DNA from: Nitrospirota bacterium
Lineage (GTDB): Bacteria > Nitrospirota > Nitrospiria > 2-01-FULL-66-17
Reading direction: 5' to 3'
Assembly: GCA_016201825.1 (NCBI GenBank)
Contig: JACQCD010000121.1
Span: 1,753 to 65,752 of the forward strand
Length of the DNA stretch: 64,000 bases
The notes under the pieces are model-generated. The model was not told the origin of the DNA. It saw nothing but the letters and a program-made list of their open reading frames with translations, and searched no databases. The position numbers were made by a program, and so were the translations under genes. Numbering within the stretch: the stretch's first letter is position 1; each line of letters begins with the position of its first letter. Positions 1-64,000 of this stretch are shown here, piece after piece.

Positions 1-1978
1 AGAGATCGGCACGGCGGCCGTTGGTCCATGCCTGCCCGATCGCAAACCGCTCGGCGAGAAACGGCAATCCCCCGATGTGATCGAGTTGGGGGTGACTGGC
101 GACGAGGTAGTTGATTTTCCGGATGCCCCGGTTCCACAGCATGGGCGCCACCACCGTGCGTCCCACATCCAGCTCGTGAAAGCGCTTGCCTCCGTCGACG
201 ACCATCACCTCACCCGAAGGGAACCGCACGATGGCCCCGTCACCCTGGCCGACGTCCAGGAAGGTGATGTCCAAGGATGCGTTGGACCCCCAGCGCGGAA
301 CCCCAGCCAGCCAGGGTACGACGAGGAACACGAGGGCGCCGCCCGCGAGCCCCCGCTTCCACGGCGTAAGTCGGCGGTCCAATAGGCCCGCCAGCGCCAT
401 ATAGCCCAGTGCGACCGCCGCCAACGGCGGCGCGGCGACGTAGAGGATCGCAAACGGCCAGGCGGCGAAACTCTCGACCGTCCGCAGGAGCAAGTCGAGC
501 GCGAAGGCGTTCAGCGACGCCAGCGGCAGGGTCGGGGTGTCGCCGATGGCCGCGGCTACGCCGGACACGAGGCCGAGCGGGACCACGAGCACGCCGGCGA
601 GCGGGATGATGACCGAGTTGGAGACGAGACCGACCCAATTGACTTGATTGAAATGATGCGCGACCAGCGGAGCCGTTCCGACGCCGGCGGCGACCGACGT
701 CACGATCAAGAGCGTGATCTTGGAGAAGAGGCGGGTCTTCCAGGTCGGGGGGCGGTCGTCCGGATTCGCGAGGAGCCGAGCCTTCCACCACTCCATCCCG
801 AGGGCGATGCACAGCACCGACAGAAACGAAAGCTGAAACGACACGTCCCGAAGCGCGTGAGGATCCCACGCCAGAATCGCGAGCGCGGCGAGCGCGAGGG
901 CGTTGAAGAGGTCGTCTTGCCGGTGCAGCATCACCGCGAGGAGGTACAGCGCGATCATCAGGAGCGCCCGCAGCGTGGCCACTTGTCCGCCGGCCAGCAG
1001 GGCGTAGAAGGTGACGGGCGCCAGGGTGACCGCGGCGGCCACCTGCGAGGGGGTGACGCGCAGCGTCATTCGCAGCAGCAGGCGTTCCGGAAGACGTAGA
1101 ATCGTCCATCGCGCGCCGACGAAGATGACGAAGGCGATCAGTCCCAGATGCGACCCCGAGATGGAGAGGAGGTGAACCGTCCCGGAGGCCATGAACGAGT
1201 CGCGAAGTTTTGCGGTGAGGTATCCGGTTTCTCCGGTGACCATGGCGAGGAAGATCGGGGCGGTGTCCTCGGGCAGCGAGGCGAGGGCGGCCGCTCGGAT
1301 GCGTTCTCGCCAGAGGTAAATCGGGTCCAAGATCGGCGAGGACCGGTGACCGATCGGCGAGATTCCGCTGGCTTTGAGCGTGCCGACGGCGACGACGTTC
1401 TGCCGTTCCAACCATTCGCCGTAATCGAAGAGCCCCGGGTTGCGGAATCCCCTCGGTGGATGGAAGGCGGCGGTCACTCGCACGATATCTCCATACCGCA
1501 GTCCGTCGAACACCGCGGAAGGGCCGGAGAGTCGGATGTGCCCGGCCAGGGCGCGATCGCCCTGGGAGGTGTGGATCCGGAGGCGTCCCGCGGTGACCGA
1601 CGCCCACTCGGGCATGTGATGGATGGGGGCGTCCAACTCGGCTTCGACGGTGACCGGATCGGCCGTGATCAACCGCGGGTCGGGCGACGGCGGGGGCGTG
1701 GCAAGGGTATAGGCCACGGCGGCGATGAGAACGAGCCATTGCCGAGGGGCGAACACGAGGACGCGGGGGAGGGATCGGCCCGCCACGCGATGGAGCCCCC
1801 ACAGCGCGACCCCGAGCGCCGTCGCGCCGAGGGGGAACAGGTCGGCCAACTCGCCGAGCGCGATGCCGATGACCAGTGCGAGCGCCAGCGGCACGAGAGG
1901 CCGAGACAGCCTGGTGTCGGTCGAAAGCCGCGGCGCGCCTTCAGGCGGGGCGCTCTGCGTCGGGTCCGCCGTCGGCAC
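1..1978 (-). CDS. comEC: DNA internalization competence protein ComEC/Rec2 (3' end runs off the left edge of the window)
   Basis: Not in the ORF track because the frame is open to position 1. My translation of the minus frame gives RLSRPLVPLALALVIGIALG, many TM helices, then ITFLDVGQGDGAIVRFPSGEVMVVDGG and YLVASHPQLDHIGGLPFLAERFAIGQAWTNG (metallo-beta-lactamase domain). Start assigned to in-frame GTG at 1978. The listed 240..1802(-) ORF is a shadow frame. Confidence 0.8.
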   Translation of the reverse strand, partial: MPTADPTQSAPPEGAPRLSTDTRLSRPLVPLALALVIGIALGELADLFPLGATALGVALWGLHRVAGRSLPRVLVFAPRQWLVLIAAVAYTLATPPPSPDPRLITADPVTVEAELDAPIHHMPEWASVTAGRLRIHTSQGDRALAGHIRLSGPSAVFDGLRYGDIVRVTAAFHPPRGFRNPGLFDYGEWLERQNVVAVGTLKASGISPIGHRSSPILDPIYLWRERIRAAALASLPEDTAPIFLAMVTGETGYLTAKLRDSFMASGTVHLLSISGSHLGLIAFVIFVGARWTILRLPERLLLRMTLRVTPSQVAAAVTLAPVTFYALLAGGQVATLRALLMIALYLLAVMLHRQDDLFNALALAALAILAWDPHALRDVSFQLSFLSVLCIALGMEWWKARLLANPDDRPPTWKTRLFSKITLLIVTSVAAGVGTAPLVAHHFNQVNWVGLVSNSVIIPLAGVLVVPLGLVSGVAAAIGDTPTLPLASLNAFALDLLLRTVESFAAWPFAILYVAAPPLAAVALGYMALAGLLDRRLTPWKRGLAGGALVFLVVPWLAGVPRWGSNASLDITFLDVGQGDGAIVRFPSGEVMVVDGGKRFHELDVGRTVVAPMLWNRGIRKINYLVASHPQLDHIGGLPFLAERFAIGQAWTNGRRADL

Positions 1979-1992
1979 TCCGGAACGAGGCC

Positions 1993-2706
1993 TCAGCGGT
2001 TGTGGCAGATCAGGCAGAGGTCGCGGGCAGGGGCTCGGAGGAAGGGGGCGTTGCCGTTGTCGTGCGGGTTGTGGCAACTGTCGCAGTGCATGATCCCGTT
2101 CGACGTTCGCACCATCTGTAGGCTGGCCAGATCGGTGGGCTCAACCCCCGTGGGGATGATCAAGAGGTCGGAGGTCGGGCCGGTCGGAAGGACGAATCCT
2201 TCGTCTCGCAGATCCGGAAGAGACCAATACCGGTACTGGCTGACAATCGGCCGTTCCGCCCTGAACTGTCCGTTGGCCCGCCGTGGGTAGGTCGTGTTGT
2301 ACGGGTGATCGAAACTTTTCGACTGCGGGGACGCGCCCTGGTGAACCTCCAGTCCGAGGACGCCGTCGTGACACCCCAGACACACCGATGACGAGCCGCC
2401 GGGTGCACTCTTGGCGCCTGGAGCACTGGATTCTACCGTGAAGGGGGGGGCGTCTTTCTGCCATAACGGCCCTGTCGTTTCCTCCGGTGTAGTCGTTGAG
2501 AGGACGGTGGCGCCGCCGGCGGCTCGGTACGCAGGACCTTCGGCGTGACAGCCGAAACAGACGTGCTGTCCCGCTGGAGTTTCGGAGGGGCCCAAGAAAT
2601 TGTGCGGGCTGTTGACGACCGCTTGAAACGGCTCCGCGATGGCCGGGCCGCTCCACGCGATTACGAGAATCGCCAGCGTCAGGAGTCCGGGGATTCCCCG
2701 CGTCAT
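1993..2706 (-). CDS. secreted tetraheme c-type cytochrome
   Basis: 237 aa. N-terminal signal-like [17 protein letters not shown]. Four CXXCH motifs counted: CFGCH, CLGCH, CDSCH, CLICH. Start overlaps the glmM stop at 2703-2706. Confidence 0.85.
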
Positions 2707-4082
2707 TCGCCGACCGCTTTCGGCCCTGGTCCGACGGCGCTTCGCAAGGTGTCGGCCAATTCTTCGGCCACCCCCGAGATGACGGTGAAGTCCTCCCCCT
2801 CGACCATCACGCGAACCAGCGGCTCGGTGCCGGAATATCGAACAAGGATTCTTCCTTGGGGGCCCAGCCGACGCTCCAGCGACGACAGGGCGGCCGTGAA
2901 GCCGGGAATGGTCTCGAGATTTTGGCGGTCGGCGACTCGGACGTTCACCAAGACTTGCGGGAGCACGGTCATGCAGGACGCGAGTTCGGACAATCGCTTC
3001 CCGGTCTTTTCCATGATCGCGAGGACCTGCAGGGCCGTAATCAGGCCGTCACCCGTGGTGTTGTAGTCCAGAAAGATGATGTGCCCGGATTGCTCGCCAC
3101 CGAAGACGAAGCCGTCCTTCATCATGCGTTCGAGGACGTATCGGTCACCCACGGCGGTGCGCACGAGGGAGATTCCGGATTGGCGGAGCGCGATTTCGAG
3201 GCCTAGATTGCTCATCACGGTGGCGACGACGGTGTGTCCGGTCAACCGTCCGAGCCGCTCGAGATCCAATGCGCAGAGCGCAAGGATCTGGTCGCCATGG
3301 ACGATCTTGCCCAGCTCATCGCAGAAAATGACCCGGTCGGCGTCGCCGTCGTGCGCGATCCCCAGGTTCGCGTGATGACTCACCACGGCCTTCTGCAAGG
3401 CCTCGGGGTACAACGCGCCGCAATACTGGTTGATGTTGGTCCCGTTCGGGCGGTCGGCGAGGGTGATGACTTCGGCGCCCAGTTCCCGCAACACCATCGG
3501 CGTCACCTTGTACGCGGCGCCGTTGGCGGTGTCGACCACGACCTTGAGGCCGTCGAACTGCATGCCCTTCGGCAGCGTGTTCTTGGTGAACTCGATATAG
3601 CGACCGTCCGCGTCGTCGATCCGGAAGGCCTTGCCGATGTCGCGCGCGGTCGGCCGTTCCTGGTCGATCGCGCCAGAAAAGATCAACTCCTCAATCTCCC
3701 GTTCGACGTCGTCGGGGAGTTTGAGGCCCTCGTGCGAAAAGAACTTGATCCCGTTGTCCTCGAAGGGGTTGTGCGAGGCGGAAATGACGACGCCGGCGTC
3801 GGCACGAAGGCTTTTGGTCAGAAACGCGATGGCCGGTGTCGGCATCGGACCCACCAGCAGCACGTCAACGCCCATCGAGCAGATGCCGGCGGTGAGCGCG
3901 CTCTCGATCATATAGCCCGAGAGCCGGGTGTCTTTCCCGATCACGAAACGGTGGTGGCCGGCTCGATGCTTCTTGAAGAGGTAGGCCGCCGCCCGGCCCA
4001 ATTTCATGGCGGTCTCGGCGGTGACCGGTTCGATATTTGCGGTGCCCCGGACCCCGTCGGTGCCGAATAGGCGGCGCTCCAT
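2703..4082 (-). CDS. glmM: phosphoglucosamine mutase
   Basis: [16 protein letters not shown]... and [16 protein letters not shown] (phospho-Ser motif). GGAG lies 8 nt upstream of the ATG at 4082. The 148 upstream codons of ORF 2703..4526 are Arg-rich and overlap the next gene, so they are not counted. Confidence 0.93.
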
Positions 4083-4132
4083 GCGCAGTCTCCACAGAAC
4101 GCCACTCATCTTAGCAGGCTTATCCCCCCTTT

Positions 4133-5017
4133 TCAACCGAAGCCGAGCGCGGCCGTGCCGGCGAGCGTGACCGCGACCCCGCCCCACTCCTTGCGGCTCA
4201 AGCGTTCGTGGAGCACGTGTCGGGCAATCACGATCGTGACGAGGGGATAGGCCGAGGCGATCGGCGCCGCAACGCTCGCGGGCACGGTGTGGAGGGCGAA
4301 GCCGTATGAGAAAAACGCGACGAGATCGAGGACCGCGGCCGGGACGATGAAGGCCCACAGCGCCGGGGGCCAGCGGGGGGGAGACGATTCGGTCCGGGGA
4401 ATCGCCCCCCGCCAGGCGAACCAGGCGGACATCGCGAGCAGGATCTCCACTCTGAGCAGGGCGATCGGCGCAAAGCCCCCCATTTCCTTCACAAGCGGAA
4501 GGAGAAGCGCCGTGCCGGATCCCCACGCGAGCATCGTGGCCACGCCGGCCAGGACGCCGCGCCGTCGCCCGACCGCGCCGAGGTCGTGCACGGCCCTGGT
4601 ATCGATCAGCATGATGGCGAGGCCGGTCAGCGTGAGGGCGATACCGCCGAGCCTCGATGCCGAGACCTTCTCTCCGAAGAGCACGAGGCCGGCCGAAACG
4701 GGGATCAGCGCGCCGGCGCTACTGATCGGACTGACCAGCGACACGGCCCCCACGCGGAGGCCGTAGAAGAACGAGAGATACCCCACGCCGAAGGCCGCGG
4801 CGGCAAGGGTGATCCACGCCAGGGAGGCGGGGTTCGGTGGCGGGGGGGCAACCACCGCCCAGGCGACGAGCAGCAGGGGGAGCCCGGCTCCTTGAATGCC
4901 CAACAGGGTTCGGGTTTCGCCAATGCGACGCGTGACATGGGCCGCCAAGTAATCGGCGGCTCCCCACGCCGCGCTGGTCGCGAAGGCGCACGCGAGACCG
5001 AGGCTGGTCGGATCCAC
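4133..5017 (-). CDS. EamA/DMT-family transporter
   Basis: Highly hydrophobic multi-TM sequence with two similar halves (…[11 protein letters not shown]…, …[13 protein letters not shown]…). Start moved to in-frame GTG at 5017 because the upstream 64 codons are Arg/Trp-rich. Confidence 0.7.
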
Positions 5018-5039
5018 TATCGTCGCCGCGCGGGCGCTG

Positions 5040-5777
5040 CTACACTCGGGAGAGAGCGCACGCCTGCGCCACACCGTCACGGTAGGCAATCCACAGCTCC
5101 AGCGACCGCTCCAGCGCGTGGACAACCCTCTGCTGGGCCTCGGCGGTCGACGCGTGGTCGAGCACCATCTTCCATGCGTCTTGGCGGTGAAGGCCTTCCA
5201 CCGCCCCATGGGCGCGGATGAGGTCGAGGTAGCGGGGTGCGACGCCGTGATACTTCACCAGGGGATGGTTGGCGATCTTTTTCTCGACGTCGGGCTCGTC
5301 CCGCGATGTGCCGTTCAGGACCGCGCGTTCGTGGACGCTTCCCTCGACGAAGATCGTGGTTACGGCCGCGCCTTCGATCCAGGATCCTCCGGTCGTGATG
5401 TGGTCGAGCCAGCGTCGGTAGGCCGCGCTCTCGGGCAGGAGCGAGACGTGTTCGAAGTCGGCCGGAGCATACCCGACCCCCTCCATCAAGTAGAGAAACA
5501 GGTCGGGGTGCGAGCGTCCACGCGTGAGGCCTCCGGTTTCTTCTTCATAGAGGTTTTCCGCCAACGCTCTGCGGACGCTGATCGGTGGATTCTTGCCGTG
5601 AACGCGGGAGAGCAGAACCGGAAAGTCCCGGACGTACACGGCGTACTCTTGTTGGAAGTGGACCTTGAGTTGAGCCGGGGTGATCTTCCCCCCGGCGAAC
5701 CACGTCCAGGCCCAGTGATCTTTCCGGTCCATGATGGTGAACAGGCGCTCTCGAAACGCCTCGCGTGACTCGGTCAT
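5040..5777 (-). CDS. heme-oxygenase-fold PqqC/TenA/CADD-like iron-dependent redox protein
   Basis: MTESREAFRERLFTIMDRKDHWAW…FQQEYAVYVRDFP…ENLYEEETGG…SHPDLFL, typical of the PqqC/CADD family. Start taken at the ATG at 5777. Confidence 0.6.
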   Translation of the reverse strand: MTESREAFRERLFTIMDRKDHWAWTWFAGGKITPAQLKVHFQQEYAVYVRDFPVLLSRVHGKNPPISVRRALAENLYEEETGGLTRGRSHPDLFLYLMEGVGYAPADFEHVSLLPESAAYRRWLDHITTGGSWIEGAAVTTIFVEGSVHERAVLNGTSRDEPDVEKKIANHPLVKYHGVAPRYLDLIRAHGAVEGLHRQDAWKMVLDHASTAEAQQRVVHALERSLELWIAYRDGVAQACALSRV

Positions 5778-5965
5778 CGTCGGTGTGCTCCACGTGATTA
5801 AGCGAGGAGCATTGTAGCACAAGGCTCTCTCAGAAAAAGAGGCGGGAACCGGCCGCGCCGGGTTTCAACACACCGCCGCCCGTGCTCTCACAAACCGAGA
5901 CGGCGAGCGCCAGCTTGGCGGGGCTTTTCCGCTTGTTGGCAGATGTCGAAATTGCATACGGGCTG

Positions 5966-5995
5966 TTGACAAAGCTTCGGCACGCGGCTTACAAT
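5966..5995 (+). promoter_or_regulatory. sigma70-type promoter TTGACA-N18-TACAAT; the -10 ends 5 nt before the ATG at 6001 (leaderless transcript implied)
   Basis: TTGACA at 5966-5971 and TACAAT at 5990-5995, read directly. No Shine-Dalgarno sequence can fit between the -10 and the ATG. Confidence 0.55.
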
Positions 5996-6000
5996 CCGCC

Positions 6001-6339
6001 ATGCAGATTGGGATTCTGTTGACTACGAGTCCCGACCACGAAAATTCGTATCTCGTGGGGAGGCTCTCCGAGGCGTGGCTCAAGCAAGGGCATCAGGTTG
6101 AATTGTTTCTGATGGGTGAGGGTGTGTACAATGGGATGGCTGTCCACTCGCCCAGGCGACCGTATGCCGTGCTGCCCACCTTGCTCGGCTTGGGGGTGAA
6201 GGTCTCCGTGTGTGGCGTGACGGCGGAGGCCCGGGGGCTGGCGGAGAGCAACCTTTATCCCGGCATCGAGATCGCCAGTCAGTATGAGTTGTCCAAGATC
6301 GTGGACCGGTCTGATCGCTTCTTGACGTTTGGCGACTGA
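6001..6339 (+). CDS. DsrE/TusD-like sulfur-relay protein
   Basis: 112 aa. MQIGILLTTSP… and …KVSVCGVTAEARGL (TusD/DsrE-type Cys context). Confidence 0.75.
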   Translation: MQIGILLTTSPDHENSYLVGRLSEAWLKQGHQVELFLMGEGVYNGMAVHSPRRPYAVLPTLLGLGVKVSVCGVTAEARGLAESNLYPGIEIASQYELSKIVDRSDRFLTFGD

Positions 6340-6341
6340 TC

Positions 6342-6686
6342 GTGAAAGCCGTGGTAGTGGCCGTCCGTAGCAGCCCGATGACGACGACCCATGTTCATGA
6401 GGCGCTTCGCATGGCGTTGGGTTTGACCCTGTCAAACCACGAAGTGACCGTGGCGTATGTGGGGGACGGCGCGGCCGCCGCGCTCCATCTGGATGGGCCT
6501 ACGGTGCAGCGTCCCGCGCTGACAGAGTCGATCGAGCTCCTCGATGCGTGCCGAATCCGGGAGATGGTCGAACTGGATGCCCTGCCTGCTCAGTGTCGAG
6601 CGAAGGTGCGATCCCGGGTTGAGTCGTGTTCTCGCTCCGGCCTGGTCGATCTTCTGATGAAGGCCGATGTGGTGATGACATGGTAG
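6342..6686 (+). CDS. DsrF/TusC-like sulfur-relay protein
   Basis: 114 aa. MKAVVVAVRSSP…EALRMALGL… Size and position (2 nt after the DsrE-like gene) match the middle subunit of DsrEFH/TusBCD. Confidence 0.65.
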   Translation: MKAVVVAVRSSPMTTTHVHEALRMALGLTLSNHEVTVAYVGDGAAAALHLDGPTVQRPALTESIELLDACRIREMVELDALPAQCRAKVRSRVESCSRSGLVDLLMKADVVMTW

Positions 6687-6943
6687 CGGGAGGTGCCTTG
6701 CACATAATCAGGAAACGAGATGATGCGTTCGCGGCGGCGGTGATTGCCGAACAGCGTCGCAAGGGGCCGGTGGGTGTGGTGTTGGTTCAGGATGGGATCC
6801 TTGCAGACGTGTCGCCGTCGGTTGACGTGTATGTGAATGGTGAGGATGCGGCGGCGCGGGGAGTGGACACGCCGTACCGCCGGGTGGGCTATGAGGAAAT
6901 TGCTCGCTTCGTGGCGGATGCATCGAGCGTGATGGTGTGGTAG
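6680..6943 (+). CDS. DsrH/TusB-like sulfur-relay protein
   Basis: 87 aa from the ATG at 6680, which overlaps the previous stop. …LHIIRKRDD…VLVQDGI…. Confidence 0.6.
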   Translation: MVAGGALHIIRKRDDAFAAAVIAEQRRKGPVGVVLVQDGILADVSPSVDVYVNGEDAAARGVDTPYRRVGYEEIARFVADASSVMVW

Positions 6944-6954
6944 GAGAATAAGGC

Positions 6955-7197
6955 ATGGCGATTGGGTATACCGTCGACGAGCGTCTGGATTGTAAAGGTC
7001 TGAATTGCCCGCTTCCCGTGATCAAAACGAAAAAGGCGCTTGAAAAACTGGCGGTAGGGCAGGTCCTGGAGATGGTTGCGACCGATCCTGGTTCCAAGTC
7101 AGATATGGCGGCCTGGTCGAAGAGCACGGGGCATGAGTTGCTCGAGACGAAAGAGGAACCAGGGCTGTTTATGTTTTACGTGCGCAAAACGAAGTGA
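6955..7197 (+). CDS. tusA: TusA/SirA-family sulfurtransferase
   Basis: 80 aa. LDCKGLNCPLPVIKTKKAL contains the CPxP active-site motif. Confidence 0.85.
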   Translation: MAIGYTVDERLDCKGLNCPLPVIKTKKALEKLAVGQVLEMVATDPGSKSDMAAWSKSTGHELLETKEEPGLFMFYVRKTK

Positions 7198-7247
7198 TCG
7201 GTCTCCTCGGGATTCGGCGCTGGATGGGAGAGGTGAAGGAGTAGCGT

Positions 7248-7847
7248 ATGGCGGTGACCACACAAGAACTCGATCAGATGGTGGCGGCGAAAGTGAAGGA
7301 ATTGGCGGAACATCGTCTGGAGCAGATGGTCCGCGAGCAGGTGCGGGCGGTCTTGGATGCCGAGGCCCAAAAATCCGCTCGGCCGAAACGGGTGGCGATC
7401 GTGTCGTCCAAAGGAACGCTCGACGCTGGGTATCCCCCCCTGATCCTCGCGACGACCGCCGCCGCGCTCGATATGGAGGTCGGAGTCTTCTTCACGTTTT
7501 TCGGGCTCCACATCCTGAAGAAAAAAGGTCTGGATAATTTGAAGTTCGTGCCAGTGGCGAACCCGGCGATGCCGATGCCAATGCCCAACTTGTTAGGGGC
7601 GTTGCCCGGGATGACCGGGTTGGCGACCCTGATGATGAAGCAGACGATCAAGCAGAAGAACATTGCGTCGATTCCCGAGCTGATGGATGTCGCAAAAGAA
7701 AGCGGGGTCAAGCTCTGGCCGTGCCAGATGACGATGGACATGATGGACATCAAACGGGAAGACCTTATCGACGGGCTGGAAGAACCGGTGGGCGCCGCCA
7801 CCTTTTTGGAGTTTGCTTCCCACGCTGATATCACCCTGTATGTGTAA
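7248..7847 (+). CDS. DsrE/DsrF-like family protein (DsrE2/YrkE-like, COG2210-type)
   Basis: 199 aa. N-terminal coiled segment, then KRVAIVSSKGTLD…LWPCQMTMDMMDI, the conserved Cys context of this family. Confidence 0.7.
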   Translation: MAVTTQELDQMVAAKVKELAEHRLEQMVREQVRAVLDAEAQKSARPKRVAIVSSKGTLDAGYPPLILATTAAALDMEVGVFFTFFGLHILKKKGLDNLKFVPVANPAMPMPMPNLLGALPGMTGLATLMMKQTIKQKNIASIPELMDVAKESGVKLWPCQMTMDMMDIKREDLIDGLEEPVGAATFLEFASHADITLYV

Positions 7848-7868
7848 ATGGGGTGATCAGGGCGTTGT

Positions 7869-7893
7869 AAGGGCACCCACCCTGGGTGCCCTT
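7869..7893 (+). terminator. perfect 11-bp hairpin after the sulfur-relay operon (weak U tract)
   Basis: AAGGGCACCCA-CCC-TGGGTGCCCTT, 22 nt after the stop at 7845-7847. It is followed by CGCATGCG rather than a T run. Confidence 0.45.
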
Positions 7894-8015
7894 CGCATGC
7901 GTCGGCATGCCCTATGTTGCGGATCAAGGGTAGGGGGGCAGAGTCGCATTCCAGTCCCGGGTCGGAAGGGCGACCTTCCGCTGTACACAGCACGCTCGCC
8001 AAGGAGGAGACACTG

Positions 8016-8198
8016 ATGTCCGATATGATGGTGGTATCGTCCAAGATCAAGAAATTTGTGCGGGAGAAAGCGGGTTTTAATACGTCGGCTGAAACGCTCG
8101 AAGCGTTGAGCCAGCGGGTTGAGCGGCTCTGCGCCGAGGCCATTGAGCGGGCGCGGGCCGATGGCCGTAAAACAGTGAAGGCGAGGGACGTCGTCTGA
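8016..8198 (+). CDS. bacterial histone-fold protein (DUF1931 / Aquifex Aq_328-like)
   Basis: 60 aa from the ATG at 8016, preceded by AAGGAGGAG. MSDMMVVSSKIKKFVREKAGFNTSAETLEALSQRVERLCAEAIERARADGRKTVKARDVV. Confidence 0.6.
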   Translation: MSDMMVVSSKIKKFVREKAGFNTSAETLEALSQRVERLCAEAIERARADGRKTVKARDVV

Positions 8199-8241
8199 TC
8201 GAGCCGTCCCGGCGAGACCTCATCGGGCGATCAAAAATCGT

Positions 8242-8270
8242 TTGACACGCTGGAACGGGGTGCGTATAAT
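8242..8270 (+). promoter_or_regulatory. perfect consensus sigma70 promoter TTGACA-N17-TATAAT for rho, with a 17-nt palindrome over the -10
   Basis: TTGACA at 8242-8247 and TATAAT at 8265-8270. The palindrome GTGCGTAT-A-ATACGCAC spans 8260-8276. The leader to the rho ATG is about 225 nt. Confidence 0.65.
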
Positions 8271-8500
8271 ACGCACCGTCTGTTGTGTCTTTCCAAATTC
8301 TCGATCCCCAAACTAAATCGTTAACGTGGTGACAGTCGGCAACTCCCCAGCGCGCGTTGTGAACATCAGCGATCATCGCTAGATATCGTGAACCTGACGC
8401 GCTTCGAGTATCCATTCATCAAGACACCGTCCCGTCGGACTGTTCGTCTGTCGGGACTCGTATGCGACCCTGCATTACGGTACGTCGGGTAGGAGGACCC

Positions 8501-9754
8501 ATGAATCTGACCGAACTCAAGGAAAAAGCGATTGGGGATTTGAACGAGATTGCCAGAGAGCTGAAGATCGAAGGGGCGAGTAATCTGCGAAAACAGGAGT
8601 TGATTTTTGCGATCCTTCAGGCCCAGTCCGAGAAAAACGGAACCATTTATGGGGAAGGCGTGCTGGAAACGCTGCAGGACGGTTTCGGGTTCCTCCGGTC
8701 CCCCGATTATAACTATCTGCCCGGCCCTGACGACATCTATATTTCCCCCTCCCAGATTCGGCGCTTTAACCTCAGAACCGGCGACGTGGTCTCCGGCCAG
8801 GTGAGGCCTCCCAAGGAGGGTGAGCGGTACTTCGCGATGCTCAAGGTCGAAACGATTAATTTCGAAGACCCCGACGTGGCCCGCGACAAGATCCTCTTCG
8901 ACAACCTCACGCCGCTCTATCCGATGGAGAAGATTCGGCTGGAAGCTCCGGGGATGGAGGACTACATGTCGACGCGCGTCATGGAGTTGATCTCGCCGAT
9001 CGGAAAGGGCCAGCGAGGGTTGATCGTCGCGTCGCCTCGAACCGGCAAGACGGTGTTGTTGCAGAATATCGCCAAGGCCATCATGAAGAACCACCCCGAG
9101 ATCGTGCTGATCGTCCTCTTGATCGACGAGCGGCCGGAGGAGGTGACCGATTGGCAGCGGCAAGTCAAAGCGGAAGTGGTCAGCTCCACGTTTGACGAAC
9201 CGCCCCAGCGTCATGCGCAGGTCGCCGAGATGGTGCTGGAAAAAGCCAAGCGCCTCGTGGAGCACAAACGAGACGTCGTGATACTTCTCGACAGCGTCAC
9301 CCGCCTCGCCCGAGCGTATAACACCATTGCCCCGCCCAGCGGGAAAGTGCTCTCCGGCGGGTTGGACGCCAACGCGCTCCAACGCCCCAAGCGATTTTTC
9401 GGCGCGGCGCGCAATATCGAGAACGGCGGGAGCTTGACGATCATTGCCACGGCGTTGATCGATACCGGGAGCCGGATGGATGACGTTATTTTCGAGGAGT
9501 TCAAGGGCACCGGCAACATGGAGCTCCATTTGGATCGAAAGCTCGCCGACAAACGGATCTTTCCGGCCATCGACTTGAACCTCTCGGGCACTCGGAAAGA
9601 AGAGCTCTTGGTGGAGCGGGAGGATCTGAACAAGATGTGGATCCTGCGGAAGGTCCTGAGCCCGCTAAGCACCGTCGAAAGCATGGAGTTTCTGCTCGAC
9701 AAAATCCGCGGGACGAAGACGAATCGCGAGTTTTTGGAGTCGATGAACAAGTAA
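8501..9754 (+). CDS. rho: transcription termination factor Rho
   Basis: [25 protein letters not shown]…, Walker [17 protein letters not shown] upstream of the ATG at 8501. Confidence 0.96.
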
Positions 9755-9859
9755 GTTTCCCTGCTTGACTTTCCGCGGCATTTCCTTTCTAATCACCCCG
9801 TCCGCCTTCTTCCGTATACGGTGGGCACAGCCTTCCGGGTGATGTCTGAGTAGAATCGA

Positions 9860-11332
9860 TTGACGGCCGTGACACGAAACAGCCAGATCATTGTCGTGGG
9901 CGCCGGCGTTTCTGGGCTCGCCACGGCGTATGCGTTGGTTCGCCAGGGATGTCGGGTACTGGTTTTGGAACAGGCGCCTCGTGTCGGCGGTTGTATCCGG
10001 AGCGAGCGAACCCCCGAAGGCTATCTGATCGAGCATGGCCCGAACAGCCTGCTCAACCTTAACCCGGAGGTGGCTCGGCTGTGCCGGGAACTGGGCCTCG
10101 ATAGCGACCGCGTTGACCAGCAGCCCGCCTCGCGGCGTCGATATCTCGTCAAGGGGCGCACGCTCGTTCCGGTTCCGTCGCGGGCGTATCAGTTCCCGTT
10201 GACGCCCTTGTGGAGTCCTTGGGGCAAGCTTCGAGCGTTGGCCGAACCGTTGATCCCCTCCGCCCCTCCCGGTGGCGACGAAAGCGTCGCGGCGTTCGTG
10301 CGACGGCGCTTGGGGACGGAAATGCTGGATTACGCCGTCGAGCCGTTTGTCGCCGGCCTCTTCGCGGGCGACCCGGAACACCTGTCGATGGCGAGTAGTT
10401 TCCCCCAATTGGTCGCGTTGGAGCGGACCTACGGAAGCATCGTGGGCGGCCTCATCCGTTCGCGGTGGGGACGCCGATCGCGTGCCCCGATCCGGGTGTT
10501 TTCGTTCCGGGGTGGCGTCGGGCAATTGCCCGACGCGTTGTCCCGCTGTTTGGGTGACCGGGTCCAAACCGGCGCGCGGGTCAACGCGATCCGGCATGAG
10601 TCCCGCAATGGGACGCCGCGCTTTACCGTCGAGGCCGAGGTGCGCGGGGTTGTTCAGACCTTTGCTGCAGATCGTTTGGTGGTCGCGACTCCGGCGGATG
10701 TGGCGGCCCGCCTCCTTCAGACGCTTTCACCTCTCTTGGCCGACCAGTTGGAGCAGATCCCTTACGCGCCGGTGGGGCTCGTCCATCTTGGGATGGCCCG
10801 ATCCGCCTGCACCCGCCTTCCGAACGGTTCGGGCTGTCTCGTTCCCAAGCGGGAACGGCTCCCGCTCTTGGGGTCGTTGTGGAGTTCCAACGTCTACCCC
10901 GAGCGGGCTCCCGAAGGTCGGGTCTTACTCACGAATTACGTGGGGGGCGTGAGAGATTCGGACGCGTTGAAGTGGAGCGATGACGAGTTGGTGGCATTGG
11001 TCGTCGACGCGCTCCGTCCCCTGGTCGGTTTGACCGGTCGTCCGGAGTTCGTCCGCGTGCTGCGCCACCCCCGAGCGATTCCGCAGTATCTCTTGGGCCA
11101 CGCGGACCGCGTCGCGCGGCTCGACCACTTGTTGAAGCCGCTCGCCGGTCTGTCCTTGGCCGGAAACTATCTTCAGGGGGTGTCGGTCCGCGACTGCCTC
11201 ACACAGGGGATGTTGTTAGCGGGGCGCATTGCGAATGGCTTGCCGAATGGCGAGGCTGGCCGGAAGTCATCCGGTTCTGGCGGCCACCCTGTCGAGTCCG
11301 CGGCACAATACTCCCCCCACTATTCTTCTTGA
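9860..11332 (+). CDS. hemY: protoporphyrinogen/coproporphyrinogen oxidase (HemY type, FAD-dependent)
   Basis: 490 aa. N-terminal Rossmann IIVVGAGVSGLATAY…VLEQAPRVGG. The start is TTG at 9860 or GTG at 9869. Confidence 0.8.
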   Translation: MTAVTRNSQIIVVGAGVSGLATAYALVRQGCRVLVLEQAPRVGGCIRSERTPEGYLIEHGPNSLLNLNPEVARLCRELGLDSDRVDQQPASRRRYLVKGRTLVPVPSRAYQFPLTPLWSPWGKLRALAEPLIPSAPPGGDESVAAFVRRRLGTEMLDYAVEPFVAGLFAGDPEHLSMASSFPQLVALERTYGSIVGGLIRSRWGRRSRAPIRVFSFRGGVGQLPDALSRCLGDRVQTGARVNAIRHESRNGTPRFTVEAEVRGVVQTFAADRLVVATPADVAARLLQTLSPLLADQLEQIPYAPVGLVHLGMARSACTRLPNGSGCLVPKRERLPLLGSLWSSNVYPERAPEGRVLLTNYVGGVRDSDALKWSDDELVALVVDALRPLVGLTGRPEFVRVLRHPRAIPQYLLGHADRVARLDHLLKPLAGLSLAGNYLQGVSVRDCLTQGMLLAGRIANGLPNGEAGRKSSGSGGHPVESAAQYSPHYSS

Positions 11333-11358
11333 CAGGGTTTGTCGTTTCGGTTTATAGT
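11329..11358 (+). promoter_or_regulatory. sigma70-type promoter TTGACA-N18-TATAGT
   Basis: TTGACA at 11329-11334 (overlaps the hemY stop) and TATAGT at 11353-11358. It would give a leader of about 240 nt before the ATG at 11607. Confidence 0.5.
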
Positions 11359-11606
11359 CAGCCCCGTTTTTTTGTGACGTCCCGTTCGGGGGACTGTGAA
11401 CTCGGTTCCGTGGATGTTGGGTGAAGGCTGTCCGTGGGTTGGTGGTGTTTCCCGCCGCGTTCGAATGCCCTGTCCTTCGTGTGGACTTCATCGGAATCGA
11501 ACACGCCGTGTGGTCGAGTGAATACCGGGGTCAATGGTTCGTCTGAATGGTGAGGACGAGTCCATCGGAAAGAACGATGGAACAGGCAATCAAAGGGAGG
11601 AGTGGC

Positions 11607-12428
11607 ATGAACGCTCGTAGTCGTGTGGCAGGAGTGGTGTTTGGAGTGGTGGCCTTGGCAACCGCGTCGATGGCCAAGGCGGAGGGGGGGTATACGGAAG
11701 CGCCGGTGGCCGACGGGGGAACCTTGGCTGGCAAGGTGGTGTTTAAGGGGGCGGTGCCTGCGCCGAAAACATTCGACTTTGCCAAATTTCCTAACCCGGG
11801 ATTCTGCGAAAAAACCGATTCGGACGGCAAGGGCCATCGCGTGGTTCAAGAGGTGAAAGTCGGCAAGGACAACGCCTTGAAGGACGTGGTCGTGTACATG
11901 GAGGGCATTGAGAAGGGTAAACCCTTCAAGTTCGGAGGGACCGACGTGAAGGCCAACGGCTGCCGGTTTATGGTTCAGGGGCCCTCCAGCTTTGCGGGCG
12001 TGGTCGTGAAAAAGGCGGAGATTCGCATCGAAAATACGGACGCGGACCCCAGCGATCCCAAGGCGGCGACGGGCGTGCTCCACAACCCCCACGGCTATGA
12101 AGTCGCCGGGGCTAGCAGCAGCACGATCTTCAATCTTCCGCTGCCGGAGAAGGGGCAGGTCATCAAGAAACCGGTGACGCTGCGAAAGAAAGAGAGCGTG
12201 TTTAAGATCGAGTGCGATCAACACAACTTCATGCAGGCGTTCTTCCAGCCGGTCGACAACCCCTACTATGCGATCGTCGACGAGGACGGGACATTCAGCA
12301 TCGACGGTATTCCGCCGGGCACCTACGAGGTCCATGCCTGGCACCCGACGTTGGGTCTCCAGGAGGCCAAGGTGACGATCGCGGCGAAGGGAACGGCCAA
12401 GACCGATTTCGCGTTCGCGGCAAAATAA
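11607..12428 (+). CDS. secreted cupredoxin-like protein with candidate type-1 Cu ligands plus a C-terminal Ig-like (carboxypeptidase-regulatory-like) domain
   Basis: RBS GGGAGGAG upstream of the ATG at 11607. Signal peptide VVFGVVALATASMAKA. LHNPHGYEV … IECDQHNFM gives a C-x2-H-x2-M pattern (nt 12213-12233). The C-terminus DGTFSIDGIPPGTYEVHAW is CarboxypepD_reg-like. Confidence 0.55.
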   Translation: MNARSRVAGVVFGVVALATASMAKAEGGYTEAPVADGGTLAGKVVFKGAVPAPKTFDFAKFPNPGFCEKTDSDGKGHRVVQEVKVGKDNALKDVVVYMEGIEKGKPFKFGGTDVKANGCRFMVQGPSSFAGVVVKKAEIRIENTDADPSDPKAATGVLHNPHGYEVAGASSSTIFNLPLPEKGQVIKKPVTLRKKESVFKIECDQHNFMQAFFQPVDNPYYAIVDEDGTFSIDGIPPGTYEVHAWHPTLGLQEAKVTIAAKGTAKTDFAFAAK

Positions 12429-12486
12429 CAAGACGGCGGACGCGAAGGGTCGGCGTCCGAACGCATAGAGGCAAGACGTAGTTTCT

Positions 12487-12521
12487 GACATGGCGGGGTC
12501 CTTTCCCGCCATGTCCGTTTT
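12487..12521 (+). terminator. rho-independent terminator
   Basis: GACATGGCGGG-GTCCTTT-CCCGCCATGTC (11-bp stem) followed by CGTTTTC. Confidence 0.6.
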
Positions 12522-12552
12522 CACCTTCAGTCCGTAGCAGGGAGCGAGCCAC

Positions 12553-13494
12553 ATGGACGGATCCTCTGGTCCGGGCCCCATCAAAAAGGACGCGCTGTTT
12601 TACGGAATGATTCTGGCGTTCCTGGCGTTTGTGCTGATGCTGGTGTTTTTAGGGTACGCCATGATTCAGTCGCGTGCGTCAAGCCGACTGGCGGCACAGC
12701 TCGTCTCCGAACCCACCGCCGTGGTCCAGACCGAACACTGGGACTACAGCAAATTGCAGGTGGTCAAAGACGAGTTTGGCGCGGGAATGGTGTTGGTGCC
12801 CGCGGGGCCGTTCCTCATGGGCAGTCCTCCCGGCGAAGGGGATCAAGATGAGATACCCCAACGCGGTGTGTACGTCGACGCGTTCCGGATCGATCTCTAC
12901 GAAGTGACCTTCAGGCAATATGCTCCGTTCGTCTCCGCAACGGGAGCCGCGAAGCCCGTCATCCCGGTGCTCCAAGACGATCCCGCGAAGCTGATGGCGC
13001 CCGATCAGCCGGTGGTGGCGGTGTCGTGGACCCAGGCGCGAGATTACTGTCGGTGGCTCGGAAAGCGCCTGCCGACCGAAGCGGAGTGGGAGAAGGCGGC
13101 GCGGGGAGACCGCGGGGCGAAATGGCCATGGGGCCCCGCCTTTGGCCCGGGCCTGGCGAATATTCAGGGCGAAGAGGACGGCTACCGGTACACCGCGCCC
13201 CCAGGCTCATTCCCCGGCGGTCGCAGCGCGTACGGCGTGTACGACATGGCTGGCAACGTGGCTGAATGGGTCGCCGATTGGTACGATCAGACGTACTATC
13301 TTGGCGCGCCATTCGAGTCGCCGACCGGGCCGACCAGCGGCAAGCACCGTGTCTACCGTGGAGGCTCGTGGAACGACGGGCCGTCAGACGTCAGGGCCGC
13401 CAAACGTTTTGCGGCAGCTCCCCATCAAACGAGCGCAGTGATCGGATTTCGGTGCGCCAAGGACGCCACACCGGACAAGGCGGGATCAGAGTAA
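12553..13494 (+). CDS. membrane-anchored FGE-sulfatase-fold (SUMF1/NirV/PvdO-like) protein, paralogue 1
   Basis: N-terminal TM FYGMILAFLAFVLMLVFLGYAMI. MVLVPAGPFLMG…RLPTEAEWEKAARG…YDMAGNVAEW…YRGGSWNDG…IGFRCAKD. No C-x4-C catalytic pair is visible. Confidence 0.8.
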   Translation: MDGSSGPGPIKKDALFYGMILAFLAFVLMLVFLGYAMIQSRASSRLAAQLVSEPTAVVQTEHWDYSKLQVVKDEFGAGMVLVPAGPFLMGSPPGEGDQDEIPQRGVYVDAFRIDLYEVTFRQYAPFVSATGAAKPVIPVLQDDPAKLMAPDQPVVAVSWTQARDYCRWLGKRLPTEAEWEKAARGDRGAKWPWGPAFGPGLANIQGEEDGYRYTAPPGSFPGGRSAYGVYDMAGNVAEWVADWYDQTYYLGAPFESPTGPTSGKHRVYRGGSWNDGPSDVRAAKRFAAAPHQTSAVIGFRCAKDATPDKAGSE

Positions 13495-13611
13495 ATCGAA
13501 ATAGTACAAAATCATAAAGACGGCGATGACCAAGTTGATCACCATGCCCAGCAGCACGATCCAGTCGAAAATCGACCGCTTGCGTGCCGCGTGCTCCTCC
13601 TCGACGTCCAT
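13486..13611 (-). CDS. 41-aa small membrane protein (hypothetical)
   Basis: Below the ORF-track size cut-off. GGAGGTG RBS, then ATG at 13611. MDVEEEHAARKRSIFDWIVLLGMVINLVIAVFMILYYFDLL. The stop overlaps the convergent FGE-like gene's end by 9 nt. Confidence 0.4.
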   Translation of the reverse strand: MDVEEEHAARKRSIFDWIVLLGMVINLVIAVFMILYYFDLL

Positions 13612-13700
13612 GGCACCTCCCAGGTTTTCGCTAGGATGCCAAAACGGGGAAGGCGAGTCAAGCGGGTTTCCTCAGTGCTCAATGTCGCAACGAGTGCCGC

Positions 13701-13730
13701 TTGACTTTGAGGCCGCCCGATTTTTATAAT
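13701..13730 (+). promoter_or_regulatory. sigma70-type promoter TTGACT-N18-TATAAT
   Basis: TTGACT at 13701-13706 and TATAAT at 13725-13730. The short leader carries GGAG before the ATG at 13747. Confidence 0.6.
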
Positions 13731-13746
13731 GCGGCCGGAGTCTACC

Positions 13747-13899
13747 ATGTACGAGTTAGGCATTGGGCATTACCTCTTTTACCCTCTCGCGATTTTTCTC
13801 TTCAGCGCGATCTTTTTCCTGTCCGGTTACCGCGTTGGGCGTCGACGTGAACGCAGTCGGGCGCTGTCGCCGGCCCTGGGCGCGGAGGGCGGACGGTAA
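13747..13899 (+). CDS. 50-aa small membrane protein (first of three paralogous-looking genes)
   Basis: Own translation: MYELGIGHYLFYPLAIFLFSAIFFLSGYRVGRRRERSRALSPALGAEGGR. The stop overlaps the next start (TAATG). Confidence 0.5.
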   Translation: MYELGIGHYLFYPLAIFLFSAIFFLSGYRVGRRRERSRALSPALGAEGGR

Positions 13900-14144
13900 T
13901 GCGGATGCGGTTTTATCTCATCGTCATCTTAGTGCTGGCGTCGGCGGCCATGCTGGTGGATGCCGTACTCGGCAAGCTGTACATCAGGTACATGATCCTC
14001 TTCTCCGGGGCGGTGTTCCTGTGGGGGATGGCGGTCGGCCAGCGATCCGAGCAGGCGTGGATCCGCCGGCGGGATAGGTTGGCTCGGCGGGGGACGGGGG
14101 CCGCTCCGCGCCGCGCGCGAATGACGGAGGAGGTTACGAAGTGA
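13899..14144 (+). CDS. 81-aa small membrane protein (second of three)
   Basis: ORF track. MRMRFYLIVILVLASAAMLVDAV…ILFSGAVFLWGMAVGQRSEQAWIRRRDRLARRG. Two hydrophobic helices and an Arg-rich tail. Confidence 0.55.
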   Translation: MRMRFYLIVILVLASAAMLVDAVLGKLYIRYMILFSGAVFLWGMAVGQRSEQAWIRRRDRLARRGTGAAPRRARMTEEVTK

Positions 14145-14359
14145 AGCACTTGTTCTACGCGTTTTATGTGTCGTTCTACGCGGGCGCGATGTTTGTGGCG
14201 GGATTGTTTTTCGGGCAATTCATGGAGAGGCGGTGGGCTGCTCGGGAGGCAGCGGAAGCCGTTGACGCGGCCATGGCCGGGCCGATCGCAGACAACGAGC
14301 TCGTCTTAGAGGAGGCGCCGATCGTTCTGTCCGGCAACTCGCACCGTCCTTCCCGCTGA
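14141..14359 (+). CDS. 72-aa small membrane protein (third of three)
   Basis: ORF track. The GTG start overlaps the previous stop (GTGA). MKHLFYAFYVSFYAGAMFVAGLFFGQFMERRWAAREAAEA…. Confidence 0.5.
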   Translation: MKHLFYAFYVSFYAGAMFVAGLFFGQFMERRWAAREAAEAVDAAMAGPIADNELVLEEAPIVLSGNSHRPSR

Positions 14360-14440
14360 TCGTTGGCCCTCCGCCAGACCGCCTGATCCCGGCGCAGTCG
14401 ATCCCGCCGGCTCGTTCTCCATAAAGTAGGTGTATGCGGT

Positions 14441-15463
14441 ATGAGTCGTCTCTTGAAGTGGCTCTATCTGGCCGTGGTGTTCGCCATCGTCGCCATCCTC
14501 CAAGTCGGTATCTCCCGAACGGGGCGGGTCCCAGGCAGCGCTGATCGCGAAGAGGGATATACCTCCTTGGCGACGAAGATCAAGCAGGCCGAAGAGGGGA
14601 TGAAAAAGGCCGAGGCTCAACTCGCCGCCGTGACGATCGATCCTGAATACGATCGGATGGTCACGATTCCGGCGGGATCCTTCCAGCTTGGAGACCGCGA
14701 CGGCGGAGCGATCGAGCAGCCGGAACGCGCCGTGTTTTTATCCTCCTACCGCATCGACGTGTACGAGACGACGTTTGCGCACTATTACGCCTTCATGGCC
14801 GCCACGGGGCATCGCAAACCGCGACTGGCGGGGTATCTCGGGGTCGAAAGTCGGGACCTGCCGCTCCTCATGAATCCGTTCAACCCGGCGGTGGGCGTGT
14901 CGTGGGACGATGCGATGGCGTATTGCGTGTGGAAGGGCAAGCGTCTTCCCAGCGAAGCGGAATGGGAGCGTGCGGCCAAAGGGACGGGGCCTCGATCGTG
15001 GCCGTGGGGCGATGAAGCCGATCCGCGCTTCGCCAATTTCGTTGGAGCTGAGGATGGCTTCAGATACAGCGCCCCGGTCGGGGCGTTCCGTCAGGATAAG
15101 AGCCCCGAGGGCGCCTATGACATGGCGGGCAACGCGATGGAGTGGACCGCGGATTGGTTCGACGAGCGCTACTACGCCGTCTTGCCGGCTCGGGATCCTC
15201 CCGGTCCTCCCAACGGCCAAGAGCGGGTGATTCGAGGAGCGTCGTGGAACGATTCGATCCAGCGTGGACAGACCACGACCCGTTTCAAAATGGATCCGAC
15301 GTTCCGGGACGTGACGATCGGTTTCCGCTGCGCTCAATCCATCACCCCTGTCCGCCATGCCGAACCCCCTCCGAGAGCCGCCGTCGCCCCGGAAAATTTT
15401 TTGCTTGACACCCGTTTTGGGCTTTCCTATAATGCCGCTGTCCTTTCTCAGAAATACTCGTAG
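14441..15463 (+). CDS. membrane-anchored FGE-sulfatase-fold (SUMF1/NirV/PvdO-like) protein, paralogue 2
   Basis: N-terminal anchor WLYLAVVFAIVAILQVGI. MVTIPAGSFQLG…RLPSEAEWERAAKG…YDMAGNAMEW…IRGASWNDS…IGFRCAQS. No C-x4-C pair. Confidence 0.8.
   Translation: MSRLLKWLYLAVVFAIVAILQVGISRTGRVPGSADREEGYTSLATKIKQAEEGMKKAEAQLAAVTIDPEYDRMVTIPAGSFQLGDRDGGAIEQPERAVFLSSYRIDVYETTFAHYYAFMAATGHRKPRLAGYLGVESRDLPLLMNPFNPAVGVSWDDAMAYCVWKGKRLPSEAEWERAAKGTGPRSWPWGDEADPRFANFVGAEDGFRYSAPVGAFRQDKSPEGAYDMAGNAMEWTADWFDERYYAVLPARDPPGPPNGQERVIRGASWNDSIQRGQTTTRFKMDPTFRDVTIGFRCAQSITPVRHAEPPPRAAVAPENFLLDTRFGLSYNAAVLSQKYS
15405..15433 (+). promoter_or_regulatory. perfect consensus sigma70 promoter TTGACA-N17-TATAAT for the bd-like oxidase operon
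   Basis: TTGACA at 15405-15410 and TATAAT at 15428-15433. It lies inside the last codons of the upstream FGE-like ORF. Confidence 0.65.
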
Positions 15464-15485
15464 GGACTTCCTGGAGGGTTGTTGC

Positions 15486-15626
15486 ATGGAGAAAAAAGGG
15501 CATTCCGAAGAAGGCAAAGGCAGCCGCGCCGGCGCGGTCGTCTACATCGTTGTCGCGATCCTGTCCGTCTTTTTCTTCTATTGGTTCGGGAACATCGGCG
15601 CCTCCGGCGGTTACGGGGCGCATTGA
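15486..15626 (+). CDS. 46-aa single-TM micro-protein preceding the oxidase
   Basis: RBS CTGGAGGG. MEKKGHSEEGKGSRAGAVVYIVVAILSVFFFYWFGNIGASGGYGAH (internal start of ORF 15357..15626). Confidence 0.5.
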   Translation: MEKKGHSEEGKGSRAGAVVYIVVAILSVFFFYWFGNIGASGGYGAH

Positions 15627-15660
15627 CGGCTTAAGTCCATATCGAAAGGGCCTCTCGATT

Positions 15661-15780
15661 ATGAAGACGGTATTGATGTTGGCAGTCGCGATCACGGCGT
15701 GGTTTTTCTACTTCCAGGTCATCGACTGGTTTTTTATGAAGATCCAGGGGTTGAACTACTTTACGTTTCTGACACTGTAA
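15661..15780 (+). CDS. 39-aa single-TM micro-protein preceding the oxidase
   Basis: MKTVLMLAVAITAWFFYFQVIDWFFMKIQGLNYFTFLTL (internal start of ORF 15550..15780). Confidence 0.45.
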   Translation: MKTVLMLAVAITAWFFYFQVIDWFFMKIQGLNYFTFLTL

Positions 15781-15924
15781 CGACGTCGTTTGCTCCTGCC
15801 TAATCCCTGGGGCGGTGCGACGTTCTTGCTCAGGGGGTGTGTCCCACGGGGTGAGCTATTTCCTGATCGTTTCAGTTCGGCGGGGCGAGGGATCCTGCCC
15901 GGTCGGCTAAAAGAGGAGAAAGCC

Positions 15925-17856
15925 ATGAAGCTGATGAAAGCGGTGGGGAACGGGAAGAGGGGTTGGTCCCTCGTCATACTTGGCGTCATGGCGGCGCTGC
16001 TGCTCCTTCCCGTGGTTGTGGCGCTCGCGCCCGCGACGTCGCTTGCGGCAGACGAGGCCCCGGCCCAGGTTCAGAAAGGGAAGGACGTCTATTTTAAGAC
16101 CGAGGGAATCGTCTCTGGCCCCCCGGCTCCGCAGACGACAGCGAAAGATTATCCCTCCTACGATCTGCCGTATCCTCTGAGCGAAAGCCGCGTTATTGTC
16201 TGGACGATCGCCCAACAGCATCTCTACTTTGGGAGTTTCGTCCTTGCGGTGCCGATTTTTTGTATGATCATCGAGCTGGTCGGGATCATGTCGAAGGACC
16301 GGACCGTCGGAAAGCGCTACGACGATTTGGCGCACGACTTCGTTCGGATCTCCCTCACCGCCTATTCGGTGACCGCGATCCTGGGCGGTCTGTTGCTTTT
16401 CACGTTCATCACGCTGTACCCGGTGTTTTTCACCTACCTGACCTCGCTCTTTAAACCGTTTATGCACATTTACGCGTTGCTGTTTCTCGCCGAAAGCGGC
16501 ACCCTCTACATCTATTACTACGGGTGGGACCGCATGAACGACGGCGGATTTCTGAAATGGATTCACGCGACGCTGGGCATCTTGCTCAACGTCTTTGGTA
16601 GCACGCTCATGATGCTGGCCAATTCGTGGAGCAGCTTCATGATGTCGCCGGCCGGGGTGGATGAGAAGGGGCAGTACCTGGGCAACCTGGTTCATCTGCT
16701 GCATAACGCCCTCTGGAACCCCCTGAACGTGCACCGCATCATCGGCAACATGGTGTTTGGCGGTGGGATCGTGGTCGCGTACGCGGCGTACAAGTTCCTC
16801 TCCGCGAAGACCGAGCAGGAAAAAGCGTACTACGATTGGATGGGATACATCGCGATGTTTCTCGCGGTGGCGTCGCTCATCCCGTTGCCGTTTGCCGGCT
16901 ATTGGCTGATGCGTGAGGTCTACGCCTATCGTCAGCAGATGGGGATCACGCTGATGGGCGGTTTGCTGGCGTGGCTCTTCATCATTCAGGCGGTGTTGAT
17001 CGGGGCGTTGTTCTTCACCGTCAACTACTACCTCTTTAACGGCATGGGGCGTATGCGAGGTTCCGAGCCCTACCGCAAATACATCAAGTACATCCTCTTT
17101 TTGACCACCGCGGCCTTTCTCGTTTGGCTGACGCCTCACACCCTCGTGATGCGGGCGGCCGAGCTCAAGGCGATCGGCGGTCAGCAACACCCCGTGATCG
17201 GGAACTTCGGCGTGATGTCCGCGAAGAATGGTGCGGTCAACACCATGTTGATGACCACGATCATCTCCTTCATTCTGTACCAGCGCAGCAATAAGATCAT
17301 CGCCGTCCCCTGGGCCGCGTGGGGGAACGCCGCGATGATCGGGATGTTTGCCGTCGCCCTCGTCAATAACTGGTGGCTGGCCATCATGGGCTACTTCATT
17401 CCGGCGAACATCCGTGTCGGCTTATCCGTGCCCCAGGTGGTCGGGACCCTAACGTGCCTTTTCGTGGGGCTGGCTATCAACACCGCCATGATGCGTGGGG
17501 CAAAACTCACCGGACCGATCGAGTGGGGTAAGATTTCAGTCAGATCCCAATACGGGCTGTTCGCCTTAGGCGTGTCGTTTACCTGGCTCATGGCGCTCAT
17601 GGGGTACATCCGCTCCTCGGTTCGGCTCTTCTGGCACGCCATGGAGGTTTTTAGGGACAACTCTCCCTGGGCGTTTACTCATGCCATAGGGTTTGCGGCG
17701 AACGTGATGTCCTTCAACGTGCTGATCTTTTGGATCTTCACGCTCTTTGTCTTCTGGCTTGGCGAATTTTCGTCACATAAGACCGTACCGTCGATGGTCG
17801 ATGAGCGCCAACCTGTCGGACTTGGGCGGCCTGTTGTTGCGGGTGGATCGAAGTAG
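15925..17856 (+). CDS. cytochrome bd-like oxidase, CydA-like subunit (no cydB partner in the operon)
   Basis: RBS AGAGGAGAAAG upstream of the ATG at 15925. 643 aa, very hydrophobic. CydA-like stretches IAQQHLYFGSFVLAVPIF, LAESGTLYIYYYGWD, MMLANSWSSFMMSPAG. Extra N-terminal signal/anchor and extra C-terminal TM helices. Confidence 0.8.
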   Translation: MKLMKAVGNGKRGWSLVILGVMAALLLLPVVVALAPATSLAADEAPAQVQKGKDVYFKTEGIVSGPPAPQTTAKDYPSYDLPYPLSESRVIVWTIAQQHLYFGSFVLAVPIFCMIIELVGIMSKDRTVGKRYDDLAHDFVRISLTAYSVTAILGGLLLFTFITLYPVFFTYLTSLFKPFMHIYALLFLAESGTLYIYYYGWDRMNDGGFLKWIHATLGILLNVFGSTLMMLANSWSSFMMSPAGVDEKGQYLGNLVHLLHNALWNPLNVHRIIGNMVFGGGIVVAYAAYKFLSAKTEQEKAYYDWMGYIAMFLAVASLIPLPFAGYWLMREVYAYRQQMGITLMGGLLAWLFIIQAVLIGALFFTVNYYLFNGMGRMRGSEPYRKYIKYILFLTTAAFLVWLTPHTLVMRAAELKAIGGQQHPVIGNFGVMSAKNGAVNTMLMTTIISFILYQRSNKIIAVPWAAWGNAAMIGMFAVALVNNWWLAIMGYFIPANIRVGLSVPQVVGTLTCLFVGLAINTAMMRGAKLTGPIEWGKISVRSQYGLFALGVSFTWLMALMGYIRSSVRLFWHAMEVFRDNSPWAFTHAIGFAANVMSFNVLIFWIFTLFVFWLGEFSSHKTVPSMVDERQPVGLGRPVVAGGSK

Positions 17857-17924
17857 GGCGGTTCGTTTAGCGGTCAGCCCCTTCCCACTCGGGGCCGACT
17901 CTCTCAGGGATTAGGAGAACAACG

Positions 17925-19175
17925 GTGATTCCAGGAAAAGTCGGTTTGGCCGTCGGCACTGTCGCAGGTATCGCCTTCATTCGGTGGGCCACGTCTGGAG
18001 GGGGGACATTAAACCTGGCGTTGGCCCTTTTACTTACGGCGGTTTTCATCATGTGGTTGGGCTATATGATTCCCCCTGCCCGGATGATTTTGGTGAGCGT
18101 TGGGTTCTTTACGCTGATGAGCGGAATCTTCGCCAGCTACTCCAACTGGCTGCCCCAAGTTCGCGGCGAGGTGCCGGTCGTGGTCGTCGAGAAGGGCGGC
18201 GGAACCAAACCGGAAGACATGCCGGCCGACAAGTTGGCGGAGAAAGGGGCGGCGATTATCTTCGCTGATCCCGGCGCCCTCGAGGGCCAGGGGAAGGGTC
18301 AGTGTCCTCTTTGTCATGGTTTTAAAAAAGGTGCGCTCAGTGAACGTGCGCCAAACCTATCGGGGATTCCGCAACGCGCCGCCGAGCGGGTTAAGGATCC
18401 GCGATACCTAAAGCCGGATTCAGTCCAGACCGAATCCTTTTCGGGAAGTGGACGCGCAACCACCGCAGTCGAATACATCGCCGAATCTCACTCCTGTCCA
18501 AACTGTTTCATCGTTGCGGGCTATGGGGTTAAAGGGAGCAACGACCGCGAAAGTCCGATGCCAGTAATTTATAAGCCGCCGATCGAGCTGTCGATCGACG
18601 AACTGATCGCGGTGGATACATGGCTGTTCTATCGAGAGGGTGGCGATGTCCCGCCCGCTTCGGAGATTCGTGCCGCATACGAAAAATTCATCCCTGCGGC
18701 TGATCGTAAGGAGGCGCCCAAAGTAGAGGCTCCTGCGGCGCCAGGACCGGTGATTGCGATGGGCACGGATACGCCGGAGGATATGATCAAGAAGATGGGG
18801 TGTGGCGCTTGCCACACCATCCCGACCACGGCAAACAAATTCGGAGCCATCGGTCCGGTGCTGATCGAGAAAACGAATGCGCCGAAGCGAATCTCCTCGC
18901 CGGAATATCAGGCTCGGGTCAAGGCCGGGAAGGCTCACGCGACGACTCCCAAGCAGTACATCATCGAATCGATTATGAACCCGAGTGCGTTCATCGTGCC
19001 GGCCTTTGTGAATAAAGGGAACCCCGACGTGTCGATAATGCCTCCGGATTTCTCGAAGAAATTTACCTACGAGGCCGTGGAGAAGTTGGCGGACTTCCTT
19101 CTTTCCATTGACGCCGCTGCGGCCTCAAAAGACGGGATCAAGATCGACAAAGACGGTAGGAAGGCGGCCGGTTAG
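17925..19175 (+). CDS. membrane-anchored diheme c-type cytochrome
   Basis: 416 aa. About 3 N-terminal TM helices. CPLCH and CGACH motifs. RBS AGGAGA before the GTG at 17925. Confidence 0.8.
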   Translation: MIPGKVGLAVGTVAGIAFIRWATSGGGTLNLALALLLTAVFIMWLGYMIPPARMILVSVGFFTLMSGIFASYSNWLPQVRGEVPVVVVEKGGGTKPEDMPADKLAEKGAAIIFADPGALEGQGKGQCPLCHGFKKGALSERAPNLSGIPQRAAERVKDPRYLKPDSVQTESFSGSGRATTAVEYIAESHSCPNCFIVAGYGVKGSNDRESPMPVIYKPPIELSIDELIAVDTWLFYREGGDVPPASEIRAAYEKFIPAADRKEAPKVEAPAAPGPVIAMGTDTPEDMIKKMGCGACHTIPTTANKFGAIGPVLIEKTNAPKRISSPEYQARVKAGKAHATTPKQYIIESIMNPSAFIVPAFVNKGNPDVSIMPPDFSKKFTYEAVEKLADFLLSIDAAAASKDGIKIDKDGRKAAG

Positions 19176-19262
19176 CGCGTGGAGCTCATGGCGGGGGAAA
19201 GCCTCGGCGACCCCTCGCTACTGTAGCGGTCTTTTTTAACCTCTCTTCTGGAGGAGACTACG

Positions 19263-20195
19263 TTGGGTAAGATATGGATTCCCGGCATGATGCCGATCGA
19301 GCTCCTGCTCATCCTCGCCACGACATTTTTCGTCTTCGTTGGGGTCGGATGGCTTTTGAAAACGCAGAATCGCAGCATCCCCAAGTTTGGCCAAGCGATT
19401 CTGATTTGGCTCACGGCCTTCGTCATCCTGAAGTTCGTGCTCTATCCGCCGATTCCCTCGGCCCTCATGAAGACCTACATGGGGTTGATCACCCTTGTGC
19501 TGTTCTTGCTGGTTTCGGCCGACGAGGAGTCGTGGACCGATTTCAAACGTCCGATCTTGAAGACCCTCGCGGGGGAGACTCCCGGGTATCGCGGGGTGCG
19601 GACGATCACGTTGGTGGCGCTTCCTCTGTTAGCTGGAATGGGGACCTATAACAATATCGTGCCGAAGTTTGAGGAGCCGATTGAACTTCGGACCGTCCAC
19701 CCCGCGCCGCCGGCTGCGGTGAAAGTCCACGACCTCAAGGGTGGCGACAAGACGTTCACGCTTCAGACCGCACAGAACCCGTTCCGCGTAGACGAGGATG
19801 GCCAGTACTCCCGTGATGTTCAGCAGAAGCATGTCAACGATAACCCGTTCGATCCCAATGCGTCCAAGTACATGCAGTACGTGCGTGAAGGGGGGGCGAT
19901 CTTCTTCCAGAACTGCCACTTCTGTCACGGCGATAATTTGGACGGGCGGGGGATGTTTGCTTTTGCGTTCAATCCGATCCCGGCGAATTTTTCTGATCCG
20001 GGTACGATCGCCCAGCTTCAAGAGACCTTTGTGTTCTGGCGGGTATCGAAGGGAGGCCCCGGGTTGCCGAGGGAGGGATTTCCCTGGGCGTCGGCGATGC
20101 CGCCGTGGGAGCAACACCTCACCACCGATGAAATGTGGAAGGCGATTCTTTTTGAATACTGGCACACCGGGTTCTATCCGCGAACTTGGGATTGA
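19263..20195 (+). CDS. membrane-anchored monoheme c-type cytochrome
   Basis: 310 aa. Several N-terminal TM helices. Single CHFCH motif in a class-I-like C-terminal domain. RBS GGAGGAG before the TTG at 19263. Confidence 0.75.
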   Translation: MGKIWIPGMMPIELLLILATTFFVFVGVGWLLKTQNRSIPKFGQAILIWLTAFVILKFVLYPPIPSALMKTYMGLITLVLFLLVSADEESWTDFKRPILKTLAGETPGYRGVRTITLVALPLLAGMGTYNNIVPKFEEPIELRTVHPAPPAAVKVHDLKGGDKTFTLQTAQNPFRVDEDGQYSRDVQQKHVNDNPFDPNASKYMQYVREGGAIFFQNCHFCHGDNLDGRGMFAFAFNPIPANFSDPGTIAQLQETFVFWRVSKGGPGLPREGFPWASAMPPWEQHLTTDEMWKAILFEYWHTGFYPRTWD

Positions 20196-20234
20196 TCAAC
20201 GCGTGATCAGGTCTCTTTAAGGGGGAGCTCGACA

Positions 20235-21905
20235 ATGAAGGGGATTGTCAGTGTAGGTCGATGGGGCAAGATACTCCTCGCAGGGGGGTTGGTGGTCACA
20301 GTTCTGGGCGTGTCTGTGGTGTTCACGACCGCTCAAACCGGCAAAGCGCCGGAGGCACCGAAAGCTCAGATGCCCGGCAAAGCAAGCCCCGAGGATCTGG
20401 CTGCGGGGAAGGCGATTTACTTCCGCAAATGCGTGTGGTGCCACGGTCCCGAAGGGGCCGGGGATGGCCCGGCAGCCGATCGTCTGTGGCCCCGTCCCCG
20501 GAACTTTACTCAGGGCACGTTTAAGATCCGCCACACGGCAAGCGGCGAGCTCCCTCTGCTCGATGATTTATTTCTGACCGTGACCAATGGATTACCTGGA
20601 TCGGCAATGCCTTCATGGGAAGGGATTTTGTCCGACAAACAGCGTCACCAGGTGGTTGAGTTTGTCCGGACCGAACTCGTAAAGGACCGCGATTTCACCG
20701 ACAAGGAAAACGAAACATTTACCCCGATCAGCTTCGGGAAACAAGTTGCGACCTCGAAAGAAAGTATCGAACGAGGTCGAGAAGTATATATGAACAAGGG
20801 GAAGTGCGTCGAGTGTCACGGTCCGGACGCGCGAGGGGACGGGAACGCGACGCAAAAAGACGAGTGGGGGTTCCCGATTCGTCCCGCCGATCTCCACAAG
20901 TGCTGGAACTTCCGCGGCAACCGCCGTGATCCCTACAATCCCACAAACATCTTTCGCGAAGTGTCGACGGGGCTGAACGGGACCCCCATGCCGTCATTTG
21001 CCGAAGCGTTGAGTTCTGATCAGCGTTGGGATGTCGCCAACTTTGTCATTTCGCTCTGTCCCAAGAAAAACATCGATCCGTTGACCACCAAGCCCAACAA
21101 TGACTTCGTGATCAAGGCGACGTTCGTCAAGGGCGAACTTCCGACGAGTCCCGATGATGCCGTCTGGAAAGATGTCTCCGCGGCCTACGTTGGCCTCGGG
21201 TCCCAGATCATGCACAAACCGAGGAATTTCGTTCGGCTGGTGGACGACGTGTGGGTTCGTTCCCTCTATAACGACAAGCAGGTGATGTACCTTTTAGAGT
21301 GGGACGATCGGACCAAGAGCCTGGGAACGCCGGAGGCAGTCGCGCAGACGGCTGATTTTAAGGAGACCCCACCCGCCGGGGAGCCGATCGCGATGCGGCA
21401 ATATCCCGTGTTCAACGACGCGGTGGCGATCCAGTTCCCCTCCCACTGGGAGACCCTGAGTGCTCCCGAGAAACCGCGTTTCGTCTTCGGTGACGCGAAG
21501 AACTCGGTCGACGTCTGGAAGTGGGAAGCCGACGGTTCCACGAAGCTCTATACCGGCCAGGGTTTCGATAAGCTGGAAGTAAGAGCGGGAGACTCGGTGA
21601 AGACGCCGTTCGTGGGCTTCAAGGACGGGGTGTGGCGGGTCATGTTTACGCGCACTCTGACCACGGATGACAAGGAACACGACGTCCAGTTCACCACCGG
21701 CAAGTACATTCCGACATCCTTCTTCGTGTGGGATGGCAACAACGGGGACCATGGGTTAAAAATGTCGATCTCAACCTGGTATTACACGATTCTCCTGCCC
21801 CCCGTGCCGAAGAAGGCCTACATCTATCCGGTGTTCGCCGCGATCTTTGTCATCGGCTTGCAGTTCTGGATGGTGTCGAAATTCAAGAAAGGGTCCAAGA
21901 AGTAG
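20235..21905 (+). CDS. diheme cytochrome c fused to an EB_dh (ethylbenzene-dehydrogenase gamma / DOMON-like heme-b) domain with a C-terminal TM anchor
   Basis: 556 aa. CVWCH and CVECH. Then …VRSLYNDKQVMYLLEWDD…AVAIQFPSH…VDVWKWEADG… (EB_dh-like). C-terminal helix IYPVFAAIFVIGLQFWMV. Confidence 0.75.
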   Translation: MKGIVSVGRWGKILLAGGLVVTVLGVSVVFTTAQTGKAPEAPKAQMPGKASPEDLAAGKAIYFRKCVWCHGPEGAGDGPAADRLWPRPRNFTQGTFKIRHTASGELPLLDDLFLTVTNGLPGSAMPSWEGILSDKQRHQVVEFVRTELVKDRDFTDKENETFTPISFGKQVATSKESIERGREVYMNKGKCVECHGPDARGDGNATQKDEWGFPIRPADLHKCWNFRGNRRDPYNPTNIFREVSTGLNGTPMPSFAEALSSDQRWDVANFVISLCPKKNIDPLTTKPNNDFVIKATFVKGELPTSPDDAVWKDVSAAYVGLGSQIMHKPRNFVRLVDDVWVRSLYNDKQVMYLLEWDDRTKSLGTPEAVAQTADFKETPPAGEPIAMRQYPVFNDAVAIQFPSHWETLSAPEKPRFVFGDAKNSVDVWKWEADGSTKLYTGQGFDKLEVRAGDSVKTPFVGFKDGVWRVMFTRTLTTDDKEHDVQFTTGKYIPTSFFVWDGNNGDHGLKMSISTWYYTILLPPVPKKAYIYPVFAAIFVIGLQFWMVSKFKKGSKK

Positions 21906-21932
21906 ATCTGAGGGTCGTTGAATCAGGACCGA

Positions 21933-21968
21933 AGAGGCCCCGCGGGAACGCGGGGCCTCTGTCTTTTT
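21933..21968 (+). terminator. strong rho-independent terminator ending the oxidase operon
   Basis: AGAGGCCCCGCG-GGAA-CGCGGGGCCTCT (12-bp perfect stem) followed by GTCTTTTT. Confidence 0.85.
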
Positions 21969-21988
21969 AACGGCCGCGCCGCGCGGGC

Positions 21989-22879
21989 GTGATGAGAGTT
22001 GGCTGTAAGAGGGGAGCGCGAGAGAAGAGCCCGGTGGGACAAAAGTCTGAAATTTTATTCTTACTCCTCGGGCAGCTTTCTGTGGGGGGTATCGTCCTGC
22101 TCGCGGTGATTTCGGGCCGCCAACTTGGCCTGAGCTTTTTCCGCTTGAACGGTCTGATCTTCTTTCTGCTCATGGGCGCGGCGATCCCGGGCATTCCTGT
22201 GCCCGAATCGGTGGCGGCCGCTGGATCCGCGAGCGAAGTGGCGAGGATTTTTCTCGGCACCTGGCCCGGGCTGACCATTACCTTGACCCTCGCGTACTCG
22301 ATCAGTCTCTTTGCCTACGTCGTGACCTTCTGGGTCAAGCAAGAGACCCAGGCCACTCGGTGGTTGTTCGCGGCCGCGGTGTTCGGAATTGGCTTGGTCG
22401 TGGCCAGCGCCGAGTCGTATGCCCAACGGATGTCGGACGGCCTCATCGCATCCCTGATTCCGATGAACTTCCTCCTCTCGACGTTGGTTCTGGGGTCGGC
22501 GATGCTGGGGATGTTGCTCGGGCATCGATACCTGACCAACCCCCACCTCCCGCTTTCCCATCTCAATTTTCTGGCGTGGATCTTTTTCATCGCGGTGATT
22601 CTGCAGGGGACGATGACGGTGGTGAGCTTTCTCCTTGGAGGCGACTGGGCGGTGATCGGGGCGGCCCTTCGCCTGGAGAGTTTTCTGGGGTTGTTCTTCT
22701 GGATTCGTGTGGTGATCGGCATCGCCGTGCCGCTGGCGCTGGCGGCCATGATCCTCAACACCATCCGCTATCGCGCCAATATGTCGGCGACGGGCCTCCT
22801 GTACATTGCCGTGCTCATGGTCATGGCCGGGGAGGCTTTTTCGCGGTATCTCTTGCTCTCGGACGCGATTCTGCTGTAA
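21989..22879 (+). CDS. polytopic membrane protein (about 8 TM), possibly an NrfD/DmsC-like anchor
   Basis: 296 aa. Eight hydrophobic segments by eye. The C-terminus …MVMAGEAFSRYLLL resembles the C-terminal helix of NrfD/DmsC-type anchors. The family call is tentative. Confidence 0.55.
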   Translation: MMRVGCKRGAREKSPVGQKSEILFLLLGQLSVGGIVLLAVISGRQLGLSFFRLNGLIFFLLMGAAIPGIPVPESVAAAGSASEVARIFLGTWPGLTITLTLAYSISLFAYVVTFWVKQETQATRWLFAAAVFGIGLVVASAESYAQRMSDGLIASLIPMNFLLSTLVLGSAMLGMLLGHRYLTNPHLPLSHLNFLAWIFFIAVILQGTMTVVSFLLGGDWAVIGAALRLESFLGLFFWIRVVIGIAVPLALAAMILNTIRYRANMSATGLLYIAVLMVMAGEAFSRYLLLSDAILL

Positions 22880-22929
22880 ACGGCTCTTGCGTCGACCGCG
22901 ACCGGGGAGCCAGTTCGGGGACACCTCCC

Positions 22930-23640
22930 GTGCCCAAATCGTCTTTTCGTACGACCGTCGAGTCGATCGACGTCCTCACGCCGACCGTGAAGGTCTTCCG
23001 CCTCCGGTTTGATCCGGGAGCGGCATTCGATTTCGTGGCCGGCCAGTATGTGATGGTCGATATTCCCCACGGCGATGCGGTCGTGCAGAAGGCGTATTCG
23101 ATCGCGTCCTCTCCGTCGGAACCGGGGACGATCGATCTGTGCATCAAGCTCGTTGAAGGGGGATACGCCTCGACCTATTTCCATCAATCCGTCCACGAGG
23201 GAACCGTGCTGACCGTCTACGAAGCGCAGGGCACGTTCGTCGATCGTGGCGCTCCGCGCGAGCGGGCGTACGTCGCCTCGGGTACGGGTATCGCCCCGAT
23301 TCGCAGCATGATCCGCCGGCTCTACGAGAGGAAGGGATTCGACGAACCGATGTGGCTCTTTTTCGGGGTTCGGTACGAGGACGAGATCTTGTACGAGGAG
23401 GAGTGGCGACGCCTGGCCGCCGAGCACCCCACCTTTCGCTTCATGCCGACCGTCAGTCGGCCGAAGACGTGGGCCGGGGACGTCGGATGGGTGCAGGACC
23501 TCCTGCGCAGGTACCTCACGGCTCCCGAACAGAAGGAAGCCTACGTGTGCGGCGTGGTGCCGATGGTCAAGGCGGTCAAGCCTCTCCTCATCGAATTGGG
23601 CGTGCCGCGCGCGCAGATCCACACCGAAAAATACACGTAA
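22930..23640 (+). CDS. FNR-like FAD/NAD(P)H oxidoreductase (FAD_binding_6 + NAD_binding_1 type)
   Basis: KAYSIASSP (RxYS-type FAD motif) and ASGTGIAPIRSM (NAD(P)H motif). GTG at 22930 is the only start candidate downstream of the membrane gene. The upstream part of ORF 22360..23640 is a shadow frame. Confidence 0.8.
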   Translation: MPKSSFRTTVESIDVLTPTVKVFRLRFDPGAAFDFVAGQYVMVDIPHGDAVVQKAYSIASSPSEPGTIDLCIKLVEGGYASTYFHQSVHEGTVLTVYEAQGTFVDRGAPRERAYVASGTGIAPIRSMIRRLYERKGFDEPMWLFFGVRYEDEILYEEEWRRLAAEHPTFRFMPTVSRPKTWAGDVGWVQDLLRRYLTAPEQKEAYVCGVVPMVKAVKPLLIELGVPRAQIHTEKYT

Positions 23641-23811
23641 CGCCCGCCGACGAGCACGGCGGCTCCGTTGCTGCGCCACCTGCTGGGAACGCTACCGCGG
23701 CATTGACATTCCGCGCCCTCTCGGGCGCGGTGCAGGTTTGACTCGTTCGATCGACTTGTGCTACAAATCGGCCGACGACCTCCCGTTCGGGGCGCTGCCG
23801 CCGGAGTCACC

Positions 23812-24564
23812 ATGTCGGGTCATTCGAAGTGGGCCACCACCAAACATAAGAAGGCCGCCGCCGACTCCAAACGGGGCAAGGCCTTCACGAAGTTGATCAA
23901 GGAAATCACCGTCGCGGCGCGGATGGGCGGCGGCGATCCGGACGGCAACCCTCGCCTCCGCTTGGCGATCCTCAAATCCAAAGAACAGAATATGCCCGCC
24001 GACAATATCAAGCGGGCGGTCATGAAAGGGACCGGCGAGTTGCCCGGCGTCTCGTACGAGGAAATCCTGTACGAAGGGTACGGTCCCGGCGGCACGGCGA
24101 TGCTCGTGGAAATCATGACCGACAACAAGAATCGGACGGTCGCCGAGATCCGTCACATTTTCTCCAAGCACGGCGGGCATATGGGCGAGGCCGGCTGCGT
24201 CGGGTGGATGTTCCACAAGACCGGTGACATCCTCGTCGAAAAGAGTAAGGCGGACGAAGAGACGCTGATGGCGCTCGCGCTCGACGCGGGCGCCGATGAC
24301 ATGAAGAGCGATGATCCCGAACAGTATGAAATTCTCACGGCGCCGGGCGAGTTGGAGCGGGTGAAGAAGGCCCTGGAGGCCAAGGGGATCCCCCTCGCGT
24401 TCGCCGAAGCAACCCAAATTCCACAAACCTACGTGAAGCTCGAGGGCAAGGACGCCGAGCAGATGCTCAAATTGATGGAAGCCCTCGAGGACCACGATGA
24501 CGTACAGAAGGTCCACGCGAATTTCGACATCGCTCAAGACGTGATGGAAAAGGTACTCGGGTAA
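23812..24564 (+). CDS. yebC: YebC/PmpR-family DNA-binding regulator
   Basis: [32 protein letters not shown]…. Confidence 0.93.
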
Positions 24565-24703
24565 CCGCGCCGTTCCACGGTGGTTCGCGTAGGACTCGGG
24601 GATGGAGCCCTACGTTGTGCCCAAGACCCCAAGGTCAAGAGTGTCTCGCAGCCTCGGGGCGGATACGTTGCGCTTAGCAAGCTCGGGAGGGAGGGAACCA
24701 GCC

Positions 24704-25222
24704 ATGCGCGTCTTGGGGATCGATCCCGGTCTGGTGGCGACGGGATACGGCGTCGTGGAGTCCGAACGAGGCGACCTTCGTCATATTGCATCCGGCACCA
24801 TTACCATTCCCGCCTCGCGCCCCTTGTCGGCGCGCCTGAGGATGCTGTACGACTCTCTCGGTGAGATCTGCAGCCGGTATGATCCCGCCGAGGTCGCGGT
24901 CGAAAATACCTTCCTCGCCAAGAACGTCGCGGTGGCGCTCAAGCTGGGCCAGGCGAGGGGGATCGCGCTGTTGGTGGCCGAACTGGCCCAACTCCCGATT
25001 TCGGAGTATGCCCCCACCGAGATCAAGATCGCCGTCACCGGGTTCGGCGGAGCGGCGAAGGAGCAGGTTCAACTGATGGTCGGTCGCCTCCTGCGTCTTT
25101 CCGTGGAAACCACGACGCACCACGCGACCGACGCGCTCGCCGCCGCGATCTGCCACCTCCACTCGGGGCCGTGGCGCCGTATCGTGGCGAGGCCGCGCGA
25201 GGTCGCGAGTCGGACGCTATGA
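24704..25222 (+). CDS. ruvC: Holliday junction resolvase RuvC
   Basis: MRVLGIDPGLVATGYGVVE… RBS GGGAGGGA. Confidence 0.93.
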   Translation: MRVLGIDPGLVATGYGVVESERGDLRHIASGTITIPASRPLSARLRMLYDSLGEICSRYDPAEVAVENTFLAKNVAVALKLGQARGIALLVAELAQLPISEYAPTEIKIAVTGFGGAAKEQVQLMVGRLLRLSVETTTHHATDALAAAICHLHSGPWRRIVARPREVASRTL

Positions 25223-25830
25223 TCGCGGCTCTGAGCGGGACGCTCGTCAGCAAAACCCCGCAGTCGCTGGTGGTCGACGTCCACGGCGTGGGGTACGAGC
25301 TCTTCACCTCGCTGCAGACCTACTACCGCCTTCCCGAACCCAAGGAAACCGTCCACGTTCACGTTCACACTCACGTGCGCGAGGATGCGCTTCACCTCTA
25401 CGGATTTCTCGCCAAGGAGGAAAAGACCGCCTTCCTGCTCCTGCTCTCGGTGTCCGGGGTGGGGCCAAGATCGGCGCTCGGGTTGCTGTCGGGACTCACG
25501 GTCCGGGAATTGGCGTCGGCGATCTGTTCCGGCGACGCGAAGCGGCTTTGCGCCGTTCCCGGGGTCGGGAATAAGACCGCGGCGCGGTTGATCCTCGAGC
25601 TCCAGGAAAAAGCCGGGGCGCTGGCCTCGTCGGATCCGCCGACTCAGGGGCCGCGCGAGGCCGGGTCCGAGGTGATGGATGACGCCCTGTCGGCGCTGGT
25701 CAACCTGGGATATCATCCCGCGGCGGCGAAAGACACGCTCCGCCGGATCGCGCAGTCGACGCCGCCCGGGCGAGTGTTGACCGTCGAGGAACTCTTGCGC
25801 GAGTCGCTCCGGAGCGTGTCGCGATCGTGA
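25219..25830 (+). CDS. ruvA: Holliday junction branch migration protein RuvA
   Basis: [28 protein letters not shown]… The ATG overlaps the ruvC stop. Confidence 0.93.
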
Positions 25831-26891
25831 CGCCCCCTCCCATCGAACCGGACGATTTGGCGTCGATCGCGTCGCGGTCGGCCGTGTCGACCCATGCCGG
25901 CGAAGACGAGCGCGGCTACGAAACCAGCCTGCGTCCGCTCTCGCTGGACGAGTATGTCGGCCAGGAGACGATCAAGGCCAATCTGCGCGTGTACATCGAG
26001 GCGGCGCGGCGGCGCGGCGAGGTCCTCGACCACGTCATCTTCTACGGCCCGCCCGGCTTGGGCAAGACCACGCTCGCCCACATCATCGCGAAAGAGCTCG
26101 GCGTCCACATCAAGGCGACATCCGGCCCCGCGCTCGAGCACGCCGGAGACCTGGCCGCGATCCTCAGCAACCTCGGTCCCCGCGACGTGTTCTTCATCGA
26201 CGAGATTCACCGCTTGCATCCCGCGATCGAGGAAGTCCTGTATCCCGCCATGGAGGACTTCCAGCTCGACATCATCATCGGGCAGGGCCCCTCGGCCCGG
26301 ACGATCAAGCTCGACCTTCCGCCGTTCACCCTGGTGGGTGCGACCACACGCGCCGGCCTCTTGACGTCGCCGCTGCGGGAGCGCTTCGGGGTCATCAGCC
26401 GGCTCGAATACTACCAGCCCGCCGAGCTGGAGCGGATCATCCTGCGATCCGCGCGCCTGCTCAAGGTCCCCATCGAACCGGCCGGCGCCGCCGAGATCGC
26501 GCGCCGGGCCCGCGGCACCCCCCGCATCGCCAACCGCCTCTTGCGCCGCGTGCGGGATTTTGCGGAGGTCAAGGGCGAGGGCGTGATCACACCCGAGGCC
26601 GCGCACAACGCGCTGGGCATGATGGAGATCGACGCCCAGGGCTTTGACGTGATGGACCGCCGACTGCTGACCGCGATCATCGACAAATTCGGCGGCGGCC
26701 CGGTGGGCGTCGACACGCTGGCCTCCGCGATCGGCGAGGAAAAGGAAACCATCGAAGACGTCTACGAACCCTTCCTCTTACAGGGCGGCTACCTCGATCG
26801 TACGCCTCGCGGCCGCCTCGCGACCCCCCTCGCATACCAGCACCTCAATCGTCCGCTGCCGAACAGCGCTGATCAAAAACCGCTGTGGTAG
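25827..26891 (+). CDS. ruvB: Holliday junction branch migration helicase RuvB
   Basis: [13 protein letters not shown]…[13 protein letters not shown]…FIDEIHRL…. Confidence 0.96.
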
Positions 26892-26941
26892 ACGTGACAA
26901 AACCTGCTGACTTAAACCCAGTTGTGTGAGATCATTTTACG

Positions 26942-27247
26942 GTGAAGCAACAGTTCCAGTATCAATTTGAGTGGGACCCAGCAAAAGCCCGTCAGAATGC
27001 CAAAAGACACGGAGTTCCCTTTGAACGTGCGGCGACAGTGTTCCTTGATCCAGACGCCTTGTCCGAATTTGATGAGGAACACAGTCGGGGAGAAGATCGG
27101 TGGATTACCTTGGGGGTAGATCGGACAGGAATCCTCTTGGTTGTCTGTCATACGTATCGTGAGGAGAGGCAATCCAGTGCTCGGATACGGGTGATCTCCG
27201 CGCGCAAGGCCACCAGACCTGAAGCCGGCCAGTATAGGAGGAAATAA
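26942..27247 (+). CDS. brnT: BrnT-family (DUF497) toxin
   Basis: FEWDPAKARQNAKRHGVPFERAATVFLDP…IRVISARKATRPEAGQY. Confidence 0.8.
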   Translation: MKQQFQYQFEWDPAKARQNAKRHGVPFERAATVFLDPDALSEFDEEHSRGEDRWITLGVDRTGILLVVCHTYREERQSSARIRVISARKATRPEAGQYRRK

Positions 27248-27250
27248 CCG

Positions 27251-27451
27251 ATGAAACGAGAATACGACTTTTCAAAGGCCGTGAGGGGGAAATTTTACCG
27301 CAAGGGAGCGATGGTACGGTTACCCATTTATCTGGGTTCTAAGCTGCAGAACCAGGTGGAACGCATTGCACGGAAAAAGGGCAAAGAGCTGGAAGACGTC
27401 GTGAATGCACTCGTGAAGAAGGAAGTGGAGTTGCTGGAGGAATTCACCTGA
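27251..27451 (+). CDS. brnA: BrnA-like antitoxin (RHH/CopG-like)
   Basis: 66 aa starting 4 nt after brnT. MKREYDFSKAVRGKFY…VRLPIYLGSKLQNQVERIARKKG…. Confidence 0.6.
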   Translation: MKREYDFSKAVRGKFYRKGAMVRLPIYLGSKLQNQVERIARKKGKELEDVVNALVKKEVELLEEFT

Positions 27452-27843
27452 GACAGAAATGGTATCAGACACCTTTTTACAACCTCGTCACCATTCTTGA
27501 TCACGACGAGAGTAATTGGCTCTACGGAAGACTCAGATTATCCGTAGGCTGACGTCGTAATAAAAGACGGCAGAGATGCCAGCTAATACATGCTATGTGT
27601 TCGGTGGGCGCGATCTGCCCGAGTTGTTCCGCGCGTGGGAACCCGCGCTCCGTTAGACGCTGAGCGTGTGGATGCCATCAGGAAGGGGCGAGACGCCGTG
27701 AGAGACGGACCTTCGAGCATGGGCGTCGAAGCGGCTCGCTTCGGAAACGATGTCGCTCGCCGCCGACAAGACCAACGGCGTTGCTGAAGCCGAAAGCGCG
27801 ACGCTATCGTTCAACAGTAACTTCCCAAGTCGGGGCCAAGAGG

Positions 27844-28677
27844 ATGCTCACCAAAGAGACGTGTGTCCAGAAATACGAGCAGTGCAAGCTCATCAAGAAC
27901 GGCGGCATTCCGGAGTACCGCGAGTTCTTGAAGTACGCAGGCATTGACAGACGTCAACTCGGAAAGCTCTTTGGATCGTCAGCGTACTCGAAACTTCAGG
28001 ACGCCGCTGGCGACGCTCCAAATAAACTGCAATTGGAACGCACGCCACTCTCGACGATCATGCAGCAATACGGCAGCCTCGTCACAGAACTCGGCGTTGT
28101 GCCAGCGTATGCCGAATGGGACCATCGAGGCCTGAAGCCCACAGAGAGTGGGCTGCGTGCAAAACCTCACAACATGAAATGGTCCGATCTCCCAACAAAA
28201 TTTGTGGAATGGGTGACGACGAACAGGGTCTCCGGATTCGAGAGAGCGATTGAAATTATCACGGCGTCCGATCGGACGCCCGCCAAAAGGACATCGGACA
28301 GCGATGGAGATTTTTCTAGACTGATCAAAGATGTCAGAACGTGGACGCCTGCCCGACGAAGAAACAACGAATCCGAGTACAAGATCGAGCTGCGCAAACA
28401 CCTGGAGTCTCTGAATCACGAACTGAATGAGGAGTATGGCGAGAGCAAGTACGATTTGCTTGTTCGACGAAAATACGCAATCGAGGTCAAGAAGGACCCA
28501 GATCTTGCCGAATATGATCGCCTCTTCGGGCAGCTCGCGAGGCATCTCCAGCACCAGTGCAAAGTGATCGTCCTGATACTCGAGGCCACAAGAAAAGACA
28601 AATATGACAATTTCACCGCGCTTGTCGACAAGTACCTCAATGTCGACGAAAACTCGGTCGTGGTAATTAAGAAATGA
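27844..28677 (+). CDS. two HEAR-like (homing-endonuclease-associated) repeats fused to a C-terminal PD-(D/E)xK-type nuclease-like domain
   Basis: Repeats …YEQCKLIKNGGIPEYREF…LFGSSAYSKLQDAAG and …YGSLVTELGVVPAYAEWD… C-terminus ESEYKIELRKHLE…YDLLVRRKYAIEVKKD (E…D…ExK). Start at the ATG at 27844 after AAGAGG. Confidence 0.5.
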   Translation: MLTKETCVQKYEQCKLIKNGGIPEYREFLKYAGIDRRQLGKLFGSSAYSKLQDAAGDAPNKLQLERTPLSTIMQQYGSLVTELGVVPAYAEWDHRGLKPTESGLRAKPHNMKWSDLPTKFVEWVTTNRVSGFERAIEIITASDRTPAKRTSDSDGDFSRLIKDVRTWTPARRRNNESEYKIELRKHLESLNHELNEEYGESKYDLLVRRKYAIEVKKDPDLAEYDRLFGQLARHLQHQCKVIVLILEATRKDKYDNFTALVDKYLNVDENSVVVIKK

Positions 28678-28833
28678 ACCCACAGGCGCCGTGTCAAAGG
28701 GCCAAGGACCCCCTACCAAGTCTACCCCGTCGTTCAAGCCAACCGGCCTCCGGCGTCGTGTTCCACGCGCCGTCTCCCGGCCGTCCGGCTTAACTTTGCG
28801 TTAGATGACAAAACCAATTGACCGAGGTTTCAA

Positions 28834-29388
28834 ATGACATGGAGTAATCTCGCGAGTATAGGTCCGCGCAAGTTCGTCTGCGGCTTCTGTGGGAACGTGG
28901 TTGCATCAGCGCTGGGATGGTATACGAACGTCCAACCGCAGGCCTTCGTTTACGTCTGTCCCAACTGTGATCGCCCCACCCTGTTCGGCGATCGTGGACA
29001 GATCCCAGGTGTAGTCCCTGGCAATGAGGTAAGCCATCTTCCTCAAGACATCGAATCCCTCTATCGAGAGGCCCGGTCGTGCGTTTCTGTTAGTTCTCAC
29101 ACTTCAGCAGTTCTGACGTGCCGCAAGCTATTGATGAACATCGCGGTTGCACAGGGGGCTAAAGAGGGGGAGTCATTCGTCTCCTACGTTGAGTACCTGG
29201 CTAACGCCGGCTTCGTTCCGCCAAATGGTCGCGGCTGGGTGGACCACATCCGCAGCAAGGGCAATGAGGCTAACCACGAGATCAAGCTCATGGGGCAGGC
29301 CGACGCCGAAGAGCTCATCGCCTTCGTCGAGATGCTACTCAAGTTCATCTATGAATTCCCGAGCAAGGTGCCGGCCAAGACAACGTGA
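28834..29388 (+). CDS. Zn-ribbon + DUF4145 domain protein
   Basis: CGFCGN…CPNCDR (4-Cys ribbon), then LYREARSCVSVSSHTSAVLTCRKLLMN…VDHIRSKGNEANHE…AEELIAFVEMLLKFIY, typical of DUF4145. Confidence 0.7.
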   Translation: MTWSNLASIGPRKFVCGFCGNVVASALGWYTNVQPQAFVYVCPNCDRPTLFGDRGQIPGVVPGNEVSHLPQDIESLYREARSCVSVSSHTSAVLTCRKLLMNIAVAQGAKEGESFVSYVEYLANAGFVPPNGRGWVDHIRSKGNEANHEIKLMGQADAEELIAFVEMLLKFIYEFPSKVPAKTT

Positions 29389-29502
29389 GTGAACGATCGG
29401 GCACATCGGTAACAGAATAGTCCGGGGACATGGGTTACAGTTGGCGCTTCGGTCTCCATAAGCATCTTCGATTCGCATGTGTTGTTTGAGCAACAGCCCG
29501 AG

Positions 29503-29551
29503 CTTTTAGGGGCCGAAGTACGCGGATCGGAACCCCCGTCATCGGTTTTTT
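29503..29551 (+). terminator. possible terminator (imperfect GC hairpin plus T6)
   Basis: GGGGCCGA…TCGGAACCCC then CCGTCATCGG followed by TTTTTT at 29546-29551. Confidence 0.3.
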
Positions 29552-29673
29552 CGACTCACCGCGTCAGGTTCTCGCTCTTAACCCGTCTGTAGCTGGTCGC
29601 TGCGCGGTGCCTCTCCGACGTGCCGCTGCTCACTGCGCGCTCGATCGCGAAGCGGGTGATGCGTGGTGCAGGA

Positions 29674-29702
29674 TTGCAAAAGCCATTGAAATGCTTTATG
29701 AT
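29674..29702 (+). promoter_or_regulatory. sigma70-type promoter TTGCAA-N17-TATGAT for the pheA supraoperon
   Basis: TTGCAA at 29674-29679 and TATGAT at 29697-29702, about 50 nt upstream of the pheA ATG. Confidence 0.5.
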
Positions 29703-29752
29703 GTGGCATTTCTGGCGGACTCGGACGCATCGGCAATAGATGATCTTTCGGG

Positions 29753-30832
29753 ATGTTTGGCATGGATAAGGCGCTACAGATCCTCCGCGACCGCATCGAT
29801 GAGATCGACGACACGATTCTTGGTCTGTTGAATCGTCGGGCGTCGATCGTCACCGAAGTGGGGCAGATTAAGAAGCGGGAGCAGGCTCAGGTGCATGCGC
29901 CTCGACGCGAACAGGAAATTCTCGAGCGCCTCGAGAAGCAAAATCCCGGGCCCTTTCCCAACGAGGCGGTGCGGGCCGTGTTTCGCGAAATCATGTCGGC
30001 GTCGCTCGCGCTCGAAGGGCCGCTCAAGGTCGCGTATTTGGGCCCGCCGGGGACCTTCACCCACGTCGCGTGCTTGAAACAGTTCGGAACGTCGGCGTCG
30101 GCCGTGGCGGTGAACAGCGTCAAGGACGTCTTTAACGAGGTGGAACGCGGACGGGCCGATTACGGCGTGGTGCCGATCGAGAATTCGACCGAAGGCGTCG
30201 TGGCCCATACCCTCGACCTGTTCGTCGACTCGCCGCTGAAGATCACCGGGGAAATCCTGCAAGAGGTCTCGCACCATTTGCTCTCGCGAACCGGCGTGCT
30301 CGAGAACGTGAAGCGGATCTACTCGCATCCCCAGCCGGTGGCGCAGTGCCGAGCCTGGCTGGAGCGGCACGTGCCGGACGTCCCGATTATCGAGGTGTAC
30401 AGCACCGCGCGCGCCGCCGAGCTGTGCCGCGACGAACCGGAGGCGGCGGCGATCGCGTCCGATCTGGCGGCGCGTCTCTACGGGCTGACCTTCGTGGAGA
30501 AAAAGATCGAGGACAACCCCTCGAACTCCACCCGGTTTCTCATCATCGCCCGGACGGCGCCGGAACGCACCGGCCGGGATAAGACCTCGGTGATGTTCTC
30601 GATCAAGGATCGAGTCGGCGCGCTATACGAGATGCTCAAGCCGTTTGCCGAACAGAAGCTGAATCTGTCCAAGATCGAATCGCGGCCCTCGAAGCGCAAG
30701 GCATGGGAGTACCTGTTCTACGTGGATATCGAAGGGCACCTCGATGACCACCCGGTGAAGGCCGCGCTGGAGGCCCTGCGCCCCCAGTGCCAGGTGCTCA
30801 AGGTCCTCGGTTCATATCCAACGGCTGAATGA
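29753..30832 (+). CDS. pheA: bifunctional chorismate mutase / prephenate dehydratase (P-protein)
   Basis: LRDRIDEIDDTILGLLNRRA (chorismate mutase), VAYLGPPGTFTH (prephenate dehydratase), and a C-terminal ACT domain. ATG at 29753 or 29762. Confidence 0.92.
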   Translation: MFGMDKALQILRDRIDEIDDTILGLLNRRASIVTEVGQIKKREQAQVHAPRREQEILERLEKQNPGPFPNEAVRAVFREIMSASLALEGPLKVAYLGPPGTFTHVACLKQFGTSASAVAVNSVKDVFNEVERGRADYGVVPIENSTEGVVAHTLDLFVDSPLKITGEILQEVSHHLLSRTGVLENVKRIYSHPQPVAQCRAWLERHVPDVPIIEVYSTARAAELCRDEPEAAAIASDLAARLYGLTFVEKKIEDNPSNSTRFLIIARTAPERTGRDKTSVMFSIKDRVGALYEMLKPFAEQKLNLSKIESRPSKRKAWEYLFYVDIEGHLDDHPVKAALEALRPQCQVLKVLGSYPTAE

Positions 30833-30839
30833 GGGGTCG

Positions 30840-31937
30840 ATGTCCGGTGGCGCCATGAGATACCGCGTGCGACCCGAGATTCTTGGGATCGCCCCCTATG
30901 TTCCCGGCAAACCGATCGAAGAGGTCGAGCGCGAATTCGGCATCAGCGGGGCGGTGAAGCTGGCGTCGAACGAAAATCCGCTCGGCCCTTCGCCGGCGGC
31001 GCTGGAGGCGGTGCGGGGAGTGCTCGGCGGCCTGCATCGCTACCCGGACGGCGGCGGAACGATGCTGCGCGAGACGATTGCGGCGCGACTGAAGGTGGCG
31101 GCCAAGCGGGTGATCCTGGGCAACGGGTCGGACGAAGTCGTCGATCTGCTGGCCAAGGCGCTCCTGACCGTCGGCGACGAGGCCATCATGGCGACTCCGA
31201 CGTTCGGAGTGTACCGGATCGTCGTCCTGGCCAATCAAGGCCGTCCGATCGAGGTGCCGCTCCGAGCGGGGCGGCACGATCTGGACGCGATGGTGGGCGC
31301 GGTGACGCCCCGGACTCGCTTGCTCTTCGTGTGCAATCCCAACAGCCCGACCGGGACGGCGATGACCCGAAACGAGGTGACGGCGATGCTGGAGCGGCTG
31401 CCCGAGCAGGTCGTGGTGGTGTGCGACCACGCCTACGAAGACTACGCCGTCTCCGCCGATTTTCCTCAGACCGCGGCGCTGCTCGAAAGCGGAAGGCCGG
31501 TGGTGGTGCTACGGACGTTTTCCAAGATCTATGGATTGGCGGGGCTCCGGATCGGATACGGGGTGGGGCCCGCGGACCTCGTCGGGATGCTCAACCGCAT
31601 CCGCCTTCCGTTCAACGCCAGCACGGTGGCCCAGGCCGCGGCGATCGCCGCGCTGGGGGATGAGGCGCACGTTCGGGCGAGCCGGATGGTCAATGCGGCC
31701 GGCAAGACGTATCTGACCCAGGGGTTTGCGAGGTTGGGGCTGGCGTGGTACCCCACCGAGGCGAATTTCGTGTATGTGGATGTCGGTCGGGACGGCCGGG
31801 ACGTATTCGAGCGGCTGCTGCACCACGGCGTGATCGTTCGCCATCTGGATGGGACGTGGCTGCGGATCACGATCGGGCTTCCCGAGGAGAACCAACGGTG
31901 TCTCTCGGCTCTCGAGAGAGTATTGGCGGACGGCTGA
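30840..31937 (+). CDS. hisC: histidinol-phosphate / aromatic aminotransferase
   Basis: YVPGKPIEEV…KLASNENPLGPSP…TFSKIYGLAGLRIGY. Confidence 0.88.
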   Translation: MSGGAMRYRVRPEILGIAPYVPGKPIEEVEREFGISGAVKLASNENPLGPSPAALEAVRGVLGGLHRYPDGGGTMLRETIAARLKVAAKRVILGNGSDEVVDLLAKALLTVGDEAIMATPTFGVYRIVVLANQGRPIEVPLRAGRHDLDAMVGAVTPRTRLLFVCNPNSPTGTAMTRNEVTAMLERLPEQVVVVCDHAYEDYAVSADFPQTAALLESGRPVVVLRTFSKIYGLAGLRIGYGVGPADLVGMLNRIRLPFNASTVAQAAAIAALGDEAHVRASRMVNAAGKTYLTQGFARLGLAWYPTEANFVYVDVGRDGRDVFERLLHHGVIVRHLDGTWLRITIGLPEENQRCLSALERVLADG

Positions 31938-32006
31938 CCGAGAGGCCGGGCGGATAGGCAAAGGCTCCCGGCGACGCGATCGCACGGAGCGATGAAGGAG
32001 TCGTGC

Positions 32007-33023
32007 ATGATCATTATTTTGAAACCGGAGGCCACGCAGGCGGAAATCGACCACCTGACGCAAAAAATCAAGGAACACGGCTTGACGCCGCACCTCTCGG
32101 CCGGTCAAGAGCGTCGGTTGATCGGCGTGATCGGTGATGAGCGGGCCATCCAGAACATGCCGCTGTCCATCTTTCCGGGGGTCGAGAGCGTCCTGCCGGT
32201 GCTGGCGCCGTACAAGCTGGTCAGCCGCGAATTTAAGCGCGAGAACTCGGTGATCCCGCTGGGCGACGGGGTGACGATCGGCGGCAAACAGGTGCCGGTC
32301 ATGGCGGGACCGTGCGCGGTCGAGACGCAGGCCCAGGTGCTCGGCATCGCGAAGGCCGTCCGGTCCGCGGGTGCGCGCTTGCTTCGTGGGGGCGCGTTCA
32401 AACCCCGCACGTCGCCGTACGCCTTTCAGGGATTGGGTGAGGAGGGGTTGCAGTACCTCGCCGAGGCGAAGAAGATCACAGGGTTGCCCGTGATCACCGA
32501 GGTCGTCGACCCCCGCGACATCGAACTGGTCGCGCAGTACGCGGACGTGCTGCAGATCGGCGCGCGCAACATGCAGAATTTCCGGCTTCTCACCGAGGTC
32601 GGCAAATACCATAAGCCCGTGCTGCTCAAGCGGGGCCTCTCCGCCACGATCAAGGAGTTTCTCCTGTCGGCCGAGTACATCATGTCGGGGGGCAATCACC
32701 GCGTGATTCTCTGCGAGCGCGGCATTCGGACGTTCGAGACCATGACGCGCAACACCTTGGATCTCGCGGCGGTGCCCTTGATCAAGGGGTTGTCGCACTT
32801 GCCGGTCGTGGTGGATCCCAGCCATGCCACCGGCCGGTGGGACCTGGTGGCTCCGATGGCGCTGGCGGCGGTGGCGGCGGGGGCCGACGGGCTCTTGATC
32901 GAAGTGCACGGGAATCCCGAGGAAGCCTTGTCCGACGGTGAGGAATCACTCAAGCCAGCCAAGTTCGCGGCCATGATGACCGAGCTCCGCAAGGTCGCAA
33001 CCGCCGTGGGCCGGGAGATTTGA
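32007..33023 (+). CDS. aroF: 3-deoxy-7-phosphoheptulonate (DAHP) synthase, type I-beta with N-terminal regulatory domain
   Basis: [17 protein letters not shown]…MAGPCAVE…[13 protein letters not shown]…VDPSH. An alternative ATG lies at 31992. Confidence 0.88.
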
Positions 33024-33066
33024 CATACCCGGTCCGGCGCTAGTCCGGCGGCTGGCCGTCGTCGGC

Positions 33067-33891
33067 GTGGGCCTGATCGGCGGCTCTCTGGCATGGGGCG
33101 TCAAGCGGCGCGGGTTGGCGCGGGAGGTCGTGGGCGTGGACCGCGACCCGACGTCGTTACGACGCGCGATCGACGCGGGAATGATCGATGCGTCGGCGGG
33201 GTTGGAGGCCGCGGTCCGCGGCGCCGATCTCGTGGTCTTGGCGGTTCCGGTCGGAGCGTTGGCCGGGCTGGCCGATGAGCTGGCTCCGTGGCTCGCTCCG
33301 GAGACCGTGGTGACGGACGTAGGGAGCGTGAAGCTCCCGGTCGTCGAACGCCTCGGGTCGGTGATTCACCGATTTGTCGGCGGGCACCCGATGGCCGGCG
33401 GCGAGCAGTCGGGCGCGGCGGCGGCGGTCCCCGATTTGTTCGACGGCACACAGTGTGTGCTGACCCCCACGGCGCAAACCGATCCGAAGGCGCTCGAGGC
33501 GGTGGAGCGATTGTGGAAGGGGCTGGGCGCGACTATCGTTCGGATGGACGCCGCGCGACACGACGAGGTCGTGGCGGCGGTCAGCCATTTGCCGCATCTG
33601 GCCGCGTACGCCTTGGTCAGCGCGGTCGCGGCCGCCGATCCGACCGGCGAGGCGCTTGCGTTTGCCGCGGGGGGATTTCGCGATATGACGCGGATCGCCG
33701 CGAGCTCACCCGAGATGTGGCGGGACATCTGCTTGATGAATCGCGACCCGCTGCTCGGCATGTTGGATCGGTATGACGAGGCGGTCGGCCGGTTGCGGGA
33801 ATTAGTCGGCCGGGGGGACGGCCAGGGGCTGTTGAACGAATTCGCCCGCGCGCGTTCGGTGCGCCGGGGACTTCGCGAGGGCTCGGGATGA
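33067..33891 (+). CDS. tyrA: prephenate dehydrogenase
   Basis: GLIGGSLA…GGHPMAG…SHLPHLAA. The annotated GTG start truncates the GxGxxG motif; see findings. Confidence 0.85.
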
Positions 33892-35186
33892 CGACGGCCG
33901 TGGTGAGCCCAGGCCGCGCGCTCCAGGGACGCCTCGCGGTGCCGGGTGACAAGTCGGTCAGCCATCGCGCCGTCATCCTCGGGGGCCTCGCGCGCGGGGA
34001 GACCGTGGTCCGCGGATTCCTGGCGTCGGACGATTGCCTGAGAACGGTTGCGGCGTTCCGCGCGATGGGACGCACCGTCGATGAAGTGACCGCGGCGGGG
34101 CGTCCCACGCTCCGCATCCGGGGCGATGGAGCCGCGGGACTGCGCGAACCGGGCGACGTGCTGGACTGCGGAAACTCGGGCACGACGATTCGCCTCTTGG
34201 CCGGCCTGCTGGCGGGGCGGCCGATGTTTTCGGTGTTGACCGGGGACGCGTCCCTTCGGCGGCGTCCGATGGCGCGGGTGGTTGACCCCTTGAGGACGAT
34301 GGGCGCCCAGATTGCCGGGCGCGAGGAGGGACGATACGCCCCCCTGGCCATCATGGGCCGTCGGTTGAAGGGCGGGACCGTCCGCCTCTCGATCGCCAGC
34401 GCGCAGGTCAAGTCGGCGCTGCTCTTGGCGGGGCTCTCGGCCGAGGGACGGACGACGGTGACGGAGCCCCAGTGCTCGCGCGACCACACCGAACGGATGC
34501 TCCGCGCATTCGGCGCTGCGGTGTCGGTGGACGGCGCGACGGTGTCGGTGTCCGGGCCGTCGGAATTGGCCGCGACCGAGGTGGAGGTGCCGGGGGATCT
34601 GTCGTCCGCCGCGTTTTTCATTGCGGCCGCGCTGATGGTGCCCGGATCGGAGGTCGTCATCGAGCGCGTGGGGGTGAACCCGACCCGAACCGGATTCCTC
34701 GACGTGCTCCGCGCCATGGGCGCGTCGGTCGTCGTCGAAGGCGCGCGGGAGGTGTCGGGTGAGCCGGTGGCCGATCTGATCGTGCGCGCCGGCCCGCTGC
34801 GCGGGACGGTGATTCGGGGCGAGTTGATCCCGCGCACGATCGACGAAATCCCGGTCCTGTGCGTGCTGGCGGCCCTCGCGGAGGGAGAAACCGTGATCGA
34901 AGGGGCGGAGGAGCTGCGGGTGAAGGAGAGCGATCGGATCGCGGTCATGGCCGAAGAACTGGGGCGGTTGGGGGTGACGGTCGAGGAGCGGCCCGCGGGG
35001 ATGCGGATCGTCGGGCCGCAGAAACCGGTGGGCGCGGAATGTGACAGCCACGGCGATCATCGAGTGGCGATGGCACTGGCGGTGGCCGCCCTGACCGCAA
35101 AGGGCCCGACGACCATCCGCGACGTGGAGTGCGTGGGCACCTCATTCCCGGGATTTTTCGAATTGTTGGAAGCGGTCCGACGGTGA
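33888..35186 (+). CDS. aroA: 3-phosphoshikimate 1-carboxyvinyltransferase (EPSP synthase)
   Basis: VPGDKSVSHRAVILGGLA…LDCGNSGTTIRLLAGLLAG…. Confidence 0.95.
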   Translation: MTTAVVSPGRALQGRLAVPGDKSVSHRAVILGGLARGETVVRGFLASDDCLRTVAAFRAMGRTVDEVTAAGRPTLRIRGDGAAGLREPGDVLDCGNSGTTIRLLAGLLAGRPMFSVLTGDASLRRRPMARVVDPLRTMGAQIAGREEGRYAPLAIMGRRLKGGTVRLSIASAQVKSALLLAGLSAEGRTTVTEPQCSRDHTERMLRAFGAAVSVDGATVSVSGPSELAATEVEVPGDLSSAAFFIAAALMVPGSEVVIERVGVNPTRTGFLDVLRAMGASVVVEGAREVSGEPVADLIVRAGPLRGTVIRGELIPRTIDEIPVLCVLAALAEGETVIEGAEELRVKESDRIAVMAEELGRLGVTVEERPAGMRIVGPQKPVGAECDSHGDHRVAMALAVAALTAKGPTTIRDVECVGTSFPGFFELLEAVRR

Positions 35187-35872
35187 TGGCGCGCGAGTTG
35201 ATCGTCGCGATTGACGGGCCTTCGGCCTCCGGGAAAAGCAGCGCCGGCACGCTCGTCGCGCGGCGCCTCGGCTATCTCTACGTGGAGAGCGGCGCCTTTT
35301 ATCGCGCGCTGGGGTGGAAGGTCCGCGCGTGCGGGGTCGATCCGGCGGACGACGCCGCGCTGCAGAAACTCTCCGAGACGACCGTAATAGACGTGGTGCG
35401 GACGTCCAACGGCGCCAAAATTTTGGTGGATCAGCGCGACGTGACCGACGACCTTCGGACGCCCGAGATGAGCCGGATCGCGGCGCAGATCGCGTCGAAC
35501 CCGCTCGTCCGCGAGCCGATGCTGAAGATCCAGCGCGCGATGGCCAATACCGGCGGGGTGGTGATGGAGGGGCGGGATATCGGCACCGTCGTCTTCCCCC
35601 AGGCCGACGTGAAATTCTATCTGGACGCCGATCCCGGCGTGCGGGGGAAACGGCGGTACCAGGAGCTGGCGGCCAAAGGGTTGCCGGTCGACTTGCAGAC
35701 CACCATTGAGGAGATCATGGCCCGGGACCGCAAAGACATGAACCGCACGGTTGCGCCGTTGCGGAAAGCGGACGACGCGATCGCGATCGACTCCACGGGC
35801 TTGACCTTGGATGAGGTGGTCGATAGAATGGTGGTCGCCGTAGAACGGCGACGAACCGCGATCACGCGGTAG
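35186..35872 (+). CDS. cmk: cytidylate kinase
   Basis: MARELIVAIDGPSASGKSS… The ATG overlaps the aroA stop (TGATG). Confidence 0.92.
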   Translation: MARELIVAIDGPSASGKSSAGTLVARRLGYLYVESGAFYRALGWKVRACGVDPADDAALQKLSETTVIDVVRTSNGAKILVDQRDVTDDLRTPEMSRIAAQIASNPLVREPMLKIQRAMANTGGVVMEGRDIGTVVFPQADVKFYLDADPGVRGKRRYQELAAKGLPVDLQTTIEEIMARDRKDMNRTVAPLRKADDAIAIDSTGLTLDEVVDRMVVAVERRRTAITR

Positions 35873-35876
35873 CGCG

Positions 35877-36539
35877 GTGTTGTACGAGATCGCGTACCCG
35901 GTGGTGTCGGTGGTGGCCCGCTGGTGTTGCTCTCTGGAGGTCGTGGGGCGCGAGAAGGTCCCGACCGGGGGCGGAGTAATCGTCGCCGCCAACCACGTCA
36001 GCTACCTGGATATTCCCATTGTGGGGTGTGCCCTCGCCAGGCGCGCGGACTTTCTGGCGAAGGCCGAGTTGTTTCGGACCCCGGTCGTCGGCTGGCTCTT
36101 CCGGCGGTTGGGCGGGGTGCCGATTCGGCGAGGGGGGCTTGATCGGGCCGCGCTCGCCGAGGTGCAGCGGCGTCTGGCCCAGGGACGGCTGGTGGTGATG
36201 TACCCCGAGGGCACGCGCAGCCCGGACGAACGGTTGCAGGACGCCAAGCCGGGGATCGGGATGTTGGTCGCGCGCACCGGGGTCCCGGTCGTACCGGCAT
36301 ACGTGGCGGGAACGGGCGAGGCCTGGCCGCCCGGCGCACGGTGGTTGCGTTGCCGGCCGATCACCGTGATCTTCGGCGAGCCGATGACGTGGGGCGGTCC
36401 ACAGGCAGAGTGGGAAGAGAACGACGTGACGAAACGACGATACCAACGAATCAGCGACGAGATCATGTCGAGCATCGCCGCGTTGCAGCGACAGGCGCGC
36501 ACGAGGCGGATTACTCACCCTTCACCGCAGTTGAACTAG
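35877..36539 (+). CDS. plsC: 1-acyl-sn-glycerol-3-phosphate acyltransferase
   Basis: VAANHVSYLDIP (HxxxxD motif) and YPEGTRS. Confidence 0.85.
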   Translation: MLYEIAYPVVSVVARWCCSLEVVGREKVPTGGGVIVAANHVSYLDIPIVGCALARRADFLAKAELFRTPVVGWLFRRLGGVPIRRGGLDRAALAEVQRRLAQGRLVVMYPEGTRSPDERLQDAKPGIGMLVARTGVPVVPAYVAGTGEAWPPGARWLRCRPITVIFGEPMTWGGPQAEWEENDVTKRRYQRISDEIMSSIAALQRQARTRRITHPSPQLN

Positions 36540-36554
36540 AGAGGAACTACGCGC

Positions 36555-38222
36555 ATGGCCATCACGCAATCGGAAACCGAGTCGGTCAGAAAACCCTTCC
36601 AAAAAGGCACCGAATTGACGGAGATGGAGTTGATGTATGCCGAGACCTTCAAGCAATTGGAGGAAGGCAGCATCGTGGAGGGGACCGTTGTGGCCGTCCA
36701 GGCCGAGGGCGTGGTCGTCGATATCGGGTATAAATCGGAGGGCATCGTGCCCCGCGAGGAGTTCGCTCCCGAGGAGCTGAACGCCGTGAAGGTCGGCGAC
36801 CGGTTCCTGGTCTACTTGGAGGAGCGGGAAGACAGCGACGGCAACATGATCCTCTCCAAGGAAAAGGCCGACCGGATGAAGATCTGGGGGGATCTCGAAC
36901 GGATCTCCGAAAAGGGCGAGGTGATCGAAGGCAAGGTCCTCAATAAGATCAAGGGCGGCATGATGGTCGACATCGGGATCAAGGCATTCTTGCCGGGGTC
37001 GCAGATCGACTTGCGGCCGGTGCGGGATCTCGATTCGCTGATCGGTAAGACCTACCAGATGAAGATCATCAAGATGAATCACCGACGCAGCAACGTGGTC
37101 GTCTCGCGCCGCGTGGTGCTCGAGGAGAATCGCGACCGGCGCAAACAGCAGGCGATGGCCACCCTCCAAGAGGGCCAGATCATCGACGGGCAGGTCAAGA
37201 ACATCACCGATTACGGCGCGTTCATCGACCTGGGCGGCATCGACGGCCTCCTCCACATCACCGATATGTCGTGGGGCCGGGTGGCCCATCCCTCGGAGCT
37301 GTTCATGGTGGGCGACCGGGTCAAGGTCATGATTCTCAAATATGACCGTGAGACCGGCCGCATTTCGCTGGGCGTGAAGCAGCTCAAGCCCGATCCGTGG
37401 CAGCAGGTCGAGCAGAAATACGCGGTCGGCTCGCGCGTGCGCGGCAAGGTGGTGAGCCTGGTGGACTACGGCGCGTTCGTGGAGCTGGAGCCCGGCATCG
37501 AGGGGCTCGTCCACATCTCCGAGATGACGTGGTCGCACGAGATCAAGCACCCCTCAAAATTGGTGGCGGTCGGCGACCAAGTCGAGGCCCAGGTGCTCAA
37601 CGTCGAGCGCAAGGGCCGCAAGATTTCGCTCGGCATGAAGCAGGTCGCGGCCAACCCGTGGGAAGTGGTCGAGGCCAAGTATCCGGTGGGCTCGATCATC
37701 GAGGGGAAGGTGAAGAGCCTCACCGAGTTCGGCGTGTTCGTCGGGCTCGACGAAGGGATCGACGGCCTGATCCACGTGTCGGACCTGTCCTGGACCAAAC
37801 GCGTGACGCATCCGGGCGACCTCTTCAAGAAGGGCCAGGCGGTGAAGGCGGTCGTGCTCCGAGTGGACAAGGACAAGGAGCGGCTGTCGCTGGGCTTCAA
37901 GCAATTGACCCCCGATCCGTGGGAGACCGACATCCCGAAACGCTATCAGGTCGGCCAGGACGTGAACGGGAAAGTCGTGAAGATCACCGATTTCGGGGCC
38001 TTCGTGGAGTGTGAAGACGGCGTGGAAGGGCTGATTCACATGAGCGAGATGAACCTCGAAGGGCAGAAGATCGAGGAGCGCTACAAGGTGGGAGACGAGG
38101 TCACGGCTCGCGTCATCCGCGTGGATTCCGGCGAGCGCAAGATCGCCCTCAGCATTCGCGAACAGGTTGGAGACTGGGGGTTGCCCGAGGGTGATGAGCA
38201 GCATGCTCCGAAAAAGCGGTAG
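36555..38222 (+). CDS. rpsA: 30S ribosomal protein S1
   Basis: 555 aa with repeated S1 domains (…GTVVAVQAEGVVVDIGYKSEG…, …ITDYGAFIDLGGIDGLLHI…). Confidence 0.96.
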   Translation: MAITQSETESVRKPFQKGTELTEMELMYAETFKQLEEGSIVEGTVVAVQAEGVVVDIGYKSEGIVPREEFAPEELNAVKVGDRFLVYLEEREDSDGNMILSKEKADRMKIWGDLERISEKGEVIEGKVLNKIKGGMMVDIGIKAFLPGSQIDLRPVRDLDSLIGKTYQMKIIKMNHRRSNVVVSRRVVLEENRDRRKQQAMATLQEGQIIDGQVKNITDYGAFIDLGGIDGLLHITDMSWGRVAHPSELFMVGDRVKVMILKYDRETGRISLGVKQLKPDPWQQVEQKYAVGSRVRGKVVSLVDYGAFVELEPGIEGLVHISEMTWSHEIKHPSKLVAVGDQVEAQVLNVERKGRKISLGMKQVAANPWEVVEAKYPVGSIIEGKVKSLTEFGVFVGLDEGIDGLIHVSDLSWTKRVTHPGDLFKKGQAVKAVVLRVDKDKERLSLGFKQLTPDPWETDIPKRYQVGQDVNGKVVKITDFGAFVECEDGVEGLIHMSEMNLEGQKIEERYKVGDEVTARVIRVDSGERKIALSIREQVGDWGLPEGDEQHAPKKR

Positions 38223-38264
38223 GGGGCGGAATCCCGTGCGTCGTGGGGTAGGGGGCATTCGCTG

Positions 38265-39149
38265 ATGGCGCGTCGTCCGCTCGTGACGGGATTGCTGCTG
38301 TTCCTCGTGCTCGCGGTGGCCTTCTTCCTCGGGACGTACCTCACCGCGTGGTTTATGGAGCGTCCGCCGTCGGGTTCCGACCAGATCGCCTTGGTCCGTA
38401 TCGAAGGGGTGATTCTCAGCGCCGACGAGCCGGTCGAGCAGCTTCGGACGTTCGCCGAGAATCCGGCGATCAAAGCCATCCTGATTCGGATCGACAGCCC
38501 GGGAGGCGCCGTGGTGCCCTCCCAGGAAATTTACGACGAGGTCAAGAAGATCCGCGCCGAGGGCAAGCAAAAGGTCGTCGTGTCGATGGGGACGGTCGCC
38601 GCGTCCGGAGGGTATTACATCGCGGCCGCGTCGGACAAGATCGTGGCCAACCCCGGAACGCTCACCGGCAGCATCGGCGTTATCATGGAGCTCCCCAACT
38701 TCGAAGGGCTCATGAAGAAAATCGGCGTGGAAGCCACGGTGATCAAGAGCGGGGCGCACAAGGACTTAGTCTCGCCGTTCCGCGCGATGGGCCAGGAGGA
38801 GCGCCAAATCCTCCAGCGGGTGATGGACGACGTGCACGATCAGTTCATTCAAGCGGTTTCCGACGGACGCGGCCTCGAGAAGGCGGCCGTGACCGCGATC
38901 GCCGACGGCCAGGTGTTCACCGGACGGCAAGCGAAGGAGAAGGGCCTGGTCGACGAGATCGGGAGCTTCGAGGACGCGATCAAGCTCACCGGTGAGCTGG
39001 CCGGCATCGTCGGCCGGCCGTCGGTCGTGGAGCCGAAGCGGCCCTTCTCGCTGTCGGAATGGCTCAAGTCGGAATTCCAAGGACAGATCGGGGCCTGGGC
39101 GAACCCCGCGCCGAGCATCCGCCTCAACTACCTCTGGACGTGGGGATAG
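38265..39149 (+). CDS. sppA: signal peptide peptidase SppA (36K type)
   Basis: IALVRIEGVI…IDSPGG…MGTVAASGGYYIA…. Confidence 0.88.
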   Translation: MARRPLVTGLLLFLVLAVAFFLGTYLTAWFMERPPSGSDQIALVRIEGVILSADEPVEQLRTFAENPAIKAILIRIDSPGGAVVPSQEIYDEVKKIRAEGKQKVVVSMGTVAASGGYYIAAASDKIVANPGTLTGSIGVIMELPNFEGLMKKIGVEATVIKSGAHKDLVSPFRAMGQEERQILQRVMDDVHDQFIQAVSDGRGLEKAAVTAIADGQVFTGRQAKEKGLVDEIGSFEDAIKLTGELAGIVGRPSVVEPKRPFSLSEWLKSEFQGQIGAWANPAPSIRLNYLWTWG

Positions 39150-39153
39150 GACG

Positions 39154-39432
39154 ATGACCAAGGCTGAGTTGATCGAAGAGGTGGCGGGCAAGGTCAAAGG
39201 CCTGACGAAGCGGCAGACCGAGATCATCATCAACGCGATCCTGGACGGCGTCAAAGAGACGCTGGCGCGTGGCGACAAAATCGAGATCCGGGGATTCGGC
39301 AGCTTTCGCCTCCGCAACCGTCGCACTCGCGAAGGCCGCAACCCCAAGACCGGAATGACCGTCCAAGTGCCCGCCAAACACGTGCCGTTCTTCAAAGCCG
39401 GCAAAGAATTAAAGGAATTGGTCGACCGCTAA
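39154..39432 (+). CDS. ihfB: integration host factor beta-like (HU/IHF family)
   Basis: MTKAELIEEVAGK…IEIRGFGSFRLRNRRTREGRNPKTG…VPFFKAGKELKELV. Confidence 0.88.
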   Translation: MTKAELIEEVAGKVKGLTKRQTEIIINAILDGVKETLARGDKIEIRGFGSFRLRNRRTREGRNPKTGMTVQVPAKHVPFFKAGKELKELVDR

Positions 39433-39546
39433 GCCGATCGTCGACGAGGCCGACGGTTTCCCCGCGGTCCTCGTGCGTTCCGTAATTCCCCCCGCCATGC
39501 CCGGGGCCAGGCCAGACAACTGGACGACCTACGTCTTGCGTGTCGG

Positions 39547-39993
39547 CTAGTCCTGCACGAGCAAGATAAAATCGCGATTAAGGTAGGCGACCGTGCGGGA
39601 TTGAAAGAGCGGCAGGAACCGAAGCGACTGGTTGAAATAATCCCGTACCCGTGTTGATGCCTCCGGGAGGTTGACGAAGATCGCGCCGCGGAGTTCGCCG
39701 TGGGTCGTCGTCACCCGGACCGCGTAGCGCTTGCCCAAGGTGACGAGATCGTCCCGTTCGCGATCGGCCGGCAGCGTCACCGACACGATATGGGCTCGAT
39801 GGAGGAGTAGCACCCCCTTCTCGGTCTTGACCGGGATGAAGGCCGCCTCCTCGTTGAGTAATTCGCCGACGCGCTGAGGGCCGAGGTGGTGCGGATCGCA
39901 CAGGCCGACGAACACGTCGCCGCGGATCTCGCGCCCGTCGGAGAGGACGAGCCGGGCGTGCCGGAGGGCCTTCTGAATCCGGCGCTCATCCAT
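39547..39993 (-). CDS. hypothetical protein built from two copies of a roughly 60-aa module, translationally coupled to pilT
   Basis: 148 aa. The start overlaps the pilT stop by 8 nt. Repeat: …GREIRGDVFVGL…RVGELLN…FIPV…LLHRAHIVSV versus …GELRGAIFVNL…RVRDYFN…FLPL…YLNRDFILLV. Confidence 0.6.
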   Translation of the reverse strand: MDERRIQKALRHARLVLSDGREIRGDVFVGLCDPHHLGPQRVGELLNEEAAFIPVKTEKGVLLLHRAHIVSVTLPADRERDDLVTLGKRYAVRVTTTHGELRGAIFVNLPEASTRVRDYFNQSLRFLPLFQSRTVAYLNRDFILLVQD

Positions 39994-41056
39994 TCGCGGC
40001 CTTCAACGCCGGTTGGGCGAAGAGCGCCTTGTTCACCGCGAACTTCTGCGCCTCTTCGATCGTCACCTTCTTTGCGACGACCAGGGCTTGGATCGCCTGA
40101 TCCATGAGCTGCATGCCCTCGGCCTTGCCGGTCTGGATGACCGACGGAATCTGAAACGTCTTTCCCTCGCGGATGAGGTTGGACACCGCGACCGTCACCG
40201 CGAGAATCTCCAGCGCCGCGCAGCGCTTGCCGTCCACGGTCTTGAGCAAATTCTGGGCGATCACGCCCTTGAGCGATTCGGCGAGCATCGCACGGATCTG
40301 CTCCTGCTGGCCGGTGGGGAAGACGTTGATGATGCGGTCCACCGTCTTGGCGGCGCTGCTGGTATGCAGGGTGCCGAACACGAGGTGGCCGGTCTCCGCC
40401 GCCGTGATCGCGAGCTCGATCGTCTCCAGATCGCGCATCTCGCCGACCAAGATGATGTCCGGGTCCTCGCGCAGAGCGGCCCGCAGGGCCGAGGCGAAGG
40501 ACCGCGTGTGTCGTCCCACCTCGCGCTGGTTGATCAGGCTCTTCTGACTGGTGTGGACGAACTCGATGGGGTCCTCCACGGTCAGGATGTGCGCCTGCTC
40601 GGTCTTGTTGATGTGATCGATGAGCGCCGCGAGCGTCGTGGATTTGCCGCTCCCGGTCGCGCCCGTGACCACGATCAGGCCCTTCTTGTACGTGGTAAAC
40701 CGAAGGACGGTGGGCGGCAGCCCCAGTTGCTCGACCGTCAAGATCTGGGTCGGAATCAAGCGAAACACCGCGCTCATCCCCAGCCGGCCGCAGAACACGT
40801 TGGCGCGGAACCGCGCGGCCAGCGCGGGGACCTCGTACGCGAAGTCGATATCGTGGGTCTCCTCGAATTGTTTTTGCTGCTCGGGGCTCATCATTTCAAC
40901 GAGCAACGCCTGGTTCTGGGCGTGAGTCAACTTCTGGGGGAGCAACGGGACCAAGTCTCCCGTGACCCGCATGAGCGGTGGATTGTCGGGCGAGAGGTGG
41001 AGGTCGGATCCTTTCTTGTCGCGGAGTACTCGAAACAACTCGTCGATGCGCGCCAT
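39986..41056 (-). CDS. pilT: type IV pilus retraction ATPase PilT
   Basis: SDLHLSPDNPPLMRV…VTGATGSGKSTTLAA…ILVGEMRDLETI…TGHLVFGTLHT. Confidence 0.92.
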   Translation of the reverse strand: MARIDELFRVLRDKKGSDLHLSPDNPPLMRVTGDLVPLLPQKLTHAQNQALLVEMMSPEQQKQFEETHDIDFAYEVPALAARFRANVFCGRLGMSAVFRLIPTQILTVEQLGLPPTVLRFTTYKKGLIVVTGATGSGKSTTLAALIDHINKTEQAHILTVEDPIEFVHTSQKSLINQREVGRHTRSFASALRAALREDPDIILVGEMRDLETIELAITAAETGHLVFGTLHTSSAAKTVDRIINVFPTGQQEQIRAMLAESLKGVIAQNLLKTVDGKRCAALEILAVTVAVSNLIREGKTFQIPSVIQTGKAEGMQLMDQAIQALVVAKKVTIEEAQKFAVNKALFAQPALKAANG

Positions 41057-41224
41057 ACGGACCCTCGGGCTGGACTGGACATCGTAAATGTAGCAGATGA
41101 TGACGAATCTGATGAGGGGTGAGAAACAACGAAACGGGCAGTGGCAAAGTGAGACCTGGTCCTACGAGGTCGGGACCACTCAGACGAGTGGCGAACGACG
41201 CCCGAGGTCTCATTGCCACGCGTC

Positions 41225-42028
41225 CTATTCTCCCACCTGCACCAGCAGCCCGCGCCGCCGGGCCACGCGGAACATCCAGAGGAACACGGCGATCCCGCCC
41301 GCCAGGTAGAGCACGTTGAGCCCCACCGCGTTCCACAAGAGGCCGGCGTCGAAGCGCTGCTCCAGCATCACGACGCGCATGCCTTCGAAGACGTGGGCGG
41401 CCGGCGTGGCCAGGGCGACGGGGCGCAGCCACGGCGGAAGGACGGAGACCGGGTAGAAGACAGCCGCGACCGGTTGGAAGAGGAAGATCACCGCCCACGC
41501 GAGGCTCTCCGCCCCTTGGCCGAAACGTAGAATCATCGCGGACACCACGAGGCCGATGGCCCACCCCATGACCAGCAGATTGCAAAAGAACGCGACCAGG
41601 GCGAGTCCCATGCTAAAGAGGTTGTAGTGGTACAGGGCCAGCGCCAGCGCGGTCATGAACGTGGCCGTGACCACGGTGCGGATGAGTCCCACGATCACCT
41701 GGCCGATCATGAATTCGAGCGGCGTGAGGGGACTGACGAAGAGGTTGGCGAGGTTGCGTGACCAGACCTCCTCGAGAAACGCCAGCGAGACCCCGATCTG
41801 AGCCCTGAACAGGATATCCCAGAGAATGAGAGCGCCGAGGAAGAGCGCGACGACGTTGGGCAGGCCGGGGCCCAGGTCGCGCAGGTACAGGGTCAAAAAT
41901 CCCCACACGAGCAATTCCATCGCCGGCCAGTAGACCAGCTCGACCACCCGGGTCCACGAACTGCGGTAAAGGTAGTAGTGCCGCAGCACGAGCGCGAAGA
42001 CCCGCGAGGCGCTTCCCGCGCGTCTCAT
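41225..42028 (-). CDS. ABC-2 type transporter permease
   Basis: MRRAGSASRVFALVLRHYYLYRSSW…, 6 TM. The ATG at 42028 overlaps the ATPase stop (ATGA). Confidence 0.85.
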   Translation of the reverse strand: MRRAGSASRVFALVLRHYYLYRSSWTRVVELVYWPAMELLVWGFLTLYLRDLGPGLPNVVALFLGALILWDILFRAQIGVSLAFLEEVWSRNLANLFVSPLTPLEFMIGQVIVGLIRTVVTATFMTALALALYHYNLFSMGLALVAFFCNLLVMGWAIGLVVSAMILRFGQGAESLAWAVIFLFQPVAAVFYPVSVLPPWLRPVALATPAAHVFEGMRVVMLEQRFDAGLLWNAVGLNVLYLAGGIAVFLWMFRVARRRGLLVQVGE

Positions 42029-42783
42029 GAGCCGCGCTCCGATCCCGTGGAGAGAGGGCCGGACCTGGCGATGTCCAGGAAGACGTCCTCCAACGTCGCG
42101 CGCCCGTAACGACGAAGCAGGGCGGCTGGAGCGCCCTCGGCCACGGCTTGCCCCTGCTTGAGCACGATCACGCGGTCGCACAGCCGCTCCACCTCGGGCA
42201 TGTTGTGCGAGCTAATGAGCAGGGCCGCTCCGGTCCGCGTGCGGTAGGCGGCCAGCCAGCTCCGCACCTTGTCGGCGACATCGGGGTCGAGGCTCGCGGT
42301 GGGCTCGTCCAAGAGCAGCAATTCTGGATCGTTGATCAAGGCCTTGGCCAGGGCGACGCGCGTTTTCTGTCCGGAGGAGAGGTTGCCGTACCGCGTGTCC
42401 AACAGGTTGGTGATCTCCAAGTGGTCGCACAGGGCGGCGATCCGCTCGGCGAGCTTGGGCACGCCGTACAGGCGTCCGTACACGGTGAGGTTCTGCCGCA
42501 CGGTCAGCCGATGCGGCAGGTCCACGTATGGCGACGAGAAGTTCACCCGCGAGAGCGTTGCGTGCCGCGCTCGAGCGACATCGAGGCCGAAAAGAGTGAT
42601 CCGCCCCACAGTGGGGGTGACCAGATCGAGGAGCATGGCGATCGTGGTGGTCTTGCCCGCGCCGTTCGCGCCCAAGAGGCCGAGGATTTCGTTCCGGTGC
42701 AGGGTGAACGAGAGATCCCGTACCGCCCACGCGTGGTGAAATCGCTTGCTCACGCGCTCGACCCGCACGATCTCTTCATTCAT
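42025..42783 (-). CDS. ABC transporter ATP-binding protein
   Basis: GLLGANGAGKTTT (Walker A), LSSGQKTRVALA (signature), LLLLDEPTASLD (Walker B). Confidence 0.92.
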   Translation of the reverse strand: MNEEIVRVERVSKRFHHAWAVRDLSFTLHRNEILGLLGANGAGKTTTIAMLLDLVTPTVGRITLFGLDVARARHATLSRVNFSSPYVDLPHRLTVRQNLTVYGRLYGVPKLAERIAALCDHLEITNLLDTRYGNLSSGQKTRVALAKALINDPELLLLDEPTASLDPDVADKVRSWLAAYRTRTGAALLISSHNMPEVERLCDRVIVLKQGQAVAEGAPAALLRRYGRATLEDVFLDIARSGPLSTGSERGS

Positions 42784-42966
42784 CGAAGGCAAGCAACAAT
42801 CATCTCAAGCACGGCGGACCTCGGTCGGGAGCGTGGCGGGGTGTATCCGAGTGAGTGCTGTGTTGTAGCAAAGGGGCCGCCCGGGGTCAAGTCGCGCGGC
42901 GGCGAGACTCCGATTGCGTGCTCGGGTGGTGATGCGCTATATATGTGGCTCCTTGGGAGGTCGACG

Positions 42967-44034
42967 ATGAAACTGTGGAGGAGGGGATCCCTGGTTGTGG
43001 CCGTGATCGGATTGTTCTGCGCAGACGCCATCGGCGCGCCGCCGGATCCGGATGAAGCCATCAACATTCGGGTCTACAGCGGGGCTCGCGACAGCGTCGT
43101 CAACATCACCAACGTCGCGATCGACTACGACATCTTCTTCGAACCGTACGCCAGCGCGTCGACGGGGTCGGGCGTGGTGATCGACACGCAGGGCCACATC
43201 GTCACCAATAACCACGTGGTCGAGAAGGCGTCGCAGCTCGAAGTGACGCTGGCCGATGAGAGCAAGTGGCCGGCGAAGGTGGTGGGAACCGACCCCTCCA
43301 CCGATCTCGCGGTCATCCTCATCAAGGCGCCGGCCGATCGACTCCACCCGCTCCCCTTCGGCGACTCGATCGATCTCAAGGTCGGTCAAAAAGTGCTCGC
43401 GATCGGCAACCCGTTCGGGCTCGAACAATCGCTCACTACCGGCATCGTCAGCTCGATCCGCCGCTATCTCAAGATCAACGAGATCGAGATGGAACGCGTG
43501 ATCCAGACCGACGCGGCCATCAACCCTGGCAATTCCGGCGGGCCCCTCTTGGACAGCGACGGACGGCTGATCGGGATCAACACCGCGATTTTCAGCCCCT
43601 CCGGCGGGAACGTGGGGATCGGCTTCGCGGTCCCGGTGGACACGGTCAAGCGCGTGGCCAAGGAACTGGTGGAGAAGGGATACGTCTCGTACGCGTGGTT
43701 GGGCGTGGAAATGCAAACGCTGATTCCCGGCTACGCCGAAGCCCTCCACCTCCCGATTGATCGCGGTGTCATGATCGGCCGCATCGTCCGCAAAGGACCG
43801 GGGGATCAAGCCGGTCTGCGCGGGGGCTCTGCCCGGGTCATCGTGGGCAACACCCGCCTGATCGTCGGCGGCGACGTCATCGTCGAGGCCGACGGCCAGG
43901 CCATTGCGTCGTCGGAAGAACTCCAGCGGATCTTGCGCGGGAAGAAGCCTGGGGACACGGTACGATTCACGGTGGTGCGAGACGGCAAACGAACGACGCT
44001 GTCGGTGACGCTTGGCGAGCGTCCGGTGGGGTGA
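42967..44034 (+). CDS. htrA: HtrA/DegP-family serine protease with PDZ domain
   Basis: RBS GGGAGG. …TNNHVV…DLAVI…GNSGGPLLD… The upstream part of ORF 42148..44034 is antisense to the ABC gene. Confidence 0.9.
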   Translation: MKLWRRGSLVVAVIGLFCADAIGAPPDPDEAINIRVYSGARDSVVNITNVAIDYDIFFEPYASASTGSGVVIDTQGHIVTNNHVVEKASQLEVTLADESKWPAKVVGTDPSTDLAVILIKAPADRLHPLPFGDSIDLKVGQKVLAIGNPFGLEQSLTTGIVSSIRRYLKINEIEMERVIQTDAAINPGNSGGPLLDSDGRLIGINTAIFSPSGGNVGIGFAVPVDTVKRVAKELVEKGYVSYAWLGVEMQTLIPGYAEALHLPIDRGVMIGRIVRKGPGDQAGLRGGSARVIVGNTRLIVGGDVIVEADGQAIASSEELQRILRGKKPGDTVRFTVVRDGKRTTLSVTLGERPVG

Positions 44035-44037
44035 CCC

Positions 44038-44433
44038 ATGCACATCACACACAACCCCGGGTTCCTCAAGCTGGTCGAGGGGGCCAAACAGCGCATCCGC
44101 GAGTGTTCGATCGCCGAGGTGAAGGCGAGACTGGATCGCGGAGAGACCTTCCACTTTATCGACATCCGAGAGGACCGCGAGGTGGCCAAGGACTTTGCCG
44201 CCGGCGCGCGGCACCTCGGCCGCGGTGTTCTGGAACGCGATATCGAAGAGATCATCCCGGAGAAGCACGCCGAGATCGTCCTCTACTGCGGCGGTGGGTT
44301 TCGCTCCGCGCTGTCCGCGGACAGCTTGCAGCAGATGGGCTACACCAACGTGAAGTCCATGTCCGGCGGGATCCGGGCCTGGCGCGAGGCGGGGTATCCA
44401 GTGGTGCGGGACGAGAAGCGACGCGATCGCTAG
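44038..44433 (+). CDS. rhodanese-domain sulfurtransferase
   Basis: 131 aa. Active-site loop LYCGGGFRS. Confidence 0.85.
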   Translation: MHITHNPGFLKLVEGAKQRIRECSIAEVKARLDRGETFHFIDIREDREVAKDFAAGARHLGRGVLERDIEEIIPEKHAEIVLYCGGGFRSALSADSLQQMGYTNVKSMSGGIRAWREAGYPVVRDEKRRDR

Positions 44434-44659
44434 GAGCCCGTCCCGGGATGGCCATCTGCCGCGTTACACGGTGATAAGGTGGCTCGGCAGTTTGGGTTCG
44501 GCTATTCGGGCGTGAGTCGGCGGGTGGCGGCGGTCGAGGCGAGGCTCCGAAGGGAGCCTCAATGGTGCACCAGAGGGAGGATTCTCCTGAATGCCAAATT
44601 CAAGACGTGAACCCGGCTGGTTTGCACGTTTTCGGATTCTGAATATTTCCCGTAAGAGC

Positions 44660-45613
44660 ATGACGACGGGAAAACATTCTGGAGACAGAGGCGTAACTTG
44701 TCTTGCCGTACTTACACTGGGGACAATGATTTTGTCCTTGGGAGGCTGCGGAGCAGTCATTCCGGCAATCGGGGGGGAACACTTCCTGTATCGAAACCCC
44801 GACTATGGTTTTTCGATCACGCTTCCTCGTGGGTGGCAGCGAGACGAGCTGTTGTCGGCAGGGCTTACGGAAGGCGTGCGTCGTGAGCAAAAAGATGCAA
44901 TCGGCGTGGCCTTCTCGGACCCACGGCAAGCTGAACCGGGGAGGTTCTTTCTCGCTATCGAATTTCTCGCGCCGGATCTTCGCGGGCAAACAGAAGCCTG
45001 GCGGAGCGAGCGACTAAGGGAAGTCCGCCGGGAGGTGGAGGGCCATCCAGGTGACCACTTGTACAAGTCTTCTGAGGTAACGATCTCCGGGCATCCCGGA
45101 ATCCAATTTGTGGTATGTACCGCCGCTGATGGTCCGCAGGGTTGTCAGTTTTCCCGGCACATCACCGAACTTTTTACGCCTCAGGCTCTGATCAAAATTA
45201 GCTTCAACATTTTCAGCGGAACCCACCCCCAATATGCGAAATTGATTGAAGGGGTGCTCGCTACCGGTCGTGTAGAGTCTGTCCCGCGCCCCCTCCCAAC
45301 GCCACAATGTGTGAAGCGAGATGTTGAAGTAGTCGAAGATCAATGGGATCCAGGGGCAACCTTGGGCGGGAAAACTGATGTGAAGTGGAAGGTGGTTTTA
45401 AGAAACCTTACACCCTACCGGTGTTCAGTTACTGTGGGATATCAGTTGCTTGACGAGAGTAACCATCTGATATTTGAGGACCAGGATCCGGTTCCTCAGT
45501 CTATCGAGCCTCGAGAAAGTAACACATTTGAGACGCTTACCTCTGGGAGAATCAAGACGGAGCTTATACCCAAGGTGGCCTCTAGCCGAGTGGTCATAGT
45601 GAAGATTGAGTAA
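44660..45613 (+). CDS. hypothetical lipoprotein (low-GC gene)
   Basis: Lipobox ILSLGGC after MTTGKHSGDRGVTCLAVLTLGTM. No recognisable domain. Line 45181 hand-counts to 27/60 G+C. Confidence 0.6.
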   Translation: MTTGKHSGDRGVTCLAVLTLGTMILSLGGCGAVIPAIGGEHFLYRNPDYGFSITLPRGWQRDELLSAGLTEGVRREQKDAIGVAFSDPRQAEPGRFFLAIEFLAPDLRGQTEAWRSERLREVRREVEGHPGDHLYKSSEVTISGHPGIQFVVCTAADGPQGCQFSRHITELFTPQALIKISFNIFSGTHPQYAKLIEGVLATGRVESVPRPLPTPQCVKRDVEVVEDQWDPGATLGGKTDVKWKVVLRNLTPYRCSVTVGYQLLDESNHLIFEDQDPVPQSIEPRESNTFETLTSGRIKTELIPKVASSRVVIVKIE

Positions 45614-45772
45614 GGATGAAGACAACAGAGACAGTTCAACGTCACCCCGGCTGGTCGTAGGATACTCCGCAGGATCGGCGCTCTAAAGAACAGCGCGATC
45701 ACATTCGGGATCGCGTGACTACATCCTTGAGGTAGTCTGGAATCCCCTCAGCAGCCATTCCATCGTCGACGG

Positions 45773-46963
45773 TCATGTCAAGCCTGCGAGCGCCGCGATG
45801 AGCCGTCCCAGCGCCGGTCTTGAGGTCTCGGGGTCCGAGACCATGCTGAGGACGAGGTGTGTGGGGTCGAGGTCGTAGAAAAATCCGGGATGGACGAGGC
45901 AGCCGGTTGACCGCAGGAGGTGGAGCGCGAGGTCTTCGTCATCGGATGAGACCGGAGACGTGACTCGAACCGCGACGTAGAACCCTCCGAGTGGCGGCAC
46001 GAAGCGCAGCGTGGGGGCACCGGCCAGGGCCTGGAGCGTCGCATCCCGTCGGCGAGCGATCTCTGATCGGTATTCCCTCAAGAAGGCCTGCCCTTCCCTG
46101 AAGATCCCGGGCACGGCGGCTTGGACGATCTCGTTCACGGGCAGAAAGGCGTCCGACAGGGCTTCGAGCGCGGTCAGCACGGGTGCGACCAGGGCCTCGT
46201 CCCCGGACAGGGCCATCCAGCCGAGTTTGATGCCGGGCAAGGCGAAGAGTTTGGAGAAGCCATTCAGCGTGATCACCAACGGAGCACGCGTCTCGGCGGG
46301 TCTGGGCAGGGCGTCCATCCCCCAAAGAAATTCTCCGAAGACCTCGTCGACGATGATCGGCAACGCATGGCGTGAGGCGATCTCGGCGATGGTGGCGAGC
46401 TCGGCCGCCGACGCGACCGCCCCCGTCGGGTGGTGGGGTGAGACGAGGACGATCGCGCGCGTGCGAGGAGTGATCCGGGCTTCGAGATCGGCCAGTTCGA
46501 TCGCCCAGTCGCGCGATTCATCGAGCCGATAGGTGGTCACGCGCACGCCGGCCACCCGCGCGATCTCGTCGAAGAGCGGGTACGAGGGTCGGGGCGTGAG
46601 AATCTCGTCCCCCGGATCGCACAAGGCCGAAAACGCGTACCAGTACGCCAAGCTGGTTCCCGGAGTGAGGATGATCCGGTTGGTGGGAATGGCCAGGCCG
46701 TGCGAGCGGTAATACGCGCTGATCGCTTCACGCGCCTCCGGCTGCCCCAACGGATGCGGATGGTAGACGCGGGCCGCGCGCGTGGCATCGAGCAGGACAC
46801 GCTCCAAGGCCGCTTGGGGGTACCGGATGCCTTGTTCCGTCACGTTGCCGGAGATGAGATCGACCACCGGTTCGCCGCGGGCGAGTCGCGCGTCACGCTC
46901 GCGGTAGAGTCGATTGGTCTGAACCTGAAAGGTCGCGGCCAACCGGGAAAGCGGCGCGGTCAC
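45773..46963 (-). CDS. class I/II PLP-dependent aminotransferase
   Basis: 396 aa. …TPGTSLAYW…PHHPTGAV…NGFSKLFALPGIKLGW (PLP-Lys context). Confidence 0.85.
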   Translation of the reverse strand: MTAPLSRLAATFQVQTNRLYRERDARLARGEPVVDLISGNVTEQGIRYPQAALERVLLDATRAARVYHPHPLGQPEAREAISAYYRSHGLAIPTNRIILTPGTSLAYWYAFSALCDPGDEILTPRPSYPLFDEIARVAGVRVTTYRLDESRDWAIELADLEARITPRTRAIVLVSPHHPTGAVASAAELATIAEIASRHALPIIVDEVFGEFLWGMDALPRPAETRAPLVITLNGFSKLFALPGIKLGWMALSGDEALVAPVLTALEALSDAFLPVNEIVQAAVPGIFREGQAFLREYRSEIARRRDATLQALAGAPTLRFVPPLGGFYVAVRVTSPVSSDDEDLALHLLRSTGCLVHPGFFYDLDPTHLVLSMVSDPETSRPALGRLIAALAGLT

Positions 46964-46966
46964 AGC

Positions 46967-47968
46967 TCAATCATAGAAGTTTCTCGCCCACGCGTGGCTC
47001 TTTGCGCGTTCCATGTCGTCGGCTGACAACGGCGGCCCTAGCGAATAGCGGCAGTTGGCCTCGACGTGCTCGCGACGCCGCATTCCGGGAATGACGGTCG
47101 ACACCGAGGGCTCGCTCAGGACGCGGTGGCTCAAGACAAATTGCAGGGCCGCGTGCGCCAGCGACTCGATCCCGTCGCCCACCAGGAACTTCAGCGCCTC
47201 GGCCCGCCGCACGGTGTCCCCAAGCCGCTCGCCCTTGAAGTATTCGCGCCGCCAATCCCCTCGCGGGAAGACCGTATCCCCGCGAAGTATCCCGGTCAGG
47301 CCGCCTTCGTCAAAGGGGCACCGGGCGATGATACCGACGTGGTGCTCCTGCGCGAGTGGGAAGAGCCGCGTGGCCGGGCTCTGATCGAAGAGGTTGAAGA
47401 TGACCTGGAGCGCATCGACCCATCCCGAGCGGACCAGGTCGAGGGCGTCGTCGGGCTCGTGGTCATTCAGCGAGACGCCGAGGTAGCGGATCTTCCCGGC
47501 CAGTTGCAGATCGCGAAGCGTATCGATCCACTCGGTCTCGGCCAGCCAGGCGGGTGACCAGACGTGGAGCTGCTGAAGGTCGAGGAAGTCGCAGTCCAAG
47601 TTCCGGAGGCTTTTCTCGGTGCAGGTGATGATCCAGTCCTTGGGGAAGACCTCGCGGATCGGCGCGTCATGCCGGGCCGGCCACTCGCGGTTCTTCGGCG
47701 GGATCTTGGTCGCGATTGTGACGGTGCGCCGAAGGCCCTCGTCGCGGACCGTTTCGGCGATCAGCCGCTCACTGTGGCCGTCGCCGTAGGCGAGCGCCGT
47801 ATCGAAGAACGTGACCCCGAGCTGGAGCGCGTTTTTCAGGGCCGACTTCGCCACGGCGTCGTCCGGATTCCCCCACAGACCCCCGCCGATGCCCCACGCG
47901 CCGAACCCGAGTTCGGAGACTGTGAGGCCCGTGCGTCCGAGCGTCCGGCTGCGAATACGCGTGGTCAC
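46967..47968 (-). CDS. aldo/keto reductase
   Basis: RTLGRTGLTVSELGFGAWGIGG…FFDTALAYGDGHSE…. Confidence 0.9.
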   Translation of the reverse strand: MTTRIRSRTLGRTGLTVSELGFGAWGIGGGLWGNPDDAVAKSALKNALQLGVTFFDTALAYGDGHSERLIAETVRDEGLRRTVTIATKIPPKNREWPARHDAPIREVFPKDWIITCTEKSLRNLDCDFLDLQQLHVWSPAWLAETEWIDTLRDLQLAGKIRYLGVSLNDHEPDDALDLVRSGWVDALQVIFNLFDQSPATRLFPLAQEHHVGIIARCPFDEGGLTGILRGDTVFPRGDWRREYFKGERLGDTVRRAEALKFLVGDGIESLAHAALQFVLSHRVLSEPSVSTVIPGMRRREHVEANCRYSLGPPLSADDMERAKSHAWARNFYD

Positions 47969-48063
47969 ACGGGCAGAATATCAGGCCGGGCTGAGAGGGG
48001 TCAATCGACGACCGCGGCGTCGACGCGCTGGTCGAGCGGGCGTGGCTGTGATAGCATGGCGGC

Positions 48064-48303
48064 ATGGCGAACGTGCAAATCTACACGACCGATTACTGCC
48101 ATTACTGCCGCGTCGCGAAGTCCTTGTTGGATGAGCAGGGCATTCCGTACGAGGAGATCAATATCTCGAAGACGCCGGAGATGCGCGATGTCCTGGTCGA
48201 GAAGACCGGGGAATGGACGGTGCCGCAGATCTTCGTCAACGGCGAGTACATCGGCCAGGACGATGAGCTACGCGAATGGCTTACATCCGGCCGCCTGAAG
48301 TAG
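48064..48303 (+). CDS. grxC: glutaredoxin (GrxC-like, CHYC active site)
   Basis: VQIYTTDYCHYCRVAKSLLD…TVPQIFVNGEYIGQDD. Confidence 0.85.
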   Translation: MANVQIYTTDYCHYCRVAKSLLDEQGIPYEEINISKTPEMRDVLVEKTGEWTVPQIFVNGEYIGQDDELREWLTSGRLK

Positions 48304-48316
48304 AGCCTCCCCTGTC

Positions 48317-48994
48317 GTGACGCGCTCCGCCCCGACCGACCCTCCGATCGAAATCGAAACGGCGCCGCAACCGACGGCGAGCGTGATCTGGCTGCACGGG
48401 CTGGGCGCCGACGGCCACGATTTCGAGCCGATCGTGCCGGAGCTGCGGTTGCCGCGCGAGCTGGCCGTGCGGTTCATCTTTCCCCACGCTCCGCACCGCC
48501 CCGTGACGATCAACGGCGGCTCCGTGATGCGCGCGTGGTACGACATCCGCACGGCCGAGTTCGTGCGGCGGGAGGACGAGGCGGGTATCCGCGAGTCCGA
48601 GCAGGTTGTCCGAGCGTTGATCGCCCGTGAGCAGGCGCGCGGGATCCCGTGTCGGCGCATCGTCCTCGCGGGGTTCTCCCAGGGCGGCGCGATCGCGCTG
48701 CACACCGGTGTGCGGTATCCCGAAGGCCTTGCCGGGCTCATGGCGCTTTCAACCTATCTGCCGCTGGCCGACCTGTTCAGCGCCGAGGCGCATCCCGCCA
48801 ACACGGCCGTTCCCGTCTTCATGGCCCATGGCGTCGAAGATCCCCTCATCCCGCTCGAACGCGGCCAGGAGTCCGCCAATCTGCTCAAGCGCGCGGGGGC
48901 CGACGTGGAGTGGCGAACCTATGAGATGGGGCACTCGGTGTGCCTCGATGAAATCGCCGACGTGGCCGCCTGGTTGATCCGCACGCTGCGGTAA
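48317..48994 (+). CDS. alpha/beta-hydrolase carboxylesterase/phospholipase
   Basis: VIWLHGLGADG…LAGFSQGGA (GxSxG)…MAHGVEDPLIP. Confidence 0.82.
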   Translation: MTRSAPTDPPIEIETAPQPTASVIWLHGLGADGHDFEPIVPELRLPRELAVRFIFPHAPHRPVTINGGSVMRAWYDIRTAEFVRREDEAGIRESEQVVRALIAREQARGIPCRRIVLAGFSQGGAIALHTGVRYPEGLAGLMALSTYLPLADLFSAEAHPANTAVPVFMAHGVEDPLIPLERGQESANLLKRAGADVEWRTYEMGHSVCLDEIADVAAWLIRTLR

Positions 48995-49029
48995 CCCGCT
49001 CTTCCCCGCCGGAATCATCTGCCGCCCCG

Positions 49030-49058
49030 TTGCCCTTGGAGGGCAAACCATATATGAT
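49030..49058 (+). promoter_or_regulatory. candidate promoter TTGCCC-N17-TATGAT for the seven-gene cytochrome operon
   Basis: TTGCCC at 49030-49035 and TATGAT at 49053-49058. The -35 overlaps a 6-bp hairpin (TTGCCC/GGGCAA), so this is ambiguous with a terminator for the esterase gene. Confidence 0.35.
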
Positions 49059-49190
49059 GGGCCGGTTTGACGGCTGGCCGATCGCGCCATGCTACCGCGA
49101 CGGGATATCAACGGGGCGCGCGAGCGCTCCCGGTGTGTCAGGTCGCGTGTCACCCCGCCGGTTCTCGGCGGGTTTCGCGACGGTGGAGGG

Positions 49191-51575
49191 ATGTCAATCA
49201 TGGCTCGCCATCGGTTGGACGTGGTCATCGCGGGGGCGGGCCCGGCCGGTTTGAGTGCGGCCGGCCACGCCCAGGCCAACGGCGTGTCTTACGTCCTGCT
49301 TGAGAAGACCGACCACCTCGCCGATACCGTCTTTAGCTACCAGAAACGCAAACACGTCATGTCCGAGCCGGGGCTCATCCCGCTTCGGGGGCCGCTGGCG
49401 TTTGAGGCGGGCACGCGTGAGTCCATCCTCGACGGGTGGAACCGGTTCGCGACGCAGGGCCGGTTGAACGTGTGTTACAGCCAACCCGTCACCGGGATCG
49501 TGTCACGCGACGGCGGATTCCTGGTCAACACCCCGACCGATGAGTACGAAGCGGGGAAGGTGATCCTGTCGATCGGCACGCAAGGCAACCCCCGCAAGCT
49601 CGGCGCGCCGGGCGAAGACCTCCCGCACATCACGAGCCGTCTCATCGACCCGGATGCGTTTGCCGATCAGGACATCGTGGTGGTCGGCGGCGGCGACGCG
49701 GCGATCGAGGTCGCCGTGGCGCTGTGCGAAAAGAATCGGGTCAGCATGGTGGTACGAACGCCCGAGTTCATCCGTGTGAAGGAGGCGCTCGAGCGCGAGG
49801 TGCTGGGCCGGGAGCGGGCCGGCCAGATGAAGATTTTTTACAACTCGGCGGTGAAGCGGGTCGAGCCCGGCTCGATCGAGCTCAAGACGCCGGACCGCGA
49901 CGTGGTCGTGCCGGCCGCCCACGTGATTCTCAAGATCGGCACGCAGCCGCCGCGGGCGTTCTTGGAAACCCTCGGGGTGCGGTTCCCCTCGGCGGATCGC
50001 GAAGCCCAGCCCGTCCTCAATCAGTATTACGAGTCGAGCGTGCCGGGGTTGTTCCTCATCGGCGCCGTCAGCGGGCGGCCGCTGATCAAGCTCGGCATCA
50101 ACCAGGGGTACGAGGTCATCGAGCACCTGTTGGGGCGGCCCGTCGAGCCGGCCGACGAGGACCTGCTCAAGGCCAAGCTGCCGTTCCTCCGCGGAACGGC
50201 GCGGGAGCGCATTCGCCGCGCGGCGAACGGGGTGCCGATCCTGGCCGCCGCGGACGACGAGTCGCTGCGCGAGGTGTTCCTCGCCGCCACCGTGCGGTCC
50301 TGCCGCCACGGCGAGGTGATTTTTCGGCAGAACGACTACACCGACAGCTTCCTCGCGATCCTCGACGGCCCGGTCGACATCTCCGTGGCCGCGGACGACG
50401 GCGCCGCGCGCCGGGTGGCCACGTTGTCGGCGGGGAGCTTCTTCGGCGAAATGAGCCTGATTTCCGGGCGCCGGCGGTCGGCCACGGCCACGTCGGTGGG
50501 CGAGACCCGGCTTCTCGAGATCCCGCGCAAGCCGATGCTCAAATTGGTCTACACCTCGCCCGCGGTGAGCGAGATTCTCAACCGCACGTACCTGATTCGC
50601 GCGTTTCAGAGCTATCTATTTCCTCAGGCGACCGACAACGAGTTGCGCGATCTGGCCATGACGGCGGTGGCACAGAAGCTCGAGAAGAACACGGCGGTGT
50701 TCCGCGAGGGGGAGCCGGGCGACGCGTTCTACCTGATTCGCAGCGGGATGGTGAAGATCGCCAAGGCGTCGGGCGTGAAGGAGCTGGTGTTGGCGTACCT
50801 TCCGGCGGGGCAGTACTTCGGTGAGATGGCGCTGCTCTCGGGCGAGCCGCGCAGCGCGACGGTCACGGCGATTTTCCCCACCGAGCTGATCCGCCTCGGC
50901 AAAGACGACTTCTTGCGGTTCTTGGAGGCCCGCCGCGAGTTGAAGGAGCGGATCGCGCGCGAGGCCGAGCGGCGCCGGTTGGCGACGCTCGAGGCCCAGG
51001 CGGGGACCGAGGGAGGCGGCGTGCTGGGCGAGTTGATCCGCGAGGAGGTCGTGATCGGGACCGACGTCCTTTTGATCGACGAGCATCGGTGTGTACGCTG
51101 CAACAATTGCGTCAAAGCCTGCGAGGGCGTCCACGAGGACGGTCAGGCGCGCCTCTCCCTGACCGGGACCACGTTCTACAACCTCCTGGTCCCGAACTCG
51201 TGCCGCCACTGCGAGAACCCGCTGTGCATGACCGACTGTCCCCCCGACGCGATCGCGCGCGACCCGCGCGGGGAGGTGTACATCAAGAACAACTGCATCG
51301 GGTGCGGCAACTGTGCGAAGAATTGTCCCTACGGCAACATCTTCATGGTCCATCCCAAGGCTCAGCACGGAATCCTGGGCTGGCTCAAGGCCCTCTGGCC
51401 GGGGGCCGGTGAAGAATCGGGACGATCGGTCGCCGTGAAGTGCGACCTGTGCCGGGACATCGCGGGCGGGCCGGCGTGTGTGCGGAGCTGCCCCACCGGC
51501 GCCGCGATCCGGCTCAAGCCCGAGGAATCCCGGCGGCAGATCGAGCGCCTTGTCGCGCGCGGGAGCGGCGCCTGA
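49191..51575 (+). CDS. fusion protein: TrxR-type FAD/NAD(P)H oxidoreductase (no CxxC) + two cyclic-nucleotide-binding domains + 4x[4Fe-4S] ferredoxin module
   Basis: RBS GGAGGG. VVIAGAGPAGLSAA and VVVGGGDAAIEVA. Two cNMP motifs FFGEMSLISGRRRSATA and YFGEMALLSGEPRSATV. Cys clusters CVRCNNCVKAC, CRHCENPLCMTDCP, CIGCGNCAKNCP, CDLCRD…CVRSCP. No signal peptide. Confidence 0.82.
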   Translation: MSIMARHRLDVVIAGAGPAGLSAAGHAQANGVSYVLLEKTDHLADTVFSYQKRKHVMSEPGLIPLRGPLAFEAGTRESILDGWNRFATQGRLNVCYSQPVTGIVSRDGGFLVNTPTDEYEAGKVILSIGTQGNPRKLGAPGEDLPHITSRLIDPDAFADQDIVVVGGGDAAIEVAVALCEKNRVSMVVRTPEFIRVKEALEREVLGRERAGQMKIFYNSAVKRVEPGSIELKTPDRDVVVPAAHVILKIGTQPPRAFLETLGVRFPSADREAQPVLNQYYESSVPGLFLIGAVSGRPLIKLGINQGYEVIEHLLGRPVEPADEDLLKAKLPFLRGTARERIRRAANGVPILAAADDESLREVFLAATVRSCRHGEVIFRQNDYTDSFLAILDGPVDISVAADDGAARRVATLSAGSFFGEMSLISGRRRSATATSVGETRLLEIPRKPMLKLVYTSPAVSEILNRTYLIRAFQSYLFPQATDNELRDLAMTAVAQKLEKNTAVFREGEPGDAFYLIRSGMVKIAKASGVKELVLAYLPAGQYFGEMALLSGEPRSATVTAIFPTELIRLGKDDFLRFLEARRELKERIAREAERRRLATLEAQAGTEGGGVLGELIREEVVIGTDVLLIDEHRCVRCNNCVKACEGVHEDGQARLSLTGTTFYNLLVPNSCRHCENPLCMTDCPPDAIARDPRGEVYIKNNCIGCGNCAKNCPYGNIFMVHPKAQHGILGWLKALWPGAGEESGRSVAVKCDLCRDIAGGPACVRSCPTGAAIRLKPEESRRQIERLVARGSGA

Positions 51576-52408
51576 TGTTGTTGGCCACGCCCCTGAGCGC
51601 GCGGTGGCGCCGCATATCCTGGTGGCTGCTCGTCCTGCTGACGGCGGCGTATGTGTGGGCCGCCTATCCGGACGCCGCGCACGGAGGATCCCGAGTCGGC
51701 ATCGCGTACGGGATCATCGGCTCGGCGCTCATCCTGCTCCTCCTCGCGTTCGGGATTCGCAAGCGGCGGTATCGAAGCCGGCTCGGCCGCGTCGAATCGT
51801 GGCTGCAGTCCCACGTCTACCTCGGCCTCCTCGTGGTGGTCGTCATTCTGCTGCACTCCGGCTTTCGCTTCCACGACCTGATCGCCGTGACGGCGTTCGC
51901 GCTTCTGGGCGTGGTCGTGGCGAGCGGCGTGGTCGGCGCCGTCGCGTACACGCTCGTGCCGGCGTGGCTGACCGAGGCCGAGAGCAACCTCACGCCGCAG
52001 CAGATCTCCGACCGGCTCAACCAGCTCGCCCAGTCGATGGGACGTCTGGCGTCGGGGAAGTCCGCCCCGTTCCGCGCGACCTGCACGCGCCTGCTCCGCG
52101 CGGAGCGGCCGGGCTGGTTTGCGGGGTGGCGCGTCGTCTGGTCCCGCGGCGCCGGTTCGCCGACGGGCGAGCTGGGCGGCGCGTGGCAGGCGCTTCGCGA
52201 CCAGGTCGGGCTCGAGGAGCGGGGAGATTTTGACGCGCTGCTCGTGCTGTCGCGCCAGCGACAGGACCTGCACCGGCGGTTGATCGCCCGGCAGCGGTAC
52301 AAGAACCTGATCGAGGCGTGGTTATACCTCCACGTCCCGCTGTCCGTTGCGATGCTCGTGGCCATTGCGGCGCACGTCACGGCGTTCTTCTACTACGTGG
52401 CGCCGTAG
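51575..52408 (+). CDS. 5-TM membrane protein with two H-x13-H pairs (candidate di-heme b transmembrane electron carrier)
   Basis: The ATG overlaps the previous stop (TGATG). H80/H94 in TM3 (SHVYLGLLVVVVILLHS, nt 51812 and 51854). H253/H267 in TM5 (LHVPLSVAMLVAIAAHV, nt 52331 and 52373). The Arg-rich loops fit positive-inside topology. Confidence 0.7.
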   Translation: MLLATPLSARWRRISWWLLVLLTAAYVWAAYPDAAHGGSRVGIAYGIIGSALILLLLAFGIRKRRYRSRLGRVESWLQSHVYLGLLVVVVILLHSGFRFHDLIAVTAFALLGVVVASGVVGAVAYTLVPAWLTEAESNLTPQQISDRLNQLAQSMGRLASGKSAPFRATCTRLLRAERPGWFAGWRVVWSRGAGSPTGELGGAWQALRDQVGLEERGDFDALLVLSRQRQDLHRRLIARQRYKNLIEAWLYLHVPLSVAMLVAIAAHVTAFFYYVAP

Positions 52409-52416
52409 GGTCCGAC

Positions 52417-54084
52417 GTGGCCTATCGCCTCATCAGACACGCCGACGGCCGGATCGAAACCACCGAGGTGGCGGGACCGGCGCTACGGATCGGCCGAGGC
52501 ACCAATGCCGACCTGCGGTTCGACGACACGGCGGTGGCGCTCGAACACGCCCGCATCGAACAGACCGACGGCGGGTTCCTGCTGACCGATCTGGGCGGCG
52601 TCACGGGCTGCTACGTCAACGGATCACGGGTCACGTCGACGCGCTTGGCCGGAGGGGACCGAATCGAGATCGGTCCGTTTCTGATCGACGTCACGCTGCC
52701 CCGAGGACCGGGCGAGTCGGTGGCGCTCGATGTCCGGCCGGTGGCCGGGGCGAGGGCGGCGCGCGGGGCGATCGATGCCAAGCCGATCGATTATGCCAAG
52801 GCCTACGCGCTCAACCGATGGTTTGCGAACAAGCCCCTCTTGACGCTGGTCGCGACGGCGGGGCTCGGCGCGTTGTTGAGCGGGATTCTGTGGGCGGGGA
52901 AGACCGAACTGTTCCGACCGGGCTCGGTCACGGTCGCCCATGCGCTTTTCACCAATCAGTGCGAGCGCTGCCACACGGCGTGGACCGGCGTCTCCGAGAA
53001 GGCGTGCCGGGGCTGCCACGTCCCGGCGGTCCACCACGACGACCAGGCCGATGCCCCGTCGTGTCTGGCCTGCCACGCCGAGCATCGCGGCCAAGCGGCG
53101 CTGGCCGGCGTGGCGACGCGAGACTGCGTCGCCTGCCACCGCCAGCTCCAGACCAAGGATCATTCGCCGCTTTCGTTCGCGGATCGGACCACCGACTTCG
53201 CGACCGATCATCCCGAGTTCGCGATCACCCGGGTCGTCAATGGGAAGAAGGAGCGCGTGCGATTGGACGTGCCCGGCGCGCGTCGCGCCGACGCCGCTTC
53301 GATCAAGCTCAATCACAAGGTCCATCTCAAGCCGGCTCTCAAAGGGCCCAAGGGCCCCGTCCAACTCGCGTGCCGCGACTGCCATCTTCCGGCCGAGGAC
53401 GGCGCGCGCATGGCGCCGGTGACGTACCAGGAGCGGTGCAAGGGATGCCATGAGCTGGGGTTCGACCCCCGCTTTCCAGACCGCGTCGTCCCGCACGTGC
53501 CCCCGGCCGACGTGCGCGCGTACCTCGTGGCGGAGTATACCGAGAACGCGGGCGCTTTAGTGTCGAAAGGCGGGGGGGCGGATCGGCTCGCGGGGCCGCG
53601 GTTTCCGGGGCCCGCGCGCTCGCCGTCGCTGGAGTGGGTGATGGAGCAGGTCGCCGTCGACGAGCGCCACCTGTACACCTCCGCGTGCCCCGAGTGCCAT
53701 GCGGTGCGCGCGGACGCGCGGCCGGTTCCCGAGATTGAGCCGACGCGGGTCCCCTCGTCGTGGCTGTCGCACGCGCGGTTCGCGCACCGCTCGCACGCCC
53801 AGTTGGAGTGCGGCGCCTGCCACGAAAACGTGGAGAAGAGCGCCGACACGAGCGACGTCCTGCTCCCGGGGATCGAGATCTGCCGCCGGTGCCACCGCGC
53901 GGCCGATCCGACGCCGAGGCTGCAGGCAGATCGGGCGAGCATCGACTGCGTCGCGTGTCATCGCTACCACGACGGGCCGGCCAAACCGGGGCCTGAGGGC
54001 TCGTTCACCATCCGGCGTTTGCTGGACGGAGTGGACCCCGGACGACGGGAACCGCGTCCCATGTCCGAAGGGCCTCAGACATGA
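52417..54084 (+). CDS. FHA domain - TM helix - decaheme c-type cytochrome
   Basis: GTG at 52417. FHA-like LRIGRGTNADLRFDD…HARIE…FLLTDLGG…YVNGSRV…GDRIEIG. TM LLTLVATAGLGALLSGILWAG. Ten CXXCH motifs (CERCH, CRGCH, CLACH, CVACH, CRDCH, CKGCH, CPECH, CGACH, CRRCH, CVACH). Confidence 0.82.
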   Translation: MAYRLIRHADGRIETTEVAGPALRIGRGTNADLRFDDTAVALEHARIEQTDGGFLLTDLGGVTGCYVNGSRVTSTRLAGGDRIEIGPFLIDVTLPRGPGESVALDVRPVAGARAARGAIDAKPIDYAKAYALNRWFANKPLLTLVATAGLGALLSGILWAGKTELFRPGSVTVAHALFTNQCERCHTAWTGVSEKACRGCHVPAVHHDDQADAPSCLACHAEHRGQAALAGVATRDCVACHRQLQTKDHSPLSFADRTTDFATDHPEFAITRVVNGKKERVRLDVPGARRADAASIKLNHKVHLKPALKGPKGPVQLACRDCHLPAEDGARMAPVTYQERCKGCHELGFDPRFPDRVVPHVPPADVRAYLVAEYTENAGALVSKGGGADRLAGPRFPGPARSPSLEWVMEQVAVDERHLYTSACPECHAVRADARPVPEIEPTRVPSSWLSHARFAHRSHAQLECGACHENVEKSADTSDVLLPGIEICRRCHRAADPTPRLQADRASIDCVACHRYHDGPAKPGPEGSFTIRRLLDGVDPGRREPRPMSEGPQT

Positions 54085-55619
54085 AACACTCGCCGCGAAC
54101 GTCAACCGGGAACGTGTCCGCTCTCGCGCGGATGGGGTTGCTTGCGGCGCTGGCGTTCGTCGCCGGCTGCGGCGGCGGGACGAGTGTTGATCAGAGCCTG
54201 ATCTGCGACGGGTCCGGCGCGCCGCTGTCGGCCGCCGAGGTCTCGGGCATCGTGACAAACGCCGCCTCGGCAATCGACGCGCCCGCCATGACGGTCGCCG
54301 TCGTGGACCGGAACGGGAACGTCCTCGCCGTGTATCGGCAGCCGGGCGCTTCGGCCGCGAACGACGACCTGGCCGTGTCGCTCGCGCGCACCGCCGCGTT
54401 CTTCAGCAACAACCAGGCGCCGCTCTCCTCCCGCACCGTGCGATTCATCAGCGGGATCCACTTCCCGCCGGGGATCAGCTTCACCCCTCCCGCCGCGCTG
54501 TACGGGATCGAGAATACCAATCGCGGCTGCGAACTGAACGTCACGTTCAACCCCGGCAAGGCGGTGCCGCCGGCCAAGTCGGTGGCCGGCGGGTCCTGCA
54601 ACAGCACCGACCGCAGCGGGTGCGGACGGGGGATCACGACGGGCAAGGCCGATCTCGCCGACAGCGACCCCGCGGCGGTGAACCCCGGCGGCGTGCCGCT
54701 GTTCCGCGGGTGCACGGTGGTGGGCGGCGTCGGCGTGGCCGGCGCGCCCGGCGCCCACGCCGAGTTCGCCGCGCTCGCGGGGGCCTCGGCGTTCCCGCCG
54801 AGTATCGCGCCACCCGGCATCGTGGTGATCGACGGCGTGCGCCTGCCGTTTGTCGAGCAGACCACCCAGCCGTCGGGCACGACCGCCGGGAGCGCGGCGG
54901 GCGCGTTCGTCGTCGGGCCGGTGGCCGGCGCCGGCGTCCCGGAGGGGTATCTGGCGGGGCCCGTCGCGGGGTCGCGGTTGTCGGCGGCCGAGGTGGATCG
55001 GATCGTCCAACAATCGGTCCAGACCGCCGACCGCACGCGGGCTGCAATCCGCCTCCCGATCGGCCTGCGCACGCGGATGGCGATCGCCGTCGGCGACGTG
55101 GACGGAACGATCCTCGCGCTGTACCGGATGCCAGACAGCACGGTGTTTTCCATCGATGTGGCCGTGGCCAAGGCGCGTAACGTCGTCTACTTCAGCGGGC
55201 CCGATCCCAATGCGGCGGCCGACCTCCCGGGCGTGCCCGCGGGCACGGCCGTCACCAACCGGACGATCAGCTTTGGCAGCCAACCCTTGTTCCCTCCGGG
55301 TATCGACGGCGGCAGCGGTGTCGGCCCGTTCTTCAGTCTGTTTCAGAACGATACGGCTGCGGCGTGCTCGCAGGGGAGCCAGGCGGTGAACGCCAACCAG
55401 AGCGGGATCGTCTTCTTCCCCGGGAGCCTGCCGCTGTACGCGAACGGCATCCTCGCCGGCGGCTTGGGGATCAGCGGCGACGGCGTGGAGCAGGACGACT
55501 ACGTGTCCGCGGGGGGCGCGACGGGCTTCGAATCCCCGGAAGGCATTCGAGCCGACGGCGTCTCGATCCGGGGCGTGCGCCTGCCGTTTCTGAAGTTCCC
55601 TCGGAACCCGGAGGGGTGA
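54081..55619 (+). CDS. lipoprotein with two GlcG/HbpS-like (DUF336, heme-binding/'heme-degrading') domains
   Basis: Lipobox LAFVAGC. Both halves show LSAAEV…(I/A)VAVVD/AIAVGDVDG…LAVYR/LALYRM…A(R/K)(T/A)…FFS/YFS and GG(V/L)PL(F/Y)…GG(V/L)G(V/I)(A/S)G. The ATG overlaps the previous stop. Confidence 0.7.
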   Translation: MKHSPRTSTGNVSALARMGLLAALAFVAGCGGGTSVDQSLICDGSGAPLSAAEVSGIVTNAASAIDAPAMTVAVVDRNGNVLAVYRQPGASAANDDLAVSLARTAAFFSNNQAPLSSRTVRFISGIHFPPGISFTPPAALYGIENTNRGCELNVTFNPGKAVPPAKSVAGGSCNSTDRSGCGRGITTGKADLADSDPAAVNPGGVPLFRGCTVVGGVGVAGAPGAHAEFAALAGASAFPPSIAPPGIVVIDGVRLPFVEQTTQPSGTTAGSAAGAFVVGPVAGAGVPEGYLAGPVAGSRLSAAEVDRIVQQSVQTADRTRAAIRLPIGLRTRMAIAVGDVDGTILALYRMPDSTVFSIDVAVAKARNVVYFSGPDPNAAADLPGVPAGTAVTNRTISFGSQPLFPPGIDGGSGVGPFFSLFQNDTAAACSQGSQAVNANQSGIVFFPGSLPLYANGILAGGLGISGDGVEQDDYVSAGGATGFESPEGIRADGVSIRGVRLPFLKFPRNPEG

Positions 55620-57367
55620 TGCGCGCGACGCGTCGGTGGTCCGGGGTCTTGATGGTTGGCGCATTCGTGGGACTCCTCGGCCTCGTCCCGGGGCCCGACT
55701 CAGCGGGGGCCGCCGAGGGCGACGAGGGAGAAGAGCGGCTGCCGCGACGGCCGCTCGCGCCCGTCACCGAGCCGCGCGAGCCCCTGCTCCCGCAAGAGAT
55801 GCCGGACGGCCGAGGCTTCGTGCCGCTTCCCGACCGGTGGACGATCGCGCCGCCGCCGTACGAGCTGAACGTGAAGGGGCATTGGTGGGATCCGTACAAC
55901 CAGAACCTTCTCAAGGGCGATCGGCCGATGTGGGGTCAGGACACGTTCCTCAACCTGACGCTGGCGTCGGAGACCCTCGCGGAGTACCGCGCCGTGCCGA
56001 CGCCCGGCGGCGTGAGCGCCGAGCGCGCGGGGAGCGCGGCGTTGTTTGGCGCGCGCGAGCAGGGGGCGTTCAGTCAGAACCTGATCGTGTCGGCCGACCT
56101 GTTCAAGGGCGACACGGCGTTTCGGCCGTTCGACTGGCGGGTCAAGGGCACCGTGATCGCCAACCTGAATTTCTTCGACGTCCGGGAACGGGGGATCGTC
56201 AACGTCGACGTGCGCGAGGGCGTGAACCGCCGGGATGGATTCTTTGCGCTGCAAGAGTTCTTTGTCGAGGCCAAGTACAAGGACCGCAGCCCCAACTACG
56301 ATTTCGTGTCGGTCCGGGCCGGCCTCCAGCCGTTTTCGAGCGACTTCCGGGGTTTCGTGTTCACGGACACGAACCTGGGCGTGCGCCTCTTCGGCAACGC
56401 CGAGTCCAACCGCGACCAGTATAACCTCGCGTTCTTCGACCAGCGAGAGAAAGAGACTAATAGCGGCTTGAACCGCTTCGAGCGTCGCGGCCAAGAGGTG
56501 TTCGTGGGCAACGTCTACCGCCAGGACTTCCTGGTGCCGGGCTATACCGCGCAGGTGAGCGCGCACTACCTGCTCGACGAGGAGAGCCTGCACTTCGACG
56601 AGAACGGCTTTCTGGCCCGGCCGGACGCCGTCGGTGTGTTCAAACCCCACGAGATCCGGGCCGCGTACTACGGGTGGGCGGGATCAGGGCACGCGGGGCG
56701 CGTCAACGTCGAGCACGCCGCGTACTACGTCGTGGGCGAGGACCGGCGCAACCCGATCGCCGGGCGCGAGGTCGATATCCGAGCCGGGATGGCGGCGCTG
56801 GAAGTGTCGTACGATCACGACTGGTTCCGGCCCAAGGTCTCATACTTCTACGCCTCCGGCGACGGCAACCCGACCGACGATACCGCTCGGGGGTTCGACG
56901 CGATCTTCGACAACCCGGCGTTCGCGGGCGGACCGTTCAGCTTTTGGAACCGACTTGGCCTCCGCCTGGCGGGCACCGGCGTGGCGCTGGTCAACCGCGG
57001 GAGCGTGCTGCCCGACCTTCGCAGCAGCAAGGAGGAAGGGCAGCCCAACTTCGTCAACCCCGGCATTCATCTCGTCAGCGCGGGTGTCGATGTGGATGTC
57101 ACGCCGAAACTCAAAGGCGTCCTCAACGCCAACTACCTGCGGTTCGACCAGACCGAGGCGCTCGAGTTCCTGCTCTTTCAGGCACCGATCCACAAGGACA
57201 TCGGGTGGGACCTCGGCGCCGGCTTGCGGTATCGGCCGTTGTTGAGCAATAACATCGTGATCCTCGCCGGCGTCGCGGCGTTCATTCCCGGCGAAGGATT
57301 CAAGGACATCTACGAATCGGGCCGCGTGTTGCAGATGGCGTTCACCACGGCGACGCTGGTGTTCTAG
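55619..57367 (+). CDS. outer-membrane beta-barrel (porin-like) protein
   Basis: Signal peptide GVLMVGAFVGLLGLVPGPDSAGA. Alternating beta-strand pattern with many aromatic girdle residues. The C-terminus …TTATLVF ends in Phe. The ATG overlaps the previous stop (TGATG). Confidence 0.72.
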   Translation: MRATRRWSGVLMVGAFVGLLGLVPGPDSAGAAEGDEGEERLPRRPLAPVTEPREPLLPQEMPDGRGFVPLPDRWTIAPPPYELNVKGHWWDPYNQNLLKGDRPMWGQDTFLNLTLASETLAEYRAVPTPGGVSAERAGSAALFGAREQGAFSQNLIVSADLFKGDTAFRPFDWRVKGTVIANLNFFDVRERGIVNVDVREGVNRRDGFFALQEFFVEAKYKDRSPNYDFVSVRAGLQPFSSDFRGFVFTDTNLGVRLFGNAESNRDQYNLAFFDQREKETNSGLNRFERRGQEVFVGNVYRQDFLVPGYTAQVSAHYLLDEESLHFDENGFLARPDAVGVFKPHEIRAAYYGWAGSGHAGRVNVEHAAYYVVGEDRRNPIAGREVDIRAGMAALEVSYDHDWFRPKVSYFYASGDGNPTDDTARGFDAIFDNPAFAGGPFSFWNRLGLRLAGTGVALVNRGSVLPDLRSSKEEGQPNFVNPGIHLVSAGVDVDVTPKLKGVLNANYLRFDQTEALEFLLFQAPIHKDIGWDLGAGLRYRPLLSNNIVILAGVAAFIPGEGFKDIYESGRVLQMAFTTATLVF

Positions 57368-57388
57368 CGCGCAGCCTCGGAGGATCGG

Positions 57389-60300
57389 ATGCGTGACGGT
57401 GACATGAAGACGCGATCGTGGCGGCCGACCTTGACGATCGTCCTGGTCCTCGCCCTGACCGCGGTGGGAGCGTCCCGTTTGTTCTCCGGGGAGCCCTCGA
57501 AAGACCTTCCCGACCTTCACCGGCAACCGGAGACGCTGGCCGACGAGAAGAGCGAGGGGTGTCGGGGATGCCACGAGGGGATCGAGCCGATGCACGCGTC
57601 CCCCGCCGTGAAGCTCGCCTGCGTCGACTGCCACGGCGGAAACGGCGACGCCAAGATCGCGACCGGCGTGGAGCGCGGCTCCGACGAGTACGAGGGCGTC
57701 AAGCGGCAGGCGCACGTTGCGCCCCGGTTCCCCGCGCGGTGGGCGGGGCCTGACGGGCGCTACCGCGCGGCCAACCCCGAGGGCAGCTACACGCTGCTGT
57801 TGGACGAGTCGCCCGAATTCGTGCGCTTCGTCAACCCGGGGGATCTTCGTGTGGCCGTGGAGACGTGTGGGCGCTGTCACGACGACGAGGTCGCGGCCGT
57901 CCGGCGGAGCACGATGACGACGTCGGCGATCTTCTGGGGCGCCGCGGGATACGCGAACGGGATCGTGTCGCCCAAGCGCTCGATCTTCGGCGAGGGCTAC
58001 GGTCGCGACGGCACGCCGCAACTGATCCGTCCCGCCGCGCCGCCCACCGCGGAGGAGAAGCGCAAGGGCGCGTTGCCGTTCCTGGTGCCGCTGCCTCGCT
58101 GGGAGATCATCCAGCCCGGCGATAACTTCCGGGCCTTCGAGGACGGCGGTCTGCTGCAACCGTCGGCCTTCCCCGAGATCGGCAATCCCAACCCACTCGA
58201 CGAACCCGGCAAGCCCGACATCCGCTTGAGCAGTCGCGGCCTCGGCACAGGCCTGCGGGTGAGCATCCCGGTCCTCAACATCCACAAGACGCGGCTGAAC
58301 GACCCGCACCTCTCGTTCCTCGGGACCAACGACCACCCGGGGGACTACCGCTCCAGCGGCTGTACCGCGTGCCACGTCGTCTACGCCAACGACCGCGACC
58401 CTGCGCACTCGGGGCCCTATGCCGAGTTCGGCCACCTGGGCCGCAGCGCGACCGACGACCCCACGATCTCCAAGAACGAATCGGGCCACCCCATCCGCCA
58501 CCGACTCACCCGCGCCGTGCCGTCCAGCCAGTGCATGACCTGCCACATGCACCAGCCGAACTCGTTTATCAATACGTATTACGGGTATAACCTGTGGGAC
58601 TACGAGACCGACGGCGGGTTCCTGTGGCCCGCGAAGCAGCAGTACCCCACCGAAGCCGATCGGCGCCTGATCCTCGACTCCAACCCCGACGGCGCGTCGG
58701 TGCGCGGGCTCTGGTCGGACCCCGCCTTCCTCGCGCGGGTGAGCGAGCTCAATCCCAAGCTGCAGCAGACCCAGTTCGCGGACTACCACGGACACGGCTG
58801 GATCTTCCGCGCCGTGTACAAGCGAGACCGCAAGGGCAATTTGTTGGACGCGGAGGACAAGCCGGTCGCGTTCGAGGACCCCAAGCGCTTCGAGAAGGCG
58901 GTTCACCTCGCGGACATTCATATGGAGAAGGGCATGCACTGCGTGGACTGCCACTTCACGGTGGACAGCCACGGCAACGGTACGCTCTACGGCGAGTACG
59001 GTCACGCCATCGAGATCGCCTGTGAGGATTGTCATGGCACGACCAGGGTGCGGGCCACGCTCCGGACGTCGGGCCCAGCGTCGCCCGCGGGCGGCACCGA
59101 TCTGCTCATCAAGACCACGCCGTTCGGCCGCCCGCAGTTCGCGTGGCGCGAGGGCAAGCTGTTCCAGCGCTCGATGCTGAAGCGGGATCTGGAGTGGGAG
59201 GTTGTCCAGGTGCTCGACTCGATCACGCCGGGCAACGCCCACTACAGCGAGAAGTCCCGCCTGGCGAAGACGATCCAGCGGGACGGAAAAACGTGGGGCC
59301 GCGGCGACGTCGACGACGCGTCGCTCGCCCACTCCAACCAGAAGATGACGTGCTACGCGTGTCATTCGTCGTGGATGACGTCATGTTTTGGCTGCCACCT
59401 GCCGCAGCAGGCGAACCAAAAATCCGACAAGCACCACTTCGAGAGCGGCACGACCCGGCAGTACAGCTCGTACGACATGCAGGTGGTGCGGGACGACGTC
59501 TTCATGCTCGGGATCAACGGGACGGTGGAAGGGCACAAGGTCGCGCCCGTCCGGTCGTCCAGCGCCGTGATGCTCAGCTCGACCAACCTGAACCGGCAGC
59601 GGTTCTACATCCAGCAGCCCACGATCTCCGCTCCGGGATTCAACGGCCAGGCGTTCAACCCCCACGTGCCGCACACCGTGCGCGCGCGCGAAACCAAAGG
59701 GTGCGCCGACTGCCACGTCTCCGCGCAGAACGACAACAATGCGTGGATGGCGCAACTCCTCCTGCTGGGGACCAAGTTCGTCAACTTCATGGGCCGCTTC
59801 GCGTGGGTCGCGGAAGGGGAGGCGGGCCTCGAAGCCGTCGGGGTCACCGAGTGGGAGGAGCCGCAGGCCGTGCTCGGGAGTTTTCTGCACCGCCTGGCCT
59901 ACCCTGACGCGTGGGCCGACCACCAAAAGCGCCGCCTCGAATTATCCGAAGCCCACCACCACGAGGGGGGCGGGGAGGCTCGGAGCCTGGTCAAGCGCGG
60001 GGAGTACCTCTATGCTGCGCTCGGACCCAAGGGCTTCGAGGTCTTCGACGTCGCGAACGTGGACAACAAGGACGCCTCCGAACGGATCGTGACGGCTCCG
60101 GTGTCGCCGCTCGGCCAGCGCACGTACGTCCGCACCTCGTATGCGACGGCCGTGGCGCTGCCGACGAACATGCCGATCGCGCCCTACCGAAAAGGGCTCC
60201 CGGAGAACGAGGAACAGGCGTGGCACCCGCTCTACCACTACGCCTACGTGACCGATCGCGACGAGGGGCTGATCGTCGTCAACGTGGACACGTTGGCCGA

Positions 60301-61156
60301 CCGGGACCCCACGAACAACTTCCTCGAGCGCGCCGCCACGTTCAACCCCGACGGTGAACTGAACGGCGCCCGCAACCTGGCGATCGCGGGGCGGTACGTG
60401 TACGTGGCCTGCGAGCGGGGCTTGGCCGTGGTGGACATCGATGATCCGCTGCACCCGCGCATCGCCGCGCGGCTGCACGACGTCGCTCGGCCCACGTCGG
60501 TGGCGATCCAGTTCCGGTACGCGTTCATGACCGACGCCGAGGGACTCACGGTGGCGGACGTCACCGACCCCCGCGCGCCGCGGGTGGTCGCGCGCCTGCC
60601 GATCGCCGAGGCCAAGAGCGTCTACGTGTCGCGCACCTACGCCTACGTGGCGGCCGGCCGGACGGGCCTGGTGATCGTCGACGTCGAGCGGCCCGATCGG
60701 CCGCGGATCGACCAGGTCTACACGGCCGACGGGCGGATCGCCGACGCGCGCGACGTGAAGGTCGCCTCGACGAACGCGAGCCTGTTCGCGTACGTCGCCG
60801 ACGGTGCGGGTGGACTCAAGGTCATCCAGCTCACGTCGCCCGAGACCATGCCGGGGTATCTCGGGTTCAGCCCGCGGCCGGAGCCGCGGTTGATCGCCAC
60901 GCGCCGCACGCACGGCCCGGCGCTCGCCGTGGCCGAAGGGCTGGACCGCGACCGCGCCGTGGACGAGAGCGGCCATCAAATCGCCGTGTTCAACCGGATC
61001 GGGGCGCGGCCGTTCCGGTCGGACGAGATGCAGCGCTTGTATCTGAAGGATGGCCGTCTGTACCAGGTCGAGAATACGCCGCCCGCGGCGCCCCAGGAAC
61101 CGCCGAAGGCGGACCGCAAGGGGCGGGCGGGATTGCCAACAAGGGGCGAACGATGA
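57389..61156 (+). CDS. 1255-aa secreted decaheme c-type cytochrome fused to a C-terminal LVIVD-repeat beta-propeller
   Basis: RBS GGAGGA. Signal TLTIVLVLALTAVGA. Ten CXXCH motifs between nt ~57560 and ~59716. Six LVIVD-like repeats at nt ~60000-60845 (GFEVFDVA, GLIVVNVD, GLAVVDID, GLTVADVT, GLVIVDVE, GLKVIQLT). Confidence 0.82.
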   Translation: MRDGDMKTRSWRPTLTIVLVLALTAVGASRLFSGEPSKDLPDLHRQPETLADEKSEGCRGCHEGIEPMHASPAVKLACVDCHGGNGDAKIATGVERGSDEYEGVKRQAHVAPRFPARWAGPDGRYRAANPEGSYTLLLDESPEFVRFVNPGDLRVAVETCGRCHDDEVAAVRRSTMTTSAIFWGAAGYANGIVSPKRSIFGEGYGRDGTPQLIRPAAPPTAEEKRKGALPFLVPLPRWEIIQPGDNFRAFEDGGLLQPSAFPEIGNPNPLDEPGKPDIRLSSRGLGTGLRVSIPVLNIHKTRLNDPHLSFLGTNDHPGDYRSSGCTACHVVYANDRDPAHSGPYAEFGHLGRSATDDPTISKNESGHPIRHRLTRAVPSSQCMTCHMHQPNSFINTYYGYNLWDYETDGGFLWPAKQQYPTEADRRLILDSNPDGASVRGLWSDPAFLARVSELNPKLQQTQFADYHGHGWIFRAVYKRDRKGNLLDAEDKPVAFEDPKRFEKAVHLADIHMEKGMHCVDCHFTVDSHGNGTLYGEYGHAIEIACEDCHGTTRVRATLRTSGPASPAGGTDLLIKTTPFGRPQFAWREGKLFQRSMLKRDLEWEVVQVLDSITPGNAHYSEKSRLAKTIQRDGKTWGRGDVDDASLAHSNQKMTCYACHSSWMTSCFGCHLPQQANQKSDKHHFESGTTRQYSSYDMQVVRDDVFMLGINGTVEGHKVAPVRSSSAVMLSSTNLNRQRFYIQQPTISAPGFNGQAFNPHVPHTVRARETKGCADCHVSAQNDNNAWMAQLLLLGTKFVNFMGRFAWVAEGEAGLEAVGVTEWEEPQAVLGSFLHRLAYPDAWADHQKRRLELSEAHHHEGGGEARSLVKRGEYLYAALGPKGFEVFDVANVDNKDASERIVTAPVSPLGQRTYVRTSYATAVALPTNMPIAPYRKGLPENEEQAWHPLYHYAYVTDRDEGLIVVNVDTLADRDPTNNFLERAATFNPDGELNGARNLAIAGRYVYVACERGLAVVDIDDPLHPRIAARLHDVARPTSVAIQFRYAFMTDAEGLTVADVTDPRAPRVVARLPIAEAKSVYVSRTYAYVAAGRTGLVIVDVERPDRPRIDQVYTADGRIADARDVKVASTNASLFAYVADGAGGLKVIQLTSPETMPGYLGFSPRPEPRLIATRRTHGPALAVAEGLDRDRAVDESGHQIAVFNRIGARPFRSDEMQRLYLKDGRLYQVENTPPAAPQEPPKADRKGRAGLPTRGER

Positions 61157-62523
61157 TGCACAACAGACGAGTCAGGTGGGGGGTGGCGGCGATGGTCGCA
61201 TGCGCGGCGGCGCTGGCGTCTATGGGTCTCGGTCCCGCTCGGGCCGCGGACAATCCGGCGCCGAGCGCCAACGAGAAGCCGCGCCCCGGCCAATACCTGG
61301 GCGCGCCCTCGTGCGCGTCCAGCCACTGCCACGGAAGCGCGCAGCCGCGAACGGCGTACGACGTGCGGCAGAACGAGTACCTCATCTGGCTCAAGCAGGA
61401 CAAGCACACCAAGACCTACAGCGTCCTCTCGAACGCCCTTTCGAAGCGCATCGCCAAGAACATGAAATTGAAGCGGCCGCCGCAAGAGGAGGCGCGGTGC
61501 CTGGACTGTCACGGCCTTGCCGTGGCCGAGGAGCTTCAGGCTCGCCCCGTGGACCTCGCCGACGGGATCTCGTGCGAGGGCTGCCACGGACCGGCCGGAG
61601 GATGGCTGGCGGGGCACACCGAGGAGGGATGGACGCACCAGCGCTCGGTCGAGGCCGGCATGACCGATTTGCGCGATCTCGTGACGCGGACGGAGGTGTG
61701 CTTGGGGTGTCACCTCGGCAAGACCGGCACCGGGGTGGACCACGAGCTGCTCGCGGCCGGCCATCCTGATCTCGTATTCGAGTTGGTCAACTTCAGCGCA
61801 GCGATGCCGGCGCACTGGACGCCGGTGTCCCGGAAGAAAGCCCGCGCGGACCGCCCCGATCGCAACACCGCGCGCGCATGGGCGGTGGGGCAGGTGGTGC
61901 AGTTCCGCGAATCGATGCACCTGACCGCGCGCCGCGCCCAGTCGGGCCGGTGGCCGGACTTCGCCGAGATGGAGTGCACCTCCTGCCACCACGCGCTCAA
62001 CGGCGGCAAGGAGCGGCAGCTCCGGGGGTATTCGCTGGCGGCCGGGCTTCCGGGTACCAGCCCCGCGCGCGTCGCCGTCTTCCGCCACGTGCTCGACACG
62101 TTCTCGCCGGACGACCGCGGTCCGCTGCTCGTGAGCGTGGACCGACTTGCGGCCTCGATCTCGCGCCTGTTTACGCCGCACGAGACGGTGGCGGTCCAGG
62201 CGAACGTGCTCGGGGACGAGACGCGCGGGGTGTTGGACCGGGTCGGGTCCACGGAGATCGACGACGCCTTGACCCGCGTGATGCTGCTGCGGGTGGCCGG
62301 CGACGGAGTCTTTTTGAACAGAGCCGACTTGAGGTCGGCGAAGCAGGTGGCGCTGGCGATCAACGCGCTGGCCGGCGCGCTGGCCGAACACGATCCCAAG
62401 TGGGCCCGCCCGGAGGTCGCGAAGACGATCGACGCGCTGTACGACGACGTCTCCGGCAAAGGTGACTATGACCCACAACGGTTCGTCAAGCACCTCGCGG
62501 CGTTTCGGCGATCGGTGAAGTGA
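61153..62523 (+). CDS. secreted multiheme cytochrome (c554-like N-terminal half, helical C-terminal half)
   Basis: Signal AAMVACAAALASMGLGPARA. CLDCH, CEGCH, CLGCH, CTSCH plus an atypical SCASSHCH (CX4CH) where family members normally carry the first CXXCH. The ATG overlaps the previous stop. Confidence 0.75.
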   Translation: MMHNRRVRWGVAAMVACAAALASMGLGPARAADNPAPSANEKPRPGQYLGAPSCASSHCHGSAQPRTAYDVRQNEYLIWLKQDKHTKTYSVLSNALSKRIAKNMKLKRPPQEEARCLDCHGLAVAEELQARPVDLADGISCEGCHGPAGGWLAGHTEEGWTHQRSVEAGMTDLRDLVTRTEVCLGCHLGKTGTGVDHELLAAGHPDLVFELVNFSAAMPAHWTPVSRKKARADRPDRNTARAWAVGQVVQFRESMHLTARRAQSGRWPDFAEMECTSCHHALNGGKERQLRGYSLAAGLPGTSPARVAVFRHVLDTFSPDDRGPLLVSVDRLAASISRLFTPHETVAVQANVLGDETRGVLDRVGSTEIDDALTRVMLLRVAGDGVFLNRADLRSAKQVALAINALAGALAEHDPKWARPEVAKTIDALYDDVSGKGDYDPQRFVKHLAAFRRSVK

Positions 62524-62560
62524 CGAGGTCGGGGGAACAGGGTTCGTGCGTTGCGGTGCC

Positions 62561-63328
62561 CTACACCTGAAACGTCGCCCCGTCTTCTAAGATGGTCAGG
62601 TTCGTGACCGGAAGTTTCCCCAACTCCCGCCGGATTGCCGCGCGGTACCGCGGCTTCACGTGGTAGACGTAGACGGGGAGGTTCGGCCGTCCCAGCTTGG
62701 CGAACTCGTCGGCTAGCAGCGCAGGCGTGAGGTGTTTGGTCTGTGCGGCGAGACCTTTCAGCGCGTTGGGGAACGAGGTCTCGATCATGGCGGCCTTCAG
62801 GTCGGGTGTGGCGGCCGCCGCCTTCCAGAGGTGATCCGTCCGGTACGTATCCCCGCTGTAGAGGAGCGAGCCTCGCCGATCACGGATCAAGAAACCCGCG
62901 CACGGGACGGTGTGGTTGACGGCGAACGCGCGGACCCGGAGGTCGTCGAGTTGAATCGCCGTGCCTTCGTCGATCGCCTCGAGCCGAAAGAGCGGATGGG
63001 TCGGCGTGGGGATCTTGGTGAAGTCGGGCCAGAGGCGGTCGTTGAAGACGTGGCGTTTCAGTTCGTCGATCACCTTCTTCAGGCTGACGATCACGATCGA
63101 CTGTGGCACGCCGTTCTCGATCAGATTCTCGGACAGGAGGGGGAGGCTCTTGATGTGATCCATGTGGATGTGCGACACGAGGACGTAGCGGATCTTCCGC
63201 TGCTCCGCGATCGTCAGCGCCGAGCAGACCGTGCCCGCGTCCACGAGGACCGATCGGTTGATCAGAAAGCCGGAGGTGCCGCACTCGCCCAGCTCCGCGC
63301 CGTGGCACCCCAAGACCCTCACCCTCAT
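62561..63328 (-). CDS. class-II 3',5'-cyclic-nucleotide phosphodiesterase (MBL fold, CpdP-like)
   Basis: MRVRVLGCHG…YVLVSHIHMDHIKSLPLLSE (HxHxDH signature region). Start at the ATG at 63328. The upstream part of ORF 62561..63730 is a shadow frame. Confidence 0.75.
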   Translation of the reverse strand: MRVRVLGCHGAELGECGTSGFLINRSVLVDAGTVCSALTIAEQRKIRYVLVSHIHMDHIKSLPLLSENLIENGVPQSIVIVSLKKVIDELKRHVFNDRLWPDFTKIPTPTHPLFRLEAIDEGTAIQLDDLRVRAFAVNHTVPCAGFLIRDRRGSLLYSGDTYRTDHLWKAAAATPDLKAAMIETSFPNALKGLAAQTKHLTPALLADEFAKLGRPNLPVYVYHVKPRYRAAIRRELGKLPVTNLTILEDGATFQV

Positions 63329-64000
63329 GCGCGCTCCTTTTTGAGTCCCGTGACCTCGTAGACCCGCACGGTCTTGGCCCGTCCCTTGACCGCCAGCTCG
63401 CCCAGATCTTTGAACGCCGCGCGGCCGATCTTCTTGGGCGCTTTGCGGCGATCCGGGTGCCGGATCAGCGCGGTCCGGGCGCGGCGTTCGTCGACCGGCA
63501 CTTCGCGGGCCTCGACCAAGTGCTCGATCGCCCGGTACGTGGAGTCGGTGATGAGGATGCCCGCGTTGTGTTGTCTGGTCAGCGACTCCACGCGCGCGCC
63601 GAGATTGACGTTGTCGCCGATCAGCGTGTAGTCCATCTTCTTGCCCTCGGCGCCCATGTTGCCCACGACCATCTCGCCGGTGTTGATCCCGATCCCCGCA
63701 TCCAGCGGCTCGCGCCCCTCGGCGCGCCACTTCGCCTGCAGCTCGGCGAGCCGGTGTCGCATGTGCAACGCGCAGCGGACAGCCAGCTCGGCGTGGTTGG
63801 GTTGGTCGATGGGCGCGCCCCAGAATACCATGATCGCGTCGCCCACGAACTTGTCCAGGGTCCCGTTCCAGTGGAAGATCACATCGGTCATCGCCTGGAG
63901 ATATTCGTTGAGGGCGGCGACGACCTCCTCCGGCTGGTGGGCCTCGGAGAACGCCGTGAAGCCGCGCACGTCGGAGAAGAGCACCGTCAGCTCCTTACGC
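63325..64000 (-). CDS. class III adenylate/guanylate cyclase catalytic domain (5' end beyond the right edge of the window)
   Basis: …TVLFSDVRGFTAFSE…LDKFVGDAIMVFWGAP…GINTGEMVVGNMG…DYTLIGDNVNLGARVES. The stop overlaps the phosphodiesterase start (ATGA). Confidence 0.85.
   Translation of the reverse strand, partial: RKELTVLFSDVRGFTAFSEAHQPEEVVAALNEYLQAMTDVIFHWNGTLDKFVGDAIMVFWGAPIDQPNHAELAVRCALHMRHRLAELQAKWRAEGREPLDAGIGINTGEMVVGNMGAEGKKMDYTLIGDNVNLGARVESLTRQHNAGILITDSTYRAIEHLVEAREVPVDERRARTALIRHPDRRKAPKKIGRAAFKDLGELAVKGRAKTVRVYEVTGLKKERA

Follow-up and report, generated by a model that had tools for sequence, protein, structure and literature searches.

What does a CydA-like protein do when it is encoded without CydB and in the company of c-type cytochromes? 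This question is raised by a locus within the 64-kb stretch of Nitrospirota DNA analyzed here (the window), for which a preliminary description proposed an operon of six genes, two of them micro-protein genes, bracketed by a perfect promoter and a strong terminator. The promoter, TTGACA-17-TATAAT at 15405-15433 on the + strand with a T-tract just upstream, is the sole 12/12 sigma-70 match within positions 14500-23000, where seven sites scoring at least 9/12 were observed and 2.6 were expected. Its -35 and -10 elements, the upstream T-tract and the eight bases past the -10 (GCCGCTGT) are unchanged in five related genomes, while the flanks drift. At the other end, an intrinsic terminator (21933-21968, + strand) consists of a GC-rich hairpin at 21933-21960 with a 12-bp stem containing 10 GC pairs, followed by a T-tail; its folding energy is -31.5 kcal/mol (z = -5.3), and in relatives it is either retained with compensatory changes or replaced by another hairpin. 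Between these signals lie six co-directional genes on the + strand, all of which could be assigned, and both the boundaries and the gene content agree with the earlier proposal. We conclude that the stretch carries an intact copy of a previously described bd-like (OR-N2) respiratory gene cluster.

The central gene (15925-17856, + strand) encodes a 643-aa protein that we assigned to the OR-N2 subfamily from its Pfam match, hhalign alignment, AF2 model and signature residues. Hydropathy and the AF2 model (pLDDT 85.4, pTM 0.85) indicate an N-terminal signal or anchor helix, a short periplasmic beta segment and 13 transmembrane (TM) helices. The Pfam family Cyt_bd_oxida_I (PF01654) matches with an E-value of 2.8e-13 over profile positions 3-245 of 418 only, i.e., the N-terminal half, and hhalign places residues 88-296 onto residues 8-212 of E. 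coli CydA with a probability of 93.8%, setting His99 on His19. The family profile matches 5doq_A (E 4e-14) and 9r2g_A. In Foldseek searches the model matched CydA/CydB chains only, with the top 10 all being CydA chains (TMt 0.47-0.60). These matches place the protein in the cytochrome bd superfamily, with a predicted CydA fold and with homology restricted to TM1-5. The protein is 100% identical to an NCBI MAG protein, and its database label is 'cytochrome ubiquinol oxidase subunit I'. The extra N-terminal helix noted in the preliminary description is present; however, its KR-rich n-region and ...TSLA/ADE sequence resemble those of a Sec signal peptide, and this first helix may be cleaved off.

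Whether this protein could work as a canonical bd subunit depends on the quinol site and the haem ligands. The alignment to CydA ends at E. coli residue 212 and the Q-loop is absent; in the AF2 model, about 27 residues (319-345) stand in place of the roughly 150-residue Q-loop, and a missing quinol site has likewise been reported for the known clusters (PMC3578206). The haem ligands His19 and His186 have their counterparts in His99 and His270, and the proton-path residues Glu107 and His126 theirs in Glu190 and His214; all four are invariant or nearly so throughout the family, distant lineages included. Going by the alignment of Murali et al., the Met393 equivalent may be Met431. In contrast, the canonical Glu99 and Glu445 are replaced by Tyr183, which is invariant in OR-N2 proteins, and Ser564, which means that a bd-type dihaem O2 site cannot be assumed. 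Three further histidines, His405, His422 and His571, are periplasmic, invariant across all OR-N2 proteins and absent from canonical CydA; their invariance is a new observation. The claim that cydB is missing was also borne out, as a tblastn search of the 64-kb window with E. coli CydB gave a best E-value of 0.2 and the family profile of the CydA-like protein aligned to CydB with an hhalign probability of 0.4%, and Pfam placed every large product of the operon in a family other than CydB. No OR-N1 gene was found in the window.

The OR-N2 signature of Murali et al. provides a direct comparison. Of its tabulated positions (H269, M430/N434, S563, H99, Y183, E190, L227, H213, W569, I235, Y197, Y199, G155, I158), the protein is identical at 13/15, with a +1 offset past residue ~200. 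The matches include H99, Y183, E190, Y197, Y199, H214 (reference 213), H270 (269), M431/N435 (430/434), S564 (563) and W570 (569), and the two mismatches, S236 for I235 and L158 for I158, fall in variable columns. Like the reference subfamily, the protein has about 14 helices, lacks the quinol site and shares its operon with an EbdC homologue and multiple cytochromes c. These shared features identify it as a predicted OR-N2 member that differs in nothing essential from the reference and comes from a Nitrospiria order other than Nitrospirales. The expectation of a CydB-less bd-like homologue with cytochrome c partners was thus correct, and its kind is indeed uncharacterized; the novelty was somewhat overstated, since publications from 2010-2013 onward already describe this architecture, the lack of a quinol site and the partners of cytochrome c and EbdC-like type.

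The three genes downstream encode the anticipated c-type cytochromes, with five CxxCH motifs (2 + 1 + 2), as had been counted before. Every motif sits C-terminal of TM or signal segments, in exported domains, and the motifs are conserved in orthologues. The first cytochrome (17925-19175, + strand; 416 aa) has two to three N-terminal TM helices, CPLCH at residue 127 and CGACH at residue 293, the latter within a SoxX-like domain; its first haem domain is common to all lineages, and the second is found only in Nitrospiria and one Fibrobacteria locus. The second (19263-20195, + strand; 310 aa) has three N-terminal TM helices and a single CHFCH at residue 218, and its motif and gene position are kept in every complete locus. 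The third (20235-21905, + strand; 556 aa) is a periplasmic protein with a C-terminal TM anchor, the motifs CVWCH and CVECH, and Pfam matches to EB_dh (PF09459, E 1.4e-16) and twice to Cytochrome_CBB3. TIGR03477 matches at 1.5e-23, which is under its curated cutoff. The protein matches PDB 6h5l_B, a Kuenenia protein homologous to its dihaem domain, with an E-value of 1e-47 (2e-73 with a profile), and its profile matches 7b04_C (E 3e-23) and 2ivf_C (E 2e-15). As judged from these similarities, it is a Kustc0457-like dihaem cytochrome c fused to an EbdC/NxrC-like domain and the equivalent of 'alt_NxrC_2'. It resembles EbdC and NxrC in domain fold and in the motifs DAxAxQF, GD..PV..W.WKA and VWDG...S.W, and differs from them in carrying, fused to this domain, a dihaem cytochrome c as well as a TM anchor. 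Unlike for the gamma subunits of type-II DMSO reductases, alpha and beta genes are not adjacent.

The haem b of this domain deserves caution. In EbdC, its axial ligands are reportedly Met108 and Lys201, as work by Kloer et al. from 2006 is said to have found. The Met108 column is Phe418 in the 556-aa protein and holds F, W, M, H, I or G across homologues. The Lys201 position is taken by Met510; the neighboring Lys509, one residue out of register, is conserved in 10/14 sequences. Therefore, although the EB_dh domain is present as the preliminary description held, its 'probable b haem' is not assured. The alignment-based assignment of Phe to the position of the canonical Met ligand of the EB_dh fold is new here.

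The operon opens with two micro-proteins, each with one predicted TM helix. The first (15486-15626, + strand; 46 aa) follows a GGAGGG Shine-Dalgarno sequence and carries the motif GSRAGAxxYIVV...WFFYWFGNI, and the second (15661-15780, + strand; 39 aa) carries WFFYFQxxDWxFMKxQGLxYF. Both are conserved in 9-10 related loci (L001-L010 for the first; L001-L010, L013 and L017 for the second) and recognizable in the Nitrospira locus L047 as ORFs of 40 and 67 aa, respectively. Substitutions cluster at third codon positions in both ORFs, with differences of 7/1/19 over the three codon positions between the second ORF and that of L001, a pattern of conservation that identifies both as real genes. The first matched no protein family and showed no similarity to E. 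coli CydX, the second had no Pfam match, and tblastn detected neither ORF in the Manganitrophus loci. Both products are candidate small subunits, the first being analogous rather than homologous to CydX. The two micro-proteins as conserved companions of the OR-N2 module are new here.

Genes upstream of the operon also recur beside it. A secreted cupredoxin-type protein of 293 aa (11547-12428, + strand) has a cupredoxin-like domain with His179 and Cys223-x2-His226-x2-Met229, and a CarboxypepD_reg domain; its Pfam match covers the C-terminal domain only, and its family profile matches amicyanin and the blue-copper protein 5fc9_A. Homologues adjoin the module in 30/47 loci, PMC3578206 names 'cupredoxin-like proteins' as part of the cluster, and the protein is a possible redox partner. 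Two membrane-anchored paralogues with an FGE-sulfatase domain follow on the + strand, at 12553-13494 (Pfam E 9e-60) and 14441-15463 (Pfam E 1e-51). The former is found upstream in Nitrospiria loci and in L047; the latter lies directly upstream of the module in L001-L013, L017 and L047, and its 3' tail overlaps the operon promoter. These twin FGE-like genes and the cupredoxin-type protein as conserved module neighbors are likewise new.

The bd-like module is known from Nitrospira, Nitrospina, anammox and manganese-oxidizing bacteria (PMC6606698, PMC3578206, 10.1101/2021.11.15.468770), and comparison indicates that this operon is the orthologue of 'bd-like_3 / alt_NxrC_2' of N. moscoviensis, 'TO_1' of Ca. 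Manganitrophus and kustd1709-1712 of Kuenenia. The N. moscoviensis cluster (Mundinger et al. 2019, PMC6606698) has the same four genes in identical order, with an EB_dh protein of ~62 kDa that also carries two haem c motifs and a single TM helix. The orthologue in L047 is 65-67% identical and likewise has two small ORFs and twin FGE genes upstream; Nitrospira has a second copy nearby (bd-like_4; L047 4434-6311, 51% identical), whereas the window has none. 'TO_1' (Yu & Leadbetter; 10.1101/2021.11.15.468770), in which a bd-like clade I protein is accompanied by two cytochromes c along with a periplasmic cytochrome b, is ~60% identical and shares the gene order and an upstream FGE gene. In Kuenenia stuttgartiensis, kustd1709-kustd1712 encode dihaem, monohaem and dihaem cytochromes with a cydA-like gene, as here; there the host is a strict anaerobe and NXR genes surround the module, whereas no Mo-enzyme genes are nearby here. 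The four-gene order is kept in Nitrospiria, Manganitrophaceae, Thermodesulfovibrionales, Aquificaceae, Fibrobacteria and Thermodesulfobacteriota, and strict anaerobes carry the module too, both in the Kuenenia nxr cluster and in Thermodesulfovibrionales. The closest genomes carrying it belong to the order 2-01-FULL-66-17, which, in contrast to N. moscoviensis, is reported to lack nitrite oxidoreductase (NXR). We found no NarG/NarH-like genes within 8 kb on either side of the module in 47 loci, and the window holds only a weak ferredoxin-domain match 29 kb away. Together with the reported lack of NXR in the host order, this result, which is also new, suggests that the module is not simply an NXR anchor.

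Based on these features, we give about an even chance to the reading that the operon encodes a quinol-independent, periplasm-facing periplasmic-donor:O2 oxidoreductase on an OR-N2 bd scaffold. That the products form a single complex, that electrons run in the direction described below and that O2 accepts them is inferred. The electrons would come from periplasmic carriers or dehydrogenases, which could be soluble cytochromes c, the neighboring cupredoxin or, in nitrite oxidizers, NXR; the anchored EB_dh/dihaem-c subunit would take them up together with the two membrane-anchored cytochromes c. A b558-like haem of the CydA-like subunit, with His270 and probably Met431 as ligands, would receive them next, and O2 would finally be reduced to water at a high-spin haem site formed at His99. 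What is retained of the bd proton path (Glu190 and His214) would deliver cytoplasmic protons, which would generate proton-motive force by charge separation, as in bd oxidases, and the two micro-proteins would serve as single-helix accessory subunits. This reading is favored by the retention of His99, His270, Glu190 and His214, a fold matching only CydA/CydB chains, the lack of a quinol site and the end of homology at TM5-6. The partner redox domains are all periplasmic and anchored, the dihaem domain has a homologue of solved structure among electron-transfer cytochromes, and the four-gene synteny across phyla, the independence from NXR and the conserved consensus promoter point the same way. 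By transcript level, orthologues rank in the top 40 genes of N. moscoviensis (PMC6606698) and at the 98th percentile in Ca. Manganitrophus (10.1101/2021.11.15.468770), OR-N enzymes are the only oxygen reductases of several aerobic Nitrospirales, and the paralogue to which the oxidase role is usually given (bd-like_2 type, L022/L044) shares its invariant residues with this protein. Against it stand the replaced Glu99 and Glu445, the module in strict anaerobes and the EB_dh domain without the canonical Met ligand. Oxygen-reductase activity of OR-N is an assumption of the superfamily name, and no OR-N member has been purified or assayed. In addition, Mundinger et al. favor reverse electron flow for exactly this paralogue (PMC6606698), and others give the oxidase role to an OR-N1/OR-N2 pair, whereas the window lacks OR-N1.

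In reverse electron transport, the complex would spend proton-motive force to drive electrons uphill from high-potential periplasmic cytochromes into the quinone pool, like an alternative complex III run backwards, and so supply reductant for CO2 fixation. This role has been proposed for this paralogue in N. moscoviensis (PMC6606698) and for the Nitrospina and Kuenenia clusters (PMC3578206), would explain the module in anaerobes such as anammox bacteria, and could use the Glu190/His214 path, which could conduct protons either way. However, with the Q-loop and all quinol-binding residues missing there is no recognizable quinone site, no other operon product looks like a quinone-reactive subunit (NrfD, PetB, NapH), and the invariant periplasmic-side His99 is an O2-site ligand of bd enzymes. 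We consider this reading unlikely. An ordinary CydAB quinol oxidase with cydB elsewhere or overlooked would fit the database annotation and is highly improbable. The protein has 13-14 helices rather than 9, and CydB similarity was found neither in the window nor in the CydA-like protein itself. Partner genes are conserved in cydB's stead across phyla. Canonical CydABX of E. coli and Geobacillus shares with the module the TM1-5 fold, the equivalents of His19, His186, Glu107 and His126, and small single-helix subunit genes, and differs in having CydB and the Q-loop, in lacking the extra helices of the CydA-like protein, in its partners, which here are periplasmic cytochromes c/b, and in a CydX unrelated to the micro-proteins. 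The restriction of homology to TM1-5, the lack of CydB similarity in the window, the missing Q-loop and the replacement of Glu99 by Tyr and Glu445 by Ser effectively refute this candidate.

The homology of the EB_dh domain to NxrC and EbdC instead raises the prospect of a membrane anchor and electron outlet for an NXR-like soluble periplasmic enzyme of the type-II DMSO-reductase family, with the EB_dh protein as an alternative gamma subunit. The Kuenenia module lies inside the nxr cluster and is co-regulated with it, and the Nitrospira counterpart was named alt_NxrC_2 (PMC6606698). We regard this as very unlikely, given that the nearest genomes belong to Nitrospiria orders reported without NXR, that NarG/NarH-like genes are missing near the module in 47 loci and in the window, and that the module is found in Mn oxidizers, Aquificaceae and Fibrobacteria; NXR anchoring would be at most a lineage-specific use of a general electron-entry domain. 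Scarcely more probable is a reductase for another oxidant (NO, H2O2 or nitrite) at a modified haem or haem-plus-copper site, acting in detoxification or anaerobic respiration. The changed acidic ligand positions (Tyr183, Ser564), the three extra invariant periplasmic histidines, the occurrence in anaerobes and the NosL, NosDFY and cupredoxin genes that flank the module in some lineages, where NosZ is absent, would suit such an enzyme. However, very high expression in aerobic lithotrophs better suits a main respiratory role, and the copper genes may merely serve the neighboring cupredoxins.

The same residues allow a bolder, rather unlikely idea, that OR-N2 is a haem-copper-like hybrid on a bd scaffold instead of a bd-type dihaem oxidase. 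It draws on the replacement of Glu99 and Glu445 by Tyr183 and Ser564, on the invariance of His405, His422 and His571 from Nitrospira to Aquificaceae, and on the location of the module among NosL/NosDFY copper-assembly genes without NosZ in some lineages. On the periplasmic face, these three histidines could bind copper or an additional haem beside the His99 haem, and PMC6606698 cites Lucker et al. 2010 for the earlier suggestion of a copper site in the Nitrospira paralogue NIDE0901. If true, such a hybrid would represent a third, independently evolved architecture for cytochrome-c-driven reduction of O2 (or NO).

The operon occupies positions 15405-21968 of the forward strand and contains six co-directional genes between a promoter and a terminator, and the coordinates and gene content that the preliminary description assigned to it are correct. 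The promoter was described as a perfect consensus, and the TTGACA-17-TATAAT element at 15405-15433 is the sole 12/12 site in 14500-23000. Alignment with five related genomes shows that the two hexamers (-35 and -10), the T-tract just upstream and eight bases past the -10 element are invariant while the surroundings diverge, which indicates a phylogenetic footprint rather than a chance match. The terminator is as strong as had been claimed: its hairpin at 21933-21960 has 12 pairs (10 GC) and a T-tail, folds at -31.5 kcal/mol (z = -5.3 relative to shuffles), is kept with compensatory substitutions in close relatives, and is replaced by a different GC hairpin in more distant ones. The gaps between genes span 34-141 nt. 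Promoter-like and terminator-like matches inside the operon are weak, and a weak hairpin at 19215 folds no better than shuffled sequence, which suggests that the six genes are likely co-transcribed. The 141-nt spacer between the second micro-protein gene and the CydA-like gene also folds no better than shuffled sequence, and no Rfam RNA elements were found in the window. Antisense ORFs, such as a 427-aa frame on the minus strand at 15907-17190, were dismissed as high-GC artefacts because the coding GC3 pattern and all homologues lie in the plus frames.

The first two genes encode micro1 (46 aa; 15486-15626) and micro2 (39 aa; 15661-15780), which, judging by their sequences, are genuine genes. 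Among the 47 related loci that we compared with the window, the amino-acid sequences of both are conserved in the nearest nine to ten, with substitutions mostly at third codon positions (for example, 7/1/19), and their motifs are recognisable in two small ORFs ahead of the orthologue in a true Nitrospira, Nitrospira sp. YTPLAS18. Neither has a family match or similarity to E. coli CydX, and we consider them candidate single-helix subunits that would be analogous, not homologous, to CydX. These two micro-subunit genes of the module had previously gone unremarked. The third gene (15925-17856) encodes the 643-aa CydA-like protein and is followed by genes for a 416-aa cytochrome c with haem motifs CPLCH and CGACH (17925-19175), a 310-aa cytochrome c with the motif CHFCH (19263-20195), and a 556-aa protein (20235-21905) that has CVWCH and CVECH motifs and an EB_dh domain and ends in a C-terminal anchor helix. 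The dihaem-c domain of this last protein has a clear homologue in a Kuenenia dihaem cytochrome, chain B of PDB 6h5l (E 1e-47, or 2e-73 when a profile is used), whose crystals also contain an HAO-like protein. Within its EB_dh domain, the residue before an invariant Gly is Phe418, which aligns with Met in EbdC and Kuenenia NxrC and lies in a column occupied by F/W/M/H/I/G across homologues, and a Lys near the C-terminus is conserved in most homologues, one residue out of register relative to EbdC. The axial ligands of haem b in EbdC are Met108 and Lys201, as reported for the EBDH structure. A probable b haem had been proposed in addition to the five c-type haems; in the EB_dh protein it is plausible but not secure, because the Met position is not conserved and the Lys is shifted.

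Homology of the third gene product to CydA emerges mainly at the profile level. The Pfam match stops at position 245 of the 418 in the profile, and a single-sequence phmmer search returned no CydA among its PDB matches, whereas a family profile matched Geobacillus and mycobacterial CydA across TM1-5. Alignment to E. coli CydA using hhalign (probability 93.8%; residues 88-296 on 8-212) equates His99 with His19, Tyr183 with Glu99, Glu190 with Glu107, and His270 with His186. The CydA-like protein retains equivalents of the haem ligands His19 and His186 and lacks those of Glu99 and Glu445. A confident AlphaFold2 model (pLDDT 85.4, pTM 0.85), calculated from 62 homologues, begins with one helix and a short beta segment, continues with thirteen more long helices, and lacks a long loop at the Q-loop position. 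When the model was searched with Foldseek, the top ten matches were exclusively CydA chains (target TM-score 0.47-0.60), with CydB chains far lower in the ranking. Extra N- and C-terminal helices had been attributed to this protein; by inspection of the sequence, the N-terminal one looks like a Sec signal peptide and may be removed. Similarity to CydB was detected neither in the CydA-like protein nor elsewhere in the 64-kb window, in agreement with the original reading of an operon lacking cydB.

Murali et al. divide the bd superfamily into qOR, OR-C and OR-N, and describe OR-N2 enzymes as having 14 helices, no quinol site, and genes that accompany several cytochromes c and an EbdC homologue. 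Of the 15 OR-N2 signature residues in their Supplementary Table 6, the window protein has 13 at a one-residue offset, the remaining two being variable columns, which identifies it as a member of OR-N2. It belongs to a large family, with over 6,500 relatives in 90% clusters and 926 representatives at 50% identity, and one database protein, from a Nitrospirae MAG, is 100% identical to ours. The shared invariant residues are R89, W93, H99, E117, Y183, E190, Y197, Y199, W201, H214, W264, H270, R271, M344, H405, E413, H422, M431, K434, W534, R563, R567, W570, H571 and D578. This set is kept almost without exception in the window protein, the Nitrospira orthologue and paralogue, and the anaerobe and Aquificaceae versions; the sole departure, at three positions, is a divergent paralogue (L045) from the JACQBZ01 lineage. 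An OR-N1-like paralogue lacks the H405-K434 loop. The Nitrospira OR-N2 paralogue that we compared adjoins an EB_dh protein without haem c, from which synteny we infer that it is of the NIDE0901/bd-like_2 type; a copper site was suggested for NIDE0901 by Lucker et al. 2010, as relayed in PMC6606698. Because the paralogues called the oxidase and the reverse-flow module share the invariant residues, their sequences offer no basis for assigning the two roles separately.

The core of the CydA-like gene, two cytochrome c genes and the dihaem-c/EB_dh gene, here called the module, has the same gene order in Nitrospiria, Manganitrophaceae, Thermodesulfovibrionales, Aquificaceae, Fibrobacteria and Thermodesulfobacteriota; a Chloroflexi locus ends at a contig edge with only the first two core genes visible. 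In a complete Nitrospira genome, the orthologue is 65-67% identical, with two FGE-sulfatase genes plus two small ORFs upstream of it and the same three cytochromes downstream. The bd-like_3 cluster of N. moscoviensis likewise combines a CydA-like protein with two membrane-bound cytochromes c and alt_NxrC_2, ranks among the 40 most-transcribed genes, and includes a ~62-kDa EB_dh protein for which a single TM helix and two haem motifs are described (PMC6606698). The operon also matches Ca. Manganitrophus TO_1, which is expressed at the 98th percentile (10.1101/2021.11.15.468770), Kuenenia kustd1709-1712, which lies in the nxr cluster, and a conserved Nitrospina set for which 14 helices, conserved haem b ligands and a lost quinol site were already noted (PMC3578206). 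These matches and the OR-N2 signature support the initial interpretation of a bd-like, CydB-less system with c-type partners, and the operon is a known but biochemically uncharacterised respiratory module, not a new system. The YTPLAS18 locus (L047) carries a second OR-N2 copy at 4434-6311 (625 aa, 51% identical, no Pfam annotation recorded), ~3.7 kb upstream of the orthologous operon, which fits the bd-like_4 duplication reported for Nitrospira; no second copy was found in the window.

Upstream of the operon, a gene at 11547-12428 (+) encodes a secreted 293-aa protein in which Pfam sees only a C-terminal CarboxypepD_reg domain. Profiles of its N-terminal domain match amicyanin and another blue-copper protein, and it has a predicted amicyanin-like type-1 copper motif (H179, C223-x2-H226-x2-M229). 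Homologues lie beside OR-N2 modules in 30 of the 47 loci, across several phyla, which fits the cupredoxin-like proteins listed in the conserved cluster (PMC3578206). Two membrane-anchored FGE-sulfatase-domain paralogues (12553-13494 and 14441-15463, +) directly precede the operon, the 3' tail of the second overlapping its promoter; they hold the same position in Nitrospiria including Nitrospira, with one copy in Ca. Manganitrophus. Between them, at 13729-14359 (+), are three consecutive small hydrophobic ORFs (56, 81 and 72 aa) without family match. Just past the terminator, at 21989-23640 (+), a 296-aa protein with ~8 TM and no family match is followed by an FNR-like FAD/NAD(P)-binding reductase, a pair whose conservation is confined to the closest relatives (L003-L005). 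Some Thermodesulfovibrionales and Aquificaceae loci have the module embedded among genes for NosD fused to a Fer4_5 domain, NosF, NosY, thioredoxin, a transglutaminase-like protein and two copies of NosL (L038 at 349-7812 and 12373-14786; also L021, L029, L032, L039 and L041). An N2O reductase was rejected for this neighbourhood, since no NosZ was seen in the flanks and the association is limited to 4-6 loci. In twelve distant loci (L026 at 12386-14665 and 11 others), the module is followed by a universal stress protein and by a radical-SAM/SPASM enzyme that has a C-terminal PCP_red domain and could modify a cofactor; a stand-alone PCP_red protein is found near the Nitrospira orthologue. These lineage-restricted associations point tentatively to copper handling, and perhaps also to the modification of a cofactor, but could be accounted for by the cupredoxins alone.

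Elsewhere in the window, a multihaem cytochrome cluster at 52318-62523 (+) encodes a 588-aa FHA-domain protein with 10 CxxCH, a 512-aa lipoprotein-like ORF, a 1255-aa LVIVD-repeat protein that also carries 10 CxxCH, and a c554-like protein of 456 aa in which 4-5 haem motifs are present. The cluster could supply the respiratory chain with electrons as an extracellular or periplasmic transfer system. Three consecutive DsrE/DsrF-family genes (6001-7847, +) have a possible sulfur-relay function, and an 828-aa protein (49089-51575, +) fuses a pyridine-nucleotide-disulphide oxidoreductase, two cNMP-binding domains and a 4Fe-4S dicluster domain.

We favour, with moderate confidence, a quinol-independent oxidase. 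Electrons from periplasmic donors would enter via the EB_dh/dihaem-c subunit and the two anchored cytochromes c and pass to the His270/Met431 haem and then to a high-spin haem at His99, where O2 would be reduced with protons drawn from the cytoplasm via Glu190 and His214. In its favour, the protein keeps the O2-site residues and part of the proton path, every partner redox domain faces the periplasm, aerobic lithotrophs express the orthologues at very high levels, and OR-N enzymes are the sole oxygen-reductase candidates in some aerobic Nitrospirales. Counting against it are the loss of Glu99 and Glu445, the presence of the module in strict anaerobes, and the fact that no OR-N enzyme has been purified or biochemically characterised in the literature. 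A canonical CydAB oxidase is scarcely credible for a CydA-like fold encoded without cydB in the window. A cytochrome c:quinone module for reverse electron flow, a role for which OR-N enzymes are also candidates, is unlikely and is weakened by the absence of any quinone site. Reduction of an oxidant other than O2 at a modified site with haem or copper, to which the anaerobe versions and the copper-related neighbours are relevant, appears decidedly unlikely.

The Kuenenia cluster and the alternative NxrC label also raise the possibility that the complex anchors an enzyme resembling nitrite oxidoreductase (NXR), which we consider very unlikely in this host. A tblastn search with E. coli NarG and NarH found no similar genes within ±8 kb of the module in any of the 47 loci, which suggests that the alternative NxrC label reflects a lineage-specific use at most; in the window, the sole match is ferredoxin-like and 29 kb away. 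The closest loci are Nitrospiria MAGs of the orders 2-01-FULL-66-17 (91-92% identity) and JACQBZ01 (~78%), and a 2025 survey reported that non-Nitrospirales Nitrospiria do not encode nitrite-oxidising machinery. A complete module in such a lineage suggests that its core function does not depend on nitrite oxidation.

Which enzymes serve as the main terminal oxidase and the reverse-electron route in Nitrospira, Nitrospina, Ca. Manganitrophus and their relatives is a long-standing question of nitrification and lithotrophy, for which OR-N enzymes are the leading candidates. The operon adds no new kind of system, yet it sharpens that question by presenting the full module, with its micro-subunit genes and behind a consensus promoter that is conserved, in a lineage for which the absence of NXR is reported, by showing that the supposed oxidase and reverse-flow paralogues have every invariant residue in common and that the EB_dh haem b ligand varies, and by defining His99, Tyr183, Glu190, His214, His270, His405, His422, Met431 and His571 as targets for mutation.

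Follow-up and report, generated by a model that had tools for sequence, protein, structure and literature searches.

RAZR, the ring-activated zinc-finger RNase formerly called PD-T7-4 (E. coli UMB1727; PDB 9y9c; Nature 2026, PMC13017515), is a single-gene abortive infection system in which a zinc-finger domain binds phage ring proteins and in which R146 and H154 are catalytic residues shown to be essential for defense (PMC13017515). Other described genes that bear on the locus analyzed here are type II restriction enzymes of the REase_DpnII-MboI family (PF18742), which have recognition elements of their own; free-standing nuclease genes with HEAR units (PF18780) of the HNH, GIY-YIG, or Mrr type, which form single-gene, low-GC inserts between unrelated host genes; and BrnTA type II toxin-antitoxin pairs.

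In a 64,000-nucleotide stretch of a Nitrospirota genome (the window; contig JACQCD010000121.1), an islet of ~2.8 kb lies between ruvB and pheA. A sequence-only reading of this DNA had described the islet as low in GC and had proposed that two of its genes, here called gene A and gene B, form a candidate two-gene defense module beside a BrnTA pair. The low GC content was borne out (0.49 to 0.56 in the islet genes versus 0.67 in ruvB, 0.62 in pheA, and 0.636 over the window), as was the existence of both open reading frames: gene A, 277 amino acids (aa), at 27844-28677, and gene B, 184 aa, at 28834-29388. The joint function was not. Instead, the islet is probably best explained as a landing site at which three independent accessory cassettes have gathered, and not as one system: an ordinary type II toxin-antitoxin pair, then gene A as a solitary DNA endonuclease, and then gene B as a protein of the RAZR kind. 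Throughout, the biochemical activities and phenotypes of the islet genes are ones that we infer.

Family and domains of gene A

Gene A (27844..28677, + strand) encodes a solitary nuclease-like protein and belongs to an unannotated family of ~277-aa proteins. All of its 154 homologues are unnamed and none carries a Pfam domain; the ATG start agrees with the N termini of 150+ of them. The gene is under strong purifying selection (dN/dS, 0.06 to 0.2), and an AlphaFold2 (AF2) model of the whole protein reached a pLDDT of 84.7. PADLOC returned nothing for gene A and nothing meaningful for 93 remote relatives.

The C-terminal part, residues 152 to 277 (28297..28674, +), is a PD-(D/E)xK domain resembling REase_DpnII-MboI, in agreement with the restriction-endonuclease-like core suspected earlier. 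The assignment draws on a domain model, on conserved residues, and on a profile alignment to one bridging protein, P0376. A profile of the gene A C-terminal domain aligned with P0376 by hhalign at 97.8% and an E value of 8.4e-13, with the catalytic residues in register, and a search of 1.84e9 proteins with the same profile recovered P0376 at 7.3e-11. In turn, residues 164 to 249 of P0376 match Pfam REase_DpnII-MboI with 29.3 bits, above the 27-bit cut-off. By sequence, the C-terminal domain is thus homologous to REase_DpnII-MboI transitively, through this single protein, and PF18742 is not reached by gene A itself. The AF2 model of the domain (pLDDT, 90.6; pTM, 0.86) has an alpha-beta-beta-beta-alpha-beta topology, with helices at 25-38, 70-84, and 100-114 and strands at 54-56, 60-66, 89-95, and 120-125 (numbering of the 126-aa model, in which residue 1 is residue 152 of the full protein). 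An aspartate stands at the start of beta-2, an ExK motif within beta-3, and the acidic E176/E182 in helix 1; gene A shares with REase_DpnII-MboI both the core and the placement of D on strand 2 and of ExK on strand 3. It differs from these enzymes at the N terminus, where a helical, HEAR-like region takes the place of the recognition elements that a type II enzyme possesses.

The candidate catalytic residues are D204 (28453-28455), E214 (28483-28485), and K216 (28489-28491), all on the + strand, together with E176/E182 and Q230. E176/E182, D204, E214, and K216 were invariant in 24 members of the family, and the same E/D/ExK positions were at least 90% conserved in the 93 remote relatives; the E...D...ExK pattern picked out earlier is therefore real and far beyond chance. 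The complete and conserved E/D/ExK/Q set is accordingly read as an active-site signature. Among the remote relatives, 27 of 93 have a SAP DNA-binding domain fused to a nuclease domain of the gene A type, which belongs to a wider superfamily of 440 clusters that has no Pfam coverage and is repeatedly SAP-fused.

For the N terminus, two HEAR repeats had been claimed, and only the first of them stood, in part. Residues 3 to 55 (27850..28008, +) form a helical unit that is HEAR-like and may serve in DNA binding. A Pfam scan of the gene A protein of the window gave no match; 7 of 24 relatives did match PF18780 (HNH_repeat), at residues 3 to 43 only and all below threshold, the best at an E value of 3.5e-5 and 24.5 bits versus a 26-bit cut-off. 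The second helical unit, residues 66 to 127 (28039..28224, +), showed no HEAR match when scanned alone against Pfam, and profile-profile alignment of the two N-terminal halves by hhalign detected no relationship (probability, 0.6%). The AF2 model has two similar four-helix units at the N terminus, the second of which is recognized by this pattern.

Spread and possible roles of gene A

Gene A has been inherited and has moved alone, as a ~1-kb cassette composed of ~50 to 110 nt of promoter/leader plus the open reading frame. Its conserved 5' leader, the promoter/RBS region (27795..27843, +), begins where homology to the copy at locus L018 starts, at -49, and its 3' tail (28678..28754, +), with the hairpin CACAGGCGCCGTG at 28681-28693, ends where homology to L018 does, at +77. 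Copies other than that at L018 share 87 to 110 nt of upstream sequence, in which a GAC.CTATC element is conserved, and copies that are 85 to 88% identical lie in three different contexts, with homology ending at -87 to -110 and at +0 to +11. The cassette is found between housekeeping genes: tyrS/A/pgm, PFOR/A/IS200/infB, and EF-G with an HTH gene/A/a ParE pair/obg. The gene was found in 4 of the 401 genomes of the phylum, yet its 15 genome loci span at least five phylum-level groups; environmental hosts include Nitrospirota, Planctomycetota, Betaproteobacteria, Spirochaetota, and Nitrospinota. Related species have the same site occupied (L002/L003, L007/L012, and L008-L010), and degenerate copies occur in L010 and L012. 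The 56 nearest neighbors, from 17 genomes, were for the most part housekeeping genes, with HepT, BrnT, and YhcG as well. A defense context for gene A thus found no support, as these neighbors, mostly housekeeping and toxin-antitoxin genes, showed no enrichment in defense genes.

As a solitary DNA endonuclease, gene A would use its HEAR-like N-terminal region to aim the C-terminal PD-(D/E)xK domain at DNA, and would act with neither a partner gene nor a methyltransferase. No methyltransferase partner was found in the window or in any context examined, an arrangement that departs from type II restriction-modification. We lean slightly, and tentatively, toward a methyltransferase-less, restriction-type nuclease directed against foreign DNA over a homing-type nuclease.

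The latter, a close rival of somewhat lower probability, would be a free-standing selfish element that cuts alleles lacking the gene, is copied into them by repair, and occasionally jumps to new intergenic sites. Such an origin fits the HEAR-like N terminus, the compact, recombinase-free cassette between housekeeping genes, the sharply bounded homology of near-identical copies that lie at different sites, the shared occupied sites, the degenerate copies, the patchy spread, and a GC content below that of the host. Like free-standing HEAR nuclease genes, gene A is a lone, low-GC gene inserted among host genes unrelated to it, has no recombinase, and couples a nuclease domain to a putative HEAR-like DNA-binding unit. 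Gene A differs from these in having only one HEAR-like unit, itself sub-threshold, and a nuclease of DpnII-MboI lineage, and no copy turned up in a phage, intron, or intein setting. Against homing also speak the searches of IMG/VR, phage records, and plasmids, which held no copy of gene A, and the search for an empty-site allele, in which all 12 of 12 contigs with an identical TyrS carried the gene. Strong purifying selection, like synteny that has long persisted, would suit a host-beneficial gene too, and the differing insertion sites run against a prediction of strict homing. A broader proposal, to which we give about the same credence as to homing, is that gene A represents an undescribed family of mobile cassettes, each with a promoter of ~100 nt and one gene for a HEAR-like/DpnII-MboI-fold nuclease, that need no recombinase because the nuclease itself carries them into the intergenic spaces that separate housekeeping genes; if so, the cassette would be to bacterial chromosomes what free-standing homing endonucleases are to phages.

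It is improbable that gene A is inactive as a nuclease and serves instead as a DNA-binding or regulatory protein, or as a repair factor with a degenerate restriction-endonuclease fold. Its mostly housekeeping neighbors and the stable synteny within families would suit such a role, as would the lack of a significant match to a solved nuclease. Sequence and profile searches of the PDB gave nothing significant (best, YcgR at 0.38 and Hjc at 0.4), and Foldseek searches of the PDB with the whole and domain models gave no match at an E value of 1e-3 or below (best, at least 0.04). The Foldseek matches were weak and enriched in PD-(D/E)xK nucleases, with the domain model drawing generic alpha/beta folds; because none reached 1e-3, the nuclease call was not based on them. 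What weighs against an inactive protein is that the full E/D/ExK/Q set is retained, invariant in the family and at 90% or more in remote relatives, and a patchy distribution, in 1% of the genomes of the phylum, counts against a function in core repair. Gene A represents a strongly conserved, unannotated nuclease family whose catalytic domain is now tied to the DpnII-MboI fold. Should it prove to be either a restriction enzyme that acts alone or an element of the homing type, new DNA specificities could come from it, together with a case study of recombinase-free, single-gene movement.

Gene B and its kinship with RAZR

Gene B (28834..29388, +) encodes a predicted RNase of 184 aa that combines a zinc ribbon with a HEPN (DUF4145) domain in the manner of RAZR/PD-T7-4. 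The Cys4 ribbon (28879..28968, +), presumed to be the trigger-sensing domain, consists of C16, C19, C42, and C45. The DUF4145/HEPN domain (Pfam residues 78 to 166; 29065..29331, +) contains R140 (29251-29253), N144, and H148 (29275-29277). The four cysteines and the R-x3-N-x3-H residues were invariant in 28 homologues, and Pfam DUF4145 (PF13643) matched at 7.4e-12, with 45.6 bits versus a 23.1-bit cut-off, confirming the ribbon and the DUF4145 domain that had been recognized in the letters.

The earlier reading had matched neither gene to a named defense system; for gene B this proved wrong. The PADLOC model for PD-T7-4 (PDLC04109) matched at 2e-7, residues 33 to 171 of gene B aligning with positions 40 to 176 of 211. 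A gene B family profile matched the RAZR chain 9y9c_OA at an E value of 5.3e-5 over residues 10 to 152, with the zinc ribbon, the linker, and the R/H pair aligned; a single-sequence phmmer comparison of gene B with 9y9c reached an E value of 0.17 only. The Cys4 residues align with the CPHC...CSHC of RAZR, and R140/H148 align with R146/H154 (CRIVGNQAVH), so the tentative HEPN-type assignment of R-x7-H was upheld, as it corresponds to the proven catalytic pair of RAZR (PMC13017515). Judged from these alignments, gene B belongs, distantly and as a single gene, to the RAZR (PD-T7-4) group. It shares with RAZR the two-domain build, the Cys4 ribbon, a conserved linker (P..GN.E...P), the DUF4145/HEPN domain, the R-x7-H spacing, the single-gene organization, and a mobile distribution over chromosomal islets, phages, and plasmids. 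It is shorter, at 184 aa versus 211 model positions in PADLOC and 219 residues in 9y9c_OA. The alignments end around RAZR position 160 to 176, leaving the inter-dimer D179/D180/R184 segment unmatched, and ring activation in gene B may therefore differ.

By analogy with RAZR, the zinc ribbon of gene B would sense ring-shaped phage proteins such as portals, and assembly on the phage ring would switch on the C-terminal HEPN/DUF4145 RNase (R140, H148). Cleavage of tRNA, rRNA, and mRNA would then stop translation and abort the infection. No conserved neighbor of gene B was found in 80 metagenome loci or in 3 annotated contexts, and in the islet no small open reading frame lies head to head with it.

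Gene B has more than 3600 homologues and belongs to a large, separate subfamily of ~185-aa proteins from environmental bacteria; plasmids and temperate phages also carry relatives. An origin from a prophage, as a DNA-binding protein that has no defense role in this host, would account for a match to phrog_1305 ("DNA binding protein"; 3.7e-23) and for homologues in Lactobacillus phage KC5a and in a Terrisporobacter phage that bear this annotation. We regard such an origin as very unlikely: the names given in PHROG and in the phages are no more than annotation labels, temperate phages commonly carry defense genes, and the invariant Cys4 and R/H residues align with those essential for RAZR defense. 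As a RAZR-like protein, gene B brings the large environmental subfamily (>3600 clusters, ~185 aa) into a newly understood class, and its comparison with the E. coli protein could reveal the essential parts of ring-activated assembly.

Linkage within the islet and the BrnT pair

That genes A and B constitute one defense module, a nuclease and a HEPN-like partner acting jointly, is close to refuted, because the two do not co-occur elsewhere, adjacent as they are here in one low-GC islet, on the same strand, 156 nt apart, and with no strong terminator between them. HMM scans and BLAST found no DUF4145 gene adjoining gene A in 17 other genomes that carry it, and none did so in 6 separately fetched metagenome contexts; conversely, 80 gene B loci (304 kb in total) held no relative of gene A or of its C-terminal domain. 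The closest relatives are likewise unlinked: that of gene B (90% identity) is flanked by an AbiV gene and by an unrelated gene of 136 aa, and the closest contexts of gene A (83% identity) have VapBC and HigBA instead of a DUF4145 gene. RAZR, moreover, works as a single gene (PMC13017515). Neighboring defense-like genes in a small islet are not evidence of a system.

No ruvB-pheA junction lacking the insert was available for comparison in three genomes of the same family, because in these ruvB is present with different genes downstream. Promoter and terminator scans yielded no more sites than did shuffled sequence.

The first of the three cassettes, next to gene A as previously noted, is clear for its toxin and less so for its antitoxin. 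The brnT gene (26942..27247, +; 101 aa) matches Pfam BrnT_toxin at 5e-27. It is followed after 4 nt by a small antitoxin-like gene (27251..27451, +; 66 aa) for which a Pfam scan gave no BrnA match and which has only a weak, Arc/RHH-like repressor match among PHROGs (0.003). The likeness to BrnTA therefore lies in a clear BrnT and an antitoxin-sized gene 4 nt on, upstream of gene A, and the difference in an antitoxin that Pfam does not recognize as BrnA. The two would make up an ordinary type II toxin-antitoxin pair, a separate cassette and a neighbor of genes A and B that plays no functional part in either.

A linkage of BrnTA with gene A was considered, since the L010 locus also pairs them: a BrnT copy of 62% identity adjoins gene A there, and its partner is 67% identical to the 66-aa gene. 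It was rejected on two grounds: at the sister locus, L008, gene A occupies the same site with BrnTA absent, and the orientation differs. A direct repeat, TGACAAAACC, at 26895 and 28806, brackets brnTA and gene A; we treat it as a chance occurrence, since by our own estimate chance alone would give ~5 exact 10-mers over 3.2 kb.

Islet layout and the relationship between genes A and B

The sequence-only reading was largely correct, and its ORFs, their coordinates, and the low-GC islet were recovered: ruvB ends at 26891 and is followed by brnT (26942-27247; Pfam BrnT_toxin, 5e-27), a 66-aa antitoxin-sized gene (27251-27451), a 392-nt gap (27452-27843), gene A (27844-28677; 277 aa), a 156-nt spacer (28678-28833), and gene B (28834-29388; 184 aa), with pheA and then hisC and aroF from 29753. 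GC content was 0.53 for brnT, 0.49 for the antitoxin-like gene, 0.52 for gene A, and 0.56 for gene B, compared with 0.67 for ruvB, 0.62 for pheA, and 0.636 for the whole window. The ~340 nt (27452-27794) separating the antitoxin-like gene from gene A's conserved leader contained no recognized gene and had no similarity to the remaining gene A loci. An imperfect 17-nt direct repeat (26895-26911 and 28806-28822; TGACAAAACC exact) flanks the brnT-antitoxin-gene A block; it is probably meaningless, being at chance level in a 3.2-kb region by our own estimate. In three genomes of the same family (G231, G171, and G108; loci L036-L038), gene content downstream of ruvB was wholly unlike that of the window and pheA was not found within 6 kb, so the islet-bearing ruvB-pheA junction is itself lineage specific.

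The proposal that genes A and B form one two-gene defense module was not supported. Gene A was present in 15 species-representative genomes (Nitrospirota, Betaproteobacteria, Planctomycetota, Spirochaetota, Nitrospinota, and one uncultured Pseudomonadota MAG), in none of which was a gene B homologue found within 6 kb of it or any neighbor conserved, close relatives excepted. A whole-genome HMM scan for DUF4145 in 17 gene A-bearing genomes revealed no copy adjoining gene A; a weak match, below the family cut-off, in the Nitrospinota MAG locus L013 may share the gene A contig, in which case it would lie ~2.5 kb downstream in a membrane-protein-looking ORF. The 56 nearest neighbors at genome loci were mostly housekeeping genes (alaS, pgk, gap, ilvD, and uppS), plus HepT, BrnT, and YhcG. 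No DUF4145 gene adjoined gene A in six annotated metagenome contexts either, where gene A was found between a HigB pair with VapBC and small genes followed by NikA-like and HTH_17 genes; between tyrS and pgm; between EF-G with an HTH gene and a ParE pair with obg; between PFOR and an IS200 transposase followed by infB; between NYN and UPF0175 genes and a phosphatase; and beside Uma2. Neither gene A nor any relative of its C-terminal domain was found (E <= 0.01) in 80 gene B metagenome loci (304 kb), which also had no conserved neighbor of any kind. At 90% identity, the nearest relative of gene B had an unrelated 136-aa gene on one side and a HEPN_AbiV gene on the other, and two more gene B contexts were different again. 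On the 2.2-kb contig of that relative (L017:650-2138), the HEPN_AbiV gene starts 88 nt after it, placing two differing HEPN-type abortive-infection genes side by side.

Gene B and the RAZR family

Gene B matched Pfam DUF4145 (residues 78-166; 7.4e-12), PADLOC PD-T7-4 (residues 33-171; 2e-7), and phrog_1305 of PHROGs (3.7e-23), and its >3,600 database homologues (~185 aa) all contained DUF4145. PD-T7-4 has been renamed RAZR (Nature 2026, PMC13017515) and acts in abortive infection as a single gene, cutting single-stranded RNA and halting translation. The N-terminal Cys4 zinc-ribbon domain is its sensor for phage proteins that form rings (T7-type portals and Gp77), and the C-terminal DUF4145, a divergent HEPN RNase, has R146 and H154 as essential residues (PMC13017515). 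The Zn-ribbon noted from the sequence was confirmed by four cysteines (C16, C19, C42, and C45) that, together with R140, N144, and H148, were invariant among 28 homologues; the tentatively HEPN-like R-x7-H has a spacing identical to that of R146/H154 in RAZR. Against the RAZR chain of PDB 9y9c, the gene B sequence alone reached only E 0.17, whereas the family profile reached 5.3e-5 (residues 10-152), with both CxxC pairs, the linker, and the R/H pair in register. These matches make gene B a new, distant member of the known RAZR (PD-T7-4) kind. It is shorter than RAZR, whose inter-dimer residues D179/D180/R184 fall in a segment beyond where the gene B alignments end. Relatives of gene B were found in two temperate phages and eight plasmids.

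Gene A and its nuclease domain

Gene A was unnamed by every library searched (Pfam, PADLOC, and PHROGs among them), as were its 154 homologues (~277 aa; mean column identity, 63%), none of which had a Pfam domain; dN/dS values of 0.06-0.2 mark it as a genuine gene subject to selection. The AlphaFold model has two four-helix units in the N-terminal region, in which two homing-endonuclease-associated repeats had been read. The first is HEAR-like, with residues 3-43 matching Pfam HNH_repeat in 7 of 24 relatives at a subthreshold level (top score, 24.5 bits; cut-off, 26), but the second neither matched HNH_repeat in a Pfam scan nor resembled the first by profile comparison.

Direct structure and sequence searches with gene A returned nothing significant; the nonsignificant matches tilted to nucleases (EcoT38I, Mus81, XPF, SfsA, EndoMS, and Hjc), and one to a phage PD-(D/E)XK protein had a probability of 0.99 yet an E value of 0.036. 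The C-terminal domain (residues 152-277; pLDDT, 90.6; pTM, 0.86) was confidently modeled as alpha-beta-beta-beta-alpha-beta, the order of the restriction-endonuclease fold, with D204 at the start of strand 2 and E214-x-K216 within strand 3. Its assignment to PD-(D/E)xK comes by transitive homology through a database protein, P0376, which matched the domain profile (7.3e-11; hhalign, 97.8%, 8.4e-13, with D, ExK, and Q in register) and whose aligned region (residues 164-249) matched Pfam REase_DpnII-MboI (29.3 bits; gathering score, 27). This bridge bears out the restriction-endonuclease-like core first recognized from the sequence and ties the domain to REase_DpnII-MboI. An exhaustive profile search with the C-terminal domain returned 440 representative proteins of varied architectures (clusters; P0241-P0389, alignment A4), so that the domain defines a wider superfamily without its own Pfam model, including stand-alone ~140- to 180-aa forms and 300- to 520-aa proteins. 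Among 93 sampled remote relatives, W, P, E, Y, G, D, ExK, and Q were at least 90% conserved, and 27 carried eukaryote-type SAP DNA-binding domains. Gene A, with its predicted nuclease activity, belongs to the solitary nuclease-with-DNA-binding-repeats kind as a variant not previously described; no methyltransferase was found alongside it in the window or the contexts examined.

Gene A as a mobile cassette and its toxin-type neighbors

Three gene A copies in unrelated contexts (L024, L030, and L032; 85-88% nucleotide identity) lose homology sharply 87-110 nt 5' and 0-11 nt 3' of the ORF, and the window copy and locus L018 share a stretch from -49 to +77. The upstream stretch includes a ribosome-binding site and a conserved promoter-like GAC.CTATC element. 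Because of these sharp ends and the conserved upstream stretch, the unit is a promoter-plus-ORF cassette of ~1 kb, with no recombinase or terminal repeats. Within its own phylum it occurred in 4 of 401 genomes; it was not found in IMG/VR, phage records, or plasmids, and no empty alleles of its sites were found. Pseudogenized copies were observed, with an in-frame stop in L010 (5872-6828) and a frameshift in L012 (5920-7147); an additional C-terminal fragment (L012:8872-9393) lies 2 kb downstream of the latter. These observations are compatible both with a nuclease of the stand-alone restriction type and with a selfish gene of the homing type.

A BrnT/antitoxin pair 62-67% identical to that of the window was found in one Nitrospiraceae MAG (L010:7413-7944), ~600 nt downstream of the pseudogenized gene A on the opposite strand. 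Since gene A in the syntenic sister locus L008 (compare 6832-7500) is without this pair, BrnTA reached the flank of gene A twice independently, which suggests that the gaps hosting both are insertion hot spots. In L013, the gene after gene A (7195-7590; 131 aa) looks like one more toxin-type neighbor, given the Fic/Doc motif HPFLDGNKR read off its translation.

Follow-up and report, generated by a model that had tools for sequence, protein, structure and literature searches.

A conserved seven-gene operon from a Nitrospirota bacterium as a putative electron-export system fed from the cytoplasm

The seven genes g1-g7 described here lie within a window of 64,000 nucleotides of the Nitrospirota contig JACQCD010000121.1 (Table 1) and are read, with somewhat more confidence than doubt, as a system that exports electrons supplied by the cytoplasm, under the control of second messengers. 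The inner-membrane logic of the operon is well supported; electrons may be delivered to the cell surface, and we infer that the inner step is independent of quinones. A related architecture has already been described, and the operon is regarded as a variant of this predicted kind: ptdABCDEFG, a putative porin-cytochrome operon of the marine Alphaproteobacteria UBA11136 and others, whose function is termed 'completely unknown' by its authors in a 2024 preprint (bioRxiv 10.1101/2023.11.21.568154).

Table 1. Features of the operon and of its downstream flank, in window coordinates
Feature	Position	Strand	Description
Promoter-like element	49030..49058	+	TTGCCC-17-TATGAT, consensus match, putative; in the 205-bp gap 5' of g1
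g1-g7	49200-62523	+	seven co-directional genes; junctions are overlaps of 1-4 nt or gaps of 8 or 21 nt
g1	49200..51575	+	cytoplasmic flavo-iron-sulfur protein (Pfam, NCBIfam, direct reading)
g2	51575..52408	+	277 aa, 5-TM inner-membrane protein, putative dihaem b cytochrome
g3	52417..54084	+	cytoplasmic N-terminal FHA domain, one TM helix, periplasmic decahaem cytochrome c
g4	54081..55619	+	lipoprotein, two GlcG/HbpS-like (DUF336) domains, lipobox FVAGC
g5	55619..57367	+	predicted outer-membrane 18-strand beta-barrel (AlphaFold2, Foldseek)
g6	57389..61156	+	secreted, 1255 aa; N-terminal decahaem domain of ~800 aa, C-terminal LVIVD beta-propeller
g7	61153..62523	+	periplasmic c554-like cytochrome (Cytochrome_C554, PF13435, 3.6e-9)
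PDE-like gene	62561..63328	-	class-II cAMP-phosphodiesterase-like/metallo-beta-lactamase fold (PF02112, 7.7e-16); convergent neighbour
Cyclase	63325..63984	-	adenylate/guanylate cyclase catalytic domain (PF00211, 6.2e-23); gene runs past the window end

Direct reading of the window sequence bore out the preliminary description of seven ORFs, all on the + strand, and of the way in which they are joined. In the TGATG shared by g1 and g2, the TGA stop (51573-51575) overlaps the ATG start (51575-51577); a second TGATG, at 55619, joins g4 to g5, and ATGA overlaps are found between g3 and g4 (at 54081) and between g6 and g7 (at 61153). The two gaps correspond to positions 52409-52416, ahead of the GTG start of g3 at 52417, and 57368-57388, ahead of g6. 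Terminator-like sites are not enriched within the operon (10, against 7.9 +/- 2.6 expected). The start of g1, formerly placed at 49030 or 49089, was revised: the longest ORF begins at 49089, but the likeliest start is the ATG at 49200, which is preceded by GGAGG (49185-49189) and fits the length of the orthologues (789-792 aa), while 49030 belongs to the promoter-like hexamer pair, which overlaps a palindrome, TTGCCC-N5-GGGCAA, at 49030-49046. Profile annotation with Pfam and NCBIfam upheld every domain call made previously. A bd-like oxidase neighbourhood is also found within the window.

Gene-neighbourhood comparison revealed that the genes do form a conserved unit, as had been proposed, with orthologues co-localising in two clades. 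Well over 100 independent loci, spread over several phyla, share the gene order, which is more than would be expected by chance. Every carrier found is a MAG or a metagenome contig, the organisms being uncultured inhabitants of soil, sediment and groundwater; most belong to Acidobacteriota, the others to further soil and sediment lineages. The order g1-g6 is kept in 44 of 46 Thermoanaerobaculia-type loci and in 28 of 30 that belong to a second clade, which is deeply diverged (g2 is about 30% identical between the two). Immediately 5' of g2, an orthologue of g1 is present in 68/68 first-clade and 43/47 second-clade loci, the other four having none in this position; the gene that immediately follows g2 is g3-like in all cases (62/62 and 49/49, respectively). 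Both g4 and g5 are kept in 44/47 and 29/32 loci, and g6 is present in 44/46 and 28/30. The position of g7 is less regular: first-clade loci have it 3' of g6, but in the second clade it is often found upstream and may lie on either strand.

The core of the inner module is composed of a protein with cNMP-binding and four-cluster [4Fe-4S] domains, g2 and a multihaem cytochrome, and its flavoprotein partner varies by lineage: a TrxR-like Pyr_redox_3 domain in this operon, an FNR-type NAD_binding_1 domain with Fer2 in the Verrucomicrobiae locus L083, and Pyr_redox_2 with Rubredoxin_C in the Anaerolineales locus L077. Profile-profile comparison revealed that the g2 families of these variant cores are homologous (99.4% probability, E 1.8e-21), with their His residues aligned. 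Loci L077 and L083 contain the inner module without the outer one and a Deltaproteobacteria MAG locus (L081) contains the outer module, as g3'-g4-g5-g6-g7, without g1 and g2; the system is therefore modular. The occurrence of three types of NAD(P)H flavoprotein on the same core supports a path from NAD(P)H through FAD, Fe-S clusters and two haems b to haems c. The NAD(P)H-fed reading of the preliminary description thus gains comparative support, also from fusions of g2-like domains to cytochromes c; the pathway itself we infer.

By its published description, ptd resembles the operon in encoding a FAD/NAD(P) oxidoreductase (PtdC), a cNMP-binding 4Fe-4S protein (PtdE), a ferric-reductase-like membrane protein (PtdF), a periplasmic decahaem cytochrome (PtdG) and a porin (PtdB); its tetrahaem PtdD compares with the c554-like g7, and PtdA, also multihaem, contains a beta-rich domain. 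Genes resembling ptdC, ptdE, ptdF and ptdG are similarly arranged in L083, where the proteins are homologous to g2, g3 and g7. On the other hand, g1 unites the functions of PtdC- and PtdE-like proteins in one chain, and its flavin domain is TrxR-like, whereas PtdC is flavohaemoprotein-like; the gene order is not the same; the GlcG/HbpS-like lipoprotein g4 and the FHA domain of g3 are additional; g6 combines a decahaem domain with an LVIVD propeller, where the outer cytochrome of ptd is pentahaem with a beta-sandwich; and the habitats are soil, groundwater and sediment, as opposed to the saline ones of ptd.

The protein encoded by g1 starts with a TrxR/YpdA-like FAD/NAD(P)H domain (Pyr_redox_3, 2.4e-37), devoid of the CxxC disulfide, which is followed by two cNMP_binding domains (1.9e-43) and by a C-terminal four-cluster [4Fe-4S] ferredoxin domain, with four Cys clusters of the HydN/NrfC type. 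The latter matches the NCBIfam models of HydN, AegA, NrfC and DsrO, with scores far below the equivalog cut-offs. Its four Cys motifs are those of CISM-type proteins (NarH-NarI, FdnH-FdnI, HydN, NrfC, DmsB), and the AegA match relates it to AegA/YgfT-type fusions of Fe-S and pyridine-nucleotide oxidoreductase domains. In the NarH-NarI arrangement, a four-cluster wire is docked to a dihaem b protein from the cytoplasmic side. Differently from CISM-type enzymes, no catalytic molybdo- or other subunit is found here and the proposed electron flow starts at NAD(P)H and is directed outward; in addition, the insertion of cNMP domains between flavin and Fe-S domains sets g1 apart from both groups. Judging from these domains, the flavin domain would oxidise NAD(P)H without a redox disulfide and pass electrons to the chain of four clusters of the same protein, which would dock onto the cytoplasmic helical insert of g2.

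The N-terminus of g2 is predicted to be inside and the C-terminus outside, with a conserved cytoplasmic helical insert of about 100 aa, which fits a docking site. Two pairs of His residues, H80-x13-H94 in TM3 and H253-x13-H267 in TM5, place H80 and H253 on the cytoplasmic and H94 and H267 on the periplasmic side. The pairs had been pointed out before, and they proved to be conserved: the four residues are invariant in 24 homologues, are kept in 132-138 of 138 diverse representatives and, together with G46, G118 and G121, make up the only 7 invariant columns in 56 sequences 22-38% identical to g2. The family is large (4479 representative clusters) and has no Pfam model. Since no Pfam family reaches its gathering score on g2, and no relative or structural match of it (AlphaFold2 model, pLDDT 82) was found in the PDB, g2 is regarded as a putative dihaem b protein acting in the inner-membrane step. 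Recurrent sub-threshold matches of members of the family to three families of dihaem cytochromes b (Ni_hydr_CYTB in 21/24, Ferric_reduct in 19/24, DUF4405 in 10/24) agree with the NOX/ferric-reductase-like step originally suggested. A g2-like domain fused at its C-terminal end to a pentahaem c domain occurs in proteins of 856 aa (L077) and 758 aa (P0470), which places the C-terminus of g2 in the periplasm and ties its function to haems c. Invariant residues, topology and fusions suggest that two bis-His haems b, held between TM3 and TM5, would carry electrons across the inner membrane as in NOX/ferric reductases and MsrQ.

CbcL combines a dihaem b domain with a multihaem c domain, an outline shared by these fusions, and g2 resembles families that include quinone-reactive dihaem cytochromes b, as in the Ni_hydr_CYTB matches. 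Accordingly, g2 and g3 could form a quinol:cytochrome c oxidoreductase of the CbcL, CbcBA or ImcH functional type, serving a normal quinone-linked respiratory branch, with g1 as a redox- or cNMP-sensing regulatory subunit or as an alternative NAD(P)H:quinone entry point; the unexpected finding that MsrQ binds ubiquinone goes in the same direction, and g2 may contain a quinone site. This arrangement is nevertheless improbable. A quinol oxidase would have no need of a cytoplasmic flavin or of a four-cluster Fe-S wire, whereas g2 is accompanied almost everywhere by an NAD(P)H flavoprotein and a cNMP-FeS protein, the type of flavoprotein having been swapped at least twice, and the insert of g2 suits a docking site. 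No NapC/CymA, ImcH or CbcL-type gene was detected in the operon by Pfam/NCBIfam annotation, as already noted in the preliminary description.

Precedents for a supply from NAD(P)H, as in the favoured export reading, are offered by MsrQ, a membrane haem protein which is fed by a cytosolic NADH oxidoreductase and feeds periplasmic MsrP (PMC12525009), and by bacterial NOX enzymes such as SpNOX, where haems also mediate NAD(P)H-fed transmembrane transfer (PMC5676040, PMC11031084). Common traits are a cytoplasmic flavoprotein oxidising NAD(P)H, haem b held by His residues of TM helices, a periplasmic redox partner, and, for g2, the two H-x13-H pairs and the weak Ferric_reduct similarity. However, g2 falls below the Pfam threshold of that family, has five TM helices instead of six and bears a large insert on the cytoplasmic side. 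Four [4Fe-4S] clusters would connect the donor to g2, in place of a flavin touching the haem directly; electrons would be taken up by a series of c-type haems instead of by O2 or a molybdoenzyme; and cNMP and FHA domains are extra.

On the periplasmic side, electrons would pass from the outer haem b of g2 to the membrane-anchored g3, then to the soluble g7 and to the outer-envelope module formed by g4, g5 and g6. The FHA domain of g3 (1.3e-14) retains G26, R27 and H44, while A41 and T63 replace the canonical Ser and Asn, so that it lacks two canonical phosphothreonine-binding residues. CxxCH motifs number 10 in g3 and in 53 of its orthologues and 9 in 14 others; in g6 all 10 are kept in 40/40 complete orthologues. 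These conserved counts agree with the multihaem nature earlier assigned to the large cytochromes. Four CxxCH and one conserved CX4CH motif are present in g7, which matches cytochrome c554 in the PDB (1bvb, 7e-4) and is 39% identical (7e-45) to a c554-like gene adjoining the inner module of L083.

Outward flow is thermodynamically favoured because both the potential of NAD(P)H, about -320 mV, and the membrane potential favour the exit of electrons. Flow in the opposite direction, towards NAD(P)+, is implausible: a conduit from extracellular Fe(II), Mn(II) or a cathode through g6, g7 and g3 to g2, g1 and NAD(P)+, supporting lithoautotrophy, would be doubly uphill, with donor potentials far above that of NAD(P)+ and transfer against the membrane potential, and profile annotation reveals no energy-coupling subunit in the operon. 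Such a conduit would suit the c554-type cytochromes, which occur in electron chains of lithotrophs, the bd-like oxidase neighbourhood and a protein record 100% identical to g5 and named Nitrospirae (MAG); but the carriers found belong mostly to Acidobacteriota, which are mostly heterotrophs, and to other soil and sediment lineages, and we consider it highly improbable.

The outer-envelope module departs from known conduits. In MtrCAB, PioAB/MtoAB and Geobacter Pcc/Ext, too, a single operon pairs a periplasmic multihaem cytochrome with a large outer one and also encodes a lipoprotein and an outer-membrane barrel, and g6 is weakly similar to ExtM (86 bits, where the NCBIfam cut-off is 800) and ExtN. 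The protein g4 contains PF03928 in two stretches (4.4e-26), with EfgA (6e-12), the PduO C-terminal domain and HbpS as PDB relatives. The g5 protein bears a signal peptide, ends in Phe and has at its N-terminus a conserved extension of about 80 aa; it has neither a Pfam match nor a haem motif, and the best Foldseek match of its AlphaFold2 model is AlgE (5.8e-17), followed by the OprD/Occ family and MOMP, and some homologues match PF13372 (Alginate_exp) or bear a Big_13 domain. The outer-membrane barrel of the preliminary description thus stands, but the model identifies it as an 18-strand porin of AlgE/OprD type and not as an MtrB-type sheath, which has 26 strands. Further differences are the absence from the operon proteins of an MtrA/DmsE-family decahaem cytochrome (TIGR03508 gives 23 bits, against a cut-off of 192), the replacement of the quinol dehydrogenase by a cytoplasmic NAD(P)H module, and g6, which has a signal peptide but is not a lipoprotein, bearing no lipobox or other sign of surface exposure. 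A complete conduit to the surface, as claimed earlier, is consequently not supported.

With LVIVD repeats (2e-24) and no PDB relative, g6 is the best conserved of the seven proteins, being 45-74%, mostly 61-74%, identical among aligned orthologues; it contains long invariant non-haem motifs and at least 11 invariant His outside the haem motifs. Haem-sparse and most conserved, it would suit the role of an enzyme no less than that of a wire. The outer module might then be a periplasmic reductase, with g6 as catalyst and g7 as shuttle, for a soluble oxidant (an oxyanion, a nitrogen oxide or peroxide) entering through the g5 porin, the inner module being unchanged; the whole would be an NAD(P)H-powered, MsrPQ-like device for detoxification or assimilation and not for extracellular electron transfer. 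The resemblance of g5 to substrate porins and exporters (AlgE, OprD/Occ, OprB), and not to a cytochrome sheath, is in line with this, as are the 10 haems of g6 over ~800 aa and its sole family-level similarity, to ExtM, from an operon named 'selenite/tellurite reduction' in NCBIfam; an energy-wasting use of NAD(P)H under post-translational gating would suit protection on demand, for which MsrPQ is a precedent. Still, the invariant His residues of g6 would suffice for ten bis-His, non-catalytic haems, its sequence has no catalytic-haem signature such as CxxCK, LVIVD repeats are tied to cell-surface proteins by the Pfam name and by the 2004 defining paper, and the operon has no candidate substrate-specific gene. 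We regard such a reductase as rather unlikely, and prefer a terminal acceptor located at the outer membrane or beyond it, for instance Fe/Mn oxides or some other oxidant, extracellular or periplasmic, which would be reached through g4, g5 and g6.

The FGE...RSAT cassette is intact in both cNMP domains of g1 and cyclase genes recurrently adjoin the operon, which suggests that it is probably cNMP-regulated. The stop of the neighbouring cyclase overlaps the start of the PDE-like gene in an ATGA, and cyclase homologues were found near the operon in loci L006, L007, L011, L016, L036, L040, L068, L069, L082, L083, L102, L108, L146 and L158. The PDE-like gene, beginning with MRVRVLGCHG downstream of an AAGGAG, is a possible partner in this control; tblastn detected no homologue of it in the other operon loci. 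Electron flow would probably be gated by cAMP or cGMP between flavin and Fe-S chain, with FHA-mediated protein contacts probably providing a second layer of control in many relatives. As the transfer step should not by itself conserve energy, the operon looks unlike a classical quinone-linked respiratory chain, and more like a controllable redox valve or a supply for a reductase.

The seven co-directional genes of the proposed operon encode a flavoprotein with cNMP-binding and Fe-S domains (g1), a putative dihaem-b membrane protein (g2), a decahaem cytochrome with an FHA domain (g3), a GlcG-like lipoprotein (g4), a barrel (g5), a decahaem protein with LVIVD repeats (g6) and a c554-like cytochrome (g7). 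Direct reading of the sequence matched all the overlaps and short gaps claimed for these genes in the preliminary description; they are collected in the table, along with other features of the region. Upstream, a 205-bp gap separates the operon from an alpha/beta-hydrolase gene; on the downstream side, a convergent gene lies at 37 bp. Terminator-like sites are not enriched within it, 10 being observed against 7.9 +/- 2.6 expected from shuffled sequence. The longest ORF of g1 begins at 49089; a GGAGG at 49185-49189 and the length of the orthologues, 789-792 aa, point to the ATG at 49200 as the real start. In the upstream gap, a perfect palindrome, TTGCCC-N5-GGGCAA (49030-49046), overlaps the -35-like hexamer and could be a candidate operator.

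Gene junctions of the operon and features detected in its immediate neighborhood
Feature	Position	Strand	Description
g1/g2 junction	51575	+	TGATG, 1-nt overlap
g2/g3 junction	52409-52416	+	8-nt gap
g3/g4 junction	54081	+	ATGA
g4/g5 junction	55619	+	TGATG
g5/g6 junction		+	21-nt gap
g6/g7 junction	61153	+	ATGA
Promoter-like hexamer pair	49030-49058		Consensus match, in the gap upstream of g1
Adenylate/guanylate cyclase gene	63325-63984	-	PF00211, 6e-23; runs off the window end
Class-II cAMP-phosphodiesterase-like/MBL gene	62561-63328	-	Start overlaps the cyclase stop by ATGA

The remainder of the window carries housekeeping genes (rho, ruvB, rpsA) and an aromatic amino-acid cluster. On the + strand of the region 15790-21905, a 688-aa protein weakly matches cytochrome bd subunit I (2.6e-13) and, a few genes further on (20235-21905), a dihaem cytochrome c is fused to an EB_dh (ethylbenzene-dehydrogenase-like haem b) domain. 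These genes may represent a cluster of the 'bd-like oxidase' type which has been reported in Nitrospira.

Co-localisation of the orthologues in other genomes had been set beforehand as a point on which the proposed unit could fail, and synteny was found to hold, decisively, in two clades. The g2 homologues, about 50% identical, belong for the most part to Thermoanaerobaculia and other Acidobacteriota. In a Thermoanaerobaculia-type set of 74 species-representative loci, where denominators count informative cases, g1 is immediately 5' of g2 in 68/68 and a g3-like decahaem is 3' of g2 in 62/62, while g4 and g5 are present downstream in 44/47 and g6 in 44/46. The same seven genes were found in a Nitrospirota MAG from Hainich groundwater (L082). 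When 1.84 billion representative proteins were searched with a profile, 4479 clusters were assigned to the g2 family (E <= 1e-3, representatives at 50% identity); their largest subgroup, about 30% identical to g2, is marked by the motif W[LV]SAH[VI]YLG. A metagenome scan for this subgroup gave at least 600 matches; in the 80 loci from this set that were read for their architecture, with a GC content of 0.38-0.72, the arrangement is unchanged, g1 being found in 43/47, g3 in 49/49, g4 and g5 in 29/32 and g6 in 28/30. The synteny counts in both clades rule out a chance adjacency of the seven genes, and the observation is real and strongly non-random. Among the orthologues, g3 carries 10 haem motifs in 53 cases and 9 in 14, and g6 carries 10 in 40/40. 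In one locus (L144), ccmF and ccmB lie immediately 5' of g2, replacing g1.

No Pfam family was matched by g2 (277 aa), and its family is also devoid of a Pfam or NCBIfam model. Five TM helices are predicted, with a strongly basic loop (RKRRYRSRLGR) preceding TM3; the two His pairs pointed out in the preliminary description are H80-x13-H94, on TM3, and H253-x13-H267, on TM5, the last helix. Their conservation was confirmed: none of the four His varies among 24 close homologues, they are kept in 132-138 of 138 diverse representatives, and among 56 sequences 22-38% identical to g2 the seven invariant columns are the four His plus G46, G118 and G121, three glycines which sit on neighboring helices. 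Sub-threshold matches among 24 family members are to Ni_hydr_CYTB (21/24), Ferric_reduct (19/24) and DUF4405 (10/24), all of them dihaem cytochrome b families. In the NOX/ferric-reductase domain superfamily (PF01794) two bis-His haems b are ligated by His pairs, spaced by 12-13 residues and carried by two parallel TM helices; g2 fits this arrangement in its sequence pattern. The score of g2 is 14.3 bits, below the cut-off of 28, and the best g2-family member reaches an E value of 8e-6.

In the AlphaFold2 model of g2 (pLDDT 82) the last TM helix extends from a long cytoplasmic helix. Comparison of the model against PDB by using Foldseek returned long-helix look-alikes, F-BAR domains and ABC exporters, at E > 0.3, and no fold was assigned; a profile HMM of the family, searched against PDB sequences, gave coiled-coil noise and no solved relative. 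By the positive-inside rule, H80 and H253 would lie close to the cytoplasmic face of the membrane and H94 and H267 close to the periplasmic one. This predicted topology is independently supported by two proteins, in L077 (Anaerolineales, 856 aa) and P0470 (758 aa), where a g2-like domain runs straight into a pentahaem c domain, whose location is necessarily periplasmic. Some JGI records name members of the g2 family 'hemolysin III family' or 'PreT', labels which look like mis-annotations.

The g1 protein, predicted to be cytoplasmic because it lacks a signal peptide, contains a TrxR/YpdA-like FAD/NAD(P)H domain (Pyr_redox_3, 2.4e-37), without the CxxC disulfide, and two cNMP-binding domains (1.9e-43; PF00027, 146.7 bits across two stretches). 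The phosphate-binding cassette of PF00027, FGE...R[ST]A, is intact in both of them (FGEMSLISGRRRSAT and FGEMALLSGEPRSAT). The C-terminal domain has four Cys motifs and matches the four-cluster ferredoxins HydN, AegA, NrfC and DsrO. Since the cNMP domains sit between the flavin and the Fe-S chain, the domain order suggests that electron transfer may be gated by a ligand.

The flavoprotein and the cNMP/4Fe-4S protein, fused in g1, exist as split versions in L077, L080 and L083. Two lineages, Verrucomicrobiae (L083) and Anaerolineales (L077), carry the inner module, i.e. the cNMP-FeS protein, g2 and a multihaem cytochrome with a flavoprotein, without the outer module. In L083 the module includes an FNR-type NAD_binding_1+Fer2 protein, a cNMP/4Fe-4S protein, a g2 homologue, a multihaem cytochrome and a divergent c554-like gene; the g2 homologue is related to the g2 family with a 99.4% probability by hhalign (E 1.8e-21, all four His aligned), and homologues of g3 (4e-29) and g7 (7e-45) were also recognized. 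In L077 a Pyr_redox_2/Rubredoxin_C flavoprotein with three FHA domains is found, together with an FeS-2xcNMP-FeS protein and the g2::pentahaem fusion. A Deltaproteobacteria MAG (L081) carries the outer module, g3'-g4-g5-g6-g7, and neither g1 nor g2. Three types of NAD(P)H flavoprotein domain are therefore joined to one core, made up of the cNMP-FeS protein, g2 and the multihaem cytochrome, and this swapping of flavoproteins is the strongest comparative argument that the inner module would link haems c of the periplasm with the NAD(P)(H) pool.

Further observations concern the composition of these loci. The inner module of L077 is flanked by five paralogous ORFs (1370-3667 and 12482-20738), whose N-termini appear Ser/Thr-kinase-like by eye; their location, and the three FHA domains on the flavoprotein, suggest that the module is controlled by kinases in this lineage. 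In a Methylomirabilota MAG (L080, 2623-6678), a called 1351-aa protein combines three FHA domains, multihaem c, Fer4 and Pyr_redox; it would require two membrane crossings, or may be a merged gene call, and is preceded by a separate cNMP/Fer4 protein and by a 356-aa protein without Pfam match. In the W[LV]SAH clade, a c554-like g7 homologue is located upstream of g1, on either strand, and not after g6, in L084, L086, L090, L091, L093, L101, L109, L160 and L161, and in L083 it accompanies the inner module alone. For these reasons g7 seems to belong with the inner rather than with the outer module.

In the window, g2 is followed by the decahaem g3, which features an N-terminal FHA domain (1.3e-14), one TM helix and ten CxxCH. 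Within the FHA domain (PF00498), G26, R27 and H44 are kept, while Ala41 and Thr63 replace the canonical Ser and Asn, so that binding of phosphothreonine by this domain is uncertain; many of 164 FHA segments from related loci retain Ser or Asn at these positions. In one Thermoanaerobaculia-type subgroup, g3 has two FHA domains and a PatA_N+FHA protein is encoded immediately 5' of g1.

The cyclase and phosphodiesterase-like genes of the table (62561-63984, - strand) are translationally coupled and convergent with g7, at a 37-bp gap. They are a possible pair for cNMP synthesis and degradation, located beside an operon with two cNMP domains in g1. Near the operon, cyclase genes recur in L082 and L083, the L083 cyclase having a CHASE2 domain, and in no fewer than 12 further loci. 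The phosphodiesterase-like neighbor was ruled out as a conserved part of the system, having no homologue in the other loci. In two unrelated loci (L146, 2430-8904, and L083, 8907-11910) a CHASE2-guanylate-cyclase gene, beside a FecR-domain gene, adjoins the module; L146 also carries a Slam-like (SlipAM) barrel and ccmH.

Among the proteins of the outer half, g4 has a lipobox and two HbpS-like/GlcG domains; in PDB it is related to EfgA, the PduO C-terminal domain and HbpS. The g5 protein has a signal peptide and a C-terminal Phe, and matched no Pfam family and no haem motif. Its model, built on a 30-sequence alignment, has 18 strands, with a mean pLDDT of 63, rising to 70-90 in the strands. The best Foldseek match is AlgE (E 5.8e-17, target TM-score about 0.64, 13% identity), ahead of OprD/Occ porins and MOMP, and a few g5 homologues match PF13372. 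An 18-strand fold would be common to AlgE and the modelled g5; as the operon contains no alginate or other polysaccharide genes, this likeness does not point to a function in polysaccharide export. The N-terminal extension of g5 (residues about 30-105, window 55619-55900) is disordered and contains strongly conserved residues (R73, W74, E82, D91-P92-Y93, K99-G100-D101 and P103), and could be a plug or a docking site; many g5 homologues have an Ig-like Big_13 domain at their N-terminus.

The g6 protein has a signal peptide without lipobox, ten CxxCH in about 800 aa and LVIVD repeats (2e-24); its match to ExtM is weak (86 bits vs a cut-off of 800). It is the best conserved of the seven, with identities of 45-74% in a 15-sequence alignment, 61-74% for most orthologues, above those of g2 (about 50%) and g3 (32-42%). 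No solved relative was detected among PDB sequences, whether the query was the g6 sequence itself or a profile of 15 sequences. For the c554-like g7 (PF13435; PDB 1bvb at 7e-4), four CxxCH and one CX4CH were found, the latter being kept in a distant homologue.

The outer half was compared to the Mtr and Pcc conduits, in which a large barrel, of 26 strands in MtrB, sheathes a periplasmic multihaem cytochrome. The 18 strands of g5, and its matches to AlgE, OprD/Occ and MOMP, rule it out as an MtrB-like cytochrome sheath. A decahaem of the MtrA/DmsE family is absent from the operon, where TIGR03508 matches only g7, with 23 bits vs a cut-off of 192, and the outer cytochrome of the known conduits is a lipoprotein, unlike g6. 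The combination of a porin-like g5 with a conserved, haem-sparse g6 is consistent both with an outer-membrane conduit of an unusual kind and with a multihaem enzyme of the periplasm that has a dedicated porin.

A closer parallel is the putative operon ptdABCDEFG, named in a 2024 preprint and reported from marine Alpha- and Gammaproteobacteria, Nitrospirales, Planctomycetes and others, whose function, in its authors' words, 'remains completely unknown' (bioRxiv 10.1101/2023.11.21.568154). Published accessions of PtdA-G include MBT5131319 to MBT5131325, and the carriers named in the preprint include the isolates Tistlia consotensis, Roseibium aggregatum and Sulfidibacter corallicola. The window operon matches the Ptd parts list, compared by the functional description of the Ptd proteins. 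The FAD/NAD(P)-binding oxidoreductase and the cNMP-binding 4Fe-4S protein of Ptd are fused in the window as g1, with a different flavin domain, and its ferric-reductase-like inner-membrane protein, followed by a periplasmic decahaem, is equivalent to g2 followed by g3. Differences are found in the gene order, in the extra GlcG-like lipoprotein and in the large outer cytochrome, which in the window is a decahaem fused to an LVIVD propeller. The layout of L083 resembles ptdC/E/F/G, and the g2, g3 and g7 families are homologous to L083 proteins. No description of the seven-gene form was found in the literature searched, and the operon may be classed, from its sequence, as a novel form of a predicted, uncharacterised type of system. 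The Tenderiales uet cluster, whose NHL and LVIVD proteins are separate, was discarded as unrelated in architecture.

The preliminary description had proposed a NOX/ferric-reductase-like step across the inner membrane, connected to NAD(P)(H), and this logic is well supported by sequence, predicted structure and comparative genomics; the delivery of electrons to the surface and the independence from quinones, also part of that description, stay at the level of hypotheses. Electrons would pass from NAD(P)H to the FAD of g1, to its four [4Fe-4S] clusters, and to haem bN and haem bP of g2, from which they would reach the decahaem g3, the c554-like g7, g4/g5/g6 and finally an oxidant. Bacterial NOX enzymes are a second analogue of this path, beside MsrQ/MsrP. 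Outward flow would be downhill and aided by the membrane potential; an inward uptake of electrons to NAD(P)+ was ruled out on thermodynamics, being uphill on both counts with no coupling subunit present.

A more extensive reading, unlikely when all its parts are taken jointly, is that of a widespread, quinone-independent wire, switched by cAMP/cGMP and, in many lineages, also by Ser/Thr phosphorylation read by FHA domains, which would lead from NAD(P)H, through a new dihaem-b family and multihaem cytochromes, to extracellular minerals, by an outer-membrane crossing different from MtrCAB; a haem-binding GlcG-like lipoprotein plugged into the 18-strand barrel would be an example of such a crossing. 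If this reading is true, extracellular electron transfer would gain a new class, present in Acidobacteriota, Nitrospirota, Methylomirabilota and further bacteria of soils and sediments.

The operon is of high interest because it is very widespread, includes an unmodelled family of putative dihaem-b proteins and would bypass the quinone pool under the control of second messengers. Should the mechanism be correct, many uncultured bacteria of soil, sediment and groundwater would move cytoplasmic reducing power directly to the periplasm or the surface, by a route that avoids the quinones and is switched by cyclic nucleotides. Genome-based inference of metal reduction and redox balancing would change, as marker sets based on Mtr, Pcc, CymA, ImcH and CbcL would miss the operon, and a function would be assigned to a large membrane-protein family. 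The compact NAD(P)H-to-cytochrome module would be of use in bioelectrochemical engineering. For bacteria, a post-translational gate, operated by cNMP, on the transfer of electrons across the membrane would be a new principle of regulation, comparable to the way in which eukaryotic NOX enzymes are controlled.
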